A DNA stretch of 58,979 nucleotides. Origin: Methanothrix sp. GTDB taxonomy: Archaea > Halobacteriota > Methanosarcinia > Methanotrichales > Methanotrichaceae. Of the stretch, positions 1-58,979 are shown piece by piece (position 1 is the stretch's first letter; each line of letters opens with the position of its first letter). The stretch spans positions 1 through 58,979 of the forward strand of contig JAXGJB010000013.1 in NCBI GenBank assembly GCA_040770465.1, written 5' to 3'. The notes beneath the pieces were generated by a model. The model did not search any database. It saw nothing but the letters and a program-made list of their open reading frames with translations, and was not told where the DNA came from. The position numbers and the translations under genes were made by a program.

Positions 1-1
1 A

Positions 2-349
2 TCAGTAATAACACTCCCCAGCGGCCTCGTAGAGGGCCAGGACCTTCTTTCCGACCTCTCGGGAGACCCTCTCCTCAAGGAGCCTCGCCAGAATCTCGGC
101 GTGCTCGGGCTGGACGCAGCAAAGGTTCTCAGAGCCGTCCAGGATCACCTCCGTTAGGTACCTCAACTCGAAGATGTCCAGCCTCTTCAGCCTATCCTCG
201 AAGTCATCGTCGTCGAGGGCGTAGTGGTTGGAGACTGGAGGGAGGATCGACTGGTATTCAAACCCGGAGCCTGAGCAGGATGTGTCAGCGCATTCCGGAG
301 CGAGCTTCTTCAGAATTTCGATGTCCTTTTCCGATAGCGTCCTGGCCAT
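2..349 (-). CDS. conserved hypothetical protein (Cys-containing, methanogen-type)
   Basis: 115-aa ORF with normal codon use and CxxxxCSGSG and LCC motifs; function not recognised. Confidence 0.7.
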   Translation of the reverse strand: MARTLSEKDIEILKKLAPECADTSCSGSGFEYQSILPPVSNHYALDDDDFEDRLKRLDIFELRYLTEVILDGSENLCCVQPEHAEILARLLEERVSREVGKKVLALYEAAGECYY

Positions 350-360
350 ATTTGATCAGC

Positions 361-420
361 TCCTGGTGATAGAGTCCTGGTGATAGAGTCCTGGTGATAG
401 AGTCCTGGTGATAGAGTCCT
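361..420. repeat. 14-bp tandem repeat (TCCTGGTGATAGAG) x4 plus partial
   Basis: read directly; lies just upstream of the 349 start codon. Confidence 0.95.
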
Positions 421-539
421 AGGGGATGGAGGTCGGATGGGATTTCTCGCCGGTCTTGGCTTTCGATGGCATATTAACGACTGGATTATATGGATAATAT
501 GGATAATATGAATAATATGGACACATATAGACACGGCCC

Positions 540-1025
540 CTATTCCGGATCTGCCTCCAGGACTAGGACGGTGCCCTCCTCGGTGACCGCTACCTGGAGG
601 CCCCGGATGACGACCCGCTTCTTCAGGGCCTTCGGTGCCTTGCTCCTGATCTGGACGACGATGTCCACGGAGCCGACATCGAGCTTGATCCCGGACCTGT
701 CCGCTTCGGCGAAGACCAGAGCAGGGACCTCGAAGAGGTCGGTTCCGGCGGGGACGGTTATGGATACCGGGGCCTGGATCATCGTCCACTCCTTCAATGT
801 GGCCCTCGCCCGACCCACGTTCGCAAGAGCCCTCTTCTCCAGGATGCTGACGTTGGACCTGGTGGTCCCCAGAACCTCCGCCACCTCCTGCTGAGAAAGC
901 CCCTGGCGCCTCATCTTCAGGACCAAAGCCTGCCTCGACGTGAGGAGGCTCTCCGATCTGCCCGATTTCTCACCCATCTCTCGGCCCTCTTGGTCCTCTT
1001 GGTCCTCTTCGCCCCTTCTCTTCAT
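540..1025 (-). CDS. tfx: Tfx family DNA-binding protein
   Basis: LLTSRQALVLKMRRQGLSQQEVAEVLGTTRSNVSILEKRA HTH plus a Tfx-type C-terminal domain; true start may be ~15 codons downstream. Confidence 0.85.
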   Translation of the reverse strand: MKRRGEEDQEDQEGREMGEKSGRSESLLTSRQALVLKMRRQGLSQQEVAEVLGTTRSNVSILEKRALANVGRARATLKEWTMIQAPVSITVPAGTDLFEVPALVFAEADRSGIKLDVGSVDIVVQIRSKAPKALKKRVVIRGLQVAVTEEGTVLVLEADPE

Positions 1026-1166
1026 CCGTCGCCACCGATTGAAGATGATTCAAGATGATTCAATATGTAATTTGAGCCGGGAGGCTTTAAAGGTGGCGAA
1101 GACAAGTGTTTCGGGAACAGCGACTTCCCAAGGCCGCGGCCTTCCCTCGGCGGCCGATAGACGAAC

Positions 1167-2420
1167 TCAGAGCCGTCCCCGCGATCCCCACGAAAGGAGA
1201 CCTTTCGCCCTTCTGCCGAGGCTGCGGATTCTCTCGCAGGAGCTGGAGGCGGGCTCTCCAGGCCCCGTCCGGCGGGCCACCGCGACCCCTGCAACCCCCG
1301 CCACCTCCTCCAGGATGGAGAGGCGGGTCCTGTAGGCGGCGAGGACGAAGCCGTAGAGGGCGGGGCCCACGATCACCCCCATGACCCCGATGACGAAGAT
1401 GGGCGCGGCGAAGGCGAGGAGGGTCACTGCCGGATGGATCGCGGCCCCGGCCTTGGCGAGGGCAGGCCTCATGATGTTCTCGGGGAATATGTTCAGAAAG
1501 ACGGTCCCGAAGGCCAGAAGGGCTGCTGCTCTGATGTAGTCATGACTCCACACCAGGTAGTAGAGGGCCATGGGGACGAAGACGGCGCTCGTCCCGATCA
1601 GGGGCAACAGGGCGAATAAGGCGGTGACCATCCCCCAGAGGAAGGGGTAGGGCACGCCGATGAGAAGATACCCAAAGGCTGCGATCAGCCCCGTCAGAAG
1701 GCTGTTGATCAGGTAGACGTTGAAAAGGCTGTTGTATATGGAGTTCAGCTCAGAAAGGAATCGGCGGACGATCGCCTTCTCCGGCAGAAGCCTGAGAAAC
1801 TCCTCGGCAGACCCGGCCCCGTCCACCAGGAGGTAGTAGGTCAGGAGGATGGCCACGCCGAACTGGGCCATGAGGATCGGCAGGTTCTTGGCGATCCAGT
1901 CGGCGAGGTCCGTGACGATGCCCGCAAGCCTGGGGACGACCACCGGAGCGAGGAGGCTGGTTGGCGCCTCCAGAACCGACCCTATCTTCTCCTCGGACTT
2001 GTCGAGGACGCGGCTGATGTAGGGAGCGACGGCATTCGGGGCTCGCTCCTCGGCTAAGGCCCGGGTCTTGTCGAAGAAGTCTCCAGCGGTCTGGTCGCTG
2101 AACCGTCTCACCGTCTCGTCGATGGACTCCTGGGATAAAGAGAGGTCCATCACCTCCGTCGCCAGGGCGTTGATCACGCTCAGGACGAATACGAGGAAGA
2201 TCAGAAAGACGATGGATATCGAGAGGACGGCCGAAACCCGCCTCCTTTTGGTCAGGCAGAAGAGGCGCGAGTGGATCGGATGGAGGACATAGGCGAGAAA
2301 GAAGCTCAAGAGGATCGTGGTTATGAAGTCTCGGGTGACGTACACTACCCCAACCGCTGCTGCGGCCAAGACCGCCCCCGCCATCCAGTAGAAACGGTTC
2401 TTCGATTCCATGCTCTGCAC
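1167..2420 (-). CDS. AI-2E family (PerM/UPF0118) membrane transporter
   Basis: multi-TM; LAYVLHP, LLPLIGT, ENIMRP, IHP and GVIVGP motifs. Confidence 0.85.
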   Translation of the reverse strand: MQSMESKNRFYWMAGAVLAAAAVGVVYVTRDFITTILLSFFLAYVLHPIHSRLFCLTKRRRVSAVLSISIVFLIFLVFVLSVINALATEVMDLSLSQESIDETVRRFSDQTAGDFFDKTRALAEERAPNAVAPYISRVLDKSEEKIGSVLEAPTSLLAPVVVPRLAGIVTDLADWIAKNLPILMAQFGVAILLTYYLLVDGAGSAEEFLRLLPEKAIVRRFLSELNSIYNSLFNVYLINSLLTGLIAAFGYLLIGVPYPFLWGMVTALFALLPLIGTSAVFVPMALYYLVWSHDYIRAAALLAFGTVFLNIFPENIMRPALAKAGAAIHPAVTLLAFAAPIFVIGVMGVIVGPALYGFVLAAYRTRLSILEEVAGVAGVAVARRTGPGEPASSSCERIRSLGRRAKGLLSWGSRGRL

Positions 2421-2500
2421 TTTTTGTTAAACTGTAAATATATAGATCTTTCCGCTTGGCGCTTGACGGGAGGCCCGAGGCGTTCAGGCCTTCAAAGCCT

Positions 2501-3226
2501 TTAAAGACCCAGATCCGTCCTCTTCACCCCGTCCAGGACGGCCCCATCAAGCCTTGCGGACCCGAGGTCGGCTCCGGATATATCGGCGCCGGTCAGGTCG
2601 GCTCCCGAAAGGTCCACCCCCGTCAGGTCTGCGCCGCTGAGATCTGCCTCTGCGAGCTTTGCTCCGGCCATGACAGCCAAACCGAGCTTCGAGCGGACCA
2701 GCTTCGCTCCCGAAAGGTCCGCCCCCGTCAGGTCGGCCCCGGCGAGCTTCGCCATCCTGAGGTCTGTCCACCTCATCTTCGCCTCCCTGAGGTCGGCTCC
2801 CCTGAGGTCTGCTCCGGTCAACGTCGCCCCGCTCAGATCGGCGCCCGCCAGAGAGAGATGACTCAGATCCTGCCCTTTCAGCTCGGCCCTGACCAGCTTC
2901 GCCCCCCGGAGGTCTGCTCTCGCCAGGCTTGCGCCCTGAAACTTCGCCTCGCTGAGATCTGCGCCCGCAAGCTTTGCTCCCGTGAGGTCGGCGCCCACCA
3001 GCTTTGCTCTGCCCAGATCGACCCCCGAAAGACCCGTCCCCCTCAAGATGGCGCCCATGAGGTTCGCACCCTGGAGGTTTGCGCCCTCGAGATCCTTATG
3101 GCTCAGGTCTTCTCCCCGGAAATCGGGCCTCATCTGGGGATTATCAGCCCTCCATCGGTTCCAGGCGAGAGAGCCCCCTTCGAGGGCCAGGACTTGTTCT
3201 CTATTTGCCATGAAAGCGATCTCCAT
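2501..3226 (-). CDS. pentapeptide repeat protein
   Basis: long run of A(D/K)Lxx repeats after a WNRWR N-terminal cap. Confidence 0.93.
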   Translation of the reverse strand: MEIAFMANREQVLALEGGSLAWNRWRADNPQMRPDFRGEDLSHKDLEGANLQGANLMGAILRGTGLSGVDLGRAKLVGADLTGAKLAGADLSEAKFQGASLARADLRGAKLVRAELKGQDLSHLSLAGADLSGATLTGADLRGADLREAKMRWTDLRMAKLAGADLTGADLSGAKLVRSKLGLAVMAGAKLAEADLSGADLTGVDLSGADLTGADISGADLGSARLDGAVLDGVKRTDLGL

Positions 3227-3324
3227 CCCTTTGAAGGATCACATGATAGGGGCAACAAGTTAAAAAGGTGATCTGGCCACAGCCCTGAAGTGCTCTGTCA
3301 GATCTGCCCGCCAGTGAGGGTGGT

Positions 3325-4053
3325 TCACCACCCTGGCCTTCCCCTGACGAAACGGGCCACCTCTTCTGACCGGGGTCTCTCGAAGATCTCCTCGGGCAAG
3401 CCCATGCAGACCAGCTCGCCCCCGATGATGACGCCGATCCTGTCGGCGAGGCGCCTCGCCTGCTCCAGGTCGTGGGTCGCCATAACCACCGTCCGTCCCC
3501 CGTCCGCCATCTTCTGGATCAGATCCTCGATCTTCTCGGCCGTCCTGGGGTCGAGGTTCGCCGTCGCCTCGTCCAGGAGGATGAGTTCGGGATCTGTCAC
3601 CAGAGCCCTCGCCAGAGCCACCCTCTGGGCCTCTCCGCCGGAGAGGCTCGTGCCCCACCTCTTCTCGTAGCCAAAGAGGCCCACCTCCCGAAGTGCGGAC
3701 CTCGTCCGATCCCCGGCAGCGGAGCCGGATATCCCCCTCACTCTGAGGCCGTAAGAGACGTTCTTCTCGACGGAGGCGTTGAAGATGGTGGGCTTCTGAA
3801 AGACCATCGCCATCCTCCTCCTGGCGGAGAACCGGGCCTTCTCGTCATGGGATACGTCGATCCCGTCGAAGAGGATACGTCCCCCATCGGGACGGTCGAT
3901 GAGGTTGAGGACCCGGATGAGGGTGGTCTTGCCGGAGCCGGTGGGGCCGATGACGGCGAGGATCTCGCCGAGATCCGCTTTGAGGGATACACCTTTGAGA
4001 ATCTCGGCCCCGCCTCTCGTCGCCCCAACTCCCCTCGCCTCGATCATGACCAC
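3325..4053 (-). CDS. tupC: tungstate ABC transporter ATP-binding subunit
   Basis: Walker A GPTGSGKT, LSGGEAQR signature, LLDE; third gene of the tup-like operon. Confidence 0.8.
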   Translation of the reverse strand: MVMIEARGVGATRGGAEILKGVSLKADLGEILAVIGPTGSGKTTLIRVLNLIDRPDGGRILFDGIDVSHDEKARFSARRRMAMVFQKPTIFNASVEKNVSYGLRVRGISGSAAGDRTRSALREVGLFGYEKRWGTSLSGGEAQRVALARALVTDPELILLDEATANLDPRTAEKIEDLIQKMADGGRTVVMATHDLEQARRLADRIGVIIGGELVCMGLPEEIFERPRSEEVARFVRGRPGW

Positions 4054-4748
4054 CAGTTCCCCTGGACCCTGTTGATGAGCAGGTTCACCACCAGGGATAT
4101 GGAGATGAGGATGATCCCCAGGGCCATCGAGAACTCGATGTCGCCCCGGGAGGTCTCAAGGGCGATCGCCGTCGTCAGAACCCTGGTGTACCCCCGGATA
4201 TTCCCTCCGATCATCATCGCCACTCCCACCTCCGAGAGGGCCCTGCCGAATCCCAGGAGGACCGCCGCCATCATTGCGGCCCTCGCATCCGCCATGATGG
4301 TGAAGATAGCCTGAAACCTCGATGCTCCCAGGGATATGGCAGTATCCCGGACCTGGGTCCCGACGCCGCTTAAGGCGGCGATGGTGAGGCCGATCATGAT
4401 GGGCGAGATGAGGATCGTCTGGCCGATCACCATCCCCCCCGGGGTGAAGAGGAGGCGGAGGTCGCCGAGGGGTCCTGACCTTGAGAGGAGGAGAAAGACG
4501 ACCAGGCCGACAGTGACCGTCGGAAGGCTGTAGAGGGTCTGGATCAGGTTGACGACGGCCCGTTTCCCCCTAAAATTGTGGAAGTGGATGAGGCCGCCGA
4601 TGGGGACCGTCAGGATGGCGGCGATGGCCGTCGATGTAATGGCTATGGCGAGAGACCTTGCCGTTATCTCCACGACCGCCGGGTCGAGAGCCAGGATCAG
4701 CTCCACCGCCCTTACAAGCCCCGCCGCGATCTCATCCAAGGGATTCAC
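4044..4748 (-). CDS. tupB: tungstate ABC transporter permease
   Basis: LLSRSGPLG, FGRALSEVG, GGNIRGYTRVLTTAIALET motifs typical of TupB. Confidence 0.85.
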   Translation of the reverse strand: MNPLDEIAAGLVRAVELILALDPAVVEITARSLAIAITSTAIAAILTVPIGGLIHFHNFRGKRAVVNLIQTLYSLPTVTVGLVVFLLLSRSGPLGDLRLLFTPGGMVIGQTILISPIMIGLTIAALSGVGTQVRDTAISLGASRFQAIFTIMADARAAMMAAVLLGFGRALSEVGVAMMIGGNIRGYTRVLTTAIALETSRGDIEFSMALGIILISISLVVNLLINRVQGNWWS

Positions 4749-4808
4749 CAGATTATTTCACTTATACTTCCGATCCTCAATCCACATCTCAAATCTCAAA
4801 TCTCTTGC

Positions 4809-5759
4809 TCATGCCTCTGCCAGGCTGCAGTAGTCCTCGGAAAGGGGCGCTGCGCATTCGTCACCAACGCATCCGATCTGTTCGCAGTTGCCCCTGGCTG
4901 GGTTGAAGAGTGGCTTTCCGATGGTCTCGGTCCCGTACACTTCTATCAGGTCCTGGCCCTCGTCGGAGACGAGGTAGTTGACGAAGTTCTTGGCCATCTC
5001 ACAGTTTGTATCGGGGTAGACGGCGGGGCATACGGGTATGGCGGCGTAGACGTTGAGGAGGAACTCGTCGCTCTCGATCAGAGGGACGAGGTCCAGCTCG
5101 CTCCTGAAGGCAGCGAAGGTGGAGGTGTCGCAGAGGGTGTATCCTTCCAATTCGTCTGTCATCAGCAGGGTCGGGCCCATCCCCTGGCCTGCTTCGACGT
5201 ACCAGGCTCCGGAGGCTGCGACCTCGGTGTAGTTGAGGCCAGCTCTATCCCAGAGGAGCTTCTCCCTGGCGTGGGTTCCCGAGTCGTCGCCCCGGGATAC
5301 GAACTTCACCAGATCGGGGTTCTCCATGCCCACCTCCATGATCGTCTTCATAGCGTCGGAGGCGTTCATCCCTCTGATCCCGGCGGGATCGTCCTCGGGT
5401 CCGACGATGATGAAGTAGTTGTAGGCAAAGCAGGTCCGTGAGAGGCCGTACCCCTCCTCGATGAACTTTCTCTCCCTCACCACGTCGTGGACCAGGATCA
5501 GGTCGGCGTCGCCCTTCTCGGCCCGCTCGATCGCGATCCCCGTCCCACCGGAGACGGTCCGGACGTCGACGTCGTACATCCCCTCGAAGATCTCCTCCAT
5601 CTCGTCGAGGAGACCGGTGTCATAGAGGCTGGTGGTCGTCGAGATGCGGAGAACCTCTTCGTCCTGTCCTTCTTCGGCCTCGTCGTCTGCAGCCGCGGCG
5701 GTGCAGAGGAGGGCCAGAATCAGGGCCAATCCCGTTATTCCACGATATATTCCGTTCAT
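4809..5759 (-). CDS. tupA: tungstate ABC transporter substrate-binding protein
   Basis: signal peptide, TTTS motif (STTTSLYDTGLLD), FVSRGDDSGTH. Confidence 0.88.
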   Translation of the reverse strand: MNGIYRGITGLALILALLCTAAAADDEAEEGQDEEVLRISTTTSLYDTGLLDEMEEIFEGMYDVDVRTVSGGTGIAIERAEKGDADLILVHDVVRERKFIEEGYGLSRTCFAYNYFIIVGPEDDPAGIRGMNASDAMKTIMEVGMENPDLVKFVSRGDDSGTHAREKLLWDRAGLNYTEVAASGAWYVEAGQGMGPTLLMTDELEGYTLCDTSTFAAFRSELDLVPLIESDEFLLNVYAAIPVCPAVYPDTNCEMAKNFVNYLVSDEGQDLIEVYGTETIGKPLFNPARGNCEQIGCVGDECAAPLSEDYCSLAEA

Positions 5760-5978
5760 AATGATCAGCTGGTTGAATGAAGATGATTACTATTAAAGGC
5801 TATGTTAACATCTTCCAAATGAGAGGGCGGATCCATTAAATCCGACGGTTGTCAATTTCGGATCGAATATTGCGGTAGGAGCAGACTAGAATCGGAATAT
5901 AAGCTCGTGGGATTTTAGACCACATAACAGACCACATATCATCCCAGTTGTGCAAGTGGTGCTGGGTCGTGAAGGGAG

Positions 5979-6266
5979 GGAGCAAACTCCGAGGAGATCG
6001 TGGTGACGATCGATCGATGCCCCTCGGGACCCCATCCTGCAGGAGAAACGACGAGCTGGAGAGACCGACGGATGAAGATGGCAGGCTCCCTCCGGCAGAG
6101 AAAGGTGGTGAAAGATGGCCCTTCCCTGGTGAGGGGAAGGTGCAACCTCATAGGCGAAGAATAGGCAGAGGTGGAAAGACCGTCGCCCGAGAGGGTCCCC
6201 ATCTCCCTCTGCAGGTGCGGGAGATCTGAGAAGAAGACCCTGTGCGACGGGAGCCACAGAGGCTGA
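5979..6266 (+). pseudogene. degraded YjdI-like Fe-S + CDGSH iron-sulfur domain gene with an in-frame TAG
   Basis: one frame reads ..EEIVVTIDRCPSG..KDGPSLVRG..EE*(6162-6164)..LCRCGRSEKKTLCDGSHRG*; no clear start; not in the ORF track. Confidence 0.7.
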
Positions 6267-6756
6267 GAGATCCTTCAATTTAAGTTCCCGGAGTCCAGCG
6301 ATTCATTTGGAGGATCGAATGGATAGCCGATGGTGCCACGACGAGATTTTTGCTTGCAACAAGTAATCGATCCCCCTTCAAATAATGATGATTTACATTT
6401 AAATGTCTTTTTGTTGATTTAAGACAAAAAAGTTTAACTACAATAAACCGTCCATGCACAAATTAATTTGAGTTTAGTAAATTTGATTTGGGTGGAGGAG
6501 TTTAAGCTGATGAAAAGCGCGTTCATAAGGAACTCTTACGAAGCTTCTGACCAATCGTTTCTAGGGGGCACCACATCTTTTGAGAAGATTCGTCTTGATG
6601 GTTTTGCCGTGGTTGAAGGAGGTGATGGACCCATCATTGCACTTATTCTGAGAGATAAAAGCCGCAAAGATGAGGCGAATATACCCGATACCAGTCGATT
6701 CCGAATCGTTTCCTGCGACCTGAGTTCCATCAAATACGCTTGGGGTTGAGATCGAG

Positions 6757-9700
6757 ATGAAATCGATTTTGAGACCTCTGGGGCTTGGCCTAGTCATCAT
6801 GCTCTTCGTTGCCGGGGCCGGGGTGGCTCAGGACTTCCCCCTGGCGAGGGATGATCCCGTCATCAGGAACGCTGTCAGCTACCTTTTATCGTGCCAGAAC
6901 GAGGACGGCGGGTTCGGAAACGAGCCTGAAGCCGGGGCGAGCAGCATCGTCACGACCGCCGATGCCGCCTGTGCCCTCGCCTCCACCGGCGACCTCGGCC
7001 GCGCCAGAGAGGGCGGCAAGACCCCCCTCGACTACCTGGTCGCAAACCCGCCCGACGAGAACGCCACCGGCGGGAGCATCGGTCGGTACGTGATGGGAAT
7101 CGTCGCTGCCGGGGGAGACCCCCGAGACGTATCGGGGACCGACTACGTGGAGCGGCTGAAAGATCTCGCAAAGCCGCCTCGCGGCGAGGAGAACCTCTTC
7201 TCCGAGTCCTACATCCTCCTGGGGCTTGCCGCAGCAGGCGAGTCCGGGTCAGCGGAGGCACAGGCCTTCGTCACCTACCTGAGAGGCAAGAGCTCTCCCA
7301 GCGGCGGCTGGGGGTGGGGCGGCGGGGCCCCCCCGGACCTGGACACCACCGGGATCGCCACAATCGCCCTCCTGGCAGCGGGTGAGGACCCAAACTCGCC
7401 GTTGATCCAGGACGCGATCGCTTACATCAGGAGCCAGCAGAGCGATGACGGCGGCTTCGTCTCCTCAGGGATGAGCGCCGACTCCAACTCCATCAGCGAC
7501 GGCTGGGCGATGATGGCCTCAAACGCCGCCGGCGTCAACCCCGCTGAATGGCGGAAGGGGACAGCGACCCCCGCCTCCCACCTTCTGAGCTGCCAGCAGG
7601 AGAGCGGCGTCTTCTGGTGGAAGCCCGATTCCCAGGGTGGCACCGGGTTTCTCGTCGAGGAGACCTCCTTCAGCATCATCGCCCTCTTGGGCAATAGCAT
7701 CCCCATCACCGCCGCCGCGCCCCGTGAAGAAGGAGAGGGCGCCACCGTCACCGTCACCGTCCTCGGGGACGGCGACCTCCTCTTCAGCCGCGACCTAGAG
7801 GTCGAGGCCGAGAGCTTTGTAAAAGATGGCTTTGAGGTCAATAACCCCACAGTCCTGGGGGCGCTCGCGGCGACGGGGCTCACCTATTCCCTCGACGACC
7901 CCGAGGGGAAGGGAAGCCCTGCCGTCTCTGACCTGGAGGGGTATGGGGCTCCCATCTACTTCGTCGACGGGGTGAGACAAAACGACCCCATCGGCGAGCA
8001 GAACCTGACGGGCGACGAGTGCGTAGTGATAAGCGCTCCATCCACTGTTCTGCCGCTCCGAATTACCGCGCCGGAAGAAGTCGTGGAAGGGACGGCTTTC
8101 ACCATCGAGGTCGCCTCAGAGGATCTGGATGATCGGGGTCTCATCGTATCAGCCGAGGTGGAGGGAGCGACGGTAACGCTGAAGTCGGCCACCTTCTTCG
8201 CCGATTTCACCACTGACAACGATGGCAAAACCCCTGAGATCACCCTCAACGAGACAGGTGAGTACTGGGTCGAGGCCAAAAAAGATGGATACATTTCCAC
8301 ATTTTATCTGAACTGCGAGTACCAGGTCATAGACTGCCTGAGTCGCGAGACTGTTACAACCACCATTCACGTTCTAAGTTACGGAAACCCGGTCTTCAGC
8401 GGCGAGGTAGAGGTGCCGGCCGCCAAGTTCCAGAAAGACGGTATCTGGATCGACAACCCGTCTGCTTTGGGTGCTTTAGAGGAAACTGGGGTTGATTATT
8501 CCATAACGGATTACGGTTGGGGTGTCGCAGTGACAGCCCTAGCGGGTGTTAATGGATGGCCTGCATTTTACGCCCAAGGTAGCATGTCCTCGTTGGGGTT
8601 TGCCAGCTACAGCCTCACCGGAGGAGAGTGGCTTGCAGTCACTATTCCAGATATCCAAACTGTACCAGTGCTCTTCATGAGTGTTCCCAGCGATGTTGAA
8701 GTTGGGACGCCCTTCTATATCACGGTTGAAGAAGAGTATTATGGTGCTGGATATGCGGTTTTAAGGAGACCTTCTGTAGGTGCGAAAGCCATCATTGAAG
8801 GTGCCGGCACTTACGTCACCAATGCGACTGGAGTCGCCTCAGTAACGCTCAATGAGGCTGGCGAGTACAAAGCGAAGGCTGAAAAAAGTGGTTGCGTTGG
8901 AACGTATTACATAGTTCCTGGAGGCTACCACATCATAACTGCAACCGGCGAAATCAGCGGCGAACTGATCGTTACAAAGAGAGCATCGAGGGACTCTGCA
9001 AAGCCTGGCGAAAAACTGAGCTATCTAATAAAGATTTGCAACGACGGTGACGAAACATTGACTGATGTCAATGTAACGGATGTCCTTCAGAGTGGTTCAA
9101 CTTTATCTCTAGTCTATATTGATTGGATGGGGGTTTATGTACCGGAGACCAACCCCGCCCCAGATAAAATTGTTGGAAATGAGCTTGAGTGGAACTTCGA
9201 TAAGATAGAACCCGGCGATTGCAAAGATATCATCCTGGTGGTGAATGTTTCTAAGGATAGGCCCTCAGGCTATGAGCTTGAGAACTGCGTCGACTTAGAG
9301 GCCCTCAACCAATCCCAAGCTCGGATCACTGCTACAGACTGCGATGATGTCTTCATCGGCGAAAGAAGCCCTCTCGTCGTCACCAAGACCGCCGACAAAA
9401 AATCTGCAGAGCGGGGCAAGAAGGTCAAATACACAATAGAGGTATGCAACAATTACCCCGATGTCATGTACGACGTGAAGGTAAAAGACGTATTCAGTCA
9501 TTATGTGGAGTTCGTCTTTGCAGATCCAGCACCCACCCAGGAATACGGCGAGGGAGATCGTCTCAGTGATGTCGCCTGGACCTTTAGTTCGATCGAACCC
9601 GATACTTGTGAGGAGATTACTTTAGAAGTGCTCGTACCCGAGATGCAGGACTTCGAGTTCGGGATGGAGCAGAGCGTGATGGGCGAGGGATTCGTCAATG

Positions 9701-11760
9701 TCGCCAACGACTATTCGACGACATCTCCGAACTACAACCTCAATAACGTCGTCTTTGTCGAGGCCTTCAACCGCACCGGAGAGCTTTTCGAAGCATCGGC
9801 CAGCGCGAACGTCGAGGTGACCGACCCCGGAACCGAGCTCTCGACCCGGGAGCACGGGAGCGGCAGCTACGACAGCGAGGAGCTTGTGACGGTGAAGACC
9901 GAGGACAAGTCCATCGAGATGGCAAAGGACGTCTCGGCGACCTACGCCACCACCAGCCTCGGCCTCTACAACAATCGATCCGTCGCCTTCTCTTCGAGGT
10001 GGACCGAGACGGCCAGCGGAAAAAACAGGATCACCGGCACCACCATGAGTGAGGCCTATCGGTACGCCACATCCATCGACCGGGACTCTCACTTCAAGCT
10101 CGATGAGACGGGCACCTCCATGGCCTTCGAGTCGGAGTTCGATGGGATGGGAAGCTTCAGGGTATTCCAGAAGCCCACCGACGAGGGCGACCCAGCCGAC
10201 TTCGAATCCGAGGAGACCTACTCGGGGAGCTTCAAGGTATACCAGGTCGCCAGCGGTTCGAGCATGAGGTACGAGAAGGCGGCCTCGGGGACGGGGTCGG
10301 TCGCAGCCGACAAAAGGATCGGAGACGAACAGAGGTCCTACGAGTCGGGGTCCGGCGCCTACGAATCCGACGAGATCATCGAGGCTGCGACCGACTACAT
10401 CGCAAAGGAGATCAGCCTTGAGAGCAGGCCGACGAGCCTCGACCTCGGAGGCGATCTATTCTTCAACAACTCGGGCAAGTGGAAGGAGGGAATCTGGTCG
10501 AAGAACGAGAGCGAGAACAAAACAACCTTCATCGGCGAGGAGTTCTCAAGCCTCGACCGCCTCGATAAGGAGACGATCGTCAGGGGGCTGGGAGACGTGG
10601 CGACCGAGGCCGAGTTCTCCGGGACGGGCCGGTTCAGGGTGATCTCCGTCGACACCAGCACCAACGAGTCGGAGAACGAGTCTGTCAACCGCTCGATAAA
10701 ACGGCTCCGAGATGCAGAGATCGAGATCGACGACCTCTACTCCGGCGACTACTCGATCGCGAGGAGGACCGTCTTCGCCGGCGACTTCGAGTACGACGAG
10801 CCCCACCTCTCGGCCGAGAAGTCCGGCGAGATCTTCTATTCGGATGACGCCATCCTAGCGCGCTACAACATAACCCTGAAAAACGACGGCAACCGGGCCC
10901 TCGGGCCCCTGGCCATAAGAGACCTCTTCCCGCCGGGGGCGGAGTTTGTCAACGCCTCGGAGAGGACGGCGAGCCTCTCATCCGACGGCGCCGAGTGGAC
11001 CTATGCGAACCTGGGGCTCGGCGACGCTCTCAGCATCACGCTGTGGCTTGACGTCACCGACTGCCGCACAGATGAGATCGTCAACAGGATCGAGGCCACA
11101 GGCGGCTTCAACGGAAACGTCGTCACTGCCGCCGCCTTCTATGCCCTCCAGACCGACTGGCTGAGCTGGATCGACGACGCGTCGGTGACGGCGACGAAGT
11201 TCGCCAAGGTGGACGAGAACGATCCGAGGATCGTCACCTACACCCTCACCGTCCAGAACCTCGACGAAGAGACCAAGGTCGCCACGGTCGCCGACATCCT
11301 CCCGGAGGGGATGAGGTTCATCGACTCCTCGCCGAAGCCCTCCTCCGTCGACGGAAACGTCGTCACCTGGACCCTGATAGACATCGGCCCATACGAGGCC
11401 GAGACGATCGTCTACGGAGCCGAGGCCCTCAGGAGCGGGAGGTTCTTCAACCGGGCCGTGGTGGACGCGCGGTCCGTCAACGGGTCTGTCACGCCGCCGG
11501 TCTATGCCAGCTCCGTCATCGAGATCGCCGAGTTTGAGGGCGAGGGCGAGCTTCCCCAACCGATCTGGCAGCCCCCTGACTGGGGCTTCGAGTATTTGTA
11601 CTACTCAAACAACCTCACCTGCGAGGAGATAGTCAACCTGACGGCGCCACCGGAAACGGCTGAGAGGGGCAACGACCTCTGGACCGGCGAGGCAAAGGAC
11701 ATCCCTGGGGCCTCCGAGGACAGCGGAGGATTAGGACGGTTCCATCTGGTGGAAGGCTGA
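6757..11760 (+). CDS. large secreted cell-surface protein: prenyltransferase/squalene-oxidase-repeat alpha/alpha barrel, DUF4430-like/Ig-like modules, DUF11 repeats
   Basis: signal peptide; repeated L.S.Q..DGGF/GGW motifs; two T/SxLGAL...FYV.G modules; several VTK.A...G..YTI.V.N DUF11 motifs. Confidence 0.8.
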   Translation: MKSILRPLGLGLVIMLFVAGAGVAQDFPLARDDPVIRNAVSYLLSCQNEDGGFGNEPEAGASSIVTTADAACALASTGDLGRAREGGKTPLDYLVANPPDENATGGSIGRYVMGIVAAGGDPRDVSGTDYVERLKDLAKPPRGEENLFSESYILLGLAAAGESGSAEAQAFVTYLRGKSSPSGGWGWGGGAPPDLDTTGIATIALLAAGEDPNSPLIQDAIAYIRSQQSDDGGFVSSGMSADSNSISDGWAMMASNAAGVNPAEWRKGTATPASHLLSCQQESGVFWWKPDSQGGTGFLVEETSFSIIALLGNSIPITAAAPREEGEGATVTVTVLGDGDLLFSRDLEVEAESFVKDGFEVNNPTVLGALAATGLTYSLDDPEGKGSPAVSDLEGYGAPIYFVDGVRQNDPIGEQNLTGDECVVISAPSTVLPLRITAPEEVVEGTAFTIEVASEDLDDRGLIVSAEVEGATVTLKSATFFADFTTDNDGKTPEITLNETGEYWVEAKKDGYISTFYLNCEYQVIDCLSRETVTTTIHVLSYGNPVFSGEVEVPAAKFQKDGIWIDNPSALGALEETGVDYSITDYGWGVAVTALAGVNGWPAFYAQGSMSSLGFASYSLTGGEWLAVTIPDIQTVPVLFMSVPSDVEVGTPFYITVEEEYYGAGYAVLRRPSVGAKAIIEGAGTYVTNATGVASVTLNEAGEYKAKAEKSGCVGTYYIVPGGYHIITATGEISGELIVTKRASRDSAKPGEKLSYLIKICNDGDETLTDVNVTDVLQSGSTLSLVYIDWMGVYVPETNPAPDKIVGNELEWNFDKIEPGDCKDIILVVNVSKDRPSGYELENCVDLEALNQSQARITATDCDDVFIGERSPLVVTKTADKKSAERGKKVKYTIEVCNNYPDVMYDVKVKDVFSHYVEFVFADPAPTQEYGEGDRLSDVAWTFSSIEPDTCEEITLEVLVPEMQDFEFGMEQSVMGEGFVNVANDYSTTSPNYNLNNVVFVEAFNRTGELFEASASANVEVTDPGTELSTREHGSGSYDSEELVTVKTEDKSIEMAKDVSATYATTSLGLYNNRSVAFSSRWTETASGKNRITGTTMSEAYRYATSIDRDSHFKLDETGTSMAFESEFDGMGSFRVFQKPTDEGDPADFESEETYSGSFKVYQVASGSSMRYEKAASGTGSVAADKRIGDEQRSYESGSGAYESDEIIEAATDYIAKEISLESRPTSLDLGGDLFFNNSGKWKEGIWSKNESENKTTFIGEEFSSLDRLDKETIVRGLGDVATEAEFSGTGRFRVISVDTSTNESENESVNRSIKRLRDAEIEIDDLYSGDYSIARRTVFAGDFEYDEPHLSAEKSGEIFYSDDAILARYNITLKNDGNRALGPLAIRDLFPPGAEFVNASERTASLSSDGAEWTYANLGLGDALSITLWLDVTDCRTDEIVNRIEATGGFNGNVVTAAAFYALQTDWLSWIDDASVTATKFAKVDENDPRIVTYTLTVQNLDEETKVATVADILPEGMRFIDSSPKPSSVDGNVVTWTLIDIGPYEAETIVYGAEALRSGRFFNRAVVDARSVNGSVTPPVYASSVIEIAEFEGEGELPQPIWQPPDWGFEYLYYSNNLTCEEIVNLTAPPETAERGNDLWTGEAKDIPGASEDSGGLGRFHLVEG

Positions 11761-11963
11761 GAGCGGGGTTTCCTCCTTCGAGTGGACGGCTCTGGGGATC
11801 GTTGCGATGTCGGGAGAGACGATCCTCCTCAAGCCCCAATAAAATAGAAAAAGATTTTTTAACCGACGGACGGTCAGAATCTCTGCCCTGACCAGTCAAG
11901 TTCGGTCGATCCAAGAGGAAAAAGATGCCTCCGGGAACCTCCTAAGAGATCAATTTGTATCTC

Positions 11964-12671
11964 TCAACATGCGGCCGTCTCGTGGGCCTCCGCCTCTTCG
12001 GTCCCTGCCATGCTCATCGTCACCGTCTGTCCCTGCTCCAGAACGAACTTCTCAACGGTGACATCTGCGGGCTCACCGTCGACCGTGAACATCCACCAGG
12101 TTCCTTCCTCATCGTAGTTGGAGATCACGCCGTCGATCCCGACGACCAGGGTTCCCCACTCCATCTCCTCGGTTTCGAGATCGGTCGTCTCGTTGAGAAG
12201 GTCGAGCGCAGTGGACCCTTCCGCCATCTCGGCGTGCTCAGCCTTGTCGATGATCCCGTCTCCCTCGTAGTCAACTTCCAGGACGACGGTTATGTACCCC
12301 TCCTCGACGCCAGCGAGGGACATGGAGACGACGTCTCCATCCATCAGCACGTAGCTGTCCACTGTGACGTCAGCCTGTTCTCCGTTGACGTCGAAGGCCC
12401 ACCAGGTGCCTTCATCCTCCCAGTTGGCCATAACGCCGTCGATCCCGACGACCAGACCTCCGAATTCCGTCTCCTCGACATCCACCTCTGAGACGGCATC
12501 CAGCAGATCTAAGGCTGTAGAGCCATCAGCCATCGTCTCTTCGGTCATCACATCCGCCACGCCGTCGCCGTCGTAGTCGACCTCCAACGTCGCGGTTATA
12601 TCCTCGGCCGCCGCTGCATAGACCAGCAAAAAAGTCAAGGCAGCCACCAGAACTGCGCATCTCATCTTCAC
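11964..12671 (-). CDS. secreted protein with two DUF4430 (transcobalamin beta-domain-like) repeats
   Basis: signal peptide; two copies of GSTALDLL...LVVGIDGV...WW.F.V.G....V..YVL.DG. Confidence 0.85.
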   Translation of the reverse strand: MKMRCAVLVAALTFLLVYAAAAEDITATLEVDYDGDGVADVMTEETMADGSTALDLLDAVSEVDVEETEFGGLVVGIDGVMANWEDEGTWWAFDVNGEQADVTVDSYVLMDGDVVSMSLAGVEEGYITVVLEVDYEGDGIIDKAEHAEMAEGSTALDLLNETTDLETEEMEWGTLVVGIDGVISNYDEEGTWWMFTVDGEPADVTVEKFVLEQGQTVTMSMAGTEEAEAHETAAC

Positions 12672-12946
12672 GATTTTTCAGCTCCTCAAGTTGAAACCAT
12701 TAAGCAGGTAAAGTTAACCTAAATATAGATAACTTTTTCGGCTCATCAATTATGTCTGCGATAATGAAGATCTATCATCAAAAGAATTGATGGTCATAGC
12801 CCGCTACAAAGATTAATCAAACTAGTTTTAGTTAAATCCAATAAAGATTATATCATATGCCAGACCACCCCAACTCAAGGAAGCCGAAGACCAGTCGGAC
12901 TTCCGGGCCGCAGTCGATTGATATGCCGACTGCCGGATAGTGAGAG

Positions 12947-13237
12947 ATGAAAAAAGGTGATAATATGGCAGAAGAAAGCAGGAAGGCTGTTAAGCTGGGT
13001 GATCTGAACAGTTTTCTCTCTGAAAGGGAGATCCGATCTATTGAGGGCCTCTCCATCGAGGGCGATATCGAGATCGAGGTGGATACTGGCGGAATGGACG
13101 CGGGACCTATCCTCGCGACCAGTTTAGGCCAGGAGATCGTCAATACCGCGATCCAGCTTCTCAACTTCTCCAAAGCTCTGGGATATCCGGCCGACAACCT
13201 TTTGATGCCTGGCCAAGCGGTCCCGCCGAAAAAATAG
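12947..13237 (+). CDS. small hypothetical protein
   Basis: 96-aa ORF; AGGTGA SD before the internal ATG at 12965; no family recognised. Confidence 0.6.
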   Translation: MKKGDNMAEESRKAVKLGDLNSFLSEREIRSIEGLSIEGDIEIEVDTGGMDAGPILATSLGQEIVNTAIQLLNFSKALGYPADNLLMPGQAVPPKK

Positions 13238-13310
13238 CTGAGCATGAGCGTTGAGCAGAGCAACGCAGCGCCATCTTCGGAATGGAGAAGGGCGAGGTCG
13301 CGGCCGAATC

Positions 13311-13472
13311 CTAGCCGGACTCCCAGGCTGCGAGCGCCCTCTCCTGATTTATGTAGCCTCTCCATTCACCGGTTTCTAGGACCAGAACGCCGTCAGCGCT
13401 TCCGACAACCTTCCCACGCAGCCGCTCGTTTCCTCTTCCGCAGAAGTAGACCTCCACCTCCTTGTCGTAGAA
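13311..13472 (-). pseudogene. fragment resembling an MM0924-family small Sm-like protein
   Basis: reads FYDKEVEVYFCGRGNERLRGKVVGSADGVLVLETGEWRGYINQERALAAWESG*; in-frame stop upstream at a 7-bp GCTATTC duplication; family assigned from recollection. Confidence 0.45.
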
Positions 13473-13979
13473 TCGCTATTCGCTATTCTGATCCCCAGAT
13501 TGCTGAAATTCCCTCCGGTGGAACGGAGCCAAGCGGGGAGAACCTCAAGTCAAATCTATTTGTCTTTATTCAAGCAAAACGTATTTATCTGAGGGCGACG
13601 TGGTGCTATACGCCGGTGCTTCCTTCAGACCTCCTGAAGAACCAGAGCTGAAACCCGGCACAGGCAGCTTGGACAGCAATAACCCATAGACCGAAAAAAG
13701 TGGAAAAGCCCTGATGCAATGCCAGTAACTGGTTTGCCCTCCTCCTGGAATGCAATCCTCGGCGCTTCGGGCTTTCACCTCAACAGGATGGATCTCGCGC
13801 AAGGTCGGACCTCACGGCCCTTGCGGATGCTCGCAACTCTCCCGCCGTGGCTGGCCGCGCGAGCTTTCCATCCGTTTTTCCCGACGCCCCCGCACCGACG
13901 GATCCTCGCCGAAAGGTTAAAATCAAATGCCTTTTCCTATGAGCAAATTGACTTGGCTACATAAAAATCCAAAGTATTT

Positions 13980-15290
13980 GTGCAGGTCTTGGTCTTTATG
14001 GGTGCACGATATACGAAGTTTCTCAATTGCTCGCTCATCTCAATTTTGATCGTCATCGGCTGGGCTATCGCGGCGGATTGGCCCAGTTTCCAGGGGGACG
14101 AGACCAACTCGGGGCTGACCACCGACGATCTGCCCACCGATCCACGGGTCCTTTGGTCGGTCGATCTTCAGCGGATCGACGTCACCCCGATAGTCGCCTC
14201 AGACCAGGTCTACGTCCTAGCAGACAACGGCACCCTCTGGGCTCTGGACAAGGTGACCGGTGACGCGACGTGGACGGCTCAAATGGATGGATGGGTCTTC
14301 CAAACCTCCACCCCGGCCGTCTCCGGAGGTAGGATCTTCGCGGCTACGGATTCGGGGGATCTCGCGGCCTTCGACGCCCATACCGGCGAGGAGGTCTGGA
14401 CCCGTCACCTCACCGACAGGAGGTTCGAGGCCCCCATCGCTTGCTCAGACGGGCTGATCTACCTCGGAGAGGGGAGCGGATACGGCCGGGGTGAGAAGCG
14501 CTACTTCTGCTTCGACGCGGATGGAAACGAGATCTGGAACCATTCCCGGGATACGACCGGCTACATGTGGTGCGGCGCCGCCGTCGCCGGGGGTTATCTC
14601 GTCTTTGGCGGAAATGACGGCTGCCTTCTCTCTGTCAATAGGACGACCGGCGACATCTCAGACCTCCTGAACCTATCCGACACATCGAGGATCGGATTTG
14701 CGACGCCAGACCCCGGCCGAATCCGGGCTTCGGTCTCCTACGACAACGGCTCAGTCCGCGCGACATCCGAGTTCTCGGCCGATCGGGGCTATGCCTGGAA
14801 GGTCGGGTTCGACGAGGACGAGGGAACCTTCGAGAACAGAGGCTGGAGATCTCTCGTGGGGTTCAGCACATCAACTCCCGCCGTCTATGGCGGCAGGGTA
14901 TACCTCGGAGTCGGCGAGCACGGATATCCCGGGGCTCTGACCTGCCTCGACGACTCCACCGGCGAGGTGATCTGGACGTATCCCGTCGAGGCGGGCGTTA
15001 AGTCCTCGCCGGTGATCTCTTCGGCGGGAGGAGATCCCCGAATAGTATTCACCGCCTCCAGGGTCAACGGCTCCGTCTACTGCGTCGAGGACGCCGGAGT
15101 CGAGCCTCGCCTCGTCTGGCGGTTCGACCCGCCGGATGACGGCTACATCCTCGCCGGAGCCGCGGCCTCTGACGGGCGGGTATACTTCGGAACCGAGAAG
15201 GGCATACTTTACTGCCTCTCTGATGACCAGGCCGAACCGTCCGAAAATGAGACAAAAACGATAGAAATTGGCGGAGGTTATCCAAAATGA
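13980..15290 (+). CDS. secreted PQQ-binding-like (BamB-type) beta-propeller protein
   Basis: signal peptide, DWPSFQGD, repeated STPAV..G.VY and ALD..TG...W blades; start may be the ATG at 13998. Confidence 0.88.
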   Translation: MQVLVFMGARYTKFLNCSLISILIVIGWAIAADWPSFQGDETNSGLTTDDLPTDPRVLWSVDLQRIDVTPIVASDQVYVLADNGTLWALDKVTGDATWTAQMDGWVFQTSTPAVSGGRIFAATDSGDLAAFDAHTGEEVWTRHLTDRRFEAPIACSDGLIYLGEGSGYGRGEKRYFCFDADGNEIWNHSRDTTGYMWCGAAVAGGYLVFGGNDGCLLSVNRTTGDISDLLNLSDTSRIGFATPDPGRIRASVSYDNGSVRATSEFSADRGYAWKVGFDEDEGTFENRGWRSLVGFSTSTPAVYGGRVYLGVGEHGYPGALTCLDDSTGEVIWTYPVEAGVKSSPVISSAGGDPRIVFTASRVNGSVYCVEDAGVEPRLVWRFDPPDDGYILAGAAASDGRVYFGTEKGILYCLSDDQAEPSENETKTIEIGGGYPK

Positions 15291-16531
15291 AAACTGAGCT
15301 ACTATCAGGATTTGTCGCTATCATCCTTATCTTTTCGGCATTGACCGCGCCCGCGCTCTGCGACGAATCGACCGATTTCGGTCCGGAGGGAAGCGTTGGT
15401 GCCGGCTGGCAGCAGTTCCACAATGACCCTCAACATAGAGGCGCGTCTTCCTCGGCTGCTCCGAGGACGAACGAGACCGTCTGGGCGAGGGAGATCGGAG
15501 CCCAGGCCGGATCTTCCGTCAGCGTCGCCGAGGGGAGGGTCTTCGTCAACTGCGTCGACGAGATCGTCGCCCTCGACCAGCTCACTGGAGAGACCCTCTG
15601 GACTGCGCCCTTCGAGAGGAACGCTGACGTCTGCTGCTCCTGGTTCACTCCAGTCTACAATGACAGCAGGCTCTTCTTCTCGGGGATGAAGACCGTCTGT
15701 CTCAACGCCGCCAACGGCGAGGAGATCTGGAGCTTCATACCTCCTTCGGGACGGGGCGCTGTCGACGGAAGCCCTGCGGTTGTTGACGGGAAGGTCGTCG
15801 CCAGCGACTGGGACGGCTCCCACTACCGCTGCCTCGATGAGATGACCGGGGATTTGATCTGGAACTTTTCGGTCGAGGGATCTGCCCAGTCCACCCCCGC
15901 CGTTGCCAACGGCGGAGTCGTCTTCGGGTCCTGGGAGTGGGGACTTGGCGGGCGAATTTACTGCGCCGACCTCGAAATAGGTAGCGAGATCTGGTCTATT
16001 CAAACGGAGAACTCACCTTGCGGATCTGCAGCCATAAACGACGGCACCGTCTACATGACCACCTACAACTTCAACGGCGACGGCGACCTTCTCGCCCTCT
16101 CCCTATCAAACGGGTCGATCCTCTGGAGAAAGGAGATCTCGCCGACCGATTCGACCCCCACCATCGCCGGAGGGAAGGTCTACGTCTGCGGTGGGGTGGA
16201 GGGCTTCAGCTCCTCGAAGACCTACTGCTTCGACGCCTCCACCGGCGACCTCCTCTGGGAGACGGACGAGGCCGACAAGATCGGTGACTGGAGATGCTCG
16301 ATGGCTTATGCCGACGGCCTCGTCTTCGCCGGACGCCCAGACTTCGACGACTTCGGAGGAAACTTCGCCCTCGACGCTTCCACCGGCGAGGTGGTCTGGA
16401 GCCATCCTGGAGGCGGGTCCTCACCGGCCGTCGCCGACGGGATGGTCTTCACCGTCGGGAAGGGGACGGTCTATGCCTTCGGCGGCGCGGCCGAGACAGA
16501 CGGGGCCGAGACAGAGGAGATGATCCCGTGA
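15287..16531 (+). CDS. secreted PQQ-binding-like beta-propeller protein
   Basis: signal peptide, WQQFHND, repeated SP/TP and D..TG...W blades. Confidence 0.88.
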   Translation: MKTELLSGFVAIILIFSALTAPALCDESTDFGPEGSVGAGWQQFHNDPQHRGASSSAAPRTNETVWAREIGAQAGSSVSVAEGRVFVNCVDEIVALDQLTGETLWTAPFERNADVCCSWFTPVYNDSRLFFSGMKTVCLNAANGEEIWSFIPPSGRGAVDGSPAVVDGKVVASDWDGSHYRCLDEMTGDLIWNFSVEGSAQSTPAVANGGVVFGSWEWGLGGRIYCADLEIGSEIWSIQTENSPCGSAAINDGTVYMTTYNFNGDGDLLALSLSNGSILWRKEISPTDSTPTIAGGKVYVCGGVEGFSSSKTYCFDASTGDLLWETDEADKIGDWRCSMAYADGLVFAGRPDFDDFGGNFALDASTGEVVWSHPGGGSSPAVADGMVFTVGKGTVYAFGGAAETDGAETEEMIP

Positions 16532-18048
16532 TCCGACGGCTCAGCCTCCTCCTGATCTGCCTCATCCTCGCCTCAGCGATCGATCCTGCCTTCGGGGACC
16601 ATCTGACATTTCGGGGCGACGCCCAGAGAACCGGAAACGTCAGCGGGACCGGCCCCTCAAGCCCCGACCTTCTCTGGAAAGAGAAGCTGACGGCCAAGGG
16701 CTACATAGGGGCGAGCGCCGCGGTTTGGAGGGAGATGGTCTACGTCTCCTCATGGCCCGACATGTCCTACAAGGGCGAGCAGGCCCTCGGCTGCTTCAAC
16801 GCCGAGGACGGATCGGTCCTCTGGCAAAACCCCATCGGTGGAAAGGGCGGAGCCTCGACCCCCGCCGTCTCCGGCGGCCTGATATTTGCAGGCTCCTTTA
16901 ATGGCGATCTCTACTGTCTGGACGCTGAAACCGGCGAGACCGTCTGGAACCGGACGGTCGAGAAGGACCCTCAATGGTGGGGCGTTGCATCGTCGCCTCT
17001 GGTTATCGGGAATAGGATATTTGTCACCACCTTCTCCGAGGGGACCCTGCACGTCCTGGACCTCGAAGGGGGCGAGCTCTGGAACATAACAACCGGAAAG
17101 ATCGATCCGTATACATCGCCTGCCGGAGCCGACGGACGGGTCTACTTTGCTGGAGGGGACCCAGCTCTCTATTGTCTGGACGCCTCTTCGTTTGAGCTCC
17201 TCTGGAAACTTCCAACGGACGCCCCCATAACCTCGACGCCGGCGATCGAAGGGAGGAGAGTCTACTTCGCGACGACCGAGGCTCTCTGCGCGGTGGACGC
17301 CGAAACGGGCGAGGAGGTCTGGAGCGCGCCCCTCAGGGGCACCACTTCATCTCCGGCATTATCCTCCGGCCGGGTCTACATCGGAACCGACGATGCCCAT
17401 CTGGAATGCTTCAACGCATCGGACGGATATTCCATCTGGAGCGCCGAGGTCGATAGCTCCGTCAAGTCCTCGCCCCTCGTGGTGGGAGACCGGGTCTATT
17501 TCGGATCTTACAAAGGCGTCGTCTATGCCCTCAACTGCTCGGACGGCTCGGAGGCGTGGACCTACGATACCGGAGCCTACATGATGGCCTCACCCTCCTT
17601 CTCTGATGGGGTCCTGTACATCGGCTCCGACGACGGATGTCTGTACGCCTTCGGAGAGGGGGCCACCAAGGTGATCTTCGAGGGCGAGGTCCTCCTCGGC
17701 GACGGCAGATTCAACGCGACCGCGGATGGGGGCAACGTCCGCGCGGTCGGTGAGAGGACCGCCCTCGGCGCCCTGATGAAGGCTTCTGAGATGGGAGGGT
17801 TCAACATAACCTTCGACGATTCCGTGGTGGACGATTACGGCCTTCTGGTGGGATCGATCGACGGCATCGAGCCTGGGGACGGAAAGGTCTGGATGTACTG
17901 GGTGAACTATCCGGACGAGCCGATCCCCACGGTGGGACCCGACCGCTTCCCCCTGGAGGAGGGCGACGTCGTCGCCTTCTACCTCGGAGATAGAAGCAGT
18001 AGCCCCGAGGAGTCGCTCAGGGTGGAGATAACTACTGGATGGGAGTGA
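16528..18048 (+). CDS. secreted PQQ-like beta-propeller with a C-terminal DUF4430-like domain
   Basis: GTG start overlapping the upstream stop; signal peptide; SSP blades; C-terminal TALGAL...SIDGI...WMYWVN...LEEGDVV. Confidence 0.85.
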   Translation: MIRRLSLLLICLILASAIDPAFGDHLTFRGDAQRTGNVSGTGPSSPDLLWKEKLTAKGYIGASAAVWREMVYVSSWPDMSYKGEQALGCFNAEDGSVLWQNPIGGKGGASTPAVSGGLIFAGSFNGDLYCLDAETGETVWNRTVEKDPQWWGVASSPLVIGNRIFVTTFSEGTLHVLDLEGGELWNITTGKIDPYTSPAGADGRVYFAGGDPALYCLDASSFELLWKLPTDAPITSTPAIEGRRVYFATTEALCAVDAETGEEVWSAPLRGTTSSPALSSGRVYIGTDDAHLECFNASDGYSIWSAEVDSSVKSSPLVVGDRVYFGSYKGVVYALNCSDGSEAWTYDTGAYMMASPSFSDGVLYIGSDDGCLYAFGEGATKVIFEGEVLLGDGRFNATADGGNVRAVGERTALGALMKASEMGGFNITFDDSVVDDYGLLVGSIDGIEPGDGKVWMYWVNYPDEPIPTVGPDRFPLEEGDVVAFYLGDRSSSPEESLRVEITTGWE

Positions 18049-18106
18049 AGAAAGCTTGTTCGTTAGCCGACGCAGCAGAAGATCGAGGGGAAGGCAAAGG
18101 AGCTGG

Positions 18107-21100
18107 ATGAGGATCTCTGCCCTCATATTGCTCGTACTACTCTTGATGATCGTCCCCGCCCTGGGAGATTCCGGGCCTGGTCTCTCCGAAGGAGAGGCGA
18201 CAGAAGATTCTATTGATCTGATCTGGGATGGCGTTGTCGTCCTCACCGGGGGAGAGATCAACATATCAGGCAGCAGCGGTGATCTTCATGCCATCGCGGA
18301 AAAGTCGGCTCTCGGAGCCCTCATCAAAGCCTCAGAAGCCGGCGGGTTTGAGCTCGAACTCGACTCGTCCCTCTGGGCGATCCGAGGTCCCGTCGTGGAG
18401 TCGATCGGAGGAGTGGACGCCACGGAGAACAGATCCTGGAGGTACGTGGTCAACTATCCCGAGGACGCCATCCCCATCGCCGGTCCCGACCAGTTCCTCC
18501 TCAAAGATGGGGACAACCTCACCTTCTACCTGGGAGATCGACACGCTCTGCCCGACGAATCTCCCCGGGTGAACATAATAACGGCAAGGACCATTACAAG
18601 GAGGCCGGAGGCCCTCTTCATCGCCGCAGAGAACCACGCGGTGATCGAAGAATCGTCGAAGGACGCTGTTCTGAACGTCACCCTCGCGTTCGTGGAGACG
18701 GCCCCTTCGAACTTCTCGGGCTACGACCTGATATTCCTGGAGATGGTGGGAAGCGATGGCGCCACAAAGCTATTGCCCCTGCTGGAGGCGCCGAAGGAGG
18801 CGGGCGTCCCGGTGATCTCGATCCACTCGGAGGGGTACGACGACCTCCTCGGAAACGTCGAGATCGAGGACCATCCCGATATCGAGGAGTACTGGAACTA
18901 CGGCGGCACCGCGAACATGGAAGGGCTCTATTCGTACCTCGAAAGAACCTTCTTGGGCCTCGACGTCCCCGTGAGCGCGCCCGTTCCGACGCCTCGGGCC
19001 TACATCTGCCATCCGGACTCGCCAGACCTATTTCTGAACACCACATCTTACCTCCAGTGGTATCGGAACCATTCCGGCCACAGGTACGACGAGGGGGCGC
19101 CTACTATAGGCGTGATGAACCTGGCCGGCGATCCCGTCACCTCATCGATGAGATCTGCCATCGTCAGGGCTCTGGAGTCGAAGGGGGCCAACGTCATCGA
19201 CATCGGATTTGAGAACACCTCCGCGATCAATGAGTTCTTCATCTTGAACGGTTCGACGATAGTCGATGCCGCAATCCTCACCAAGCCCTTCAGGCTGAAC
19301 TACGGCGACCCCGAGGAGGGGATCGAGGACCTGGAGGCGCTGAAAGTCCCCGTCCTCAACGCCATGAAGCTCTGGTACCAGACCCCTGAGGAGTGGAGAA
19401 ACAGCACCGGCCTATTCCCAACGGAGCTCTACTTCAAGATCGCAATGCCTGAGATGGACGCTGTCATCGAGCCGATGATGATAGCTGGAAGGACCGAGTC
19501 GGGAACCTTCGATCCCGTCCCAGGCCAGATCGAGTGGCTGGCGGATAGGGCGATCGCCTGGGCAGAGCTCGGCCGAAAGCCGAACGCTGAGAAGAAGGCG
19601 GCAATCATATACTACAACCACGGCGGAGGAAAGGACAACCTTGGCGCGACTTACATAAACGTCCCCCGGAGCCTCCAGGTGATCCTCGACGGGCTGAACG
19701 ACTCAGGCTACGGCGTGGAGGGGACGGTCCCCGACGAGCGGGACCTCGTCGATCTGATGGCCCACGAGGGGACGAACGTCGGCACCTGGGCTCCCGGAGA
19801 GCTGGAGTCGATGGTCAGAGCAGGAAACGCGACCCTCATCCCGGTGGCCGATTACCTGGAGTGGTTCTCAGAGATCGACCCCGAAATGCAGCGGGAGGTG
19901 ACGGATATGTGGGGTCCGCCCCCCGGGGAGATCATGGTCTACGAGAACGAGACTGGAAAGTACTTCGTCATCCCCAAGCTATCATTTGGAAACGTCATCC
20001 TCGCCCCCCAGCCGACGAGAGGATGGCTCCAGAACAGCACCGTCCTCTACCACAACAAGGACATACCGCCCCACCATCAGTACATCGCCTTCTACCTCTG
20101 GCTCAGGAAGGGGTTCGATGCCGACTTCATCGTCCACCTCGGCAAGCACGGCACCCAGGAGTGGACCCCCGGCAAGGAGAGCGGGATTTCCCGCGACCAG
20201 TGCTGGCCTGGCATACTGATCCAGGACCTTCCCGTGATCTACCCCTACATCGTCGACAACATCGCCGAGGGGTCTCAGGCGAAGAGGAGGGGCGACGCCG
20301 TGATGATAACCCACCTGACGCCGCCGATAGTCGCATCCGGCCTCTACGGCAACTTCACAAACCTCGCCGAGACCGCCTTCAACTACAACCACGTCGAGAA
20401 CGCCTCCGTCAAAGCCCTCTACGGAGATGAGATCGTAGCCCGGTGCCAAGAGCTGCACCTCGACGAGGATCTGGGCAAAAACCTGAGCGAGCTATCCGGG
20501 GACCCGGAGGCCTTCGACGGGTTCGTCGGCGAGCTTGAGCACTACCTCTACGACCTTAAGAACGAGTTCATGCCCTACGGCCTCCACACCTTTGCTACGC
20601 CTCCGGAGGGAAGGCCCCGTCTGGAGATGGTACAATCGATGCTCGGCGACGACTACAAGAGAGAGGTTGCCTTCATGATCTCCTACGACGATTACCCGAA
20701 CCCCTCAAGGCTCGACAAGGAGCGGGAGCTCGATAACGCCACCCTCGCCCTCCTGGCGGCGGTCATCGACGACGGGAGGAGCCCCGATTTGGCACAGGTG
20801 GAGATCTTCTCCAACCTTACGGGCGCTGGAACGGTCAATGCATCGGAGAAACTGACGGCGCTCCTCGCCCTCGCCCTCTCCTATTCACAGGGGCTCGACG
20901 CCTCCATCGAGGAGGTTCCGAGGTTCATAAACGCATCGGAGTCGGAGTACAATCCGCCATCGCCTGCAGACGATCCCATAAGAGACCCCAACGTCCTGCC
21001 GACGGGGAGGAACTTCCATTCGATCAGCCCGAGGATGGTCCCCACCCCTGCAGCCTGGGAGGTGGGGTCGGACCTGGCCGAGGAGCTGATCGAGGTCTAT

Positions 21101-22609
21101 CGGGCCGAGCACAACGGGACGTACCCGAGAAAGCTAGCCATCGTCCTCTGGGCCTGGGCCACCACCGACCACGGAGTCGTCGAGGCTGAGATCCTGAAGC
21201 TGGTGGGGGCGGAGCCGGTCTGGGACTCTTACGGCGGCGTCTCCGACGTCAGGCTCATCCCCCTCTCGGAGCTCGGAAGGCCCCGGATCGACGTGGTGGT
21301 CGTCCCATCGGGGCTTCATCGGGACCTCTTCCCCGAGAAGCTGAAGCTCATCGATCGGGCGATCCGGCTTGCTGCCAACGACTCTGCGACCGACTATCCC
21401 AACTACGTGAGGGAGAACTCCGAGATGATCCGGTCGGAGCTTCTGGCGACTGGAAACTACTCCGAGGAGGATGCCGAATTTCTCTCCGTCAGCAGGATAT
21501 TTCTTGAGGCCGCCGGGACCTACGGCCCGAACCTCGAGGGCCCCGTATCTGCAAGCGACACCTGGGAGAACGATTCGAAGCTTGGAGACCTCTTCATCGA
21601 TCGGATGTCCTACATCTATGGCGACGAGGTCTGGGGGAGCAAGACGGCCTCCGGGAAGGACTACGGCAGCGTCCAGACCGACGTATACCGCCGTAACCTC
21701 GCCGATGTGGAGTCGGCGGTCCACCACACCAACTCGAACCTCTACGGCTTCATCGATAACGACGACGTCTACCAGTACGTCGGCGGGATCTCCATGGCCG
21801 TCAGGACCGTATCCGGCGAAGCTCCCGACCTCTACGTCACCGACGTGAGGGCCAAGGGCGAGAAGGGCAAGGTCGAGAACCTCAAAAGCTTCTTTTCAAG
21901 GGAGCTTCGGTCCCGCTACTACAACCCCAAATGGATCGAGGGGATGAAGGGGCAGGGCTACTCCGGAGCGAGGGAGATGGACAAGTTCGTCGAGTACCTC
22001 TGGGGCTGGGACGTCACCGTCCCCGACCTCGTGACCGAGACGATGTGGAACGAGGCCTACGACGTCTACGTCAACGACAAGTATGAGATGGGCCTCAAAG
22101 AGTTCTTCGACGAGAACAACCCCTACGCCTATCAGGTCGTGACAGCGAGGATGCTGGAGGCGTCGAGGAAAGGGTACTGGCACCCCACCGACGAGATGAA
22201 AGAGAATCTTGCCGAGGAGTTCGAGGAGTCGGAGACCAAGTATGGCGTCACATGCTGCCACCACACCTGCGGAAACCTTCTCCTCCGGGAGTACATGGAG
22301 GGGATCCTCACCGGGACCGAGCCGACGGAGGCGACCGGCAAGAGCACGAGCAAGGGCGGAGGGTCCAGCAGGCATCCCTACCCAGCAGACTCAGGCTCCT
22401 CAAACCAGACCAGGGCCTCGGGGGTTGGGGTGACGGGCGATGAAAAGCCGGTCGAATCCGAATCGGTTCAGGGTGAGGTTTCTGGATTCGTCATGGAGAA
22501 CGTGGCGGAAAAGAGCAGCGTGCCATCGATATCGGGAGCGCCTTTGATGGGGATCATCCTCGTGCTGTTCATCCTGATCGTCATCGGTGCCGGGTTCAGG
22601 AGGAGGTAA
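18107..22609 (+). CDS. CobN/magnesium-chelatase H family protein, secreted and C-terminally membrane anchored, with an N-terminal DUF4430-like domain (HmuS/BtuS-like)
   Basis: PPHHQYIAFY, HLGKHGTQEW.PGK, EGSQAKRR, LPTGRNF, RPRIDV, NPKWIEGM..GYSGA motifs; signal peptide; CCHHTCGN; TM + RRR at the C-terminus. Confidence 0.9.
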   Translation: MRISALILLVLLLMIVPALGDSGPGLSEGEATEDSIDLIWDGVVVLTGGEINISGSSGDLHAIAEKSALGALIKASEAGGFELELDSSLWAIRGPVVESIGGVDATENRSWRYVVNYPEDAIPIAGPDQFLLKDGDNLTFYLGDRHALPDESPRVNIITARTITRRPEALFIAAENHAVIEESSKDAVLNVTLAFVETAPSNFSGYDLIFLEMVGSDGATKLLPLLEAPKEAGVPVISIHSEGYDDLLGNVEIEDHPDIEEYWNYGGTANMEGLYSYLERTFLGLDVPVSAPVPTPRAYICHPDSPDLFLNTTSYLQWYRNHSGHRYDEGAPTIGVMNLAGDPVTSSMRSAIVRALESKGANVIDIGFENTSAINEFFILNGSTIVDAAILTKPFRLNYGDPEEGIEDLEALKVPVLNAMKLWYQTPEEWRNSTGLFPTELYFKIAMPEMDAVIEPMMIAGRTESGTFDPVPGQIEWLADRAIAWAELGRKPNAEKKAAIIYYNHGGGKDNLGATYINVPRSLQVILDGLNDSGYGVEGTVPDERDLVDLMAHEGTNVGTWAPGELESMVRAGNATLIPVADYLEWFSEIDPEMQREVTDMWGPPPGEIMVYENETGKYFVIPKLSFGNVILAPQPTRGWLQNSTVLYHNKDIPPHHQYIAFYLWLRKGFDADFIVHLGKHGTQEWTPGKESGISRDQCWPGILIQDLPVIYPYIVDNIAEGSQAKRRGDAVMITHLTPPIVASGLYGNFTNLAETAFNYNHVENASVKALYGDEIVARCQELHLDEDLGKNLSELSGDPEAFDGFVGELEHYLYDLKNEFMPYGLHTFATPPEGRPRLEMVQSMLGDDYKREVAFMISYDDYPNPSRLDKERELDNATLALLAAVIDDGRSPDLAQVEIFSNLTGAGTVNASEKLTALLALALSYSQGLDASIEEVPRFINASESEYNPPSPADDPIRDPNVLPTGRNFHSISPRMVPTPAAWEVGSDLAEELIEVYRAEHNGTYPRKLAIVLWAWATTDHGVVEAEILKLVGAEPVWDSYGGVSDVRLIPLSELGRPRIDVVVVPSGLHRDLFPEKLKLIDRAIRLAANDSATDYPNYVRENSEMIRSELLATGNYSEEDAEFLSVSRIFLEAAGTYGPNLEGPVSASDTWENDSKLGDLFIDRMSYIYGDEVWGSKTASGKDYGSVQTDVYRRNLADVESAVHHTNSNLYGFIDNDDVYQYVGGISMAVRTVSGEAPDLYVTDVRAKGEKGKVENLKSFFSRELRSRYYNPKWIEGMKGQGYSGAREMDKFVEYLWGWDVTVPDLVTETMWNEAYDVYVNDKYEMGLKEFFDENNPYAYQVVTARMLEASRKGYWHPTDEMKENLAEEFEESETKYGVTCCHHTCGNLLLREYMEGILTGTEPTEATGKSTSKGGGSSRHPYPADSGSSNQTRASGVGVTGDEKPVESESVQGEVSGFVMENVAEKSSVPSISGAPLMGIILVLFILIVIGAGFRRR

Positions 22610-22653
22610 ATACTCCCTCCAGAACTTCCCTCGCCGCCCCCTTTTGGCGGCGG

Positions 22654-22700
22654 CCCTCTCCTGGACCGTCCCCTCCTGGATCGTCCCCTCCTGGATCGTC
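22654..22700. repeat. imperfect 15-bp tandem repeat (CCCCTCCTGGATCGT) x3
   Basis: read directly downstream of the cobN-like stop. Confidence 0.8.
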
Positions 22701-22818
22701 TCCCTCTGAGCCACGTCTCCTCAATAGGGTGTGTGAAACATTTCTTTATCTTACGCAGCAGAATTTGCGCAAACGTTATATCCTGTAAACTTGACTTACG
22801 TTCAATCGGGTTTGGTAG

Positions 22819-23511
22819 GTGTCGTCCTTGGATTTATCGTGGCTTGCCGCTTCTGGAATTATGGTCGGGATCATCATATTCGCGCTGAAGGTCAGCCTGG
22901 GGTGCGGGCTTGCGAGCCTCAGTCGGAAAGAGACCCTCTGCATCGCAACGCTGTACCTCGCCCTCTCGCTGGTCATGGGCCTCGTCGTCGGGCTTTTGCC
23001 CGAAGGCGCCCTCAGCTCGGTTATGAGCATGGGCGTCGCGATGCACCTGGTCATCGCCCTCCTCCTGGTGGCGATGGGAGTTGCCACCGCGCGGGAGTGG
23101 AACCGGCACGGCCGCGACCTATCCCGAAAGACCTTCTGGGTTTTATCCGTCCCCTGTCCGGCCTGTCTTGCCGCCACCTTCCTATCCTGCAGCGCCCTTG
23201 CGGGCCTCTTGGACGTCTCCGGCTGGAAGGTTGGATCTTTCGTGGGGCTCGTATTCTTCGTCTCCATCGCAGTCTTCTCATCCACCGTCGGAAGGGCGCG
23301 GAGGGCTCCATCAGCTCTTGGGAACGCCATGATATTCGTGGGGCTCTTTTACATCCTCTCCATTCTTCTCATCCCCGCCTACCTCAAGACCCAGGCGACC
23401 CCCTTCGCCCCCATAACCGTCCCCGCCTCCGACCTCTTCACCTCCTACTTCTTCATCCTCGGGCTGGTCGGCCTCGGCTTTGTCGGCAGGAGGATGGGGG
23501 TATTTCAGTGA
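22819..23511 (+). CDS. DUF2162 family putative membrane transporter (HmuT-like)
   Basis: multi-TM, conserved PCPAC motif, position after the cobN-like gene. Confidence 0.8.
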   Translation: MSSLDLSWLAASGIMVGIIIFALKVSLGCGLASLSRKETLCIATLYLALSLVMGLVVGLLPEGALSSVMSMGVAMHLVIALLLVAMGVATAREWNRHGRDLSRKTFWVLSVPCPACLAATFLSCSALAGLLDVSGWKVGSFVGLVFFVSIAVFSSTVGRARRAPSALGNAMIFVGLFYILSILLIPAYLKTQATPFAPITVPASDLFTSYFFILGLVGLGFVGRRMGVFQ

Positions 23512-24170
23512 GCGTCTACGTCGAGATCGTCAACGTCCTCTACGTATTCTCGACGGCGCTCCTCTACCCGGTGATCCTGGCGCTCCTCCTCCTCTTCGGA
23601 TGGTCCCTCGCGCTTCTCGGCTCCCTGACATCCGAGTACACCTCCCGCCGAAGAGACCTCGAAGAGCTGGAGAGGGCGTGCTCTGAGGCCTCCGAGATGG
23701 CGAGATCGGGGCGGGGGGATCTCGCCTGCCCTCTTGTTGAAGGATACAGGGCCCACCCCAGGGTCTCAAAGGCTCTGGCAGAGGCGGCCTCATCCCTCGG
23801 AGGCGAAGGCTTTGCGGCGAGGATTGAGAAGGCGCTGCAGGATGCGGAGCTTGGAATGGCGAAGGCCCTGGAGCCGATAAAGATCGGGGTGAGGGTGGGT
23901 CCGATGTTGGGGCTGATGGGAACCCTCATTCCCATGGGGCCCGCTCTGATCGGCCTCTCCCAGGGCAACATCCAGCAGATGGCCGACAACCTTGTCATCG
24001 CCTTCTCGACGACGGTGATCGGCCTTGCCGTCGGCGGGATCTGCTACGGGGTCTACGTTATCAGAAACCGGTGGTACCAGCAGGACCTCAGCGACCTCGA
24101 GTATGCGGCGGAGCTTTTGAAGAGCGGAAAGAAAGCGCCCGGCGGCGAACGAAGCGAGGGCAGCGGATGA
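23508..24170 (+). CDS. MotA/TolQ/ExbB proton channel family protein (HmuU-like)
   Basis: GPMLGLMGTLIPMGPAL...AFSTTVIGL; GTG start overlapping the upstream stop. Confidence 0.9.
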   Translation: MSVYVEIVNVLYVFSTALLYPVILALLLLFGWSLALLGSLTSEYTSRRRDLEELERACSEASEMARSGRGDLACPLVEGYRAHPRVSKALAEAASSLGGEGFAARIEKALQDAELGMAKALEPIKIGVRVGPMLGLMGTLIPMGPALIGLSQGNIQQMADNLVIAFSTTVIGLAVGGICYGVYVIRNRWYQQDLSDLEYAAELLKSGKKAPGGERSEGSG

Positions 24171-24529
24171 GCCGGATCGGGAGGGCTGGGCGATCCAGGC
24201 TGGGGATGCTGAGCGACTCCGAGGACGACCCCCTGAGCGGGGTTGCCAACCTCTTCGACGCGGCCATGGTCTTCGCCATCGCCCTCCTCCTCACCCTGGT
24301 GATCTCCTACAACATCCCGGAGCTTCTCACCCCAGAGGCGAGCGTCACCATCGTCAAGAACCCGGGCGACCCCAACATGCAGATCATAATAAAGAAAATG
24401 GACCAGATCCAGGTGCTTAACATGACCGACAAGGTCGCCGGGGGTCAGGGGACGAAGATGGGAACTGCCTACAGGCTCGAGAACGGGATGGTGGTCTACG
24501 TCCCGGAGAACGCAACATCTGCGGCTTAA
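24167..24529 (+). CDS. DUF2149 family protein (HmuV/ExbD-like)
   Basis: DPLSGVANLFDAAMVF...G.KMGTAYRLENG..VYVPE. Confidence 0.88.
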   Translation: MSRIGRAGRSRLGMLSDSEDDPLSGVANLFDAAMVFAIALLLTLVISYNIPELLTPEASVTIVKNPGDPNMQIIIKKMDQIQVLNMTDKVAGGQGTKMGTAYRLENGMVVYVPENATSAA

Positions 24530-24719
24530 ATCCCATGTTTTCTCTGACTGTACACCGAAGCGAATGCCCACTTTTTTCTTCAATCCTTCTTGATGCCTGG
24601 TCCGACCGGCGAGGTTGAACAGCCGCAGGTCTGCGGCTGAAACATCCCCGGCCGCAGCGAAGGGAGGCCTCCTGATCGAACCGGCCTGCTCCACCACCGG
24701 CCGAGGAATTTGGCCGGAG

Positions 24720-24894
24720 CGATCACTGCTGCATCGATCACTGCTGCATCGATCACTGCTGCATCGATCACTGCTGCATCGATCACTGCTGCATCGATCA
24801 CTGCTGCATCGATCACTGCTGCATCGATCACTGCTGCATCGATCACTGCTGCATCGATCACTGCTGCATCGATCACTGCTGCATCGATCACTGC
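24720..24894. repeat. perfect 15-bp tandem repeat (CGATCACTGCTGCAT) x11 plus partial
   Basis: read directly; no spacers between units. Confidence 0.97.
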
Positions 24895-25329
24895 GGGAGT
24901 AATACGTTTTTTATCCATGCAACAATAACTGCTACTGTTTCGTTGGCATTTGTGATGATGGCTTATTTGGGACCGATATTTGCGGTTACATCTTCGAGAA
25001 CGGGACCATTTATGTCCATATTACGATCAATTGCGGCATACTGGAGATCTCGATCGGGTTGTGCGCGAAGTCCCCTCGTTGAAAATATGGTGGCAGGTCG
25101 ATTATGATCTTCAAGATCGGTCCCGCCCCGATCCCGACGCGTTTTCTCCTTATTGCGGCAGCCGAACTCATTTCTATTAATTTCTCGTAAAAATTGTATT
25201 TCTTTAATACGCGTTACCCGATCGGATAGAAATTAGAGAAATAATTATGCCCGGAAAGATCGAATATAGCTACGATTATTGTCTAATTCTACTAAGAAAA
25301 TTGGCCTTATTTCTTCGATATCGATCGCA

Positions 25330-25392
25330 AAAAAGGTTTTATAGGCAAAATTGAAGTGATATATTGTTCAAGATAGGAAGAAGGAGGTGAGA
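25330..25392 (+). promoter_or_regulatory. putative archaeal promoter (A-rich BRE + TTTTATA box) and AGGAGGTGA ribosome-binding site of the His-rich peptide gene
   Basis: AAAAGGTTTTATAGG at ~25331-25345; AAGGAGGTGA at 25381-25390, 6 nt before the ATG. Confidence 0.55.
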
Positions 25393-25396
25393 TAAA

Positions 25397-25522
25397 ATGT
25401 GTTGCCATACTGGAGATAAGCATATCCATTCTCATGAGCATGAAGGAAAGGTCCACACCCATGAGCACGTCCACGACGCCGAGCATCATAAGCACACCCA
25501 CAAGTGCTGTCACAGCCATTAG
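25397..25522 (+). CDS. 41-aa His/Cys-rich putative metal-binding peptide
   Basis: MCCHTGDKHIHSHEHEGKVHTHEHVHDAEHHKHTHKCCHSH*, 15 His and 4 Cys; strong SD; below the ORF-track cutoff. Confidence 0.8.
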   Translation: MCCHTGDKHIHSHEHEGKVHTHEHVHDAEHHKHTHKCCHSH

Positions 25523-25683
25523 TCGCCGGTTTATCGGCTCGTGCTTTCGGCGATAGGTGACGGAGAACAACAAGAAGAAGGCCCTGGTCCCTTCTTTTCG
25601 GCTGAAGGTCAATAGACCTCGCCCGCCAGGGCTGCCACCCTTTAATCAATTGCGTGCGTCCCACCAGGTTTGATCAAGTCCGG

Positions 25684-26160
25684 TCAGATCAGCCCCTCGG
25701 CCCCTTTTTCGATCACCTTCGCCGATATCGCCGTCCCCTTGCCGGCGTTCAGGTTGATGGATGAGAGGATCCCAACCACCTTCTCGTCCTGGAAGAGAGG
25801 GGTCCCGCTATCCCCCGGCTCCGGCATATTCGCGTGGCCGATGACAATTGTGATGAGGTCACCGACTTCGGATATGCTGCAGTCTCTCTGGCCCCTGGCG
25901 TTGACGAGCCGCGCCGGGCCGAGCCTGGGATGCGCCAGAGGCGTCGGCTCGCATCCGGTGACCCTGAAGTATACGAGGTCGAAGGGCTTGCTGTCTGCTA
26001 CCACCTTCGCCTTCGTCGTCCCGATGGTGAGGTCTTTTGTTCCCGCGAGCCTCATGATGTGGTAGACGGTAACCCCGATGCATCCGCGCCTTCCTCTCAG
26101 AAAAGCTCCCACCACTCCCCCCTGCCTTCCGGCACGAAAGAGGTCTCCCGCCCTGAGCAT
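25684..26160 (-). CDS. small trypsin-like serine peptidase domain protein
   Basis: TVYH (His), FDL (Asp), PGDSGTPL (Ser), VVGI motifs. Confidence 0.6.
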   Translation of the reverse strand: MLRAGDLFRAGRQGGVVGAFLRGRRGCIGVTVYHIMRLAGTKDLTIGTTKAKVVADSKPFDLVYFRVTGCEPTPLAHPRLGPARLVNARGQRDCSISEVGDLITIVIGHANMPEPGDSGTPLFQDEKVVGILSSINLNAGKGTAISAKVIEKGAEGLI

Positions 26161-26261
26161 GATCAGTTTTCTATATGATGCGGATAAATAGATATTCCGA
26201 TCGGCCTCTGATCTGTAAGATCGAGGCTCACTAATCCCGTCGAAACCAGGAAGATCTCATC

Positions 26262-27089
26262 ATGGCTCACCGCATCGCCGAGGACGGAAGACTGGAGGAT
26301 GTGGGGAAGCTTCAGCTTTTTATTCACGCCCTATTTGTCCGATCCGAGCCGACCATCCTCAGAGTCCTGGACCGGATGATGGAGATGGATCTCTTCCGAG
26401 GAAGGGGGAGGCCGGTCCTCGTCTTCATGCGGGAGTGGCTGGCCTTCCTCCCTCGGGGAGAGGTGGTGAGCACTTCGAGGGCAAAGGATTTCCTGGACGC
26501 ATTATCGAAATCAGGCGACTCGAAGATCATCGTCAGCCCCTGCGTATGCCAGGAAGCTCTGGGCAGAAGGGAGGGGACCCTCTTCAAGGAGATGACAGTC
26601 CTCTACGGCACTGAGGTATATGAGAGGGCGAAGGGGGACGAGGGCGGCATCAGAGTGACGAGCCCTGACGAGGCGAAGATTTTGCTCGAAGCCCTTCACG
26701 ATGAGGGGTGCATCCCCACCTTCTATTCCTGCCTCAACTCCAGGGGCTGGATGGTGGTGATATGCAACTGTGAAGGCAAGATCTGTCTACCAAGCAGAGC
26801 CCACCGGCTCCTTGGAGGCATCCTCAGCCCGGGGCCCGACGTCGTCAGCTTCGATGCTGATGGATGCATCGGATGCGGCCGATGCGTCAAAAGGTGCTCC
26901 TTTGAGGCGAACCGCCTAGTCGACGGAAGGATCGTTTTCGATTCCGCGAGATGCTACGGCTGCGGCCTCTGCGTCTCGACCTGCCCGACGGAAGCGAGAA
27001 GGCTGGTTGATAGGAGGGGCTACACCAACCTCTACTATCCAATGGACTTCGTCGCCGGATACGGATCAAGAGCTGCAGGTGATGGTTGA
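26262..27089 (+). CDS. 4Fe-4S dicluster (ferredoxin-domain) protein
   Basis: CVCQ, ICNCEGKIC, CIGCGRCVKRC, CYGCGLCVSTCP. Confidence 0.88.
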   Translation: MAHRIAEDGRLEDVGKLQLFIHALFVRSEPTILRVLDRMMEMDLFRGRGRPVLVFMREWLAFLPRGEVVSTSRAKDFLDALSKSGDSKIIVSPCVCQEALGRREGTLFKEMTVLYGTEVYERAKGDEGGIRVTSPDEAKILLEALHDEGCIPTFYSCLNSRGWMVVICNCEGKICLPSRAHRLLGGILSPGPDVVSFDADGCIGCGRCVKRCSFEANRLVDGRIVFDSARCYGCGLCVSTCPTEARRLVDRRGYTNLYYPMDFVAGYGSRAAGDG

Positions 27090-27194
27090 AATGCCTCAGA
27101 GCTCCAAAGTTTGGGGCTTCGCTGGCCCAAAGATCCCGTCAAGACGAAATTGATATCAGGCCGAAGAGGATTGAGGAATCAGTGGAGGAGTTTG

Positions 27195-27554
27195 ATGGTC
27201 ACTTCAAAGAGAGCACTCTGGGTCGTGTTCAGACCCAAAGATCCTGAAAATGTCGATGCGATGCGCGAGAAATTTTTGGTCTCCTACCAGGCCTTCAGAG
27301 ATATGGCCGGCCTCTTCAGCAAGGTCTGGTGGTGCGATTCTGAGAAAGGCGAGTGGGGAGCGATGTACATCTTCGACTCGGAGGAGGATCTTCAAGATTA
27401 CCTGAAATCCGACAGGTGGATGAACAAGATCCCCGAAAAGTACGGATATAAGCCTGAGGTCGTCGCCGTCCTCGACATCGGTGCCATCCTCTATAAAGAA
27501 ACCGTCACCGAGGGCGAAGGCTCCTGGCTTTCGGATGATGCTGGCATGAGCTGA
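27195..27554 (+). CDS. YdhR-like putative monooxygenase (dimeric alpha/beta barrel)
   Basis: GLFSKVW...GEWGAMYIFDSEE...YL; GGAGG SD before ATG 27195. Confidence 0.75.
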   Translation: MVTSKRALWVVFRPKDPENVDAMREKFLVSYQAFRDMAGLFSKVWWCDSEKGEWGAMYIFDSEEDLQDYLKSDRWMNKIPEKYGYKPEVVAVLDIGAILYKETVTEGEGSWLSDDAGMS

Positions 27555-27599
27555 AGCGCTCGATATGCCGCCCTCAGCTAGACGAGCTCTGGTGATCTC

Positions 27600-28061
27600 A
27601 TGCAGATGAAGGCCATCGATCCGGAAAGGATCTCCATCGAAGAGATGATAGAGCAGGCCGCCGAGTTTCACGGCCACCTCGGCCCCTTCCTGGTCCTGGG
27701 GGTCAGGATGGGGATTTTTGCCCTGAGAGGCCTCGGATCCTCCGGGTATGAGGGGATTTTTGCCCTGGTCAAGACGGGAGATACGCCCTCGCTCTCATGT
27801 ATCCTCGACGGGATTCAGATCTCCACGGGCTGCACCATGGGGAAGGGGAACATCAATACTATACCCCTGGGCCGCGCTGAGGCGGAGTTCTCGTCCGGCG
27901 ATGAGGTGGTCACGGTCAGAGTGAAGAGTCCGATCCTCGATGAGATCAAAAGGTGGAGGGAGTGCTACTCGACGCTTGAAGAGGTCGCCCGGAGCATCTC
28001 CACCAGGTCGGACGAGGAGCTCTTCGAAGCTGCAGTTGGGCGAGAAGAAGAAGAAGAATGA
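27600..28061 (+). CDS. FmdE family protein
   Basis: FHGHLGPFLVLGVRMG, C..DGIQ.STGCT.GKGN. Confidence 0.88.
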   Translation: MQMKAIDPERISIEEMIEQAAEFHGHLGPFLVLGVRMGIFALRGLGSSGYEGIFALVKTGDTPSLSCILDGIQISTGCTMGKGNINTIPLGRAEAEFSSGDEVVTVRVKSPILDEIKRWRECYSTLEEVARSISTRSDEELFEAAVGREEEEE

Positions 28062-28126
28062 GAGAAGAAAAAGGGATTCCGGAGAGTACAAAAAGGTAAA
28101 TACATGCAGTGGGAAGGATATCTGAT

Positions 28127-28672
28127 ATGGCAAAAGCGCCGGAGAGGGTGACGATAGCCCTGGACGACGAGACCGCAAAGCTCTTTCGGGAGATGAGGGA
28201 GCGTCTGGGGATATCTCAGAGCGAGCTGATGCGGGAGGCTCTCAAGTTCTACAGCAGGCACAAGGCCCTCTTCGACGCGGCCGACGAAGAGAAGATCTAC
28301 GCCTACTCCGATCTCCTCGCCGTCGGCGAGCACATCATCATCGACATCGACCACTGGATCCTCTTTCTCAGCTTCATCGACACCCACCCGGAGAAAGAGA
28401 AGTTCTGGGAGATGCACAGGAAGGTATCTCAGGCTCACGCCGAGGAGTTCAAACAGAAGAATCACAAGCCTGAGACGGTCCTGAGGAGGCTTGAGCTCTG
28501 CAACCTCTTCAAGCTGAGCAAGACCTCCGACGCCGACTTCACCCTCCTCCTCGGTTACGACATACCGAAGAAGTTCGTCATGACGGAGATCGAGGACATC
28601 TTCTCCAAGATGGGAGTCAAGGTGGACATAAAAGAGGACTTCTCAAAGCTTAGGATCAGGATCCTTCCCTGA
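28127..28672 (+). CDS. ribbon-helix-helix (CopG-type) transcriptional regulator
   Basis: ERVTIALD...SQSELMREAL N-terminus plus a conserved archaeal C-terminal domain. Confidence 0.8.
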   Translation: MAKAPERVTIALDDETAKLFREMRERLGISQSELMREALKFYSRHKALFDAADEEKIYAYSDLLAVGEHIIIDIDHWILFLSFIDTHPEKEKFWEMHRKVSQAHAEEFKQKNHKPETVLRRLELCNLFKLSKTSDADFTLLLGYDIPKKFVMTEIEDIFSKMGVKVDIKEDFSKLRIRILP

Positions 28673-28765
28673 CTCTCATTTAAGTATCGGACCGCCGCCG
28701 AATTCCTATTTTCTTCTGAAGATCCTTCGATCCACCTTCGCATTTTCTCTAAATAGCTCGGAGCT

Positions 28766-29719
28766 TCACCTGCGGCGGAGGACCGCCTCGGCTGCCGCCT
28801 CGATGGCTTCTCTGGAACTCCTGCTCGGCGACCAGCCCAGCTTCTCCAGCGCCTCTATCGAGAGGAGCATCGTCTTTACATCCCCCTTCCAGCCGCGGCC
28901 TTCCACGCCGCCGGTGTACCTGTATTCGACCCCAAAAAGCCCCATCTTCTCGACGACGACGTCAGCGATCTCGGTAACGTCCACCGAATCTGTTGAACCC
29001 ACGTTGAAGACGTTGACCCCATCTCGAGCTTTTTCGAGGGCGAATATCATGGCTTCGACACAGTCCTGGACCAGGAGATATGACTTCCTCTGCCTCCCCG
29101 ACCCCAGGATCTCGAGGGTCTCCGGGTTGGTCTCCAGTTTCCTTATGAAGTCGACGATGACCCCGTGGGTCCCCCTCTCGCCGACGATGTTGGCGAACCT
29201 GAAGATCACCGACCTCATATCGAAGGTGGCGCAGAAGGCCGATATCAAGGCCTCGCAGGCGAGCTTCGACGCCCCGTAAAGGGATATGGGAAGAAGCGGG
29301 CCGTAATCTTCGGGGGTCGGGACGATCTTCGCCTCGCCGTAGACGGTGGAGGTGGAGGTGAAGGCGATCTCGGAGACGCCCATCTTCCGCATCGAGTCGA
29401 GGAGGTTGTAGGTGGCGATGACGTTCTGGTCGAGGTGGGTCCGGGTGTCCTCGGCCCCGATCTTGACGTCGGGGTTTGCGGCCAGGTGAATGACGAGGTC
29501 GATCCCCTCCAGGGCCGCCTCGACGGCTCTCCGGTCGAGGAGGTCTGCCTCAACGAGCCTGAATTTGGAGTCTGGTATGTGGCCCTCGATGAACTCCATC
29601 TTTCCGGAGCTGAAGTTGTCCAGGACCGTGACCCTGTTCGACTCGATGAGCCGGTCGACGAGGTGGCTTCCGATGAAGCCCGCGCCGCCCGTCACCAGGA
29701 TGGATCTTCCTTCAATCAA
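28766..29719 (-). CDS. NAD-dependent epimerase/dehydratase (GalE-like extended SDR)
   Basis: TGGAGFIGSHL, HLAA, STSTVYG, YGASK. Confidence 0.92.
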   Translation of the reverse strand: MIEGRSILVTGGAGFIGSHLVDRLIESNRVTVLDNFSSGKMEFIEGHIPDSKFRLVEADLLDRRAVEAALEGIDLVIHLAANPDVKIGAEDTRTHLDQNVIATYNLLDSMRKMGVSEIAFTSTSTVYGEAKIVPTPEDYGPLLPISLYGASKLACEALISAFCATFDMRSVIFRFANIVGERGTHGVIVDFIRKLETNPETLEILGSGRQRKSYLLVQDCVEAMIFALEKARDGVNVFNVGSTDSVDVTEIADVVVEKMGLFGVEYRYTGGVEGRGWKGDVKTMLLSIEALEKLGWSPSRSSREAIEAAAEAVLRRR

Positions 29720-29826
29720 ATCGGTTCGCCTCGATGGGGATTTTGAAGATGGAGAATTTTACCGTGTCGGTCGGTGGGAATTTGAAGATGGAGACTTTGA
29801 CGGTCCCGGTCGGTGGGTTCGGATGA

Positions 29827-30621
29827 TCAATACGAAGAGGCGCACCATCTCTCAAGCCCCAGGAGATGGGCGGCCCCGGCGATGGTCGTCCCGTAGAATA
29901 CGACCCTGGACCCGTATCGATCCGCCAGATCCAGAAGGCCGTCGATGGTCCCGTTGACGAGGGTCGTTCCCGTGATCAGAACGAGAGGCGACCTCTCGAA
30001 GAGGAGTTCGGGGCTCAGGCCGTCAATGACTTCGATCCCGAGACGGACCTCTCCGGCACATTCGAGATCGGAGACCATCACCCTCTCGGGCCCCAGGATC
30101 TCCACCAGAGTGGATAGGAGGGCGGGCTGCATCCCCACCAGCCCCACCCGGTCCGCGCCTTCCTCCTTCAGCCATCTGCCAAGGGCCGCGGCACAGTCTG
30201 CGGGTCCGGCATCCCTGCAGTGGACCGTCCTCTCCACGATCCCCAGGTTTCGTAGGACGGCGTTGATGGTGGCGACGAGGAGCGCCCGATTGAGGGCGTC
30301 ATCCAGCGGCAAGGCCAGCACCTCTTCGAGGGTCCCGCTGAAGACCCCGGAGGCTGAGGTGAAGGCCTGGCCGAAGGACCCCCGATACTCCGCCTGCAGC
30401 AAGACCTCTTTTCCCCTCAGGATGGGAAAGTCGTCCCGTTCGGGGGAGCCGATCGCCTCAAAAGCTGAGAGGGGGCGGGTCGCCACCACCCGGTCGTCCA
30501 GCTCTCCCCGAGATACGCCCGTCTTCAGACACCATCGGTCCAGATCGGCCGCAAACCGGTCTCTTGCGACCTCAAGAATATCCGGGGTTCCTGTCTTTTC
30601 ACCCTTCATCTTCAAACTCAC
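29827..30621 (-). CDS. DUF364 / Rossmann-like putative heavy-metal chelation protein
   Basis: ATINAV, TVHC, LITGTTLVNGT, FYGTTIAG. Confidence 0.75.
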   Translation of the reverse strand: MSLKMKGEKTGTPDILEVARDRFAADLDRWCLKTGVSRGELDDRVVATRPLSAFEAIGSPERDDFPILRGKEVLLQAEYRGSFGQAFTSASGVFSGTLEEVLALPLDDALNRALLVATINAVLRNLGIVERTVHCRDAGPADCAAALGRWLKEEGADRVGLVGMQPALLSTLVEILGPERVMVSDLECAGEVRLGIEVIDGLSPELLFERSPLVLITGTTLVNGTIDGLLDLADRYGSRVVFYGTTIAGAAHLLGLERWCASSY

Positions 30622-30646
30622 ATCCGATCATCAATGACATCATCGC

Positions 30647-30705
30647 CAGCATATCATTTCATCTTCATAGTCAGCATATCATTCCGTCTTCATAGTCAGC
30701 ATATC
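30647..30705. repeat. 25-bp imperfect tandem duplication at the fdhD 3' end
   Basis: CAGCATATCATT(T/C)C(A/G)TCTTCATAGT x2 plus partial. Confidence 0.8.
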
Positions 30706-31496
30706 CTTCCTTCGCCGGAGTAGACGTAGAGCTTCGGCCTCCTGGCGAAGGCAGCGAGGGTCATGTCAAGCTCTTTGGCAAGCTCGACCCCGGTGTTGAG
30801 GGGAGCCGCCCTGCTGACCACTATCGGAAAACCGGCAAAGGCCGCCTTGGATACCATGAGAGAGGAGAGCCTTCCTGTGGTTACCAGGGCGGACCTCGAC
30901 AGATCGGCCCCGGCGAGGAGGGCGGACCCTGTGGATTTGTCCACCGCCGAGGATCGGCTGACGTCCTCGCAGAAGAAGTCGGCCTTCCCGTCCTCGCCAA
31001 GCACCAAAGCCGAGTGGGTCCCTCCCGTCCTCCTCCAGAGGAGGGCGCCCTCGTTGATCCGGTCCAGGGCGCCGAAGATCATTTCGTGGCTGATCTTCAG
31101 GTCTGAGACGGTCCGATGAAATTCTTTCTGGACCGTTCGGCCCTCCCCCTCACAGATGACGACGTTTCCCTCCGCCCTGACCGAGTCGAGACTTTCGGTG
31201 CCATCGATCAGCCCCTCGCAGACGAGATGGCCGACGGCCAGCTCTTCAAGCTGGGTCGGGAGGCAGAACAGCTCCGCCACCTCCGTCCCGTTGAGGTGGA
31301 CGGCTATCCTCTCCTCGACGGCCAGGTCCACCTCCAGGCTCCGCCTCCCCGAATCCGATATCTCGGTGCACCTCACCGTCTCAAAGACGGCGGCGGGGTC
31401 GAGCCTCGCCTCCCTCCAGAACTCCTCAGGCTCCTCAATCCTCTCGGCGTGCCAGCTCTCTTTCATCCTCACTCCTCCCGGAACCTCATCGTTCAT
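30696..31496 (-). CDS. fdhD: formate dehydrogenase accessory sulfurtransferase
   Basis: LEELAVGHL..EG, TGGTHSA, EDV.R..AVDK, TTGRLS, SRAAP. Confidence 0.9.
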   Translation of the reverse strand: MNDEVPGGVRMKESWHAERIEEPEEFWREARLDPAAVFETVRCTEISDSGRRSLEVDLAVEERIAVHLNGTEVAELFCLPTQLEELAVGHLVCEGLIDGTESLDSVRAEGNVVICEGEGRTVQKEFHRTVSDLKISHEMIFGALDRINEGALLWRRTGGTHSALVLGEDGKADFFCEDVSRSSAVDKSTGSALLAGADLSRSALVTTGRLSSLMVSKAAFAGFPIVVSRAAPLNTGVELAKELDMTLAAFARRPKLYVYSGEGRIC

Positions 31497-33532
31497 GACT
31501 TCGCGGATATCCTGCAGGCTGCGACCTTGTACTCCGGTATCTTCGATATGGGGTCCAGAGCGTCGGAGGTTACGAGGTTCGCATCGTTGAAGTGGAAGGG
31601 CATGAACGCCACCCCGGCCTTCACCCGATCGGTGAGCTTCGCCTTAGCCTCCACTTCGCCCCTCCGGGTCGAGACGACGACGGGATCGTCCTCGGAGATT
31701 CCGAGGGCCGACGCCTCCTCCCGGTTCATCTCGACGTAGAGGTCGCCCTCCCTTCGGAGGAGGGGGAAGCTCCGCGAGGTCATGGCCGCGTTGTTGTAGT
31801 GGAGGACGACCCTTCCTGTCATGAGGAGGATCGGATACTCGGGGGTTGTGGTCTCGGCGGGGGGGCTGCCGCGGACTACCGCGATCTTCGCCCTGCCGTC
31901 GGGGGTCGGGAATCCTTCGGCGTGGAGGATCTCGGTCCCCGGATGCTCCGGGCTCGGGCAGGGCCAGAGGAGCCCCCCGATCCCTCCGATCCTCTCCTTT
32001 GTCATGCCGCCGTAGGCGGGGATGATTCTGTTGATCTCCTCGAGAACCGCCGACGCGTCCGGCCGGCCGAGTTGGAGGCCCAGCCGGTCGGAAACCTCGC
32101 AAATGATCGACAGCCCCTCCCTCGCCTCTCCGGGCGGCGCTATCGCCCGGTCTATCCACTGGACCCGCCGCTCCATCGAGGTGTAGCTCCCGTCCTTCTC
32201 CGCCCAGGCCGCCGCCGGCAAGACGACGTCGGCCATCTCGGCTGTCTTCGTCATGAAGATCTCCTGGACCGCCAGAAACTCCAGCCCCTCCAGGGCTTTC
32301 CGGGTCTTGCCGATGTTCGGATCGCAGACGGCAGGGTCCTCGCCGATTATGTACATCGCCTTCAAGGAGCCGTCGATCGCAGCCTCCATCATCTCCGTCG
32401 AGGTGAGGCCGGGGCCGAGGGGCAGATCTGAGACGCCCCAGGCTTCCTTGAATAGCTCGACCGACGCGGGATCAGCAGCCCTCCGATATCCGGGATAAAA
32501 CTCGGCGATGGCCCCCACGTCGCACGCCCCCTGGACGTTGTTCTGGCCCCTCATCGGCATGATCCCGGCCCCGGGCCTTCCCACCTGGCCACAGATCAGG
32601 GCGAGATCGGTGCAGGCCCTGACGTTCTCGGTGCCGCAGACGTGCTGGGTGATCCCCATGGAGTAGAGGAGGGCCGAGGCCGAAGAGCCCGCAAAGAGCC
32701 GAGCGGCTCGAGCGATATCGGCGGCCGGGACCCCGCAGGCTTCTGCCGCATCATCGACCGACATCCCTGCAAGGCTCCTCGAAAGCTCCTCAAACCCCGT
32801 CGTCTTTTCCGCGACGAATTTTCGATCGACGAGGCCGAAGTCGATGACAGCCCTCATCATGCCCCTGAGAAGGTCCATGTCCGTCCCCGGCCTGATTCTC
32901 AGGTGGAGGTCCGCCATCCAGGATGTGGATGTCACCCTCGGGTCGGCGACGACGACCTTCGCCCCCCGATCTCTTGCCCTCTGGACCCATCTCGACACCA
33001 CCGGGTGGGCCTCGGCGAAGTTCGTCCCGATGGCGAAGATGCATCTTGAGTTTGCGAGGTCGGCGATGTTGTTGGTCATGGCGCTGGTGCCGAGGGACCC
33101 GCCGAGACCGACGACGCTGGGGGCGTGGCAGAGCCGGGCGCAGTTGTCGACGTTCGGCGACCCCAGAATCCTCGCCATCTTGGCGAAAGCGTAGTTCTCC
33201 TCGTTGTTGCACCTCGACGAGGCGAGAAAGCCGAGGGATGCGGGGCCGTGATCCCGGAGGCTCTTTGACAGCCCCTTCGCCACCAGGTCCAGGGCCTCCT
33301 TCCAGGTGACCCTCTCCCAGCCGTCTCCGACCCGCTTGAGAGGATAACGGAGCCGGTCTCGGCTGGTCAAAACGTCCAGGACCGCGTTCCCCTTGGGGCA
33401 GAGGGCCCCCTCGGTCGTCGGATGGTCTGTCATGTACCTTATGCCGACGGGCCGGCCGTCCTCCACCTCGATGTAATACCCGCAGCCAACAGCGCAGTAC
33501 GGACAGATCGAGGCCGCTGATCTTCGCGTCAT
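31493..33532 (-). CDS. fdhA: formate dehydrogenase alpha subunit (Mo/W-bisPGD, Cys ligand)
   Basis: CPYCAVGC...LCPKG, NCARLCHAPS, RGQNNVQGACD, PEYKVAAC. Confidence 0.92.
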   Translation of the reverse strand: MTRRSAASICPYCAVGCGYYIEVEDGRPVGIRYMTDHPTTEGALCPKGNAVLDVLTSRDRLRYPLKRVGDGWERVTWKEALDLVAKGLSKSLRDHGPASLGFLASSRCNNEENYAFAKMARILGSPNVDNCARLCHAPSVVGLGGSLGTSAMTNNIADLANSRCIFAIGTNFAEAHPVVSRWVQRARDRGAKVVVADPRVTSTSWMADLHLRIRPGTDMDLLRGMMRAVIDFGLVDRKFVAEKTTGFEELSRSLAGMSVDDAAEACGVPAADIARAARLFAGSSASALLYSMGITQHVCGTENVRACTDLALICGQVGRPGAGIMPMRGQNNVQGACDVGAIAEFYPGYRRAADPASVELFKEAWGVSDLPLGPGLTSTEMMEAAIDGSLKAMYIIGEDPAVCDPNIGKTRKALEGLEFLAVQEIFMTKTAEMADVVLPAAAWAEKDGSYTSMERRVQWIDRAIAPPGEAREGLSIICEVSDRLGLQLGRPDASAVLEEINRIIPAYGGMTKERIGGIGGLLWPCPSPEHPGTEILHAEGFPTPDGRAKIAVVRGSPPAETTTPEYPILLMTGRVVLHYNNAAMTSRSFPLLRREGDLYVEMNREEASALGISEDDPVVVSTRRGEVEAKAKLTDRVKAGVAFMPFHFNDANLVTSDALDPISKIPEYKVAACRISAKS

Positions 33533-33548
33533 CCGACCACCTGCCTCC

Positions 33549-34856
33549 TCACCTCAATTCCCTGACCCGGTCGAAGATCTGGCGGAGGGTGTCCTCGTTG
33601 CTCCCGGTGAAGGGGAAGGGAGAGGAGGCGAAGGGCCTGAAGTAGACGGGGACGTCGTCGAGGCGATAGAATGTCCCGTCGCACTCCATGGCGTCGATCA
33701 CCCCGGGAAGGACCACGTCTGAGACGAGGGTCGTTGGGCATGGGGCGATGTCGATTGTTACCGTCGGGATCTCGGCGAGCCGCTCAGCGCAGACCGCCGG
33801 AAAGTGGGAGACGAGGTCTGCGGAGACTATCAGGGCCGCGTCCACGTCTTTTTCCCTCAACAGGTCCACGGCGGAGTACTCGCCTGGGTTGTACCGAGGG
33901 TAGCCCCGGGCGAAGTCGAGGGCGAAGGGGTAGCCGTAGAGGTAGGACGCCATCTGGTTGAACCCGGCGACGTTGCAGTGGCCTCTCAGGGCACCGATGA
34001 CGAACTTGGTGGTGCCGTTCAGCTCCTTGACCAGGTTGAAGGCGAGCTCCGCGTTCCGGTGCTTGCCGAAGGATGAGGCGATCCCAAGGCCCACGTAGAT
34101 CGTACCGAAGTTGCAGCCCTTCATCATATCCAGCATCTCCTCCATGACGGATATGGGAACCCCGGTCGTCTCCTCGACGGACGGGTGAGGCCTCTTGCCG
34201 TGGAGGAGGGTGAGAAGGGCTGATAAGAGCTCGTAGTCGGAGTTCGGTTTCAGCTGGACGAAAAGGTCGGAGTTCTCGGCCGTCGGCGACCTTCGGGGGT
34301 CGACGGTGATCACAGTCCGATCAAACCTCCCCCTCCGGGTCCAGTGACCCCTCGGGTAAATTGCGTAGCGGGACATGTGGCGCGGCATCGACTCCAGGGG
34401 GTTGGACCCCCAGTAGACGGCGAGGTCGCCTCTTATCTTGCTGTTTCCAGCCGTCGCCCCGACCCTTCCAGCCTCCTGGATCCCCATGGCCGTCGGGCCG
34501 TGGCAGACGGTGGAGTTGGAGTCGACGGCTGCTCCGAGGAACTCGCCGAGGTGCAGCCCCACCTCCATCGCCTCGCAGCTGGTCTCGCTCCCCATGAAGA
34601 GGAGGGGGCGTTTCGCCTCGACCAGGATCTCGGCCGCCCGATCGATCGCCTCGTTCCAGGCTGCTGCCTTCTTTTCGCCGCCCACGGTCATCATCGGCTC
34701 TCGAATCCTGTGGGCGCTCACAAGCTCGTGGAACTTGGCGTTACCCATCTTGCAGGCGTTCTTGACCGTCAGGCGACCTCCGTCCAGCTCCACCTGGATG
34801 TCGTCGCAGGAGGCGCCGCAGACCGGACATATTACGTTCTTAATGACCACGTTCAC
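33549..34856 (-). CDS. fwdB: formylmethanofuran dehydrogenase subunit B
   Basis: CPVCGASCDDI, VCHGP, NPLESMPRHMSRY, LRGHCNVAGF. Confidence 0.93.
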   Translation of the reverse strand: MNVVIKNVICPVCGASCDDIQVELDGGRLTVKNACKMGNAKFHELVSAHRIREPMMTVGGEKKAAAWNEAIDRAAEILVEAKRPLLFMGSETSCEAMEVGLHLGEFLGAAVDSNSTVCHGPTAMGIQEAGRVGATAGNSKIRGDLAVYWGSNPLESMPRHMSRYAIYPRGHWTRRGRFDRTVITVDPRRSPTAENSDLFVQLKPNSDYELLSALLTLLHGKRPHPSVEETTGVPISVMEEMLDMMKGCNFGTIYVGLGIASSFGKHRNAELAFNLVKELNGTTKFVIGALRGHCNVAGFNQMASYLYGYPFALDFARGYPRYNPGEYSAVDLLREKDVDAALIVSADLVSHFPAVCAERLAEIPTVTIDIAPCPTTLVSDVVLPGVIDAMECDGTFYRLDDVPVYFRPFASSPFPFTGSNEDTLRQIFDRVRELR

Positions 34857-35245
34857 CCCCTCCTCATCATCATCTTTGTGATCTCCTCGGCGCTCAGTAC
34901 CTCATCTTCGGTGGGCTCGATGGTGACCGGTGCCCCTTTGTAGAGGGGCGAGCCCGTCGAGAATGTCTCGGGGTCGACGACGACGTTCGCCCAGATCGCC
35001 CTGGGCATGAAGACCTGACCCGGCGGGACCGACCCGTCCTCCCGGGCCCGGACCGCAACAGACCGCACGCCATCCGCCGCCAGGACCCTGACCCGATCGG
35101 GCCGACCTAGGGCGTCGAAGTCTGCGGGATTTATGGTGCAGACCGCGCACTCTTCGGCGTAATCTGCGGTGAGCTTGTCTCCGCCCTTGGCGAGCCTCCC
35201 CTCGTTGATGGTGCTACCGCTGTTCAGCTTGACAGCCAGGCTCAT
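34853..35245 (-). CDS. fwdD: formylmethanofuran dehydrogenase subunit D
   Basis: LNSGSTINEG...FMPRAIWANVVV...TGSPLYKG. Confidence 0.9.
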   Translation of the reverse strand: MSLAVKLNSGSTINEGRLAKGGDKLTADYAEECAVCTINPADFDALGRPDRVRVLAADGVRSVAVRAREDGSVPPGQVFMPRAIWANVVVDPETFSTGSPLYKGAPVTIEPTEDEVLSAEEITKMMMRRG

Positions 35246-36066
35246 ATCATCGCCTCCTTGACGTACAGGACCCCCTTCGGGTTCTTGCTTATGGCGTAAT
35301 CTCCGGTGAACTTGGAAAACTTCCCTTCGATCTTTCTATCGCCGACGGTCGGGTCGCTCTCGGTGCCCGCTGCTACAAAGCCGGGGGCGAACTGGTGGAT
35401 TCTGCCCAAGACGACGATCGATCCGCCGACCATCTCGGCTCCGACGCCCCGGACGGCGTCTTTTCCCACGACGATCAGGCCGCCGTTCTGCCGGATACCG
35501 CAGAAGTTCTCCACGCTTCCATAAACGACGATCTCGCCGCCGGCCATACCACCGCCGAGCTGGCTCTTCGCGTTTCCGTGGATCAGGATCTTCCCTCCGG
35601 TCATCCCCCGCCAGCTACCTCGGTAGGCTGAGCCGGCGTGGTCTCCTACGTCGCCTCCGACTTCGATAAGTCCTCCGGTCATGTTCATCCCGGCCCAGGA
35701 GCCGGCGTTCCCTCTCACCCGGATCTCGCCTCCGGCCATCCCCGAACCCAGGTGCATCCCGGCCGAGCCCAGAATCTCGATCCTGCCGGAGGTCATGGAC
35801 TGGCCGATCCTCTTGACCCGGGACGCGTCCCCGTCGATCTTGATCTCGACCCTCGATCCACCGTCTTCGGTCTCCTCATCTTTGACCTCGATATCGAAGA
35901 ATGAGGATAGAGGCGCCTCTTTTGGTCCCTGCCATACCTTCAATTCGCCGATCTCTTTCTCCGACTTTCCGGCGAAGGAGTCGGGGGAGATCGATTCCGC
36001 CTCGATCATTATCTCGATCTCGCTTTTTGGGACGAGCCTCACTTTTTTGGTCAGAACCATCACCAT
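35242..36066 (-). CDS. fwdC: formylmethanofuran dehydrogenase subunit C
   Basis: GxxMxGG beta-helix repeats, GSAYRGSWRGMTGG; start reassigned to ATG 36066 (or 36060). Confidence 0.9.
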   Translation of the reverse strand: MVMVLTKKVRLVPKSEIEIMIEAESISPDSFAGKSEKEIGELKVWQGPKEAPLSSFFDIEVKDEETEDGGSRVEIKIDGDASRVKRIGQSMTSGRIEILGSAGMHLGSGMAGGEIRVRGNAGSWAGMNMTGGLIEVGGDVGDHAGSAYRGSWRGMTGGKILIHGNAKSQLGGGMAGGEIVVYGSVENFCGIRQNGGLIVVGKDAVRGVGAEMVGGSIVVLGRIHQFAPGFVAAGTESDPTVGDRKIEGKFSKFTGDYAISKNPKGVLYVKEAMI

Positions 36067-37832
36067 CCCCCCTCGGAGCCGTTGACGACGATAGGCTCGG
36101 GGTTTCTGAGGTACTTGTCCGGCACCGGGTAGTTTGCAAAGCCGATGGTGTAGTACTTGAACCACTCCCGAACGTCGGCCATCATATCTTTTGTGAGACC
36201 CTCGTCGACCTCGGGCTTGCAGTAGTACCTTCTGCCGTCGGGGACGGCGACGACCTCGCCCTGCCGGGCGACGACTTTGCCGTCCTTTATGGTCAGATCT
36301 GCCCGGCTGAAGGCCCTGATCACCTTCTCGGAGTCGTCAGGGTCGAACTTCTCGGGGTCGATCTCGTAGACGGCGACGTCGCCGTCGGCCCCGGCACCCA
36401 GGTGGCCTTTACGATGGGCGAGGCCGATGGTTCTCGCGGCGTTCGCCCTCGTGAGGATGGCGATATCAAAGAGGGTCATCTCCCTCTCGACCCCGCCGAG
36501 GCTCGACCGATCGTACCCCCACTTGTGGCACTCGGCAGCCGTTGCGTCTCTGGACTGCTTCGACAAGAGCCAGGCGATCACCTGGGGGTACTTGGTGAAG
36601 ACCCCGCCGTTGGGGTGGTCTGTGGTCATGATCGTCTTCCAGGGGTCGTCGACGAGAAGGAGCATCTCAAGGCCGATCGCCCACTGGATGGCGCTGATGG
36701 GGCTTCCTTTCAGGTAGGTGAAGGGGATCACCCCTGAGCCGCATTCCAGCTCGACGTCGGTGTTCGACCACTTCTGGCCCCCGATCCCGGCGAGGACGTA
36801 GAGGTCGTGGATCGAGGGTCCGTCGCCGGTCATGCAGGTGGCGGGGCCGAAGGGGACGGCTCCGTTGTCGATCACCACGTGGTCGGACTTGTTGACGTAT
36901 CTCGCGAGCGTCTCGGCTCCCGACTCGAAGTCCCTCCAGCTCGTGCCGCCGAAGGCGTTGAACTGGGCGTGGGCGAGGTAGACGCTCTGGGCTCGGTGGG
37001 AATTCATCTTCGTTTTGGCCCACTCGACCCCCATCTTCTGGGTGGGGCCGACGTCTGAAGCGACGGCCAGCGAGTCCTTTGTGATCTCCGAGTTTCCGGG
37101 GTGGCCGAGGTTGTTGGCGTGCAGGTGCAAAGACATGGGCATACCAAGCATCTCGTTCACCTCGGCGAGGCCGTGGATCATATCTCGGGCCGTCACCTCG
37201 AAGTGGATGTTCGGCTCGTCGAGGGAGTGGACGTTTTTGCCCCAGCCCCAGTTCTCGACCCCGGCGGGGTTGACGCACTTGATCCCGTAGGCTTTGTGGG
37301 TCAACATCATCCAGGCGACGTAGGCCGCGGCCTTCTCGATCTCGCCCTGGTGGAGGTAGCGCATCAAAAACCAGTTGTTCCCAAGGACGAGGTAGGCTCC
37401 CATGTCCAGCATCGGAGTCGACCTCATCTCCTCGTGGGTGTGCCGGGCCTCCAGGGGCGGCATCGCCGCCTCGAAGACGGTGGTGTAGCCCATCGCCGAG
37501 TAGTCGTACCCCTGCTTGTAGACGCTGGGGACGGTGTAGCCGGATCCCGAGTGGGCGACCGACGTCTTCGGCCGGACCGAGCCGATGTGGTCTTCGGGGC
37601 GCATCAACCGGCCGGCGTTCACCTTCGCCCCGGCGATGTGGGCGTGGGAGTCGACTCCTCCGGGCATCACAGTCTTGCCCCGAGCGTCGATCACCTCGGC
37701 CTTCGCCAGATCGCCAGCCGATAGGTCTGCCACAATCTTTCCGTCCTTTATGAAGACGTCCATCACCTCGCCGTCGATCCCGTTGAGGGGGTCGAAGACG
37801 TGGCCGTTCTTGATAACCATCGTCGACATCAT
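36060..37832 (-). CDS. fwdA: formylmethanofuran dehydrogenase subunit A
   Basis: PGGVDSHAHIAG, K.VNPAG, HLHANNLG.PGN, TTDHPNGG. Confidence 0.95.
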   Translation of the reverse strand: MMSTMVIKNGHVFDPLNGIDGEVMDVFIKDGKIVADLSAGDLAKAEVIDARGKTVMPGGVDSHAHIAGAKVNAGRLMRPEDHIGSVRPKTSVAHSGSGYTVPSVYKQGYDYSAMGYTTVFEAAMPPLEARHTHEEMRSTPMLDMGAYLVLGNNWFLMRYLHQGEIEKAAAYVAWMMLTHKAYGIKCVNPAGVENWGWGKNVHSLDEPNIHFEVTARDMIHGLAEVNEMLGMPMSLHLHANNLGHPGNSEITKDSLAVASDVGPTQKMGVEWAKTKMNSHRAQSVYLAHAQFNAFGGTSWRDFESGAETLARYVNKSDHVVIDNGAVPFGPATCMTGDGPSIHDLYVLAGIGGQKWSNTDVELECGSGVIPFTYLKGSPISAIQWAIGLEMLLLVDDPWKTIMTTDHPNGGVFTKYPQVIAWLLSKQSRDATAAECHKWGYDRSSLGGVEREMTLFDIAILTRANAARTIGLAHRKGHLGAGADGDVAVYEIDPEKFDPDDSEKVIRAFSRADLTIKDGKVVARQGEVVAVPDGRRYYCKPEVDEGLTKDMMADVREWFKYYTIGFANYPVPDKYLRNPEPIVVNGSEGGW

Positions 37833-38893
37833 ACCCGCTCCCTCCTCTCAAGCCAAATCGCCTCGGTCGGGCAGATCAGGCTGCATGTGGCGCATGAGCC
37901 GCAAGCATCCTGATCCACCACCACGATCGCACCGTTCTCCACCTCGAGGAGGGGCTTATTGTCCAGCTCGTTGAGGTGGCCTGCCGCCAGGTAGGGGTCG
38001 GAGAGGGCGTTGACGGGGCAGACGATGACGCAGTTTCCGCAGCCGAGGCAGGCGTCCCTGTCGGTCACCAGAGTTGAGGTCAGGGTGGGCCTCGCGGTCT
38101 TTCCCAGAACCCTCTTCTCAAGCCCCGCCTTCATCTTCATCTCGGGGAGGATCGCCGTCTTCTCGACGGTTATCGCCCCTACGGGGCAGGCGACGGAGCA
38201 GGCTCCGCAGAATATGCAGGCGTCAATTCTGTGGGTCACCTTCTCGACGATCTCGCCTGGCCCGAACTCACGGTTGAAGAGGGCGTCGCAGGGGCAGGTA
38301 TCGATGCAGGTTCTGCAGGCCTGACAGATCGATTCGTCCCGGAAGAAGGTGCCTGAGAAGGGTTTATTGACGGTGATGGCATCGACGGGACAGATAGCCG
38401 CGCACCAGCCGCAGTGGACGCAGGCTTCCAGGTCGATGACGGTTTTACCCTCGACCCTGAGAGAACCGTCCTGGGCGAGGACCCGGTCCTGGACGGTGAT
38501 GCAGCCCTGGGGGCAGACCTCGGCGCAGAGGCCGCAGTGGACGCATCTGTCGTCGACGGTGGTGGGCAGAATCGCTTTGGAAAGATACGATTCGGCCTCC
38601 TGCTCCTCTGGCTTCTCTTTTGGCTTCTCCTTTGCCCCCTCTTTCTCCTCCTTCCGGACGGCGAGGGCCCCCACAGGACAGCTCCGAGCGCAGATACCGC
38701 AGAAGACGCAAGCATCTCTCCGCTTCTCGATGAACTCTTTATCTATCAGCCCTCTTGCCACGGCGCCCACCGAGCCTATTACAAGCTCACCCTTGGGGCA
38801 GGCGGCAACGCAGGTCGCACACCCGATACATTTATCGGGATAATAAACGTGCGACTTATCCTCCCTAAGCTCCAGCAATACCTCTCTCATCAA
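37829..38893 (-). CDS. fwdF: formylmethanofuran dehydrogenase polyferredoxin subunit F
   Basis: eight CxxCxxCxxxCP motifs; first structural gene of the operon. Confidence 0.88.
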   Translation of the reverse strand: MMREVLLELREDKSHVYYPDKCIGCATCVAACPKGELVIGSVGAVARGLIDKEFIEKRRDACVFCGICARSCPVGALAVRKEEKEGAKEKPKEKPEEQEAESYLSKAILPTTVDDRCVHCGLCAEVCPQGCITVQDRVLAQDGSLRVEGKTVIDLEACVHCGWCAAICPVDAITVNKPFSGTFFRDESICQACRTCIDTCPCDALFNREFGPGEIVEKVTHRIDACIFCGACSVACPVGAITVEKTAILPEMKMKAGLEKRVLGKTARPTLTSTLVTDRDACLGCGNCVIVCPVNALSDPYLAAGHLNELDNKPLLEVENGAIVVVDQDACGSCATCSLICPTEAIWLERRERV

Positions 38894-39018
38894 ATCCCCG
38901 TCAAATCCTCATTCAGCTCGGTCTATCAGCTCAGTTTCTCATCCCGTCCTTCGTCTTGTCCTTCGTCTCGTCCTTCAGCTCGTCTTCCGGCCCAATTCAT
39001 CTATTATTATTTATTAAC

Positions 39019-39645
39019 TCATCTTTCAGCGCAGCTTCTGCAGAGCCTCTCGTCTCTCCGAAGAACGAAGCTCTCGCCGCAGTCCTCGCAGATGGCGGTC
39101 CTCTTCTTCGGCTTTTCGGCCACCTCGACGGTCACGGCCTTGATGGTGTAGACCCCGTCACCGGCCCTGAGAAGGTCTCGGATCGCTTCTTCGTGGGGGA
39201 CCTTCTCGGTGTTCATGTACCAGGAGTGGAGCCTCGGATAAGAGGCGGTCCTGGCGGGGTCGAGGACGACCCTCACCCCCTCGACCCTGGCGGCTCCTTT
39301 CGGAGCCCGTCTGGAGAATGTGGCCGCCATCTTGCCGCGGTCCTCGATCAAAAGGCCCTTGTTTCCGATGGTGCAACCGCCCAGGACCTGGAAGGCGTCG
39401 GGCATGCAGCTAAAAGTTTCGCAGGTTACAAAGAGCCTCTCGCCCTCGGAGAATCCCAGCTCTCTTCGAGCGATGTTATAGATCTGGATCCCCACGAAGG
39501 CTCCGGTGCTCAGATAGCCGTGAAAGGGGACGACCCTCTCGATCTGCGTGAGCAGCTCTGGGTCGGATATCGACCTTATGACCTCTTCCACGGAAATGTT
39601 CCTCCTGACCGTTATTGGGGTCAGAAGGTTTAATAAGGTTTTCAC
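39019..39645 (-). CDS. fmdE: FmdE family protein with a C-terminal zinc finger
   Basis: FHGYLSTG, C.PDAFQVLGGCTIGN, CEDCGE...CRSC; start uncertain. Confidence 0.8.
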   Translation of the reverse strand: MKTLLNLLTPITVRRNISVEEVIRSISDPELLTQIERVVPFHGYLSTGAFVGIQIYNIARRELGFSEGERLFVTCETFSCMPDAFQVLGGCTIGNKGLLIEDRGKMAATFSRRAPKGAARVEGVRVVLDPARTASYPRLHSWYMNTEKVPHEEAIRDLLRAGDGVYTIKAVTVEVAEKPKKRTAICEDCGESFVLRRDERLCRSCAER

Positions 39646-39743
39646 GAGGGAACGAGCACCAACTTGAACTCTCCGAGATCTGCACCTACCTCTCGAAAAA
39701 CGTCTCGATCGGTGGGCTCAAAATTGAGGCGAGGAGGGATCGT

Positions 39744-41195
39744 ATGAAGCGTTTCAAGATGTTGATCGATGGCGTCCAAAGAGAATCGGCGAGCGGGAAG
39801 GTCGGCGTGATCTACAACCCCGCAAACGGAAAGCCTGTTGCCGAGGTTGCCTTTGGGGGGCGGGAGGATGCGACTCTCGCCCTGAAGGCTGCAGAGAGGG
39901 CATTTCCCGGATGGTCCGGCGTCGATCCAGGAAAGAGGGGGGATCTCCTTCACCGGGCCGCCGACCTGGTCCGGCTGAGGATTGACGAGATCGGTCGGCT
40001 TCTGACGATGGAGCAGGGTAAGCCCTTGAGGTACGCGAAGAGGGAGGTTGAAGGCTCGGCGGAGGCTCTGGACTATTACGCCGAGGAGGGGAAGAGGAGC
40101 TTCGGCGAGGTCGTCCCGACGCCGGGCAGAAGGACGAGAAGCCTTGTCATCAGGCAGCCGTTGGGGGTTGCCGCCATCATCTCGCCGTGGAACTATCCCG
40201 TGGACCTTCTCGCCTGGAAGCTCGCCCCGGCCCTCGCAGCCGGATGTACCGTCGTTGCAAAGCCCGCGAGCGGCGCGCCCCTGGCTGCCACCGCCTTCGC
40301 CGAGGCCGTCAATGATGCGGGATTTCCTGCGGGGGTCATCAACCTCGTAAACGGGCCCGGCGGGGAGGTCGGCTCCGAGCTTGTCGAGAGCCCCATCTCC
40401 CGGAAGGTCTCGTTCACCGGGAATACGGAGACGGGAAAGGAGATCATGGAGCGGTCGGCAAGGCAGATCAAGCGGCTCTCTCTGGAGCTGGGGGGCTCCT
40501 CCCCGGCAGTCGTCTGCGAGGACGCCGATATCGCTGCCGCAGCCGAGGCCTGCGTCCAGAGGGCGTTCTCCAACATGGGGCAGATCTGCATCAGCATCAA
40601 CCGGATCTACGTCCACGACTCCATCGCCCAGGAGTTCGCCGAACGGCTGGTGAAAAAGACCGAGCGTCTCAGGATCGGTGACGGCCTCGATCCGGAGGTG
40701 GACCTGGGGCCGATGTTCAGCGAGGCAGAGCGGCAGAAGACGAGAGACCACATCGCCGACGCCCTGGCCAGGGGCGCCGCCCTCCTATGCGGCGGCAGAG
40801 AGCCGGAGGGCGAAGAGTACCGGAAGGGCTTCTTCTTCCTCCCCACGGTCCTGGAGAGGATGGACCACTCCATGAGGATGATGAGGGAGGAGACATTCGG
40901 CCCGGTGGCGCCGATGATGAGCTTCTCGACGGACGATGAGGCCCTGAGGCTCGCCAACGACTCGCGGTACGGCCTTGCAGCCTACGTCTTCACCGAAGAT
41001 ATGACGAGGGCCTTCCGGTTTGCAGAACGGCTTGAGTCGGGGTCGGTGGGGGTCAATACGACGAGTCCAATCGTTCCTGGGGCCCCCTTTGGCGGGTGGA
41101 AGGAGAGCGGCCTCGGGCGAGAGCGGTCGCGGAGCGCCTTATACGAGTACATGGAAGAGAAGCACATCCGGTTGGGGTTCGGGGAGGAGATCTGA
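39744..41195 (+). CDS. NAD(P)-dependent aldehyde dehydrogenase (succinate-semialdehyde dehydrogenase-like)
   Basis: PWNYP, FTG, LELGG, GQIC, EETFGP, PFGGWKESG; GGAGG SD before ATG 39744. Confidence 0.92.
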   Translation: MKRFKMLIDGVQRESASGKVGVIYNPANGKPVAEVAFGGREDATLALKAAERAFPGWSGVDPGKRGDLLHRAADLVRLRIDEIGRLLTMEQGKPLRYAKREVEGSAEALDYYAEEGKRSFGEVVPTPGRRTRSLVIRQPLGVAAIISPWNYPVDLLAWKLAPALAAGCTVVAKPASGAPLAATAFAEAVNDAGFPAGVINLVNGPGGEVGSELVESPISRKVSFTGNTETGKEIMERSARQIKRLSLELGGSSPAVVCEDADIAAAAEACVQRAFSNMGQICISINRIYVHDSIAQEFAERLVKKTERLRIGDGLDPEVDLGPMFSEAERQKTRDHIADALARGAALLCGGREPEGEEYRKGFFFLPTVLERMDHSMRMMREETFGPVAPMMSFSTDDEALRLANDSRYGLAAYVFTEDMTRAFRFAERLESGSVGVNTTSPIVPGAPFGGWKESGLGRERSRSALYEYMEEKHIRLGFGEEI

Positions 41196-41225
41196 AGGTC
41201 AAGGTCAAGGTCGAGGCCTAGGGGG

Positions 41226-41921
41226 GTGGCGAGCACTACATACACCCCCCTCTTCTCCGAAAAGATCCGAAACTGCAGGACCCAGATTAGGAGAAACGAC
41301 CCCGAGTCTCCCAAAGATGCCCTGGATCGGCTGAACAGGCTATCGAAGGATGCGGCGAACTCGTCGAGCATCGAGAGGCTTCTGGGGATCGAGGGCGCGG
41401 CGGCGGAGATATACTTCGGGAGGCTCGACCGTCTCCTCAAATCCGATCAGGGTTTCACTTTCGCGAACAGGAACAGAAGGCCCCCGAAAGATCCGGTGAA
41501 CGCCGTCTTATCCTATCTTTACGCCGTCCTGGCGAAGGACGTCTTCGTCTCGCTTCTGGCGGTGGGGTTTGACCCATATCTCGGGTTCTACCACCGGCCG
41601 AGGTACGGCCGTCCAGCTCTGGCGTTGGACATGATGGAGGAGTTTAGGCCGATCATCGCGGACTCAACGACGATCAATCTCTTCAACAACGGCGAACTCA
41701 CTGATAAGGACTTCATCAAGACGGGGATGGGCGTCTCCATGAAACGTCAGGCCAAGAGAACGGTGCTGGCTGGCTACGAACGGAGGATGCAGACGGAGAT
41801 CGATCATCCCATATTCGGCTACAAGGTGAGCTATCTGCGAGTCTTGGAGGTTCAGGCCCGGCTCCTGTCCAGGGTCATCTCCGGCGAGATAAAGGAGTAC
41901 CCTGCCTTTGTGACGAGGTGA
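41226..41921 (+). pseudogene. cas1: Cas1, C-terminal ~2/3 only (5'-truncated; resembles type I-G Cas1)
   Basis: LLGIEG..A..YF, NRRPP.DPVNA.LSY, DPYLGFYH, ALALDMMEEFRP; N-terminal beta-domain absent and aldehyde dehydrogenase directly upstream. Confidence 0.85.
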
Positions 41922-41925
41922 GAAG

Positions 41926-42222
41926 GTGAGAGGACGAAATTGCTATGTGGTGAGCTACGACATCATGGAGCCGAGACGGCTTCAAAAGGTCCACAAGACG
42001 ATGAAGGGCTTTGGAGATGCCGTTCACTACTCCGTCTTCCGCTGCGATCTCACCCCCAAGGGTCGGGTGGAGATGATAGCAGCGCTGACGGGTCTCATAA
42101 AGCATGACGAGGACAGGGTGATGATAATCGATCTCGGCCCGGTTGAGGGGATGGCGGAGGATAGAATAGAGTTTCTGGGGGTCCACAGCCCCAAAGAGAA
42201 GGAGAATGCGATCATCGTATGA
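41926..42222 (+). CDS. cas2: CRISPR-associated endonuclease Cas2
   Basis: YVVSYDI..PRRLQKV...GFG..VHYSVFRC...DRVMIIDLG. Confidence 0.95.
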   Translation: MRGRNCYVVSYDIMEPRRLQKVHKTMKGFGDAVHYSVFRCDLTPKGRVEMIAALTGLIKHDEDRVMIIDLGPVEGMAEDRIEFLGVHSPKEKENAIIV

Positions 42223-42557
42223 TCTAAAATCGGCGATCTAATGAGACCAAACCGCAATCGATTTAAACCTTGAGCAATATCTCAGGGAGCAGAAGCTCTG
42301 GACAATAAGCCCCCTGTGACATCAGGGCCGTCCATCCAGTGGGACGCCGGGAGGGACCGAAGAGGTCCCTATTTAGCAGAGGCCTTCTTGCGAGAGGTGG
42401 AGTGGTGTCCAAAACCCTGGGACCCGCTCGAAAAGCCCCTGCATAGCGAAAATGCCTTCTTTCCAGGGTCAACATTCTGAACGTTTTCTAAGAAGTTAAC
42501 GAACCTCTCGAAAATCGCCATTTTTTCGATAGCAGTAAAGGCCGAAAAACGGCCGCC
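42223..42557 (+). promoter_or_regulatory. CRISPR leader region
   Basis: non-coding interval between cas2 and the first repeat; repeats end in ATTGAAAC on the + strand. Confidence 0.6.
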
Positions 42558-42736
42558 CTATCCATGGCTGAAAAGTCGTGGCCCCATTGAAACATTTTCC
42601 ACTTAGTGGATTTAAGAACATATATACATGTTGGGCTATCCATGGCTGAAAAGTCGTGGCCCCATTGAAACATCTTAATCAATCCTTAAAACTTTGGGTT
42701 GTTTCTAGGCTATCCATGGCTGAAAAGTCGTGGCCC
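42558..42736 (+). CRISPR. mini CRISPR array: 36-bp repeat CTATCCATGGCTGAAAAGTCGTGGCCCCATTGAAAC, 2 full repeats + 1 truncated, 2 spacers (42 and 38 bp)
   Basis: repeats at 42558-42593, 42636-42671 and 42710-42736 (cut after 27 nt); CCATGGCT-GAAA-AGTCGTGG hairpin. Confidence 0.95.
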
Positions 42737-42892
42737 AGCAAGCCATGCCCTTCTGCCCTCATAACCGGCATCATCGGCTGGCGGCACTGTCATGTTGTGG
42801 TAGCGTCATGCAAAAATCACTTGCGTATCGTCACAGTCTATTGGCCGGAGGATGATGAATGGATAGACCACATGACGAGAAGAGAGAGCTGA
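42737..42892 (+). pseudogene. C-terminal remnant of a DUF4258 (RelE/BrnT-like) toxin fused to the truncated repeat
   Basis: KPCPSALI.G...HCHVVVA...LRIVTVYWP...W.D...R; precedes the YgiT-type gene. Confidence 0.7.
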
Positions 42893-43152
42893 TACCCGAC
42901 GTCTGCAGCTGCGGCCGAGGCAAACTCGCGCCCGGCGTCACGGATTATATCACAAGAGTCGAGGGGAGCGTTCTGGTTATCAAGAACGTACCAGCCTTGA
43001 TCTGCGACATCTGCGACGAGGCTTATCTTACTCCGGAGGCTTCACGGGAGATCGATCGGGTCGTGAAGGAGTTTCGGGAGGGGAGGCTTCTTGCAAAGCC
43101 GATCGCAGCCGGCGAGGTCGACCTCAAGCTCAAGATGAAGGAGACGGCCTGA
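42859..43152 (+). CDS. YgiT-type zinc finger / MqsA-like antitoxin
   Basis: CSCG...LVIKNVPALICDICDEAY; start uncertain. Confidence 0.8.
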   Translation: MDRPHDEKRELIPDVCSCGRGKLAPGVTDYITRVEGSVLVIKNVPALICDICDEAYLTPEASREIDRVVKEFREGRLLAKPIAAGEVDLKLKMKETA

Positions 43153-43209
43153 GCGGATCGGGACGGAACGCCGGCGCGATCTCCGCTCCGCCCGAAAAAT
43201 GACCTTGCT

Positions 43210-43476
43210 TCAGGCTTTCTCTTCAGGAAGAGCGGAGACGTCCAAGAGGTCGGCAATGACATCTTCAACAAGATGCGATACGGACCGTCTTCTCTTATGA
43301 GCCAGCCTCTCCAGTTCGAAAAACGCCGGCTCCGGCAGCTCGACCAGCACTCGGCGCAGCTTCTCATCCCTCTCAAATCCCCGCCACCGGGCCTCAGATT
43401 CCTCTGCATCCTCGAAGGCGTCAGCAGCTGAAAGCACCTCTTCTTCGGGCTCGTGGGGCAAATACTTCTTCTTCAT
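43210..43476 (-). CDS. small RHH/CopG-like putative antitoxin
   Basis: VLVELPE..FFELERLA..RRRSVSHLV; overlaps the DUF3368 stop. Confidence 0.6.
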   Translation of the reverse strand: MKKKYLPHEPEEEVLSAADAFEDAEESEARWRGFERDEKLRRVLVELPEPAFFELERLAHKRRRSVSHLVEDVIADLLDVSALPEEKA

Positions 43477-44057
43477 CTTATGGCATCCTCAGATCGTCTT
43501 ACGAGATTGTCGTAGATCTCGTTTATAAACCTGGACGAATAATGCGTCCCCTGTCTCTGGCACTCCTCCAGCGCCCTCCGCAGATCCTCTGGCTCAATTA
43601 TCCGCTCCCGACAAGCTCGAATTAAGATGCCAGGAAATCCGATTACAGGCACTTTTCTTTGTTTGGCGACATCCCTTGCGGCCAGCTCATCGATGAGCAA
43701 TTCGACTGCCTGAGAGTTGCTCCGGAGCATCAACACAATTGCAAAGGACTCCGGAAGGTGATGGAGGGGATTTTTATCCCTGGAAATCCGATGGTTGGCG
43801 ATCTCGTCTGCTACAGCCCTGGCAGCATCGCATTCCTCTGGCGTGAAATCCTGGCAGATCACGATGAAACCCGCCTCCAATAGCTCGTTGATTTCAGCAT
43901 CTGCTCCATGCTTTTGATATTCGGGGATTTCGTCTGCAGGTATGAGCATCTGATCGTAGAACGATAGCAGAATGTGCATGCAATCGGATTGGAGGGCTGA
44001 AATCAGCGGACCTGTATTGCTGACGGCAACTCTTGGGCTCGATTGAGTCGTGGGCAT
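43473..44057 (-). CDS. DUF3368 / PIN-domain putative toxin
   Basis: VSNTGPLI, HLPESFAI, LLIDE.AAR.VA, G..GIL. Confidence 0.8.
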   Translation of the reverse strand: MPTTQSSPRVAVSNTGPLISALQSDCMHILLSFYDQMLIPADEIPEYQKHGADAEINELLEAGFIVICQDFTPEECDAARAVADEIANHRISRDKNPLHHLPESFAIVLMLRSNSQAVELLIDELAARDVAKQRKVPVIGFPGILIRACRERIIEPEDLRRALEECQRQGTHYSSRFINEIYDNLVRRSEDAIR

Positions 44058-44236
44058 TTGCTCAATTAAATGTAGACATCTTCCTATAAAAGATCATTTA
44101 TCGACCATCTCGGCAAAGATCTGCGCCGGACCGCTATCCATAATCGGCTGAATACCATTCGATGCCCCGGACCTTCGGAGCGCGGTGAAATCGCGACCTC
44201 GTCAAGCTTATATTCAATTGCTGTAAACACTACTCC

Positions 44237-44464
44237 ATGTCAACTTCGGTTTACAGCATCCGTCTGGAGAGCGAAGTCCGGCGGATGATGGACGAGATGA
44301 GCGAGGTCGACTGGCAGGCCGAGATCAGGAAGACGGTGGAGACGATGGTCCGGGAGAGAAAAAAGAGGATGCTCCTGGACCGGGCAGAAGCCCGCTGGAG
44401 TGAGCAGGTCGACGGCGCCGAGGGCGCGGCGTCGATGATAAGAGAGGACAGAGATGCGAGATGA
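44237..44464 (+). CDS. vapB: VapB-like antitoxin
   Basis: SVYSIRL...VDWQAEIRK...MIREDRDAR, overlaps the vapC start. Confidence 0.8.
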   Translation: MSTSVYSIRLESEVRRMMDEMSEVDWQAEIRKTVETMVRERKKRMLLDRAEARWSEQVDGAEGAASMIREDRDAR

Positions 44465-44889
44465 TATGCGAGATGAATATGCAAGATAAGGCCGTCCTCG
44501 ACTCCAGCGTCATCGCGGCCATCTTCTTTTTTGAGGAGGCTTCCGCCAGAGCGCTTGATATGGCGGACGGATGCGATCCCGTCACCCTGGACCTGGCGGT
44601 CCCAGAGGTGGGGAACGTGGCCTGGAAGCGGGTCGCGTTCTCCGGCGAGGACGAAGGAACGGCCATCGCCGCCCTGCGGGACTGCCTTGAGTTTGTCAGG
44701 GAAACCTGCGCCCTCCTCGAATCGGCTGACCTCCTGGAGGAGGCCTTCGAGATCGCAGTCCAGGATAAGGTATCAGTTTACGACTCCCTCTTCCTGGCGG
44801 CGGCAGAGAGCGAAGGCGCTCCGCTTCTGACCCTCGACAAGAAGCTGTATGAGAGGGTGAAAGAGAAGAGGGATGTGCGTCTCGTCTAG
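44461..44889 (+). CDS. vapC: VapC PIN-domain toxin
   Basis: VLDSSV, EVGNVAWK, SVYDSLFLA.A, LLTLD. Confidence 0.9.
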   Translation: MICEMNMQDKAVLDSSVIAAIFFFEEASARALDMADGCDPVTLDLAVPEVGNVAWKRVAFSGEDEGTAIAALRDCLEFVRETCALLESADLLEEAFEIAVQDKVSVYDSLFLAAAESEGAPLLTLDKKLYERVKEKRDVRLV

Positions 44890-44943
44890 CGTAGCGTCAT
44901 AGCCCCGGCGCCGTCGTGGTTGCGTTCAGCTGCTCGCTTTTTG

Positions 44944-44979
44944 CTATCCATGGCTGAAAAGCCGAGTCCCCATTGAAAC
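44944..44979 (+). CRISPR. orphan degenerate CRISPR repeat CTATCCATGGCTGAAAAGCCGAGTCCCCATTGAAAC
   Basis: 33/36 identical to the array repeat, 2.2 kb downstream of it. Confidence 0.9.
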
Positions 44980-45053
44980 AGCGCCCCTGGGGGCATTCTG
45001 CCGCCAGGGCCTCAGCAACAGGGCCTCAGCAACTTAAAAAATCCGAAAAGAAT

Positions 45054-46188
45054 GAGGATTTCGAAAAACCTAATTATCGTAATGTTTAAATAGTATTAAT
45101 TACAATTAATTGTTATGAATACTTTTTCGGCCTGGGCGTTCCGAGAAGTTTACAGTAAGCAGAAATCAGAGAACCGGCTCTTGCAGATAGTTGATATCAT
45201 AGACTGGAAACCTATTCGCGAGCTACTTGAGGAGATGTACCGGAACAAAAGCGAGAAAGGTGGGCGACCTAATTGCGACGTTCTGATGATGTTCAGGATT
45301 CTGATACTTGAGGAGTGGTACGGTCTAAGCGACCTTGAAGTTGTGAGACAGATCAAGGATCGTGTGTCGTTTATGGGATTTCTTGGTTTTCCGGAGCGGG
45401 TCCCTGATTCCAGCACGGTATGGCTGTTCAAGGAGCGGATGATAGAGACAGGAACGTACGATCGAGTCTGGGATGAATTCAGACATCAGTTGGATTCTAA
45501 GGGACTAATGGTGAAACGTGGAACAATCCAGGATGCTACATTCATTGAAGCTGATCCTGGTTCATCTAAAAAACCTCGTGGTGATCAAGCTAAAACTCGC
45601 CGAAGCAAAGATGGCACGTGGACAAAGAAGGGTGAAGAGCTTCACTTTGGGTATAAACTTCATTCTAAAGTAGATTTGGACTATGCACTTATCCGTGAGA
45701 TAGATACGACCACAGCAAAGGTCCACGATAGCAGAGTCGATCTTTCCGTTCCAGGAGAGGTGGTGCTTAGAGATAAGGGATATTTTGGGGTGCCTGCGAG
45801 GGGTGAAGATTTCACTATGAAGAGAAGGACGACGGAAAGACCGCTGGATGAACTCGAAAATGAACGGAATCGGCTGATAAGTAAGCTGAGATCACCTGGA
45901 GAAAGACCCTTCGCGGTTATAAAGCGAGTTTTTGGAGCAGGCAGGGTTCTGGTTACAACTATGAAAAGGGTTCATGGTAAAATGATAGTTGCAGCCATCG
46001 CGTATAATCTGTATCAGCTATACACACTAAAAAGAGCGGAGGTTATCTGAAGATAGCGGAAGCTATCTAAAATTGCTGAGAATTAGGCCAAATTAAGAAG
46101 ATATGGCGCGTGAGCGGGGCAAATATGACGCTGATAATTGGATTTGGGGACCAAAACGCGCTCTCTCAACCAGTAAATCGAAATCCTC
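45054..46188 (+). mobile_element. IS5-family insertion sequence (~1135 bp)
   Basis: 11-bp terminal inverted repeats GAGGATTTCGA (45054-45064) / TCGAAATCCTC (46178-46188); lower GC; no obvious target-site duplication. Confidence 0.8.
45115..46050 (+). CDS. IS5 family DDE transposase
   Basis: GGRP, LSD, PD.ST...F, IQDAT, FGYKLH, DKGY, R..GERPF..IKR, YNL. Confidence 0.93.
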   Translation: MNTFSAWAFREVYSKQKSENRLLQIVDIIDWKPIRELLEEMYRNKSEKGGRPNCDVLMMFRILILEEWYGLSDLEVVRQIKDRVSFMGFLGFPERVPDSSTVWLFKERMIETGTYDRVWDEFRHQLDSKGLMVKRGTIQDATFIEADPGSSKKPRGDQAKTRRSKDGTWTKKGEELHFGYKLHSKVDLDYALIREIDTTTAKVHDSRVDLSVPGEVVLRDKGYFGVPARGEDFTMKRRTTERPLDELENERNRLISKLRSPGERPFAVIKRVFGAGRVLVTTMKRVHGKMIVAAIAYNLYQLYTLKRAEVI

Positions 46189-46197
46189 GAATAATAA

Positions 46198-46734
46198 TTA
46201 TATTTTTTTAACCAGCTGTTCGGCGAGAGGCCCCATTCCAGCAGAAGACTTCTCCAGAGTGATGATATGCTTATATGTACCCTTTTCGAAGTTGAATACC
46301 TTCACCGGCACCCAGTTCTGGAGCCTTGAACCTATATAAATGGCGAGATCAACGGGTCCAGCATAGAAGAGGAGAACCTCCGTCGCCCCTCCTTCCAGAG
46401 CCATATCTTTAAAACCGTTTATCTTTGCCATCGCCTCGAGATAGTCCTTCGGCTCCAGCCAGTTCGCTCCACTCTTCCAGCTGAGGAGGGGGACATTTTC
46501 CCAGCCCCGTTCCTTCAAATAATTTCCGACGGTTGTATCCAGGTCTTTGCCGATGCCTATCGCCATGGCGAAAGGCTGTCTTGATAGCTCCACCTCCTTT
46601 CCTTCAAGAGAGACTATCATCCGGGCCAGCTCCTTCTTCTGCCTACGCAAGGTCAGGCTGAAGTATAGAAATAACGAAAAAGATATCAGCGTCGCAAAGC
46701 TGGCCATCAATGATACGATCCCGATCCAGGTCAT
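46198..46734 (-). CDS. membrane-anchored protein with a single SAVED/CARF-like nucleotide-sensor subdomain
   Basis: N-terminal TM helix (aa ~3-28), helical linker, then LLFYAGPVDLAIYIGSRLQN..PVKVFNF..GTY, matching the SAVED C-terminal motif. Confidence 0.7.
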   Translation of the reverse strand: MTWIGIVSLMASFATLISFSLFLYFSLTLRRQKKELARMIVSLEGKEVELSRQPFAMAIGIGKDLDTTVGNYLKERGWENVPLLSWKSGANWLEPKDYLEAMAKINGFKDMALEGGATEVLLFYAGPVDLAIYIGSRLQNWVPVKVFNFEKGTYKHIITLEKSSAGMGPLAEQLVKKI

Positions 46735-46807
46735 CCTGATCCCGCCTTTTCAGAGCTTCTCCTCTCGATCGCTCTATTGTTTATTATTGTTTATTATTGT
46801 TTCTCTT

Positions 46808-47107
46808 TTATTCTTCATAGAGCAGCACCATATCCTTCTCGACGCGAGGCCTGACGAAGGGGCTCAAGGCCCTCTCGCTGACGAGCTCAACCTCGCGCCC
46901 CAGAATCCGTGCCAGCTCCTCTTCGAGCCCGAACCACTTGAGGCCCAGGGGAGGCCTCTCGCCGGGTGGGAGCAGATCCACGAGTATATCGATGTCGCTA
47001 TCCTCCGTCTCATCGCCCCTGGCAAAGGAGCCGAAGACCGCGATCTTCTTCGCGTAGGGACGAAGCAATGGAACTATCTTCTGTTCAAGCTCGGCGAAAC
47101 GGTCCAT
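46808..47107 (-). CDS. minimal nucleotidyltransferase (MNT), no adjacent HEPN
   Basis: FGSFARGDETEDSDIDILV...LGREVELV. Confidence 0.9.
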   Translation of the reverse strand: MDRFAELEQKIVPLLRPYAKKIAVFGSFARGDETEDSDIDILVDLLPPGERPPLGLKWFGLEEELARILGREVELVSERALSPFVRPRVEKDMVLLYEE

Positions 47108-47133
47108 AAAGCCTCAAGCTGCTCATCGCTTAG

Positions 47134-47595
47134 CTATGACATACCCAGCTTTGCTTTTATCGCTCGAATATCCTGCTCCATCCGGAGGAGCCTATCTTCT
47201 CGGAGACTTTCGGCCGTCTCTCGGGTGTTGCTCTCGATCTCCTGAATGATGGGGATGGCCTTGACGATCTGGCCAGCGGTGAGGATCATGGCGAAATCGG
47301 TCATCTTTGGAACGAATCCGTCAAAGTCTCCGGCGAGAACCTCTGATACCTCCGCCTCTTCGGGCCAATTCATCTCCGCAAAGGCGGAAAAGGCTCTGAC
47401 CGCCTCCCTCGATCCTTCTACAATCACCAGCACCTTCTGCCGCCGATCTCTTCCCACCTGGTTTGAAGCAGCAAAGCCATCGATGCCCAAAAGCATGGCC
47501 TGGTTCATCAGGAGATATCTGTAGCCCACGCCGTGGACTTTTTGTCCGATGATCTCAATTTTCTCTTTTGTCCTCATCTCACTCATCATTTCCAT
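47134..47595 (-). CDS. acylphosphatase-domain protein with a C-terminal helical/coiled extension
   Basis: IIGQKVHGVGYR...GIDGF..N...V.VIVEG. Confidence 0.8.
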   Translation of the reverse strand: MEMMSEMRTKEKIEIIGQKVHGVGYRYLLMNQAMLLGIDGFAASNQVGRDRRQKVLVIVEGSREAVRAFSAFAEMNWPEEAEVSEVLAGDFDGFVPKMTDFAMILTAGQIVKAIPIIQEIESNTRETAESLREDRLLRMEQDIRAIKAKLGMS

Positions 47596-47738
47596 ATGCT
47601 CCCAGATTTGGCCTTATCTGTCATGCCGAGGAGATATCCCCCTGAGCGATCTGGCTGGCGGCAGGCTTTCGATTGTGGATGTAATCCCGAAATTCGCCTC
47701 TCTAAAGATGTTGACCGCCTAATATATATCGGTTTCAG

Positions 47739-48077
47739 TTAGACCAGGCCATCCGGCCTCGGGCCGCCTTTAAGAGGGCGGCTTGCATCGTCACGAGGCA
47801 ATGTCAAGTCCACCACCTGCCCCACCGCCCACACCCGGCTGTGGGTTGCGACCACCACCGCCCCGAGCCGGGGATCGTAGAAGGCGATCGCCGCCGCGGG
47901 CGATCCGTGGAGGAGGTGGAGCGCCATGCCGTACCGCCAGATGGGCGCTCGCCCCTCGACGACGACGAGGGACCCGCGGGGGATCTCCGGGAGGGGCGGC
48001 AGCGGCTCATTGGGGGTGATGGGGGCACAGACGCCGATGGGGTAGATGACGGTGGAATAGATGGCGGGGGCTGTCAT
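47739..48077 (-). CDS. csx3: Csx3 (Crn3) ring nuclease family protein
   Basis: VVVEGRAPIWRYGMALH..H...AFYDPRLGAVVVATHS. Confidence 0.88.
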   Translation of the reverse strand: MTAPAIYSTVIYPIGVCAPITPNEPLPPLPEIPRGSLVVVEGRAPIWRYGMALHLLHGSPAAAIAFYDPRLGAVVVATHSRVWAVGQVVDLTLPRDDASRPLKGGPRPDGLV

Positions 48078-48475
48078 CACTCTTCTCTCATTCCTCTCCA
48101 TTCCTCACTCAATGATCGCTCAGAAATTATCTGCTCGAGCTGGCCCGCCAGGTCCGGCAGGTGGACGGTGACGACCTCCCAGACGAGATCCTGTTTTATC
48201 GCTCCATAGTTATGAGCGAGAACATTCCTCTGGGCTATGATGCCCTTCCACGGAATTTCAGGGTGTTTCAGCTGAAGATCCATAGAGACGTTCCGTGCCG
48301 CTTCACCCATTATCTCCAATGCGCGCTCAACCGCCAGCTGAAGCTTTCTGTCGTTGAGATATGCATCAAAATCCGTTCCCTCAATGAAATCGAGGATCGC
48401 CGATGCAGCATCCAGCATATCCCAGATGTAAGCTGAATCTCGAGGTTCTCGATCTTCAGGCTCCATAGGCTCCAT
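48077..48475 (-). CDS. HEPN/DUF86 (HepT-like) RNase toxin
   Basis: AVER.LEI.GEAA, IPWK.I...RNVLAHNY. Confidence 0.9.
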   Translation of the reverse strand: MEPMEPEDREPRDSAYIWDMLDAASAILDFIEGTDFDAYLNDRKLQLAVERALEIMGEAARNVSMDLQLKHPEIPWKGIIAQRNVLAHNYGAIKQDLVWEVVTVHLPDLAGQLEQIISERSLSEEWRGMREE

Positions 48476-48767
48476 AGATTACCTCCATTCCGGCGAGAAT
48501 AGAGCGCCGCCGGTAGGGATTTCGAATCGACTCCCTATCCACCAGGTCTATCTCTCGGCCGGTTATCTTCTTCAATTCCTCGATCATTTCCACCCAGTCG
48601 AAGAGGGTCCATCGGGCTTGCTCGAAGAAGGTAACCAGAAAATCAACGTCGCTCTCCGGACCAAAATCTTCCCGGAGAACCGATCCGAAAATAGCCATCT
48701 CCTTTACCTTCCATCGACGGCAGAAGTCTTCAATCTTCTCCCTGGGTATGTCGATTCTGGATGGCAT
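48456..48767 (-). CDS. MNT antitoxin (MntA-like)
   Basis: FGSVLREDFGPESDVDFLV; overlaps the HEPN start. Confidence 0.9.
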   Translation of the reverse strand: MPSRIDIPREKIEDFCRRWKVKEMAIFGSVLREDFGPESDVDFLVTFFEQARWTLFDWVEMIEELKKITGREIDLVDRESIRNPYRRRSILAGMEVIYGAYGA

Positions 48768-48947
48768 AATTGAGATTCACCCCTCGACTTAGAAGGTATT
48801 TGTGCTCAAAGCGATAAAGATATGCCTTCAGCTTTCAGCCTTCGGATTCGAATTCGAATTCGGATTCGGATTGGCAGCCGAGAATCTCAGAACTGGAGAT
48901 GAAATGCTCGAATCTCAGAAGGCAGACGGGGGAGATCTCAATTTTGT

Positions 48948-49094
48948 TCATTCCTTGATCCTTCCCCCCTCGATCTGATCCAGCGTCACATCCACATCCA
49001 TCACATCTCCCACCGCCCGCTTTCGGCTGTGGACGGCGACCACCACCGTCCCGAGGCGGGGGGGGGAGGAAGGCGATCGCCGCCGCGGGCGATC
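48948..49094 (-). pseudogene. csx3: second, truncated and frameshifted csx3 copy (3' half)
   Basis: AAGGCGATCGCCGCCGCGGGCGATC identical to 47881-47905; encodes SPAAAIAF / RLGTVVVAVHS; +1 shift in a G9 tract (49058-49066). Confidence 0.8.
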
Positions 49095-49108
49095 TCTGGG
49101 TTGTCCGA

Positions 49109-49972
49109 TCAAGCTCTTAGTTTCCAGACACCAAACCTGTCCACTACTAGAGGGAGATCCTCACATGCTATGCTTCCAGGTGTAAAGCACACATCGCTGA
49201 ATCCAACATGCTGGCCTGCATAGCAGTTGCGTGGGTGATTCGATTGCCATTCACGACCCACCAACGGCTCGACATCACCGGCAACTGATAAGCCTTCGGC
49301 CACAGCATGGGCCAACAACCGTCCACCCTTCGGGAGATGAATGCTCGGTCGATCTCTTTCGCTGTCGAAGGTTGCCAAATCCCCGAACAAGTGTTTATCA
49401 GCATCTACTTCTTTGATTCCTACTAATTCCACATCGCCCCAGCCATATCCGCGCTCGCCGCCGAGTTGAAGGCGTCTGAATGCCTCCTGCCACTTGAGAG
49501 TGCATCCATCCTTTTCAAACACGTGTCCGGTCAAAAAGACAGGTTCGCCCGTATCCAACGTTCGTGGAGAGACGAATTCGACCTCGTGTAGAGATCCTTC
49601 GGTAGCCGACTGAGCAGGGTAGGATAGAGAAGTCCCGGCATAGCTGCTCAGAAAGCGGCGACGGAACACGCTTAAGTTCTCCCAAGGCCATTGAACAGAA
49701 TGGCTTTCGTGGCTGTTTGATTTCAGAGCAGGATAAAAGTAGGTAAAAGCTAAAAGTCTGTGGACTTGATCTCCGAACTGATGGTACTGCTGAGAGTTCG
49801 TTGCCGGGCCACGTCCATGATATGCGTCGCGCGTTAGTCGCATAGTCAGAGCGCCCCAAAGCGCTCGACCAGTTACGTAGGGACGAGTGCGCTGAAGATT
49901 GCCCACTTTGCTATGGCCGATGTGTAGCGGTGACCGCAGCCGCAAAACCACCAGATATGCCTGCCAGCTCAT
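49109..49972 (-). CDS. cmr3: type III-C Cas5-group RAMP (Cmr3-like)
   Basis: L.SPLHIG, GRALWGAL, LGGERGYGWG; last gene of the cmr1-6-10-4-5-3 order. Confidence 0.72.
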   Translation of the reverse strand: MSWQAYLVVLRLRSPLHIGHSKVGNLQRTRPYVTGRALWGALTMRLTRDAYHGRGPATNSQQYHQFGDQVHRLLAFTYFYPALKSNSHESHSVQWPWENLSVFRRRFLSSYAGTSLSYPAQSATEGSLHEVEFVSPRTLDTGEPVFLTGHVFEKDGCTLKWQEAFRRLQLGGERGYGWGDVELVGIKEVDADKHLFGDLATFDSERDRPSIHLPKGGRLLAHAVAEGLSVAGDVEPLVGREWQSNHPRNCYAGQHVGFSDVCFTPGSIACEDLPLVVDRFGVWKLRA

Positions 49973-49983
49973 GCAGATACTCC

Positions 49984-50388
49984 TCAACTGCGCGCTTTGG
50001 CCCCGTAACGGGCGTAAATTAACATTTGCTCAAGTGTCTCTTTCGCCAGCAACAGTCGCTCTAGACCGCCTTGCTTTGGATCACCCGATACTTTGTCAAT
50101 AATGTGTTGAAGGATCTGTTCCACACCGTTGCCGCTGGGCTTACCCCATCCAAAGCCGAGTCCCTCCAGTAAATTGAGCATCTCATCAACGACTACCCTG
50201 CCATTATCCTTTTCTTTCGCCAACAGATATAGGAAACAGGCATAGACGCCGTTTTCCTGCAGTACACCCAAGGTTTTTGTGACCGTATTATCAACTTCGC
50301 TTGCTTTTTTATTCTCCGTGCGGTGAATGATTTCTTGCGCATGTTTCGCTGCCAACCGGTCGAGGTTAATTTGGGCATTGCAAGTCAT
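49984..50388 (-). CDS. cmr5: type III-C small subunit Cas11 (Cmr5-like)
   Basis: helical 134 aa; LGVLQENGVYA...LEQMLIYARY.AKA; GGAGG SD. Confidence 0.78.
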   Translation of the reverse strand: MTCNAQINLDRLAAKHAQEIIHRTENKKASEVDNTVTKTLGVLQENGVYACFLYLLAKEKDNGRVVVDEMLNLLEGLGFGWGKPSGNGVEQILQHIIDKVSGDPKQGGLERLLLAKETLEQMLIYARYGAKARS

Positions 50389-50417
50389 TATTGAACCTCC
50401 TGAGCGATTTTTTGGTG

Positions 50418-51404
50418 CTACGAATCTATGCCGTATTCCTCTTCTATCGAGTCGCCGACAATAGCAATGCGGCCAAAACCGCGTGTACCCATTCCACCCA
50501 CACCCAGCCACTCTATCATCCGCAAACCATCTCTCACAACGTCCAATGGGCCTGACCATTTCGCGTTTCCTGGAAGTACATTCTTCTTTGCGGTTTGGCT
50601 TTGCGCATTTCCAATTAATGGCCAAGTTTCACGGTAGTCGTCCAGCATTACTTCGGCCGTCAGAAATGTAGCTCGGGGCAAAGCTTCGTAATTGAAGAGC
50701 GCCTTATCCTCGGCTGCGCCGCGCTCTGGATCAATCGCCACCGAGGTGCGAACCTCCAGATTGCTGTTGACAATGTGGCTGAAAAGTGTGTCGTTTACGA
50801 TGGCAATCTTATCCTTGATGATTTTCCAGCGCTGATCGTTTTGCCATTGCCCCGGAGCCTCAGTGGTTGCCTTTCCAGCTACGGTCACCATAAGCCAGCC
50901 CAGGTTGAGTGCATCCTGGCGGTCCCAGGTCAACATAGCAGCGCCAGAATCCGTCATTTCCGACAATTTCCTATTATCCTGCTCTTCAAACGTGAACCCT
51001 GCTTCTCTCAGGCGCTCCAGTGTGCTCACCCATACAGGTCCAGCCATGGAATACACAGGGAAAAGAACTACATGCGCATCAAAGATGTTGACCACGCCGG
51101 AATAGGCCTTCGTTTCATCGCTGTCCTGTTTTTTCTTGATATAACCAAAGGTGTAACAGACAGGGTTTTTATCCGGGTCCGCCACTTTGTCCTGACTCTG
51201 CCCGGCGGCCTCAGGCGTCTCGTAAAGCTGGGCTGTGTAGGAACGCACTGCTCCATGCAGGCTGGTGCCTGGAATTTTAGGTATGCGTGTGCCAGGCTCC
51301 CTCACAATGCTGTTATCCACCCGCCCAAGGCGGTAGCCGCCGGTGCCGATATGCGCCGGATCGAGTGTCATTAACAAATAGCGTTGCCGCTTGTAGGTTG
51401 CCAT
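50418..51404 (-). CDS. cmr4: type III Cas7 backbone Cmr4
   Basis: HIGTG...VDNSIVRE...PKIPGTSL.G, VLFPV.S, LFNYE.LP, GVGG..TRGFG; catalytic Asp present. Confidence 0.92.
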   Translation of the reverse strand: MATYKRQRYLLMTLDPAHIGTGGYRLGRVDNSIVREPGTRIPKIPGTSLHGAVRSYTAQLYETPEAAGQSQDKVADPDKNPVCYTFGYIKKKQDSDETKAYSGVVNIFDAHVVLFPVYSMAGPVWVSTLERLREAGFTFEEQDNRKLSEMTDSGAAMLTWDRQDALNLGWLMVTVAGKATTEAPGQWQNDQRWKIIKDKIAIVNDTLFSHIVNSNLEVRTSVAIDPERGAAEDKALFNYEALPRATFLTAEVMLDDYRETWPLIGNAQSQTAKKNVLPGNAKWSGPLDVVRDGLRMIEWLGVGGMGTRGFGRIAIVGDSIEEEYGIDS

Positions 51405-51414
51405 ATATGCCCTC

Positions 51415-54186
51415 CTATTCCTTCATAATCTCCATGTGAAGTTCTGCCCAATCGGTCAATTCACCGGATACACCGGCTTCCACCAACAGTTTTCGATCAT
51501 CTTCCGAAATAGCGATCCATCCCTGCCCTTTCGGCCATGAAGCACCGGCCAGCGTGTCAGCTACAAACTGCCGGAATATCTCGTCGTCTACCGACTCGCC
51601 ATCAACATCCTGCCCATACCACGTCTCGCGTGTAGCTTCTATTGTGTGGATGGTCTGATAGCGTTGGCTTTTAGCTAGGCGCCTCATGTATTCCCAGAGT
51701 TTTTCCAAACGGTCGAGGTCTTCCAAGTAAAAAGGCCGCGTTCGACGCGGACGCTGGCCATCGGCATCGTAATGGATGTCAAAGCGGCGAGCGGTGGTGT
51801 CAAGAAACTCGAAGTCGAAGGTGGATGGCCATATCTTGATCGTTTCGCCGACCTTCAAGTCAGCGGCATGGACAATCCATCTATCGGCATTGTCTCCTTT
51901 TTCTGTTAGGATTGTGACTTTAACCGCGCGACGGCTTGAAGCATCTCCCTTACTGTCGTCACCTTCTGTATCCAAAAAGAGATAAGGATACCATTGATCG
52001 TTGGGCACACGCCACCGTATTTGGTAGCTATTCCGCTCAAGTTCTAGCGTTATCGGTGCTTTTTCGTCGCTCGTTTTTCTGATATCCCATGATTGTTGCC
52101 GCGATGGGTAATTGAGCATCGCCCGGCCAGCATCGAGCACGGCGCGAATCGGCGTGCGGCGAGGAGCAAAGACTAAACCCAAATGCAAGGGCAGTCGGTC
52201 GCGCACTTTTCCCATTTCGGCTTCGTACTTCGTCTTGATGGTTTCGGCTATCTTGAGAGCTGTATCAGCCGGAACGACCATCATAAATTTGCGCGGCTCG
52301 GCAAGAATTGGTATGGCCGCAGCATATGGGATTTGTTGCCAGTCAGCGCCTGTAATTCGACAATCTGCCAGCAAATTACGGCTGCGCTGGCCTTCCAATG
52401 CATCAGAATTTCGCAAGATCGGTTGGCGATTGTTAATCACAAACTGCGCATTTAAGTTATCGCTAACGAAAATGGCAGATGCTGCCGGGTCGATGTATAC
52501 GATTGATTCCGCGCCCAATTGGCGCGCAATGTAGCCTAAATTGTCAGCGGTAATCAAGTAGCCATTATTGCTATCTTGAGGCGGAACCCAGACCACACTA
52601 AGGTTTGTTGCACCCAAATCGAGGTCATACACATGATAAGGTTCTAGATTGGGGATGGTGCTTAGAATGATTTTGATCCGGCGGCGTCCATCAGCCAGTT
52701 GGCGCAAAATATCATCTTGTGACCTCTGCCAGAATAAACGCGTGGTCTCCCAAATGCGCCTGAGTCGGCTGAATGAGGGAGCTTTGCTAGTAACTGGTTT
52801 GCCATCAGTATTCAGTGGGTCGTGAGGGGCGATCAACAACAACGATTTCAGCATGCTTCCATCTAGCCAATGGGTCAGCTCAAACCGCCCCACCAGCAAT
52901 GCCAAGCGTCCATTTGTGTCGGCGACTTCATCGGTCCAAATAGTTTTGTCTGGTTCTGTGGTTGCCCATTTCTTTGATCTATCATCCCGTCGTTCCTCAC
53001 AAATATCACACACGTTGCGCTTGCTAGCCTTCTTCTCCGGGCCTTTTGGACGCAACCCGCATACGGTGCAGATGTCATCAGGCTCGCGATCTTTCCAGAA
53101 CTGGTCAATGCTAGCGGCATTGGCAGGTGAACTCATCTCGGTGGATATGAAGCTACTAATGTTTGGCAGTATGTCGTTAGATTTTGTAGATGTTTTCCGC
53201 CAATTGGGATCCTGCCCCCACCATGAGGTTGATTCGAGTTCTATATGCGGTGTAATTTCCCCGCCGAGCTGAAGCTTGGGATTATCTTTCAATCTCCCGT
53301 GTTCAAAGGCTTGCAGAATTAGCGTGATCAAGTTTGTTCCTGAGCCATTGGATATTTGAAGCAAGTCAGCAATATCAGGTACGACATAAACGCTGCCGTT
53401 TTCATCTCGATACACTTCGCTGCCTAGAGGATAGGTTATCTCGATAAGATCACGTACATTGTTGAGCCCATCAGAAAGTAATTCTTGCCTTGCCAACAGA
53501 TCTGGTATGCGTGCTACATTGAAGAGATAATCGAGACCATTCACACGAATGCCCAAAAGCCGCCAACGAAGATCAGGAGCATCCAGCGTTCTACCCATCA
53601 GTAGCGATCCAGCTAGCGCAGACTTGTACAAAGCACCCACCAACAAACCCCAGTTCCATAGGTCTACTTCGTTGATGGGGCGGCGTGTGTCGGCAACGGT
53701 TTTAGAAAACAGTTCACTTACGGTTTTTCGCAGATCTTGTCGTTCGGAAGCAGTATAGCTCGTTAGCTTGTCCCAAGGCAGGTTCCAAAGAGACCCGGTG
53801 AGACCGGACGGAATATTCCCTTCGAAGCCGAAGGAGGTGCTTATTCGAATATCAGCACTTTTTCTAGTCTTATCAACAGGATTTTGCTTATCAAAATGAG
53901 CAGTGTTATGGCAACGGGATAAATAGCTTAACAGATTAGTAACATTTCGGTCTTTAGCTTTTCCCCTCCAACTATTGAGCAATTCGTTGATTGACACGGT
54001 TTGAGCGTGCAGAGTGAGATTAAGTGAACTAAGAGAGGGATATTTAGTCGTTAATTCTTTAGGTTCCGGTAATTTTCCACCAAATATTTTTCCATCTGAG
54101 CATTTTTTATAATCGTGCAACCATCCGATCGCTTCTGCAAGCAAGAGTGCATCGCGCTTCATCGCTAAATCATCAAGCTGAGTCAT
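51415..54186 (-). CDS. cas10: type III-C Cas10 (Csx11-like): HD domain and Zn finger, degenerate Palm, no GGDD
   Basis: GWLHDYKK, DTRRPINEV.LW, CTVC...CDIC..RR, PSFSRLRRIWET, EMGKVRDRLP; alternative GTG start at 54204. Confidence 0.88.
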   Translation of the reverse strand: MTQLDDLAMKRDALLLAEAIGWLHDYKKCSDGKIFGGKLPEPKELTTKYPSLSSLNLTLHAQTVSINELLNSWRGKAKDRNVTNLLSYLSRCHNTAHFDKQNPVDKTRKSADIRISTSFGFEGNIPSGLTGSLWNLPWDKLTSYTASERQDLRKTVSELFSKTVADTRRPINEVDLWNWGLLVGALYKSALAGSLLMGRTLDAPDLRWRLLGIRVNGLDYLFNVARIPDLLARQELLSDGLNNVRDLIEITYPLGSEVYRDENGSVYVVPDIADLLQISNGSGTNLITLILQAFEHGRLKDNPKLQLGGEITPHIELESTSWWGQDPNWRKTSTKSNDILPNISSFISTEMSSPANAASIDQFWKDREPDDICTVCGLRPKGPEKKASKRNVCDICEERRDDRSKKWATTEPDKTIWTDEVADTNGRLALLVGRFELTHWLDGSMLKSLLLIAPHDPLNTDGKPVTSKAPSFSRLRRIWETTRLFWQRSQDDILRQLADGRRRIKIILSTIPNLEPYHVYDLDLGATNLSVVWVPPQDSNNGYLITADNLGYIARQLGAESIVYIDPAASAIFVSDNLNAQFVINNRQPILRNSDALEGQRSRNLLADCRITGADWQQIPYAAAIPILAEPRKFMMVVPADTALKIAETIKTKYEAEMGKVRDRLPLHLGLVFAPRRTPIRAVLDAGRAMLNYPSRQQSWDIRKTSDEKAPITLELERNSYQIRWRVPNDQWYPYLFLDTEGDDSKGDASSRRAVKVTILTEKGDNADRWIVHAADLKVGETIKIWPSTFDFEFLDTTARRFDIHYDADGQRPRRTRPFYLEDLDRLEKLWEYMRRLAKSQRYQTIHTIEATRETWYGQDVDGESVDDEIFRQFVADTLAGASWPKGQGWIAISEDDRKLLVEAGVSGELTDWAELHMEIMKE

Positions 54187-54200
54187 CTTTCTCTCCCTCC

Positions 54201-55274
54201 TCACCTCAACTGCTCAGCTAGGTAAGGCTCCAGTTCTTCGCAGAGTTTGTTCAAGCTATTGAATGAGTATTCTGAAAAGTAAACAATTTTGGCTGCTGGC
54301 TTTGAGATTTTGCCGTCCAATTTCGCTCTGATGGCCATTTTGCCCTCCTCCACCAATTGATCCTCCGCTGTCCCGAATCCACTGCTGGTCTTTGCGCCGA
54401 AGCCGTTGATGGTGAGCATCTCACGAATGCCTTTTGCAAGCACCTGCAAATCCTCAGCTACTTCAGCACGTATGGCCTCGTCCGTCTGCCCTATAGGGCC
54501 AAAGGGTACGTAGATTAAGATGAACTCTCCCCTCGCTCCTTGCGGCACGCACTCCAATAGGATCGGCCCACGTACACCGATGCCGGTTTTGCGGTCGTGG
54601 GGGTTGATGACCTCTAGACTAATATCTTCGAAGAAGGTGGGGAAGAAATGCAAGCGTCCAGCTTGCTGTTCTTCGCTCTCACGCTTATTGCCCAGAAGGC
54701 GAATGGTGACCTTATCATCTTGCTTATAGCCCAACTGCCACAAAGCAGCACGCAAAGAGCCCTTCCAACTCGTCGCCGCAACCATCGGCGTTTGAAAGAC
54801 TTTTTCTTTGCGCAGCGGGTTATCGAGAAGGTTAAAGTCCCTTTCATCTTTGCTAAGGTAGGATTTCCGCAAGCAGAAGGGAATACGAAGCATAAAGCTC
54901 AAAGGCGGCATGTAATCGACAACCGATGTTTCGGGGAGAAAGTGGAACTCTGGTGGAATAGAACTGATAGTCAATTTTTCAAGCCAGGCATCGCGGATAA
55001 CTTCGTCAAGCTTAGAATTGCAGGCCTTAAACCAAAGATAAGCCAGGTGGGGCTCGATCATAACGGCCTTGTCAGCAGCCTGCTCCATTTCTTCTTTAGC
55101 CTTAATGATAGCGTCTTTGGCCTCCTTGACAGCATTTTTACGTTTCTGTTGGTCACGGATCTTTTTCGCATGATTCAACTGCCAATTTGCTTGTTTTTGT
55201 CGCTCTTCAGCCCCCACAAGCTCGCTCAGGATATCGTTCAATTGCATTTGCTGGAAGCTGTAGTATTCACGCAT
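54201..55274 (-). CDS. cmr6: type III-C Cas7-group RAMP Cmr6
   Basis: SWKGSLR, GRLHFFPTFF, VINPHDRKT, PI..E.VP.G, GFGAKTSSGFG. Confidence 0.82.
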   Translation of the reverse strand: MREYYSFQQMQLNDILSELVGAEERQKQANWQLNHAKKIRDQQKRKNAVKEAKDAIIKAKEEMEQAADKAVMIEPHLAYLWFKACNSKLDEVIRDAWLEKLTISSIPPEFHFLPETSVVDYMPPLSFMLRIPFCLRKSYLSKDERDFNLLDNPLRKEKVFQTPMVAATSWKGSLRAALWQLGYKQDDKVTIRLLGNKRESEEQQAGRLHFFPTFFEDISLEVINPHDRKTGIGVRGPILLECVPQGARGEFILIYVPFGPIGQTDEAIRAEVAEDLQVLAKGIREMLTINGFGAKTSSGFGTAEDQLVEEGKMAIRAKLDGKISKPAAKIVYFSEYSFNSLNKLCEELEPYLAEQLR

Positions 55275-56289
55275 TAGGATCTTCCTCCAATCCCAAAAGA
55301 GTCCGCAAAAACACGTTTACATCGTTGTTGTCTCGGATAACGGTATCACGAGCTGAATTCATCTCTCGCCAGACCTGGATATTGTATTTTTCTCTCAAGG
55401 TCAAGTAGATAGCCTGCACGATAGCATTCCGATTTTCAAAATTCTGGGCGCTTGGTAGTTCTTTCGGAATCCATCCCCAAACCCGCATCTCATTGTTGCT
55501 ATTGTATGGGCGGGACATCTTAACCTTCGCAGCTATCCGCTCATTCCTGTTTGTTGTGCCCATAACGAAGTGGCGCAATTTCGTGTCGTTCTCATCCTCA
55601 AACAGCCGCCGCAAGTCGTACTTCAAGTTGAACGTTTCATTTTCGTCGAAAGGCCTCCCATCCTTAGAAGAAACGCGCGCCAGAAAGACGTTTTGCAGGG
55701 AAGGTAATTCTGGATCCTGAGGATTGCTTGCAACTGTTTGTAGCCGATTATAGAGCGGTTGGGTGTCAACTCTGCCGTTTGCAAGTTCAATGACCCCAAA
55801 ACCCATTTGCACCCGCGCGCCGATCCCAGCCCAATCAGCGATGAACTGAACAAGGCCAGCAACGACTTCTGGACGGAAATCCGTCGCCAAGCTTTGGATC
55901 TGTATCGTAAGCTTGCCTGAGCGTGGTTTGTCATTTAGTTTTGCTGGAAAATACCATTTAGACGTGTGTCTGGTCTTCCAGATTTGAACATTTTTAACTC
56001 GTCCGTCTGGATACAAGCCTGTATCCCGAATAACCAATCGAAACCTGCGCTTCCAACCGGTGGCTCCAAAGACCCGACAGACGTCGCACAGGCCCTCATG
56101 GTCCTTTTCTTCGTCAAAGGCACAATCTGCCTTACTTGGATCACATGCATCTCCACCCAGGCCCCGAACAATGACCTCATACCACCAGCGCATACTACCG
56201 ATTATGCCTGTTTCGTGGATGCGATCCACTTTGCCCGCTTGCACCCCGCCAGTCCATAGAGGCGTAAGAGTTTGAATTCTAACATCCAT
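55267..56289 (-). CDS. cmr1: type III-B/C RAMP Cmr1
   Basis: TLTPLWTGG, ETGIIGSMRWWYE, C.VC.VFGATG, GIGAR..GFG; start reassigned to ATG 56289. Confidence 0.9.
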   Translation of the reverse strand: MDVRIQTLTPLWTGGVQAGKVDRIHETGIIGSMRWWYEVIVRGLGGDACDPSKADCAFDEEKDHEGLCDVCRVFGATGWKRRFRLVIRDTGLYPDGRVKNVQIWKTRHTSKWYFPAKLNDKPRSGKLTIQIQSLATDFRPEVVAGLVQFIADWAGIGARVQMGFGVIELANGRVDTQPLYNRLQTVASNPQDPELPSLQNVFLARVSSKDGRPFDENETFNLKYDLRRLFEDENDTKLRHFVMGTTNRNERIAAKVKMSRPYNSNNEMRVWGWIPKELPSAQNFENRNAIVQAIYLTLREKYNIQVWREMNSARDTVIRDNNDVNVFLRTLLGLEEDPNA

Positions 56290-56324
56290 AATAATTTCCT
56301 GCCATATAGTCGATCTCCATCCAC

Positions 56325-56525
56325 AAACCCCCCCATCCCGAAGTGTGCCCCGCGCCCCAGCGCCACCGGCCCCCGGACGGATTCTGCAAACTCGATCCGG
56401 AAGCCGTACCCGGCGGACCCCGCCCGTCGCCACAGGTTCGCGCCCTCCGGAAGCTCGACCAGCCGACCCTCTCCCCGGCGATCTCGGTGGAGGTGACCGG
56501 CTCGACGGCCTCCAGGAATCCTGCG
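56325..56525 (-). pseudogene. csb2: diverged duplicate of the csb2 3' end (Cas6 glycine loop), frameshifted
   Basis: aligns by eye with ~57394-57605; 7-bp deletion in the GDGRRAG segment. Confidence 0.85.
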
Positions 56526-56550
56526 ATGCTCAGATGTTCAAACTCCATCT

Positions 56551-56892
56551 TCAGGTCACCTCCTTCCAGGGGTCCCAGTAAATGTGAACCAGCACATTTC
56601 GAAATCCAGCCAGGTCGGAGAGGTCTGCCGCCAGATCCCCGGATATCAATCCGGCCTGGGCGAGAATCTCAAAGCCCTCCCGGTAGGTCGCAGGTCTCCG
56701 CAGGCCGTCTTGCGATATCAGATGGGTGCAGATGTCTATTGCCGCCTGAATGCTGACCAGCATGGCATGCAATATCATATTCCTCCTGTCCCTGTCCCTG
56801 TCCTTCCTGAGATCCTCCAGAGGATACTGCTGATACCTTTCCCAGTCCTTCAAGGATTCATCCAGCTCTCTCAGATGCAATAACACTCGCAT
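56551..56892 (-). CDS. HEPN/DUF86 toxin, apparently lacking the last helix
   Basis: IQAAIDICTH, P.TYRE.F..L, AGFRNVLVHIY, then an abrupt end. Confidence 0.8.
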   Translation of the reverse strand: MRVLLHLRELDESLKDWERYQQYPLEDLRKDRDRDRRNMILHAMLVSIQAAIDICTHLISQDGLRRPATYREGFEILAQAGLISGDLAADLSDLAGFRNVLVHIYWDPWKEVT

Positions 56893-56897
56893 TTTAG

Positions 56898-57302
56898 TTA
56901 GGTCCTCGCCAGAAAGGCTTGATCAAGATATTCGTACATATACCTCAGGTCCAGGTATTCAGAGATGAGGTGGGCCTCATAGTTCACTCTCTCCACCTCC
57001 CCTCGTTGCAGTACCACTGTTCCCTTGCTGATCACCTCGTACTGGAAATAAACGGGAGCATAGTTGAGGACCCTGACATCAAATTCAAACCTGGGCTCAA
57101 TTCCCTCTTCAAGAGCCCTGGCCGTTCTTTGAGAAAGCTTGAACCTTTGATAAGGAGCCAGTTCCTTGCCCAGATGGACGGCCACATCAATATCGTGAAA
57201 GTCCTCTCTATCCAAAAAAGATCCGAAAACGTAGGCAAGGTCGATCTCCTTGAATCCTCTCAGGATAGAAGAGATGCACTTAAGAACTTCGGCCCTTTCC
57301 AT
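56898..57302 (-). CDS. MNT antitoxin (MntA-like)
   Basis: AYVFGSFL...DIDVAV...DVRVLN.AP..FQYEVI..G. Confidence 0.9.
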   Translation of the reverse strand: MERAEVLKCISSILRGFKEIDLAYVFGSFLDREDFHDIDVAVHLGKELAPYQRFKLSQRTARALEEGIEPRFEFDVRVLNYAPVYFQYEVISKGTVVLQRGEVERVNYEAHLISEYLDLRYMYEYLDQAFLART

Positions 57303-57342
57303 CTGACAATCCTCCTTATCCTTCTTCTGAGCAATTGCACAT

Positions 57343-58377
57343 TCAAATGATAATACTTTTTCCTAGATCGATGTATCTGGGCTCCACTGCCTTAAACCCC
57401 CCCATCCCGAAGTGCGCCCCGTACCCCAGCGCCACCGGCCCCCGGATGGATTCTGCAAACTCGATCCGAAAGCCGTACCCGGCCGACCCCGCCCTTCTCC
57501 CGTCGCCGCAGGTTCGCGCCCTCCGGAAGCTCGACCAGCTGACCCTCTCCCCGGCGATCTCGGTGAAGGATACCGGCTCTACGGCCACCGGCTCTGGAAA
57601 CCCGGCGAGGTCGAGGAGCCTTCGAAGCTCGTGCTCGGGGCTTCCGATCTGGATGCCGCTTGCGGGGTCGATCTTCGGCACACCCGCCCGGGTCGCCTTG
57701 GGGTGTCTTGTGGGGATGAAGGGCGTCCGCGAGACCCACGACCGGGACTCTGCCAGGAGGGGGGACTCGCCCCTGGCGGCATCGGTCCCGCCGAAGTTCT
57801 CAGGGCGGCCCAGGCCCGAAAGGGCGAGCTGGAGATCGAGCCCCGAGCCTCCGACCTCCCGGAGGGCCTCCAGGGCTCCGATCTCCCGGGAGCCGAAGCC
57901 CGCGGGCGCGTAGACGGTGACGGAGGTGACCTCGCCGCCCATGCCGCGGCCCAGGGCCTGAACCGACTCGGGGAGGATGAAGGCGTGAATGTGTCCCGAG
58001 AGCGGCCTTCGGTCATCGTCGCAGCCGGTGAAGGTCGCCGAGCCGTCCGACAGTTCGACGAGGGCGGCGTGGACCCGCTCCGCGAGGGTGATGGCGTCGA
58101 CGAGCCTCGGGGCTGGCCGGCTGCCGAATAGGAAGAACCTCGCCACCGTGGGGCGGCCCGTCGCCGCCGCCCTGCGGCGGAGATGGCCAGGGGCATATCG
58201 GCGCGCGCGGCGGCGTCCCAAATCATCGAAGACGGGGAGCTTCGCCATCGAAGGAGGGGCTACTCTATCTTCAAAAGAACGGCTGGTATCGACAGCTTCA
58301 AGCTCCTCTTCCGTCTCTAGGAACTTGGATAATCTCGCCTCTGCACCAGGTCCGGATGAACTCAATCTCCCCTCCAA
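57343..58377 (-). CDS. csb2: type I-G Csb2, C-terminal Cas6 domain only (N-terminal Cas5 part missing)
   Basis: LAERVHAAL, GHIHAFILP, WVSRTPF, GYGFRIEF...GPVALGYGAHFGMGGF; first ~70 aa of the ORF look non-homologous. Confidence 0.8.
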   Translation of the reverse strand: MEGRLSSSGPGAEARLSKFLETEEELEAVDTSRSFEDRVAPPSMAKLPVFDDLGRRRARRYAPGHLRRRAAATGRPTVARFFLFGSRPAPRLVDAITLAERVHAALVELSDGSATFTGCDDDRRPLSGHIHAFILPESVQALGRGMGGEVTSVTVYAPAGFGSREIGALEALREVGGSGLDLQLALSGLGRPENFGGTDAARGESPLLAESRSWVSRTPFIPTRHPKATRAGVPKIDPASGIQIGSPEHELRRLLDLAGFPEPVAVEPVSFTEIAGERVSWSSFRRARTCGDGRRAGSAGYGFRIEFAESIRGPVALGYGAHFGMGGFKAVEPRYIDLGKSIII

Positions 58378-58499
58378 ACTGACCGATTTAATGCTCTCAG
58401 ATCTTGCAGGCTTCGCCGTCCCTCATCGGTCAAATTGAATGCCTGTTCTTGGATAAAAGGCTAATCCCGACCTGCCTCAAGAAGAATGTGACGGCCTGA

Positions 58500-58717
58500 C
58501 CGAATCAGAACGGAACGCCGCCAGAATACGGTGAAGGTGGACCGAGTCGTCCTTCTTCATAGAGGAGCACCATATAGCACCATATAGCACCATATCAACT
58601 ATCTTTCTCAGCGCGAGGCCGGACGAAGGGGCTCAAGGCCCACTCGCTGACCAGCTCCACCTCTCGGCCCAGAATCCGTTTCAGTTCCTCTTCGAGGCCA
58701 AACCACTTGAGTCCCAG
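58500..58717 (-). pseudogene. remnant MNT-HEPN pair (MNT 3' half paralogous to 46808-47107; HEPN N-terminus MKKDDSVHLHRIL)
   Basis: LGLKWFGLEEELKRILGREVELVSE.ALSPFVRPR nearly identical to the 46808 gene; disrupted by a stop and a 10-bp AGCACCATAT x3 repeat (58566-58595). Confidence 0.8.
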
Positions 58718-58979
58718 GAAACCTCAGATAAACTCAAAATCAGTGAAATCAGTGAGTCAGTTCTCAGCAAGAATCTAAACGTGCCTTATTGTGGAGCCGT
58801 CCGATCTCGTCTCTATACCTTCTCTCCAGGCGCGAGATTCGCGTTTCCGCCACCACCTTATCAAGTCATCAAGTCAGACGGAACTTAAAAATGAAGACGT
58901 CCGGAGGGAAAAATAAGAAGAAAAGGCTTAATGCTGGCATATTCGCCAGCCTGAAATCGCCTCCTTCATCCATTAAACT

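Follow-up and report, generated by a model that had tools for sequence, protein, structure and literature searches.

Only one module of this type has been characterised, and it is also the closest described relative of the locus reported here: the HmuS(TUV) system, a haem dechelatase found in Bacteroidota. In the hmuYRSTUV operon (HmuS, PDB 9d26; PMC12583661, PMC10434189) an exported, membrane-anchored enzyme resembling class I chelatases has no adjacent AAA+ partner, and the genes that follow its own encode a membrane protein of ~230 residues, a member of the MotA/ExbB family and one of the DUF2149 family. Tetrapyrroles are the substrates of all characterised members of the enzyme superfamily, and the catalytic histidine of the motif HxG(T/A/K)HG, His538 in HmuS, is conserved superfamily-wide (PMC12583661). 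According to the same paper there are many archaeal HmuS/CobN homologues without a known role, while complete hmu operons are absent from archaea.

Other bacterial CobN-like operons, those of BtuS1/2 in B. fragilis (PMC6460266) and PA1922-PA1925 in P. aeruginosa (PMC4542158), are regulated by metal status in the parts of those papers available to us, and we liken them to the present locus by description only. BtuS/Zur-type operons begin with a TonB-dependent receptor, whereas the archaeal cluster has surface binders instead. The available sections of PMC1796856 assign DUF4430 to the SLBB clade of the transcobalamin C-terminus, which often occurs together with an alpha/alpha toroid and is linked to B12 binding. 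CobN and chelatases do not occur in the text of that source available to us.

The window is the whole 58,979-nt stretch of DNA that was analysed, and its host genome is Methanothrix harundinacea-like. A first-pass annotation had described nine genes, here called A to I, between 6757 and 24529. All nine were confirmed at these positions, with the following features.

A, 6757..11760, + strand: 1667-aa predicted secreted surface protein, signal-like N-terminus
B, 11964..12671, - strand: very acidic protein of 235 aa, predicted secreted, with a hydrophobic N-terminus and two DUF4430 domains
B DUF4430 domains, 12318-12524 and 12015-12218, - strand: transcobalamin-C-terminal-like SLBB/beta-grasp (Pfam)
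C, 13980..15290, + strand: predicted secreted PQQ_2-type beta-propeller, 436 aa (Pfam PQQ_2 106 bits; hydropathy); alternative start ATG 13998
D, 15287..16531, + strand: predicted secreted PQQ_2-type beta-propeller, 414 aa (Pfam PQQ_2 134 bits; hydropathy)
E, 16528..18048, + strand: predicted secreted PQQ_2 beta-propeller (Pfam PQQ_2 168 bits)
E C-terminal DUF4430-like module, 17821-17985, + strand: Pfam 18.3 bits, below cut-off
F, 18107..22609, + strand: 1500-aa class-I-chelatase-like protein, predicted exported, signal-like N-terminus
F DUF4430-like module, within 18167-18661, + strand
F CobN-Mg_chel domain, 18887-22198, + strand (Pfam)
F HLGKHG motif, 20135-20152, + strand: aa 677-682
F DNDDVYQYVGG motif, 21755-21787, + strand
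F CCHHTCGN motif, 22253-22276, + strand
F TM anchor and RRR, 22541-22606, + strand (hydropathy)
G, 22819..23511, + strand: DUF2162 (PF09930) membrane protein of 230 aa, polytopic with 8 helices predicted
G PCPAC motif, 23152-23166, + strand
H, 23508..24170, + strand: MotA/TolQ/ExbB family, Pfam MotA_ExbB (PF01618) 43.2 bits, cut-off 22.9
I, 24167..24529, + strand: DUF2149 protein, 120 aa, Pfam 112 bits
I NLFD with the invariant TM Asp, 24248-24259, + strand

Hydropathy gives each of A-F an N-terminal hydrophobic segment, in agreement with the earlier description of six clustered secreted proteins, which stands as a prediction. F has 26 N-x-S/T sequons where 7.8 are expected (z 6.9); A, C and E are enriched as well (z 3.2, 5.3 and 4.2, respectively), and 0 of 9 cytoplasmic proteins encoded in the same window are. 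The DUF2162, MotA/ExbB and DUF2149 genes reported downstream of F were likewise found there by Pfam (G 194, H 43 and I 112 bits). Genes overlap by 4 nt at C-D, D-E, G-H and H-I. The cluster holds the only CobN-family, DUF2149, DUF2162 and MotA_ExbB genes of the genome and every DUF4430 found in it; genome-wide absences are to be read against a completeness of 94.85%. Neither a NikR box nor a riboswitch was found in the window. We believe, with a probability of roughly three in four, that A-I make up one extracytoplasmic system for capture and processing. Its best reading, from sequence, is the capture and demetalation of a metallo-tetrapyrrole, probably of the corrinoid type, at the cell surface, which would be driven by the proton-motive force.

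F spans the CobN-Mg_chel profile (PF02514) end to end (1122 bits, profile 2-1089 of 1090) and shares with CobN of CobNST (PDB 7c6o, 9uk9) the six-domain CobN-Mg_chel region and the motifs HxGxHG and DxDDxYQ[FY]xGG. The superfamily catalytic histidine motif is present as HLGKHG, in which H677, G679 and H681 are invariant among 16 aligned homologues. Unlike CobN, F is predicted to be extracytoplasmic, has no adjacent CobS or CobT, carries an extra C-terminal Cys/His motif and an anchor, and reaches none of the NCBIfam equivalog cut-offs for CobN/BchH (at best 1221.7 versus 1619 for NF004645 and 588 versus 822 for TIGR02257); its host follows the anaerobic B12 route. Source records name the F-type protein 'cobaltochelatase subunit CobN', as would befit an ordinary cytoplasmic CobN working in cofactor biosynthesis. 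The first-pass annotation noted that CobST is missing from the window, which is correct, but the genome does encode a ChlI-like and VWA gene pair on another contig, C12 (ChlI-like TIGR02030 414 bits, short of the cut-off at 467), with which such a CobN could work. The signal-like N-terminus, the C-terminal anchor, the sequons, the equivalog scores and the fusion of relatives with secreted propeller modules make this reading scarcely credible; archaea, moreover, take the anaerobic CbiX/CbiK route according to the part of bioRxiv 10.64898/2026.10.09.757910 available to us. The phylogeny also places F elsewhere. In a tree of 53 sequences, 21 without hydrophobic ends (cytoplasmic CobN/ChlH types) are split from 32 with them (SH-like support 0.999), and the exported branch includes F, HmuS and the archaeal group. 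The CCHHTCGN motif is found in 75 of the 120 homologues listed, 75/75 of these having a C-terminal TM segment and 63/75 an N-terminal hydrophobic segment; the corresponding figure for canonical hits is 0/28. Hydropathy, sequon enrichment and clade membership thus support the earlier proposal that F faces outside, as a prediction.

HmuS (9d26) is the solved structure nearest to F (E 8e-155), with ChlH and CobN behind it, and both F and HmuS are extended at the C-terminus by a segment in which two Cys align. Their location in the same tree branch and the homology of the U and V genes raise the question of whether A-I harvest iron from haem exactly as HmuS does; in the available part of PMC10846266, Methanosarcina barkeri 'BtuS' proteins are up in growth on Fe(II)/Cys and FeS2. 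Key residues differ, however. In a pairwise HMMER alignment the HmuS haem ligands Met79 and His254 correspond to Val214 and Pro394 of F; Met213 is adjacent, and since the assignment rests on one alignment a one-residue shift at the Met79 position is possible. The HmuS motif LSLDHxxEFMGG is not conserved in F, which has IDNDDVYQYVGG (His1209 replaced by Asp1220, Glu1212 by Gln1223), and occurs only in P0091 among the 120 homologues listed. With regard to the Met-rich insertion of HmuS, F contains 34 Met, at most 5 per 40 aa, compared with 67, at most 7 per 40 aa, in a gut-metagenome HmuS. Because the HmuS-defining residues are absent, dechelatase chemistry is not simply transferable to F. In addition, the anchor of F is C-terminal and follows a cleavable-looking signal, hmuYRSTUV is incomplete here, with no apparent HmuY hemophore, no TonB-dependent receptor (HmuR) in the genome and a DUF2162 protein that is not HmuT, and the gene contexts described below suggest Co or Ni. 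We therefore regard harvesting of haem iron as improbable.

The domain V motif DNDDVYQYVGG of F aligns with DSDDYYQFEGG (9uk9) and DSDDYFQYHGG (7c6o), and in our own reading of these alignments DxDDxYQ[FY]xGG would be the CobN-defining motif. An active-site motif of the CobN rather than the HmuS type, together with cbi genes adjoining related loci, could also suit a chelatase turned outward, in which F, working extracellularly, loads a metal-free tetrapyrrole with scarce environmental Co or Ni, the tetrapyrrole serves in the manner of a metallophore, and the motor replaces the AAA+ driver. Export of a metal-free macrocycle is without evidence or precedent, and such an enzyme would explain the transcobalamin-like capture modules no better than salvage does; we consider it very improbable.

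The surface proteins set the archaeal cluster further apart from hmu operons, which lack its array of DUF4430, propeller and toroid proteins; in relatives these are fused to the enzyme. Pfam PQQ_2 identifies C, D and E alike as beta-propellers, as had been proposed. The earlier assignment of DUF4430 modules to four proteins stood in part. B alone exceeds the Pfam cut-off (PF14478, 23.8 bits) with 92.5 bits over 2 stretches, and in the PDB it matches 3u7z, a DUF4430 structure titled 'putative metal binding protein' (E 7e-4), and transcobalamin-1 (E 0.33). E and F (17.8 bits at the N-terminus) are below the threshold and are supported by their family, in which 19 of the 26 homologous copies of the module give a DUF4430 match at E<=0.01 (the strongest 2.5e-7). 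A drops out, with no Pfam match to DUF4430 at E<=1 and an hhalign probability of 5.9%. Residues ~36-300 of A form an alpha/alpha toroid of the squalene-cyclase/prenyltransferase type (Pfam, NCBIfam), for which squalene cyclases are the only PDB sequence matches of the protein; its further parts are two modules, which have an Ig-like spacer resembling CarboxypepD_reg, and repeats of DUF11/DUF7507. Homologues of the toroid and the mid-region adjoin propeller or CobN-like genes in related loci L006, L008, L009, L011 and L015. As far as the available sections of PMC1796856 go, transcobalamin, intrinsic factor and the prokaryotic SLBB proteins are comparable in having a secreted DUF4430 beta-grasp domain and an alpha/alpha-toroid partner, and the prokaryotic proteins also in their Ig-like and beta-propeller combinations and in the occurrence of paralogous SLBB proteins within one operon. 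In contrast to these, toroid (A) and DUF4430 (B, sub-threshold E and F) are on separate proteins here, and their linkage or fusion is with a chelatase-like enzyme and a motor instead of CbiO/CbiQ.

Linkage of F with DUF2162, MotA and DUF2149 is conserved across many archaeal lineages. The complete triple accompanies 34 of 77 CobN-like loci and a partial one 6 more; among the 26 loci with at least 5 kb on both sides, 17 have the triple and 8 lack it. When the search was started from DUF2149, a CobN-like gene was found within 9 kb at 29 of 40 places. The binding modules are tied to the chelatase as well, and this linkage is conserved up to fusion: a propeller, a DUF4430-like module and a chelatase lie in one open frame in 19 cases among related loci, forming a single polypeptide in sister archaea, and PQQ-type and CobN Pfam domains occur together in 35 of the 120 protein clusters listed. 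The binder modules thus co-evolve with the chelatase. In 7 of 77 loci, and in additional ones, the module has cobalamin-biosynthesis (cbi) genes at its side, and NikR is divergently adjacent to it in two genera. Such neighbours favour cobalt or nickel over iron.

G matches the DUF2162 profile ('predicted transporter') with 194 bits against a cut-off of 34.4. K24, G28-C29, D100, P112-C113-P114 and C124 are invariant and H76 and C116 near-invariant. Foldseek gave no match to the predicted model of G (pLDDT 84) at E<=0.001, and VIA-align found no clear structural relative, the best Z being 8.0 over 72 residues, with BbZIP at Z 7.0 (147 residues, rmsd 3.9) and DMT1 at Z 7.2 (191 residues, rmsd 7.1). 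Homology between DUF2162 and Bacteroidota HmuT was not detectable. Consequently the match to hmuSTUV asserted by the first-pass annotation holds for S, U and V, which are homologous, but not for the permease, since DUF2162 is not of the HmuT family.

The putative metal-binding features allow a tetrapyrrole-free explanation, in which the metal site of F captures free Ni, Co or Zn ions and DUF2162 imports them. Cobalt transporters are common in cbi operons, and NikR adjoins the operon in two genera; the Cys/His-rich CCHHTCGN motif, the intramembrane Cys motif of DUF2162 and the title of 3u7z would all be in keeping with ion binding. In the available part of PMC4542158 the Pseudomonas genes PA1922-PA1925 are Zur-regulated and 45- to 147-fold up on zinc depletion. 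On the other hand, the characterised members of the superfamily all use tetrapyrroles (PMC12583661), the DUF4430 clade is linked to B12 binding in the sections of PMC1796856 available, a six-domain enzyme of 1500 residues with a motor would be over-elaborate as an ion binder, and the organism already has two CbiM systems. Acquisition of free metal therefore appears quite unlikely.

Salvage of an intact corrinoid or precursor deserves somewhat more weight but is still unlikely. Here the binders and F would pass on the cofactor intact, its import would fall to DUF2162 or a different transporter helped by the motor, and the metal would be kept. The transcobalamin-like domains and the toroid fit this (PMC1796856, available sections), as do the cbi neighbourhoods, which include late and salvage steps (CobT-type DBI_PRT, CobQ and CbiA around locus L032). 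The cobalt could be ligated by the invariant Cys of DUF2162, and CobN is described as shifting corrin between head/neck and body sites in the available part of bioRxiv 10.64898/2026.10.09.757910. Against it, F has kept the whole chelatase body and the catalytic His motif, which would be superfluous for a mere binder, DUF2162 is just 230 residues long and lacks relatives with a known substrate, and the genome already encodes nine binding proteins of the BtuF/FepB type. Together with the two CbiM-type Ni/Co systems, these nine proteins mean that the need for the A-I route is not evident.

Both motor proteins are homologous to those of hmu operons: H matches hmuU products of gut-metagenome hmu loci at E 1e-35 to 1e-37 and I matches hmuV products at E 1e-26. 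Both stand much nearer to these products than to generic ExbB, and H is not an exbB equivalog (TIGR02797 15.8 bits versus a cut-off of 206). In I the N-terminus is basic, there is a single TM helix, and the outer domain is small and conserved; DUF2149 has 23 invariant columns among 28 archaeal and bacterial sequences, 0/28 of which match the ExbD Pfam models at E<=1. The predicted model of I (pLDDT 60) is too poor for fold comparison; its topology and invariant TM Asp fit an ExbD/TolR partner. TonB-ExbB-ExbD and Tol-Pal are similar in having a MotA_ExbB channel, a single-pass N-in partner with an invariant TM Asp and tight gene coupling, but differ in that TonB/TolA and an outer membrane are lacking here and DUF2149 has no ExbD sequence match; the role of a third component would fall to the anchor of the chelatase or to DUF2162. 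A profile search of the 94.85%-complete genome gave no match to TonB_C or a TonB-dependent receptor, as the first-pass annotation had supposed, and the motor would accordingly serve the A-I module and not an outer membrane. At 11 of 40 places, some on short contigs, MotA-DUF2149 pairs have no CobN-like gene within 9 kb, and one of these adjoins toroid and propeller genes. The motor is thus not exclusive to the chelatase.

In the preferred reading, surface capture and demetalation, a soluble metallo-tetrapyrrole, most likely of the corrinoid type, would be captured between the membrane and the sheath by the DUF4430 modules of B, E and the F N-terminus, the toroid of A and the propellers of C, D and E. 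The ligand would be handed to F, which is membrane-anchored, predicted to be glycosylated and, by the evidence above, outward-facing. F would then remove the metal or, less likely, exchange it. No ATP or AAA+ partner reaches F outside the cell, so H and I, with their TM Asp and ExbD-like topology, would supply proton-motive work to F or to a membrane partner. G, with its invariant intramembrane Cys, Asp and His, may import either the ligand or the soft metal set free from it (Co, Ni, perhaps Fe). We give even odds to the locus being the form that the module of an exported CobN-like chelatase with a private MotA/ExbB-DUF2149 pair takes in archaea, where there is no outer membrane. Demetalation of a Co or Ni tetrapyrrole as the chemistry is tentative and falls somewhat short of that. 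More doubtful is the full scheme, Ton-like without an outer membrane, in which an ExbB/ExbD-type motor instead of an AAA+ ATPase would drive an outside enzyme of the class I chelatase type to win Co or Ni from environmental corrinoids or F430-type cofactors, captured by the transcobalamin-like modules. Tetrapyrrole (de)metalation would in that case draw mechanical power across the membrane, and archaeal Ton-like motors would work on surface enzymes and binders directly.

Methanogens and methane-oxidising archaea have large needs for Co and Ni tetrapyrroles (corrinoids, F430) and inhabit sulfidic environments poor in free metals. A-I provide a concrete candidate for meeting them, with a surface enzyme, capture domains that are fused to it in relatives, and a private proton-channel pair shared with bacterial systems. 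Methanosarcina species carry homologues (P0054) and are genetically tractable, which opens the question to experiment. If the motor truly serves the enzyme, the reading of hmuU and hmuV in Bacteroidota, assumed to energise an outer-membrane receptor, would be revised, and there would be a second way of powering class I chelatase chemistry.

Nine genes, called A to I, span 6757–24529 of the window:

A: 1667 aa, an alpha/alpha toroid with DUF11 repeats
B: minus strand, two DUF4430 domains
C, D and E: PQQ_2 beta-propellers, with a weak DUF4430-like module at the C-terminal end of E
F: 1500 aa, a CobN-Mg_chel match of 1122 bits
G: DUF2162
H: MotA_ExbB
I: DUF2149

Four-base overlaps join C to D, D to E, G to H and H to I, so that C-D-E(-F) and G-H-I fit two translationally coupled blocks. 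The cluster accounts for the only CobN-family gene of the genome, its only DUF2149, DUF2162 and MotA_ExbB genes, and all of its DUF4430 matches. F is 85% identical to the CobN-like protein of Methanothrix harundinacea 6Ac. Between B and C, 1.3 kb (12672–13979) holds no confident gene and its G+C falls to about 0.54; it includes a 170-aa ORF without a Pfam match (12853–13365, minus strand) and may serve regulation or be what is left of a decayed gene.

The surroundings of the cluster are rich in metal-cofactor genes. A PBP_like_2 solute-binding protein is encoded upstream (4809–5759, within the flank 2456–5759). The downstream stretch 26262–38893 is occupied by a cluster of the formylmethanofuran-dehydrogenase type, in which FmdE, FdhD and molybdopterin subunits are encoded along with a ‘heavy-metal chelation’ protein of the DUF364 family (29827–30621). 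The window, which also carries TFX, is from a methanogen. A type III CRISPR-Cas region (41226–56433) encodes RAMP proteins, a 929-aa protein without a Pfam match, Csx3 (47739–48101), a DDE transposase (45115–46050), a PIN protein (44461–44889) and a Cas1 (41226–41921) that covers only profile positions 106–282 and may be truncated.

The first-pass annotation described A to F as secreted and F as facing outward, and the predictions agree. An N-terminal hydrophobic segment is found in each of the six proteins, and at its C-terminus F has a TM segment and then RRR. N-glycosylation sequons number 26 in F compared with 7.8 expected from composition-matched shuffles, none of 1000 of which reached 26. 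They are also enriched in A, C and E; nine cytoplasmic proteins encoded in the window show no such excess. The hydrophobic ends and the sequons thus predict an outward location for F. Exported-type ends are a trait of the clade of F and not of F alone: a CCHHTCGN motif lies near the C-terminus in 75 of the 120 homologues listed, all 75 carriers have a C-terminal hydrophobic segment and 63 an N-terminal one, while neither segment is found in any of 28 canonical CobN/ChlH-type matches. Conserved motifs in the linker and anchor of F (22350–22606) persist in homologues of only 35–40% identity. V-x-G-[FY]-V-M-E or E-G-Y-E-M-T is found ∼25 aa before the TM (alignment A1), followed by P-S-x-S-G-x-P-L and then G-F-[RK]-R. 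This conservation suggests that the tail is more than a passive anchor and makes a specific contact in the membrane or acts in sorting; as for archaeosortase recognition, the CTERM models of NCBIfam gave no match at E ≤ 0.01.

The solved structure closest to F is HmuS, the haem dechelatase of the Bacteroidota hmu haem-utilisation system (PDB 9d26, E 8e-155), ahead of ChlH and CobN. A tree was calculated with FastTree (LG+gamma, columns of ≥70% occupancy, midpoint root for display) from 53 sequences, namely a hand-chosen spread over the 120 homologues listed and four HmuS from gut metagenomes. It separated 21 sequences without hydrophobic ends from 32 with them at an SH-like support of 0.999, and both the archaeal group and HmuS fell inside the exported branch. 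F and HmuS also have in common a C-terminal extension in which two Cys align; in the archaeal clade it is the invariant Cys/His cluster CCHHTCGN. F keeps the catalytic His motif of the superfamily as HLGKHG. However, residues and a motif that define HmuS in passages of PMC12583661 are replaced: in the alignment Met79 and His254 become Val214 and Pro394, and LSLDHxxEFMGG becomes IDNDDVYQYVGG, which agrees with the true CobN stretches DSDDYYQFEGG and DSDDYFQYHGG. Judged by sequence, F is therefore within the exported branch but outside the HmuS family as strictly defined.

The proposed match between the membrane genes and hmuSTUV was borne out for three of the four components. Besides the homology of F to HmuS, H matched the hmuU products encoded in eight hmu loci from gut metagenomes, with E values of 1e-35 to 1e-37, and I matched the hmuV products at E 1e-26 in the two of these eight loci where gene calling retained the hmuV frame. 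HmuT has the same size and position as DUF2162 but no sequence similarity to it; phmmer returned nothing at E ≤ 10, hhalign gave a probability of 0.15%, and no DUF2162 was found in a Bacteroides control genome. Over 28 archaeal and bacterial DUF2149 sequences 23 columns are invariant, including an Asp within the single TM helix. None of the 28 matched ExbD, and the structure model (mean pLDDT 60) was too poor for a fold comparison; we call I ‘ExbD-like’ from its topology, the TM Asp and its MotA_ExbB partnership. In G, K24, G28-C29, D100, P112-C113-P114 and C124 are invariant and H76 and C116 nearly so, a pattern that suggests a soft-metal or thiol-active site inside the membrane. The model of G was confident (pLDDT 84) and showed no clear structural relative, with nothing at E ≤ 0.001 in Foldseek and only middling Z values in VIA-align. 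No DUF2162 score above 0.81 was found in the protein atlas, and the names returned by a homologue search were only ‘DUF2162’ or ‘predicted transporter’.

Conserved linkage of the DUF4430 and propeller genes with the CobN-like gene extends to fusion. A propeller, a DUF4430-like module and the chelatase occur in one open frame in 19 frames at 18 loci, and a propeller–chelatase fusion is found in 35 of the 120 protein clusters listed; the split E and F genes of the window are the rarer state. Gene fusion is the strongest support for the idea that the binders would feed the enzyme. We surveyed 77 CobN-like loci from Methanotrichaceae, ANME-1, ANME-2, Syntrophoarchaeum, Archaeoglobaceae, Methanomicrobiales, Methanocellales and Methanosarcinaceae. 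The G-H-I triple is complete in 34 and partial in 6; where both flanks reach 5 kb or more, as they do at 26 loci, it is complete in 17, partial in 1 and absent in 8. From the other side, DUF2149 was found in 94 of the 301 genomes sampled from the phylum, including all eight of the window's family. Around 40 DUF2149 places, picked across families and not at random, MotA was found at 39, DUF2162 at 34 and a CobN-like gene within 9 kb at 29. The 11 places without the last are partly short contigs and partly real exceptions, so the motor pair (MotA-DUF2149) usually, but not always, adjoins the chelatase. At one locus (L195, G032:C1:149281-167559) the pair adjoins alpha/alpha-toroid and PQQ-propeller genes with neither a CobN-like gene nor DUF2162 within 9 kb, and there the motor may also serve surface binders alone. 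Extra pairs without DUF2162 or a CobN-like gene within 9 kb occur in two genomes of one family (L166 and L169, family f2), both of which hold complete modules elsewhere. In five Methanosarcinaceae loci (L052, L055, L063, L073 and L077) two to four tandem CobN-like genes accompany a single DUF2162-MotA-DUF2149 set, which suggests several enzymes of differing specificities with one common membrane module.

DUF4430 had been assigned to four proteins. Only for B is the assignment unambiguous. E closes and F opens with a module; the two are homologous (47% identity) and score 18.3 and 17.8 bits, below the DUF4430 cut-off of 23.8 bits. They are supported by their family: of 26 copies, taken from related loci as well as the window, 19 match DUF4430 with E values of 0.01 or lower, the best being 2.5e-7. 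The claim was not confirmed for A, where Pfam found no DUF4430 at E ≤ 1 and a profile–profile comparison gave a probability of only 5.9%. The toroid of A matched only squalene cyclases and prenyltransferases in the PDB, and the E/F module profile matched neither transcobalamin nor 3u7z among PDB sequences at E ≤ 1. According to Burroughs et al. (PMC1796856), the transcobalamin-like beta-grasp (SLBB) domain is usually accompanied by an alpha/alpha toroid, with B12 sandwiched between the two.

Genes for anaerobic cobalamin biosynthesis (TP_methylases, CbiG, CbiC, CbiD, CbiA/CobQ, CobT-type) are immediate neighbours of the module in 7 of the 77 loci, each of them in the ANME-1/Syntrophoarchaeum group, and more such places occur in the same families. 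NikR is divergently adjacent to the module in four loci, from only two genera. Taken with the CobN-type motif and with the modules that resemble transcobalamin, these contexts favour, but do not settle, cobalt or a corrinoid (or nickel) rather than haem iron as the likely ligand or metal. The window's genome holds a NikR gene outside the window, two CbiM systems and nine BtuF/FepB-type binding proteins. In the window, a NikR-box motif search and a generic palindrome scan of upstream regions gave nothing convincing, and Rfam found no riboswitch over 5500–26500, giving one sub-threshold chance match only. Passages in the literature describe the bacterial hmu relatives as iron-responsive (PMC10434189), the relatives PA1922-PA1925 as zinc-responsive (PMC4542158), and two ‘BtuS’ proteins of Methanosarcina barkeri as varying with iron and sulfur source (PMC10846266).

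In the mechanism we propose, the SLBB, toroid and propeller proteins would capture the ligand, F would carry out (de)metalation, H and I would energise F in place of an AAA+ motor, and G would import. Its computed basis consists of the families to which the proteins belong, the outward topology predicted for them, the conserved neighbourhood with its fusions, the homology of the S, U and V components between archaea and bacteria, and the absence of Ton clients; neither TonB nor a TonB-dependent receptor was found in the genome (94.85% complete), as first annotated. Cytoplasmic class I chelatases need an AAA+ motor. On another contig of this genome (C12, minus strand; L001 6140–8598) a 414-aa ChlI-like AAA+ gene (TIGR02030, 414 bits, below the cut-off of 467) is immediately followed by a 404-aa gene with a VWA domain. 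The two resemble a chelatase motor; far from the genome's only CobN-family gene, they are the main loose end for the argument that F has no AAA+ partner.

HmuS was characterised in 2025, and passages of that paper (PMC12583661) describe archaeal homologues as numerous and of unclear role; the position of archaeal sequences may be given in its Dataset EV4, in its Appendix Figs S11-S13 and in PMC6460266 (Fig. S4). No paper on the archaeal cluster was found in the literature on DUF2149/DUF2162, DUF4430, or CobN with Methanothrix/Methanosaeta/BtuS. To this the window adds the fullest capture array of our analysis, the fusion evidence, a ‘T’ component from a different family with a conserved Cys motif, and contexts that lean to Co/Ni.

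Follow-up and report, generated by a model that had tools for sequence, protein, structure and literature searches.

A type III-C cassette in the slot of a type III-B module in a Methanothrix-like archaeon, with csx3 and a half-SAVED gene as probable leftovers

The window analysed here, a 58,979-nt stretch of DNA, comes from a Methanothrix-like archaeon and carries a composite I-G/type III CRISPR locus. Here a type III-C cassette occupies the slot that holds a type III-B module in the relatives. The swap, its breakpoints and its direction are visible in comparisons with related loci. The module replaced was very probably a III-B lacking an HD motif and bearing GGDD, and the replacement in place very probably orphaned two genes of cyclic oligoadenylate (cOA) signalling, the ring nuclease gene csx3 and a gene for a single-TM half-SAVED protein (TM-half-SAVED). 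Both genes are intact in the window and are probably signal-less leftovers of a recent swap. The locus is an example of the known shuffling of modules and can be explained without invoking non-canonical signalling. An earlier note on this DNA had listed accessory genes orphaned by III-C replacement among its explanations; that reading is strongly supported by the III-B in the same slot of contigs L052 and L053 and by breakpoints resolved to within a few bases.

The metagenome contigs L053 and L052 match window nt 48056–46189 with 96% identity over 1897 nt. L053 further matches nt 41201–36739 with 96% identity (4464 nt) and the end of Csb2 with 95%, and L052 matches nt 41201–39707 with 94% (1495 nt). 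Between these flanks, L052 and L053 bear III-B where the window bears III-C. On the left, homology to the relatives ends at about nt 56311, which puts this breakpoint 22 nt ahead of the ATG of cmr1. The right breakpoint is 14 nt past the cmr3 stop and inside a csx3 copy, where homology to mid-csx3 begins in a DNA alignment of the csx3 remnant with csx3 of L055, L053 and the intact copy of the window. This remnant (about nt 48948–49095) is 5′-truncated and frameshifted by one additional C; it retains a weak Cas_csx3 match at nt 48999–49061 and peptide similarity to the intact csx3. In L055, the csx3-MNT1-HEPN1-csx3 block is whole and 84% identical to the window over 1343 nt. The GC content of the cassette is 0.497 versus 0.574 for the genome, which is not discriminating because the III-B modules of the relatives are equally low (0.48–0.50).

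The whole III-C and accessory gene set lies on the minus strand, at the coordinates given in the earlier note. Gene cmr1 (nt 55267–56289) matches TIGR01894 Cmr1 (86 bits), Pfam RAMPs and PADLOC Cmr1. The end at nt 56289 proved to be its true ATG, giving the N-terminus MDVRIQTLTPLWTGG; the mechanical open reading frame is longer and starts from a GTG at nt 56433, reading through the duplicated 3′ end of the Csb2 gene. It is followed by cmr6 (nt 54201–55274; PADLOC Cmr6, 251 bits; Pfam RAMPs) and by cas10c of the Csx11 family (nt 51415–54204), which matches the whole PADLOC Cas10c (CAS-III-C) model with 771.7 bits and TIGR02682 with 455.6 bits, the cut-off being 248.95. Gene cmr4 (nt 50418–51404; TIGR02580, 112.9 bits versus a cut-off of 87) encodes a protein that keeps the Asp of the VD..I.RE motif (GRVDNSIVRE versus GNVDLPIQRE in the alignment to the solved Cmr4 9arw_C). 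The small subunit gene cmr5 (about nt 49984–50373) corresponds to residues 85–212 of the frame 50625–49984, with 146.6 bits for PADLOC Cmr5 and 117 bits for the III-C small-subunit model, and cmr3 (nt 49109–49987) gives 282.5 bits with PADLOC Cmr3. The profile matches agree with the order cmr1-cmr6-cas10-cmr4-cmr5-cmr3 proposed earlier, and the same order is present in 12 complete related III-C loci.

In Cas10c, the HD motif WLHDYKK lies near residue 30 and a CxxC...CxxC Zn finger at residues 379–402. Residues 633–645, ILAEPRKFMMVVP, stand at the position where Palm2 is expected to bear GGDD, with AEPRKFMMVVP occupying the site. The Pfam Palm2 match to residues 640–700 supports this placement, and in a profile of 15 Cas10c proteins the strand past the site aligns, weakly (E 0.21), to the post-GGDD strand of Csm1. 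None of these 15 aligned proteins has GGDD. Judged from its sequence, the Palm2 cyclase site of Cas10c is inactivated, and the motif positions and the family alignment bear out the earlier description, in which this Cas10 keeps the HD motif and the Zn finger and lacks GGDD. The nearest Cas10c among species-representative genomes is only 37–38% identical, and no donor of the cassette was found.

The window thus shares with the type III-C module its Cas10 family, six-gene order, replaced GGDD, and HD and Zn-finger motifs. As in most relatives, the surroundings are a type I locus, and the module has no cas6 of its own. A locus free of cOA sensors and ring nucleases is typical of III-C, not defining, and this trait fails here, as csx3 and TM-half-SAVED lie downstream; their presence beside III-C is explained by the module swap.

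The genes downstream of cmr3 are, in order, the csx3 remnant, MNT1, HEPN1, csx3, an acylphosphatase-like gene, MNT2 and TM-half-SAVED. The earlier list holds for gene content but not for order, since the remnant precedes MNT1-HEPN1 and the intact csx3 follows them; of its two csx3 copies, one is an intact gene and the other is the truncated, frameshifted remnant. MNT1 (nt 48456–48767) encodes an MntA-like nucleotidyltransferase (Pfam NTP_transf_2, 67.4 bits; NCBIfam MntA, 43.2 versus a cut-off of 60), and HEPN1 (nt 48077–48475) a HepT-like protein (Pfam, 91.3 bits; NCBIfam equivalog, 42.4 versus 60). The acylphosphatase-like gene (nt 47134–47595) encodes a helical C-terminal tail and matches Pfam Acylphosphatase with 37.6 bits versus 22.5, whereas all NCBIfam acylphosphatase equivalogs are far below their cut-offs (best, 33 bits versus 100). 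In the same-genus genome G303 this gene lies elsewhere, between two MNT genes. The Pfam match shows a likeness of fold only, and the gene is not a signalling component. MNT2 (nt 46808–47107; NCBIfam MntA, 50.9 versus 60) is solo, its HEPN partner being present in L054, L055, L059 and L060 and missing in the window. All MNT and HEPN genes of the region, including the MNT0 and HEPN0 described below, score above the Pfam domain cut-offs.

A survey of the company kept by III-C and III-B places the csx3 and TM-half-SAVED pair with III-B. Of 401 genomes in the phylum, 18 have Cas10c. Among 16 III-C loci, taken from all but one of the 17 other genomes (the short fragment of G105 was left out), phmmer found csx3, SAVED or an acylphosphatase-like gene in none, and a Pfam search at E ≤ 1e-4 of the 234 flanking open reading frames gave the same result. 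The recurrent linkage of csx3 and TM-SAVED to III-C, which the earlier note had put forward as a check, is therefore not seen, and the ring nuclease and cOA-type membrane sensor set the window apart from the other III-C loci. Of 13 genome loci with a homologue of TM-half-SAVED, 7 have csx3 directly upstream of it; the neighbouring module is III-B with Cas10b in 7 of the 13 and III-A in one. Of the 12 metagenome loci, 6 have III-B upstream and the remaining 6 lie on contigs too short to judge. In G303 the order is Csb2, III-B, csx3, SAVED, array and cas2/cas1. GGDD is kept in all 12 Cas10 proteins of this group (11 of 11 Cas10b and that of G303), and the HD motif is missing from the first 120 residues in 9 of the 11 Cas10b.

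These HD-less, signalling-only III-B loci of Methanothrix and other Methanosarcinales (L040, L043, L044, L052, L053, L055, L057 and G303/L067) share with the window the Csb2-to-array slot, csx3, TM-half-SAVED and the CRISPR repeat, with flanks of up to 96% DNA identity. Their module, however, is cmr1-cas10b-cmr3-cmr4-cmr5-cmr6 with GGDD. A Can2/Csx1-like CARF nuclease follows III-B in L040, L043, L054 and L057, and other CARF-type proteins follow it in L044 and L055; all are gone from the window.

The intact csx3/crn3 gene (nt 47739–48101) encodes a protein of 120 residues that exceeds the curated cut-offs of the Crn3/Csx3 family (PF09620, 73.7 bits versus 21; TIGR02579, 57 versus 55.4). In an alignment to 6vjg_A, whose chain numbering carries a 6-residue offset deduced from residue spacing, H62, H65, D76, R78 and H87 correspond to H57, H60, D69, R71 and H80 of the A. 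fulgidus protein (AF_1864; PDB 6vjg, 3wzi). PMC7371418, the source for the roles of these five residues, describes them as essential or absolutely conserved. Csx3 of the window is thus a predicted cA4 ring nuclease, with cA4 as the likely ligand, and would cleave it in a Mn-dependent reaction as expected of Crn3/Csx3. It differs from AF_1864 in that a cyclase making its substrate was not found in the genome and that a second copy is truncated. Relative to L053, csx3 has a dN/dS of 0.23 and TM-half-SAVED one of 0.09. These low values span the whole divergence from L053 and not the time after the swap alone, and are therefore no guide to whether selection has continued.

TM-half-SAVED (nt 46198–46734) has a single N-terminal TM helix and a cytoplasmic part of about 125 residues. 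The family is conserved, mostly at 171–192 residues, and the window copy of 178 residues is full length. It matches PF18145 (27.7 bits versus 26.2) at profile positions 142–190 and NF033611 (35 versus 33) at positions 169–260, both partial, and the PADLOC SAVED4--SAVED model fully. The top Foldseek matches of its AF2 model were Cap4, SAVED-CHAT, TIR-SAVED and CalpL, with about 117–135 aligned columns. The chain aligns to one part of the solved SAVED domains, and the two fused CARF-like lobes per chain are absent. Such a single-lobe half-SAVED would work like a CARF-type half and must oligomerise. Modelled as a symmetric homodimer, the half-SAVED domain scored 0.71 while the best of three controls scored 0.00; the runs agreed in at least 76% of contacts with partner pLDDT of at least 80. 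The homodimer mark was reached by 20 of 30 same-chain pairs and 1 of 23 single chains in a rough calibration (own alignment used), and a pass may reflect likeness to already solved CARF/SAVED assemblies. The model supports a homodimer.

We regard TM-half-SAVED as a putative membrane effector. Compared with Cam1, Csx23, Cap1 and Chp1, described as membrane cOA effectors that join a TM segment to a small cA4-binding domain, the window protein is similar in combining an N-terminal TM helix with a small cytoplasmic domain of the nucleotide-sensor type. It is similar, too, in that its neighbours in type III loci include cA4 ring nucleases as well as CARF nucleases of the cA4 type. It differs from them in that its sensor is one SAVED lobe, not a CARF, CARFL or Csx23 fold, and in having one TM helix only. 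A literature search found no experimental work on this family.

Two readings would leave the retained genes with a signal. The earlier note had proposed cross-talk with a III-A/B/D system elsewhere, to be checked in the genome. In this reading csx3 and TM-half-SAVED stay in use because the cell has a second type III system with an active cyclase, or some other source of cA4, on unassembled DNA, a plasmid or a provirus. The assembly of 66 contigs is 94.85% complete, further CRISPR arrays are present on contigs C22, C25 and C32, the two genes are intact with low dN/dS, and in L046 TM-half-SAVED lies about 4 kb from its III-B without abutting it. However, the assembled genome contains no Csm1 or Cmr2, and the sole match to the PADLOC Cas10 model, which scores 178–360 bits on the Cas10b of relatives, is the window's own Palm2 remnant. 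RAMPs are confined to this locus; tblastn found no III-B or Can2-like protein in the assembled genome, which also has no CARF-PDDEXK, CARF nuclease or CD-NTase. The only SMODS match, a weak one, is a CCA-adding enzyme. Since III-C also fills the very slot of III-B, cross-talk appears distinctly unlikely. Non-canonical signal synthesis by this Cas10 or a neighbouring nucleotidyltransferase had been suggested as well; the messenger made by Cas10c or an adjacent MNT would be sensed by TM-half-SAVED and broken down by Csx3. The genes are co-oriented and tightly packed behind the III-C operon, and three Pol-beta-type nucleotidyltransferases occur in the region. Yet the 16 other III-C loci lack sensor and ring nuclease, the GGDD site is replaced in all 15 aligned Cas10c, the MNTs match MntA antitoxin-type models, are mostly HEPN-paired and vary in place and number among relatives, and the same csx3-acylphosphatase-MNT2-SAVED block lies behind a normal GGDD III-B in L052 and L053. 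PMC11229360 (section 16) and bioRxiv 10.1101/2024.09.24.614671 likewise report that III-C has no effectors known so far and that ring nucleases are very scarce there. This reading is very improbable.

The comparison itself admits two further readings. A swap is by itself undirected, and III-C and III-B are similar in GC, so that III-C with csx3 and SAVED might be ancestral and III-B swapped in by the relatives; but III-B is in the slot of all informative relatives, whether these are the contigs with 96% identity or members of other orders and phyla. Moreover, the csx3 copy cut at the edge of the cassette has a whole counterpart in L055, and such a truncation is what an incoming III-C would leave. 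The reverse direction is hence highly improbable. A misjoin of a foreign III-C cassette to Methanothrix-like flanks is scarcely credible, even though the genome derives from a metagenome and depth in run X1 is 13.7 over the cassette versus 23–36 over the accessory block. A 7644-nt contig of run X1 covers nt 48733–56376 across both junctions with 0 differences, although X1 may be the source sample and this contig is then not independent, and the depth gap fits co-resident strains sharing the accessory block. In a different study, an 803-nt contig of run X5 matches cmr3 (nt 49087–49729) with 16 differences, about 97.5% identity, and continues into csx3 sequence. The junction in a second study implies that the swapped form persisted and spread to some extent.

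In the replacement that we favour, a 7.2-kb six-gene III-C cassette (about nt 49095–56311) has displaced the HD-less, cyclase-active III-B. Any CARF nuclease gene behind III-B was lost with it, and one of the csx3 copies lost its 5′ half. The III-C complex would take crRNAs from the shared arrays, Cmr4 would cut target RNA, and Cas10c would act by its HD domain, making no cyclic oligoadenylate. Csx3 and TM-half-SAVED, the latter presumably a cA4-gated membrane effector acting as a dimer or higher oligomer, would then be without a cognate signal source in the genome, recent orphans left to idle or decay. It is conceivable, though unlikely, that the swap was adaptive and moved type III immunity within the species from signalling to the HD nuclease, viral ring nucleases being one possible pressure. 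In that case csx3 and TM-half-SAVED would remain under selection and answer to cA4 from another source, such as co-resident mobile elements or an unassembled second system, or to an unrecognised product linked to III-C.

The window is a rare exception in which III-C keeps company with a ring nuclease and an effector, here with a concrete cause: a cyclase-dead III-C entered the slot of a signalling III-B within a species-level lineage, with edges defined at base level, one of them cutting csx3. Co-occurrence of III-C with cOA genes should thus not be taken as new signalling chemistry. Together with L052 and L053, the window forms a natural before/after pair for what is gained and lost on giving up cOA signalling. 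The half-SAVED family, uncharacterised and a regular partner of Csx3 and HD-less III-B, is a candidate membrane effector of the III-B loci to which it is native.

The slot is anchored upstream by Csb2, the type I-G Cas5/6 (nt 57343–58377, minus strand; TIGR02165, 82.7 bits; PADLOC Cas56g, 162.5 bits), which also precedes III-B in L040, L046, L053, L055, L057 and L067. A direct duplicate of its 3′ end (nt 56321–56483, minus strand; a copy of nt 57389–57559) ends at the left breakpoint. The Csb2 3′ end and this duplicate bracket an inserted type VII toxin-antitoxin-like pair (nt 56551–57302, minus strand), MNT0 (nt 57302–56898; MntA, 57.9 versus 60) and HEPN0 (nt 56892–56551; HepT, 89.1 versus 60), also found upstream of III-B in L057. 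An IS5 insertion (nt 45053–46188, plus strand; transposase nt 45115–46050; NCBIfam IS5, 222 bits) separates TM-half-SAVED from the CRISPR array; by flank alignment, it is absent from L052 and L053. The array remains (nt 42557–44980, minus strand) comprise 2.5 repeats at nt 42557–42740 and one at nt 44944–44980, with VapBC and other small open reading frames between them. On the plus strand at nt 41226–42222, a truncated cas1 (nt 41226–41921), covering positions 106–282 only of the Cas1 profile, is followed by cas2 (nt 41926–42222).

The 58,979-bp contig C13, which is the whole window, belongs to a genome of 2.54 Mb (66 contigs, 94.85% complete). Family scans place every gene of the locus on the minus strand. 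The III-C cassette consists of cmr1 (56289–55267), cmr6 (55274–54201), cas10c (54204–51415), cmr4 (51404–50418), cmr5 (about 50373–49984) and cmr3 (49987–49109), and Cas10c matches TIGR02682 Csx11 with 455.6 bits and the PADLOC Cas10c model with 771.7 bits. Downstream are a csx3 fragment (about 49095–48948), MNT1 (48767–48456), HEPN1 (48475–48077), an intact csx3 (48101–47739), an acylphosphatase-like gene, acyP (47595–47134), a solo MNT2 (47107–46808) and the TM-half-SAVED gene (46734–46198), which encodes 178 residues, has a single TM helix at the N-terminus and matches SAVED in part. The cassette is flanked upstream by an MNT0-HEPN0 pair and Csb2 (type I-G Cas5/6). The SAVED gene is followed by an IS5 element, the remains of a CRISPR array broken up by VapBC, and a truncated cas1 with cas2 on the plus strand. 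The scans, the motifs of Cas10c and an alignment of 15 Cas10c proteins confirm the earlier note's description of a cyclase-dead III-C gene set with csx3 and TM-half-SAVED beside it. One of the two csx3 copies it listed is intact; the other is a 5′-truncated, frameshifted remnant.

Cas10c carries WLHDYKK near residue 30 and a CxxC...CxxC pattern at residues 379–402. Residues 633–647, where Palm2 should carry GGDD, read ILAEPRKFMMVVPAD, and the Pfam Palm2 model matches residues 640–700. GGDD is found at this site in none of the 15 aligned Cas10c proteins of the phylum, while P637 and P645 are invariant in all of them. The HD dipeptide is present in 12 of the 15, and the four zinc-finger cysteines are invariant or nearly so. 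Searching solved structures with the single Cas10c sequence gave chance matches only. The profile of the alignment matched solved Csm1 weakly (E 0.21); in that match the HD motif, the zinc finger and the strand that follows the GGDD site line up with the corresponding parts of Csm1. The GGDD site thus has a probable placement on sequence grounds, given by the surrounding motifs, by the match to Palm2 in Pfam and by the alignment of the family. Cmr4, aligned to solved Cmr4, retains the Asp of the VD..I.RE motif, which we take to be the catalytic residue.

The PADLOC Cas10c model detected Cas10c in 18 of 401 genomes of the phylum, the present one counted, and in neither of the two same-genus genomes sampled in that scan. 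Up to 20 kb around the match was fetched for 16 of the 17 other genomes, one of them a 2.8-kb contig; the short fragment of G105 was left out. The six-gene order is identical in the 12 complete III-C loci. A recurrent linkage of csx3 and TM-SAVED with III-C, as raised in the earlier note, is not borne out: phmmer with the window's proteins found csx3, SAVED and acylphosphatase-like homologues in none of the 16 other loci, and Pfam at E≤1e-4 found neither Cas_csx3 nor SAVED among 234 flanking ORFs (greedy, non-overlapping, at least 60 aa, cmr genes excluded). Only two neighbours in those loci are related to cOA: Csa3 in L036 and, convergent on cmr3 in L035, a TIR gene of the CAP12/Pycsar type. 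The latter (L035 13907–14803, minus strand, genome G248) encodes 299 residues and is the sole effector-like neighbour of any other III-C module seen. This lack of csx3 and SAVED agrees with the literature on III-C; one preprint states that III-C and III-F "have very few associated RNs", that is, ring nucleases (bioRxiv 10.1101/2024.09.24.614671).

The other III-C modules lie within type I loci (Cas6, Cas7, Cas5, Cas3, Cas1/2/4). Toxin-antitoxin insertions are frequent in them: L031, L033 and L036 have MNT/HEPN, and L026 and L033 have AbiEi/AbiEii, placed between cmr6 and cas10c. In four loci a pair of either type lies between cmr6 and cas10c (L026 11512–13043, L033 6879–8383, L031 12028–12339, L036 7546–8261).

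The TM-half-SAVED family is conserved and has 35 matches, mostly of 171–192 residues, and the 178-residue protein is full length for its family; three matches of 112–113 residues resemble fragments. The source names suggest Methanothrix and a few others. In species-representative genomes the family alignment recovered 13 loci, seven of which have csx3 directly upstream of the TM-half-SAVED homologue. PADLOC was run on 117 of the 215 greedy ORFs (at least 85 aa) of these loci, those nearest the SAVED match. It identified a III-B module with Cas10b in seven (L040, L043, L044, L046, L048, L049, L051), III-A in one (L050) and no type III genes in five, four of which are contigs shorter than 10 kb. 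In the loci from Methanothrix and Methanosarcinales the order is Csb2, cmr1, cas10b, cmr3, cmr4, cmr5, cmr6, a CARF nuclease (Csx1/Can2-like), csx3, TM-half-SAVED, Cas4-Cas1 and Cas2. Genome G303, of the same genus, is laid out alike at its locus L067, where the SAVED gene is followed by a long array. GGDD is kept in all 11 Cas10b proteins and in that of G303 (example YSGGDDVLAFLP), and the HD motif is absent from the first 120 residues in nine of the 11. These neighbourhoods, with a GGDD-bearing and mostly HD-less Cas10b, indicate that csx3 and TM-half-SAVED are an accessory pair of HD-less, signalling-only III-B.

Csx3, Crn2-like proteins and Can2/Csx1-like nucleases are families specific for cA4, and by analogy the company that TM-half-SAVED keeps with them suggests cA4 as its probable ligand. 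The Crn2-like neighbour occurs in a Chloroflexota III-B locus, where the ORF directly before the TM-half-SAVED homologue (L048 9666–9986) resembles STIV_B116-like/DUF1874 (Crn2/AcrIII-1 family) with E 4e-5, below the Pfam cut-off; to judge from this match, a different ring nuclease may occupy the position of csx3. In G303 a frameshift at the GGK site splits the TM-half-SAVED gene (L067 9372–9939), although csx3 and the III-B module, whose Cas10b has GGDD, look intact.

Scanning metagenomes with the TM-half-SAVED protein of the window found 12 loci, with III-B upstream in six and III-C in none, the other six being too short to tell. Two of these metagenome contigs, L052 and L053, encode TM-half-SAVED proteins 98% identical to that of the window. 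Their DNA is 96% identical to window 48056–46189 over 1897 nt (csx3 from codon 16, acyP, MNT2 and SAVED). Farther downstream, window 41201–36739 matches L053 (96%, 4464 nt) and 41201–39707 matches L052 (94%, 1495 nt); on the other side the Csb2 3′ end matches L053 with 95%. Between the matching flanks both contigs carry cmr1-cas10b-cmr3-cmr4-cmr5-cmr6, with GGDD present.

The edges of the cassette can be located closely. By pairwise alignment, homology to L053 and L057, a further III-B relative, crosses the duplicated 3′ end of Csb2 and is lost at about 56311, leaving 22 nt to the cmr1 ATG at 56289. At the right edge the cmr3 stop codon is at 49109–49111, and 14 nt further on the sequence begins to align, from about codon 65, with the central part of csx3 in L055, in L053 and in the window's own intact copy. 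One extra C breaks the frame of this remnant. L055, another III-B relative, has csx3-MNT1-HEPN1-csx3 with both copies whole, at 84% identity to window 49094–47753. Edges and flanks together indicate that, with the arrival of the 7.2-kb cassette, the III-B genes and any CARF gene after them were lost and the first csx3 was left without its 5′ half. The truncation of csx3, together with III-B in every informative relative, sets the direction from III-B to III-C.

The earlier note had offered three explanations, one being that the accessory genes were orphaned when III-C replaced an earlier module. III-B in the same slot of L052 and L053 and the truncated csx3 at the edge favour this explanation, and we regard the replacement as likely. 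A second explanation is cross-talk, in which csx3 and TM-half-SAVED would be served by a signalling system elsewhere in the genome, at present an unassembled one. The assembled 94.85% holds no active cas10 or CD-NTase elsewhere: there are no Csm1 or Cmr2, no Palm2/Cas10 matches beyond the window's own Cas10c, no CARF-PDDEXK and, by tblastn, no III-B proteins or Can2-like protein, and RAMPs and SAVED occur at this locus only. Cross-talk is therefore improbable, and non-canonical signalling at the III-C locus itself has still less to recommend it; neither is needed to explain the locus. A single weak SMODS match on contig C14 was rejected as a CD-NTase, being a CCA-adding enzyme. With the replacement of III-B as the preferred history, the locus is a clear base-resolved case of an already known phenomenon and not a new kind of system.

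A close donor of the cassette was not found; the best Cas10c identity is 37–38%. Viral contigs, scanned with the Cas10c alignment, contained no relatives and so gave no lead to a viral carrier. GC content was rejected as a sign of foreign origin, as the cassette has 0.497 against 0.574 for the genome, but the III-B modules of the relatives also have 0.48–0.50.

Sequencing runs bear on the reality of the joint. A 7644-nt contig of run X1 covers 48733–56376 with no differences, although X1 may be the source sample and hence not independent. Run X5 is a metagenome from crude oil and belongs to a different study; in it an 803-nt contig covers cmr3 49087–49729 with 16 differences and jumps from 49087 over 1215 nt to csx3 sequence at 47871. 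III-C abutting csx3 thus exists in a second data set, in a variant that seems to lack MNT1-HEPN1 together with the 5′ part of csx3. Read mapping gave further details of low weight: one joint skips IS5 (with a side of 21 letters) and another skips MNT0-HEPN0, and the window is partly uncovered in X5 and X6; these joints and uncovered parts hint at co-resident variants.

The window's Csx3 retains by alignment the equivalents of A. fulgidus H57, H60, D69, R71 and H80, residues whose roles are described in PMC7371418. The AF2 model of TM-half-SAVED (mean pLDDT 72.6) begins with a long helix, residues 3–44, and also has an alpha/beta domain. Its best Foldseek matches are the SAVED domains of Cap4, SAVED-CHAT, TIR-SAVED, CalpL and a viral SAVED ring nuclease (E 6e-5 to 1e-2), with alignments spanning about 117–135 columns, equal to one CARF-like lobe. 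Modelling supports a predicted symmetric homodimer of residues 48–178 through helix 128–138: the two-copy model scored 0.71 against 0.00 for the best of three controls, at least 76% of contacts are shared between runs, and the partner has a pLDDT of 80 or more. In a calibration, which is rough since the alignment used was our own, 20 of 30 solved homo-pairs came up to the mark, as did 1 of 23 single chains, and the pass may be due to resemblance to CARF and SAVED assemblies already solved. The dN/dS values against L053 (csx3 0.23, SAVED 0.09, dS about 0.1) span the whole divergence, in which the times before and after the swap are inseparable, and were set aside as evidence on present function. 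MNT2 was omitted owing to gaps, and acyP had no synonymous differences.

At present, most likely, the III-C complex would take crRNAs of shared I-G-type arrays, Cmr4 would cleave target RNA, and the HD domain of Cas10c would act with no messenger made. Csx3 and TM-half-SAVED would be recent leftovers with no cognate signal. Our confidence in this picture is below that in the history.

The acyP product has 153 residues with a helical tail, and the gene travels with MNT genes. It lies with MNT2 between csx3 and SAVED in the window, L052 and L053, and G303 has MNT1-acyP-MNT2 contiguous at another place (L067 1–1190). It differs from L053 at 1 of 153 codons, whereas dS of its neighbours is about 0.1. 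AcyP may be the partner of the solo MNT2.

The truncated cas1, the tiny interrupted array, IS5 and three MNT/HEPN-type insertions fit a decaying, recombining defence island. MNT0-HEPN0 (56551–57302) lies between direct copies of about 165 bp of the Csb2 3′ end (56321–56483 and 57389–57559). L057 has the same bracketed arrangement upstream of its III-B, L053 is without the insert, and one X1 contig skips from 56570 to 57382. This arrangement suggests that a toxin-antitoxin pair was inserted and a long target stretch duplicated. The IS5-family element (45053–46188) separates the TM-half-SAVED stop codon from the first CRISPR repeat; the 96%-identical contigs L052 and L053 do not have it. In runs X1 and X4 it is covered about 10 times as deeply as its neighbours, indicating that it is multi-copy or shared among organisms.

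The adaptation side (41226–44980) is degraded. Cas1 comprises profile positions 106–282 only, and a gene for aldehyde dehydrogenase lies directly next to it. Of the array there remain about three repeats at 42557–42740 and one at 44944–44980, with VapBC (44237–44889) and small ORFs between, whereas L057 and the G303 locus have about 20–40 repeats in the array position. The genome has three more CRISPR arrays (C22 10933–12347, C32 5415–6608, C25 18689–21474). Those of C22 and C32 have the 5′ half of the repeat in common with the window's, and the first C22 repeat is of the window's type. The C25 array has an unrelated repeat, with the end ATTGAAAC, and a distant cas1 nearby. Elsewhere in the window, at 24720–24894, a 15-nt unit is repeated perfectly in tandem (11.7 copies, 100% identity).

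Follow-up and report, generated by a model that had tools for sequence, protein, structure and literature searches.

A single-unit SAVED-like protein with one transmembrane helix in type III CRISPR loci, a candidate cA4-activated membrane effector

Methanothrix sp. encodes a 178-aa protein that joins one N-terminal transmembrane (TM) helix to one SAVED-like unit, and the protein belongs to a widespread family located in type III CRISPR loci. Judged by the loci with an intact cyclase, the family is a recurrent type III ancillary gene; this does not hold for the copy described here. We give an even chance to the explanation that the family protein is a minimal membrane effector, activated by cA4 and working by ligand-driven oligomerisation. 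The source DNA is contig JAXGJB010000013.1 of assembly GCA_040770465.1, positions 1 to 58,979, and this whole stretch of 58,979 nucleotides is called the window below.

Results

The gene is real and under constraint: its dN/dS against eight orthologues is 0.09-0.16. Its parts and its neighbours are listed in Table 1. Within residues 3-28 the best 19-residue Kyte-Doolittle mean reaches 2.04, and RRQKK follows directly. Homologues of 150-215 aa were taken as full-length (96 among 124 stored proteins), and 85 of these 96 have an N-terminal hydrophobic segment. In 84 of the 85, K and R are commoner after the TM helix than before it, with a mean K+R count of 5.3 after versus 1.2 before, from which an N-out, C-in orientation, the domain facing the cytoplasm, is predicted. 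A conserved polar pattern in the TM helix was looked for across the wider family and none was found. The AlphaFold2 model is of moderate confidence (mean pLDDT 72.8). It contains a single helix over residues 3-45, with pLDDT of about 51-53 over residues 31-50, and a strand-helix-strand-helix-strand-helix-strand-strand order over residues 54-160. The LFYAGP-type motif is present as LLFYAGPVDLAIYIGSRLQNWVPVKVFNFEKGTY.

Table 1. Features of the 178-aa protein gene and of its surroundings in the window
Feature	Position	Strand	Basis or remark
Gene for TM + single SAVED-like-unit protein	46198..46734	-	178 aa, ATG start, stop codon 46198-46200
N-terminal TM helix, residues 3-28	46651..46728	-	Kyte-Doolittle, homologues, AlphaFold2 helix
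Charged helical linker RRQKKELARM..., residues 29-45	46600..46650	-	AlphaFold2: continuous with TM helix
SAVED-like Rossmann unit, residues 51-162	46249..46584	-	Family matches, PDB profile hits, fold matches
C-terminal tail, residues 163-178, low-confidence helix	46201..46248	-	pLDDT below 50
IS5-type DDE transposase just downstream of gene	45115..46050	+	Pfam DDE_Tnp_1, DUF772
MNT-type nucleotidyltransferase directly upstream of gene, without HEPN partner	46808..47107	-	Pfam NTP_transf_2
Acylphosphatase-like 153-aa gene between csx3 and MNT gene	47134..47595	-	Pfam Acylphosphatase E 2.7e-9
csx3/crn3, cA4-specific ring nuclease family	47739..48101	-	Pfam Cas_csx3 E 1.1e-20; TIGR02579 57 bits, cut-off 55.4
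C-terminal fragment of second csx3 copy, at III-C cassette junction	48948..49112	-	Weak Cas_csx3 match
Type III-C cassette: cmr1, cmr6, cas10c/csx11, cmr4, cmr5, cmr3	49109..56433	-	PADLOC, TIGR02682
cas10c/csx11	51415-54204	-	PADLOC Cas10c E 2.5e-232; TIGR02682 Csx11

The protein holds one SAVED-like unit and is without the second fused CARF-like unit of a full SAVED domain. Pfam SAVED (PF18145) is matched with 27.7 bits (cut-off 26.2) over profile positions 142-190 of 190 only, and NCBIfam SAVED (NF033611) with 35 bits (cut-off 33) over positions 169-260 of 261. Both profiles are covered C-terminally only. The half-SAVED protein with a single TM helix recognised in the initial annotation is borne out by the profile matches as well as by the hydrophobic segment of the homologues. 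The single unit aligns to both halves of the CCaCalpL SAVED domain. The PADLOC profile 'SAVED4--SAVED' (PDLC02008) is matched with E 1.8e-26, residues 55-162 falling on profile positions 3-101 of 104, and relatives match the same profile at E 1e-15 to 1e-21. Homologues at E<=1e-3 number 35 among 217 candidates, and an exhaustive search yielded 91 cluster representatives at the same threshold. Longer relatives appeared in the exhaustive search; a word-index search of 313-2000-aa proteins gave none, which is weak evidence. In P0057 the SAVED-like unit of the family is joined to a Schlafen nuclease domain, and in P0096 to a CAP12/Pycsar TIR domain.

An HMM profile of 76 family members matches the CCaCalpL SAVED domain with E 1.5e-13, on both of its halves, the viral SAVED protein AcrIII-2 with 3.4e-11 and CalpL with 2.6e-7. 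Further matches are Cap4 (3.6e-7), Cap5 (5.5e-6), TIR-SAVED (7e-4) and 3TM-SAVED (1.3e-3). At the sequence level, the family stands nearest to the SAVED domains of CalpL and AcrIII-2, which bind cA4. Fold scores of the 178-aa protein lie within a range that unrelated Rossmann-like proteins also reach. The family is already catalogued, in the PADLOC profiles 'SAVED4--SAVED' and 'SAVED4--SAVED_TM'; we take the name 'SAVED4' to stem from the 2020 CARF/SAVED classification. Full-text literature searches on SAVED4, half-SAVED and TM-SAVED forms found no published characterisation of the TM plus single-SAVED-unit family.

Two copies of residues 47-178 are predicted to pair with a score of 0.60 (runs 0.57, 0.71 and 0.60) versus 0.01 for the best control; the runs have at least 75% of contacts in common and partner pLDDT of at least 78. 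The same mark was reached by 20 of 30 solved homo-pairs and 1 of 23 solved single chains, counts that apply only roughly to our prediction because it used our own alignment. The pass may also echo SAVED and CARF assemblies of known structure that the predictor has memorised. The interface consists of helix 128-138 and strands 144-148 and 157-160, G135 contacting G135, and this glycine is invariant (76/76 sequences). The pseudo-two-fold axis of CalpL is reported to pass between the helices equivalent to 128-138. Homodimerisation of the unit is predicted to run through the helix located at the SAVED pseudo-dyad, and the score and the symmetric interface are in favour of the homo-oligomerising sensor that had been proposed from the first reading of the gene.

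Column counts over 76 sequences give A56, F123, P127, G135, N140, W141 and Y154 as the conserved positions of the unit. N140 and W141 are each kept in 72/76 and align with CCaCalpL H476 and K330, a residue matching that rests on alignments plus an inferred numbering offset of 43. The CalpL paper places H476 and K330 beside the cA4 phosphate held by the adjacent filament subunit. In the aligned family both faces of the SAVED-like unit are conserved. Catalytic H396 of CCaCalpL aligns with position 63, which is K in 16/76, G in 18/76 and T in 8/76 sequences. The sole histidine of the 178-aa protein, H156, is unconserved, and the only histidine-rich column of the family is position 121 (44/76; L in the window protein). 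Position 53 is R in 38/76 and H in 6/76.

The genomic context was followed in 76 related loci, with a 21-sequence alignment for the scan, the 76-sequence one being too diverse. They cannot be counted as independent, since L008/L043, L017/L018 and L007/L038 are near-identical sets. A CRISPR label was given by tblastn in 57/76 loci, and by Pfam in L040 as well. Of the loci, 31 measure 8 kb or more, and a type III complex gene is present in 23 of these. Besides the window, Cas10 is present in 21 loci and its GGDD motif is kept in every one of them. Csx3 adjoins the family gene in 31/76 loci (28 by tblastn, and L040, L061 and L076 by Pfam), and these pairs occur in Methanothrix-type and Pacearchaeota-type loci as well as in bacterial III-A loci. 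In L013 and L058 a DUF1874/AcrIII-1-like gene stands upstream in place of Csx3, so that a cA4 ring nuclease gene of either kind stands beside the family gene in 33/76 loci. Another CARF or SAVED protein was found neither in the scan of L013, L058, L061 and L076, which covered ORFs from 90 aa upwards, nor among the labelled genes of L018. Another CARF effector label is already present in 13 of the 21 Cas10 loci, and therefore the family protein is not needed as an effector there. A few long contigs carry the family gene without nearby cas genes: L007/L038 have only Csx3, L044 and L048 not even that.

In the window the situation is different from that of the cyclase-intact loci. Its Cas10 has the HD motif and lacks GG[DE][DE], the palm-2 site reading 'FMMVVPADTAL'. 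L018 shares about 96% identity with the window from csx3 to the gene (48056-46189) and over 41201-36739, and its upstream flank is 95% identical (window 57559-57389). Between these shared flanks L018 has a III-B cassette with a GGDD Cas10. The III-B cassette that 96%-identical strains possess has been exchanged here for a III-C cassette with a GGDD-less Cas10. A search of the genome (assembly 94.85% complete, 66 contigs) gave no other Cas10, Cmr, Can2-like or Csx1 gene. Likewise, no SMODS match above the cut-off that would indicate a CD-NTase was found in the genome, the sole weak hit being the CCA-adding enzyme. Because of this swap to a cyclase-less III-C cassette, and since no other cyclase was found in the genome, the window copy and csx3 probably form a module that was orphaned recently. 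The initial annotation had the protein collapsing the ion gradient of a methanogen; in this genome such an event has no visible trigger, its only Cas10 being the III-C protein without GGDD.

Other genes around the swap differ between the loci. By blastn, positions 8004-9260 of L020 match window positions 49094-47753, and the whole first csx3 copy is there in L020. The acylphosphatase-like gene is common to the window, L017 and L018 by synteny. An MNT-HEPN pair precedes the orthologue in L019, L020, L024 and L025. The IS5-type transposase is missing from the matching site in L018 (blastn gap), and two more identical copies of it lie on contigs C27 and C38.

Discussion

If the family protein is a membrane effector, it could act as follows. 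The N-terminal helix would serve as membrane anchor and hold the C-terminal SAVED-like unit in the cytoplasm. Two copies would pair by helix 128-138, recreating the pseudo-symmetric form that a full SAVED domain has, and such a symmetric dimer would bind a symmetric ligand, most likely cA4. The ligand would be sandwiched between stacked dimers, as in SAVED and Csx15 proteins. Stacking would gather the TM helices, by which the membrane could be perturbed or depolarised and the infected cell arrested, and the adjoining ring nuclease, here Csx3, would clear cA4 and reset the system. That cA4 is the ligand, as suggested initially, is plausible since CalpL and AcrIII-2 act on cA4 and Csx3 is the neighbour in 31/76 loci, and it is from these that we infer the identity of the ligand. 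Against the effector reading count the single TM helix, the moderate confidence of the model and the other CARF effectors in 13/21 Cas10 loci.

Several known systems resemble the family in part. CalpL and AcrIII-2 (SAVED4) have the same strand-helix unit, and the region of their FY.GP...G...NW.PV motif aligns with the family. Both are described as acting on cA4 and stacking head to tail on it. They have two units per chain compared to one in the 178-aa protein; CalpL is soluble and carries a Lon protease domain, while our protein has no enzymatic domain and in its place a TM helix. In the family nothing corresponds to the catalytic S395/H396 of CCaCalpL: there is an insertion, and the aligned position holds K, G or T. 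The protein is not itself a CalpL (Lon-SAVED): no Lon match was obtained, and the PADLOC CRISPR-Lon profiles match via the C-terminal SAVED part only, e.g. 343-455 of 458.

Cam1, Cap1 and Csx23 are cA4-activated type III membrane effectors that combine N-terminal TM helices with a small cytoplasmic cA4-binding domain, oligomerise, depolarise the membrane and have ring nucleases in the same loci. As to the initial choice between a Cam1-like protein and a distinct family, the 178-aa protein has no Cam1-homologous CARF sensor domain and is not Cam1, and the family had already been recognised in PADLOC. No Csx23 chain was present among the matches listed in the fold and PDB profile searches, an absence that does not exclude Csx23. 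Cam2 and Cam3 were compared by their descriptions (a REC domain; six TM helices), which do not fit. Cap14 (2TM-SAVED) and 3TM-SAVED share with the family the combination of TM helices and a SAVED sensor, 3TM-SAVED being the one matched by the family profile, and a 3TM-SAVED filament with bound 2'3'-cGAMP has been solved. These proteins have a two-unit SAVED domain with two or three TM helices, bind an asymmetric dinucleotide and are encoded in a CD-NTase operon; the 178-aa protein has a single unit and a single helix, and its gene lies in type III CRISPR surroundings. Membership in Cap14 or CBASS was rejected on the one helix, the one unit and the lack of any CD-NTase found in the genome.

The comparison with Csx15 leads to the main alternative, in which the protein is tethered to the membrane and, like Csx15, serves as a slow ring nuclease or a sponge, its stacked dimers cleaving or sequestering cA4 and the anchor only positioning it, e.g. 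near membrane effectors. We consider this alternative rather unlikely, though it is a live rival to the membrane effector proposed initially, of which the architecture is confirmed and the function is inferred by us. Csx15 is a single Rossmann-like unit of about 130 aa resembling one SAVED subdomain. It forms a symmetric dimer, which for the family is only predicted, and both are associated with type III CRISPR and have N-terminal fusions to effector or anchoring modules. Csx15 is the characterised single-unit SAVED relative, forming dimers and cA4-driven head-to-tail filaments and acting as a ring nuclease or as a non-enzymatic sponge. A 2026 preprint lists Csx15 fused to TM helices and considers both 'tether or disrupt'. 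Co-occurrence with a further ring nuclease is also reported to be commoner for Csx15 than for other ring nucleases. CalpL and AcrIII-2, the full SAVED proteins nearest to the family, are ring nucleases. The other CARF effector label in 13/21 Cas10 loci would fit a quencher too.

The same comparison also has points on the side of the effector. Cash, a solved Schlafen-Csx15 protein, is reported to be activated by cA4 and to form filaments. The family passes the Pfam SAVED cut-off and, set against Csx15, is without a conserved histidine at the CalpL catalytic position; the catalytic residues reported for Csx15 are H8 in HaCsx15 and H13 in CliCsx15, together with an arginine. The lack of a conserved histidine at the position of CalpL H396, and the unconserved state of the only histidine in the window protein, speak against a ring nuclease. 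A second quencher would be redundant where a ring nuclease gene already stands beside the family gene (33/76 loci). Apart from the ring nuclease, the family gene is the one sensor-type gene that the scan of L013, L058, L061 and L076 revealed; a ring nuclease with a sponge and without an effector would make little sense. Fusion of the unit to Schlafen and TIR effector domains likewise speaks against a quencher. No viral copy of the family was found on the scanned viral contigs, a scan that reaches close relatives only.

By sequence the family could not be placed in Csx15. The 76-sequence profile misses CbCash at E<=10, though CbCash was in the searched set; this comparison covers one Csx15 domain. 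P0057 aligns with CbCash over the Schlafen part only. The 22 PADLOC families listed at E<=10 include no model named after Csx15, and the Csx15 structures 9TEU and 9TET are not among the fold matches listed (library to 2026-04-08). The SAVED halves of CalpL and AcrIII-2 resemble the family more closely in sequence than they do the tested Csx15 domain.

A further alternative concerns the window copy, which might still be in use and answer a signal from a non-canonical source instead of a GGDD Cas10. Such a signal could be a product of the III-C Cas10 that has escaped recognition, could come from a cyclase encoded on a mobile element or in the 5% of the genome left unassembled, or could consist of nucleotides that an invader carries in. 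The gene is intact, with 12 synonymous and 4 non-synonymous changes relative to the III-B-linked orthologues of L017/L018, csx3 is intact alongside, and the incompleteness of the assembly (94.85%, 66 contigs) leaves some room for such a source. We nevertheless find continued use improbable. The identity of about 96% to L018 means that the swap is recent, and therefore intactness of the gene says little on its present use. No other Cas10 or CD-NTase was found in the genome, and a type III survey describes III-C loci without cyclase sites and knows of no effectors for III-C.

Very improbable, finally, is a Rossmann-like unit that senses no nucleotide and serves as a protein-protein adaptor holding Csx3 or the Cas complex at the membrane, or has an unrelated role: the fold scores in the unrelated-Rossmann range, the adjacency to Csx3, which could in principle mean physical partnership, and the contigs L007/L038, L044 and L048 without nearby cas genes are in its favour, but the unit has significant homology to ligand-binding SAVED domains (E 1.5e-13), N140 and W141 align with residues placed beside bound cA4 in the CalpL paper, and the pairing persists when the neighbouring ring nuclease switches between Csx3 and a DUF1874-like protein, so that a shared ligand fits better than a specific protein contact.

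Conclusions

The locus shows an exchange of III-B and III-C effector cassettes at one site, which leaves cOA accessory genes without a cyclase. Surveys class loci like those of the family as 'ring nuclease without effector', and the family would fill some of these gaps if its members are effectors. If instead the sponge reading is true, membrane-tethered signal quenching would be extended to a new family.

It is a tentative and somewhat doubtful suggestion that the family is a one-unit version of SAVED4 that has survived, an extant intermediate from before the duplication of a dimeric unit that gave rise to SAVED, and the smallest cOA effector known. On this view the protein would kill or arrest the cell solely by stacking its dimers into cA4-driven filaments and so aligning the TM helices, with the local cA4 ring nuclease as a check in archaea and bacteria alike. 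If the effector reading is true, the family would represent a very small and widespread cA4-responsive membrane effector made of one TM helix and a half-SAVED sensor. It would then offer a simple system for studying how ligand-driven stacking of sensors becomes membrane damage, and, besides Csx15, a second lineage for testing the origin of SAVED from a duplicated dimeric unit.

A membrane-anchored protein with a single SAVED-like unit

Residues 3–28 of the 178-aa window protein are strongly hydrophobic (best 19-residue Kyte–Doolittle mean 2.04) and are directly followed by RRQKK; the initial annotation had both the exact ORF and the transmembrane (TM) helix right. Among 124 stored homologous proteins 96 are full length (150–215 aa), and 85 of these 96 carry an N-terminal hydrophobic segment of at least 1.6 on the same scale. 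K+R content is higher after the helix than before it in 84 of the 85 (means 5.3 versus 1.2), which predicts an N-out, C-in topology with a cytoplasmic domain. A second hydrophobic stretch, at about residues 112–130, falls within the SAVED-like domain. The matching helices of the Lon-SAVED protein CalpL were reportedly mispredicted as transmembrane in the past, and this stretch may explain the PADLOC label 'CARF, 2 TMs'. The AlphaFold2 model (mean pLDDT 72.8, pTM 0.62, 21-row alignment) consists of a single helix 3–45, a strand-helix-strand-helix-strand-helix-strand-strand fold over 54–160 and a low-confidence tail. Purifying selection acts on the gene (dN/dS 0.09–0.16 versus eight orthologues), with 12 synonymous and 4 non-synonymous differences from the related loci L017 and L018. 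An AT-rich 10-nt unit (TTGTTTATTA) in about 2.5 repeats lies within the 73 nt that separate the MNT stop codon from the gene start, and may be a promoter or TATA-like sequence.

Three curated libraries assign the protein to SAVED, each via one half of the profile only. Weaker PADLOC matches are to 'SAVED4--SAVED_TM', SAVED-Lon/CRISPR-Lon and SAVED-TIR. A family profile built from 76 members (alignment A2) was run against PDB sequences.

Profile matches of the window protein and of its family
Query	Match	Score	Region
Window protein	Pfam SAVED	27.7 bits (cut-off 26.2)	profile positions 142–190 of 190
Window protein	NCBIfam SAVED	35 bits (cut-off 33)	profile positions 169–260 of 261
Window protein	PADLOC 'SAVED4--SAVED'	E 1.8e-26	profile positions 3–101 of 104
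Family profile	CCaCalpL (Lon-SAVED) SAVED	E 1.5e-13	C-terminal half 424–546 and N-terminal half 325–404
Family profile	AcrIII-2 (viral SAVED ring nuclease)	E 3.4e-11	
Family profile	CalpL	E 2.6e-7	
Family profile	Cap4	E 3.6e-7	
Family profile	Cap5	E 5.5e-6	
Family profile	TIR-SAVED	E 7e-4	
Family profile	3TM-SAVED	E 1.3e-3	

Judged by these alignments, the window protein carries a single SAVED-like unit, of the CalpL/AcrIII-2 ('SAVED4') kind, and not a whole SAVED domain. The half-SAVED assignment made at first sight is thus borne out, as one profile half is covered in Pfam and NCBIfam and the single unit matches both halves of CCaCalpL.

A word-index search gave 217 candidates, of which 35 are homologues at E≤1e-3; most of these have 178–182 aa, and a few bear the name Methanothrix or 'uncultured archaeon'. 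Exhaustive search of 50%-identity representatives gave 91 at E≤1e-3, 30 at ≤1e-10 and 3 at ≤1e-30, mostly of 160–210 aa and matching over the full length. The ESM Atlas cluster beside which the protein is placed (score 0.93) is mostly bacterial and has 928 members of 182 aa, 70% of them with Pfam SAVED. All 76 aligned sequences have F123 and G135, and P127 (74), Y154 (73), N140 and W141 (72 each) and A56 (70) are nearly invariant.

The SAVED-like unit is re-used with other modules. In longer relatives it follows a Schlafen AlbA_2 domain (P0057) or a CAP12/Pycsar TIR domain (P0096); two more (P0118, P0123) have a duplicated, full SAVED after two hydrophobic helices, and P0124 is a full SAVED by itself. 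P0057 is Cash-like, i.e. Schlafen plus a single SAVED4-type unit, and no alignment connects its sensor part with the Csx15 domain of CbCash, a solved Schlafen-Csx15 protein; the match between the two (E 2.4e-32) covers the Schlafen part only. In P0096 the CAP12/Pycsar TIR likewise precedes a single SAVED4-type unit.

Predicted dimer

Dimer prediction with two copies of residues 47–178 and a 76-row alignment scored 0.60 (runs 0.57, 0.71 and 0.60), and the best of three controls 0.01. The runs agree on at least 75% of contacts, with partner pLDDT of at least 78. In calibration the mark was reached by 20 of 30 solved homo-pairs and by 1 of 23 solved single chains, counts that are only rough here because a custom alignment was supplied. 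The predicted interface is symmetric and involves helix 128–138, with G135, the invariant glycine of the family, on G135, together with strands 144–148 and 157–160. In CalpL the pseudo-two-fold axis passes between the equivalent helix pair, so that the predicted homodimer would restore a full SAVED in outline. Part of the score may come from solved SAVED/CARF assemblies that the predictor remembers.

Genomic context of the family

We compared 76 loci carrying family members, 13 from species genomes and 63 from metagenomes, with genes labelled by PADLOC, tblastn (PADLOC-labelled proteins as queries) and Pfam. As many loci are closely related, fewer independent observations stand behind the counts than the figures suggest. 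By tblastn, 57 of the 76 carry one or more CRISPR labels, and Pfam adds L040; the 19 loci with no tblastn label are mostly short (15 below 3.4 kb). Loci of 8 kb or more number 31; 23 of them have a gene of a type III complex and 29 some CRISPR label. The family is associated with cyclase-competent type III loci: Cas10 occurs in 21 loci and the cyclase motif GGDD is kept in every one. Translated Cas10 matches measure 576–660 aa in 15 of the 21, and five of seven Cas10s checked have no HD motif within the first 120 residues. The usual order in Methanothrix-type loci is cmr1, cas10, cmr3, cmr4, cmr5, cmr6, a Can2-like CARF nuclease, csx3, the family gene, cas4/cas1 (I-G type) and cas2.

The association extends to cA4 ring nucleases. 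In 31 of the 76 loci the family gene has Csx3 as its neighbour (tblastn finds 28, and Pfam adds L040, L061 and L076); among them are a Pacearchaeota-type locus (L007/L038) with no cas genes nearby and the bacterial III-A loci L061 and L076. In Chloroflexota-type L013 and L058 a DUF1874/AcrIII-1-like gene lies directly upstream; its Pfam scores (24.1 and 23.4 bits) are below the cut-off of 26, and all four weak PDB matches of the L013 protein fall within that family. The ring nuclease partner thus switches family while the pairing stays.

An RT/PolA-like gene of about 620–640 aa (PADLOC RTasPolA, a DRT model) is found within a few kb of the family gene in nine Methanothrix-type loci (L005, L009, L010, L011, L025, L027, L043, L045, L046) and lies right next to it in divergent orientation in L010 and L011. 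Two long contigs without cas genes in the vicinity have a radical SAM gene immediately after the family gene (L040, 10450–10968; L044, 10503–11291) and a TrmB-type regulator upstream; in L040 a Csx3 gene comes directly before the family gene.

Candidate mode of action

The most likely reading, held at about even odds, is of a membrane effector that cA4 activates. A membrane-anchored symmetric dimer would form a SAVED-like ligand site, cA4 would favour stacks or larger assemblies of the kind known for SAVED, Csx15 and Cash proteins, the TM helices brought together in this way would damage or depolarise the membrane, and the adjacent ring nuclease would limit the response.

Residue numbers given in passages of the CalpL filament paper were transferred to HMMER alignments with CCaCalpL through an inferred offset of 43; with it, K330, R358, H396 and H476 each meet the expected amino acid in the deposited sequence. 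Family position 63 lies opposite catalytic H396 and is K in 19 of 21 members of the window's clade and K (16), G (18) or T (8) in the 76-sequence set; S395 is in an insertion missing from the family. The only histidine-rich column, position 121 (44 of 76; L in the window protein), aligns with a CalpL histidine that is not among the residues named in those passages, and the sole histidine of the window protein, H156, is not conserved. The family's most conserved polar and aromatic pair, N140 and W141, corresponds to H476 and K330, which the same paper locates beside the cA4 phosphate bound by the neighbouring filament subunit. This pattern would fit a non-catalytic sensor touching the ligand on both faces, i.e. 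stacking.

The main rival, a Csx15-like sponge or ring nuclease tethered to the membrane, is in our view unlikely: no conserved histidine aligns with H396, such an activity would be redundant beside the neighbouring ring nuclease, and in some loci the family gene is the sole sensor-type gene. Among ORFs of at least 90 aa scanned in L013, L058, L061 and L076, and among the labelled genes of L018, no other CARF/SAVED protein was found. Of the 21 Cas10 loci, 13 have an additional Can2-like, CARF3 or Csx1 label and eight have none; of these eight, L067 carries a Cas_NE0113 CARF protein and L011 stops just past cmr6.

The membrane effector reading supports the initial annotation in part, which proposed a homo-oligomerising sensor for a symmetric ligand such as cA4. 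The single unit, the symmetric predicted pair and the type III context speak for it, the dimer score with the reservation about predictor memory. The link to cA4 drawn from the neighbouring csx3 is plausible, given that csx3 recurs beside family genes and that the solved relatives CalpL and AcrIII-2 act on cA4; cA4 itself, stacking and membrane damage stay at the level of what the family may do.

Cassette exchange at the window locus

Coordinates of features in the window
Feature	Coordinates	Strand	Remark
Long ORF	6757–11760	plus	1667 aa
Long ORF	18056–22609	plus	1517 aa
cas4/cas1 (I-G type)	41226–42222	plus	reduced to last 231 aa, directly after aldehyde dehydrogenase gene; intact cas2 follows
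Remnant CRISPR array	42558–42750		three repeat copies only, third degenerate
Small defence/toxin-antitoxin-like genes	42859–44889; 43473–44057 (minus)		MqsA-like, RHH, PADLOC PDC-S70/DUF3368 protein, PIN/VapC gene with small upstream gene; missing from L018
IS5-type DDE transposase	45115–46050	plus	just downstream of window gene; not at this site in L018
Window gene	46198–46734	minus	ORF, 178 aa, ATG start
AT-rich repeats	46777–46803		upstream of window gene
Several MNT/HEPN (HepT-like) toxin-antitoxin pairs amid cas genes	46808–47107; 48077–48767; 56551–57302; 58553–58717		
Acylphosphatase-like gene	47134–47595	minus	153 aa, between csx3 and MNT gene
csx3 fragment	48948–49112	minus	54 aa, C-terminal
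III-C cassette	49094–56320		flanks 46189–48056 and 57389–57559 as in III-B-bearing, ~96%-identical strains (L018, L020, L022)

The type III genes of the window belong to subtype III-C (PADLOC Cas10c, E 2.5e-232; NCBIfam Csx11). In Cas10 an HD motif lies at residue 30 and FMMVVPADTAL occupies the palm-2 site, and GG[DE][DE] is absent throughout the protein. A type III survey describes III-C loci as lacking cyclase sites and reports no known effectors for III-C. No further Cas10, Cmr, Can2-like, Csx1 or CARF3 gene was found in the genome (2.54 Mb, 66 contigs, 94.85% complete), and its single SMODS-like match is a CCA-adding enzyme.

L018, whose orthologue is 98% identical to the window protein, shares about 96% identity with the window over csx3, the acylphosphatase-like, MNT and window genes (48056–46189) and over 41201–36739, and 95% over the upstream flank (57559–57389); between those flanks it has a III-B cassette with a GGDD Cas10. 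L020 has two csx3 copies on either side of an MNT-HEPN pair. The window counterpart of the first copy is a fragment directly adjoining the III-C cmr3, where L020 has a whole csx3; this is probably one breakpoint of the exchange. The comparison indicates that the window strain swapped a III-B cassette for III-C at about 49.1–56.3 kb, leaving the window gene and csx3, as cyclic-oligoadenylate accessory genes, probably orphaned from a cyclase. As no cyclase is visible, the present function of the window copy is doubtful. McrA is encoded in the genome, which makes the organism a methanogen or close kin. The initially suggested collapse of this methanogen's ion gradient has no visible trigger here, where Cas10 has no GGDD and no second Cas10 was found.

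The MNT gene at 46808–47107 has no HEPN partner; the orthologous L019, L020, L024 and L025 keep the pair. The acylphosphatase-like protein is conserved in the two closest contigs, L017 and L018, and has two distant paralogues elsewhere in the genome, on contig C20. Two more transposase copies on contigs C27 and C38 encode 100% identical proteins, which suggests recent transposition.

Relation to known systems

In candidate mode of action the family resembles the cA4-gated membrane effectors Cam1, Cap1 and Csx23 and the CBASS membrane SAVED effectors Cap14 and 3TM-SAVED. Its domain matches place it outside these families, outside Csx23 only probably, no Csx23 chain being among the matches listed; the closest matches are SAVED4 of CalpL and AcrIII-2. 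The initial choice between 'Cam1-like' and a distinct family comes out Cam1-like in candidate mode only. From CalpL and AcrIII-2, the nearest sensors, the family differs in having a single unit. Csx15 is a parallel in concept: a 2026 preprint argues that it is the single-unit forerunner of SAVED and reports its fusion to Schlafen, Csx1, EAD and HTH domains and to transmembrane helices. Our family profile misses the Csx15 domain of CbCash, the one Csx15 domain compared.

The family is already catalogued, as the PADLOC profile names show, and a 2022 review flagged transmembrane SAVED proteins of type III loci as predicted effectors. Our literature search found no paper characterising the family. 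It stands as a candidate membrane effector whose sensor is a single SAVED4-type unit. The window copy is probably without its signal. The family would not surprise specialists; it is a good experimental target and informative on the origin of SAVED.
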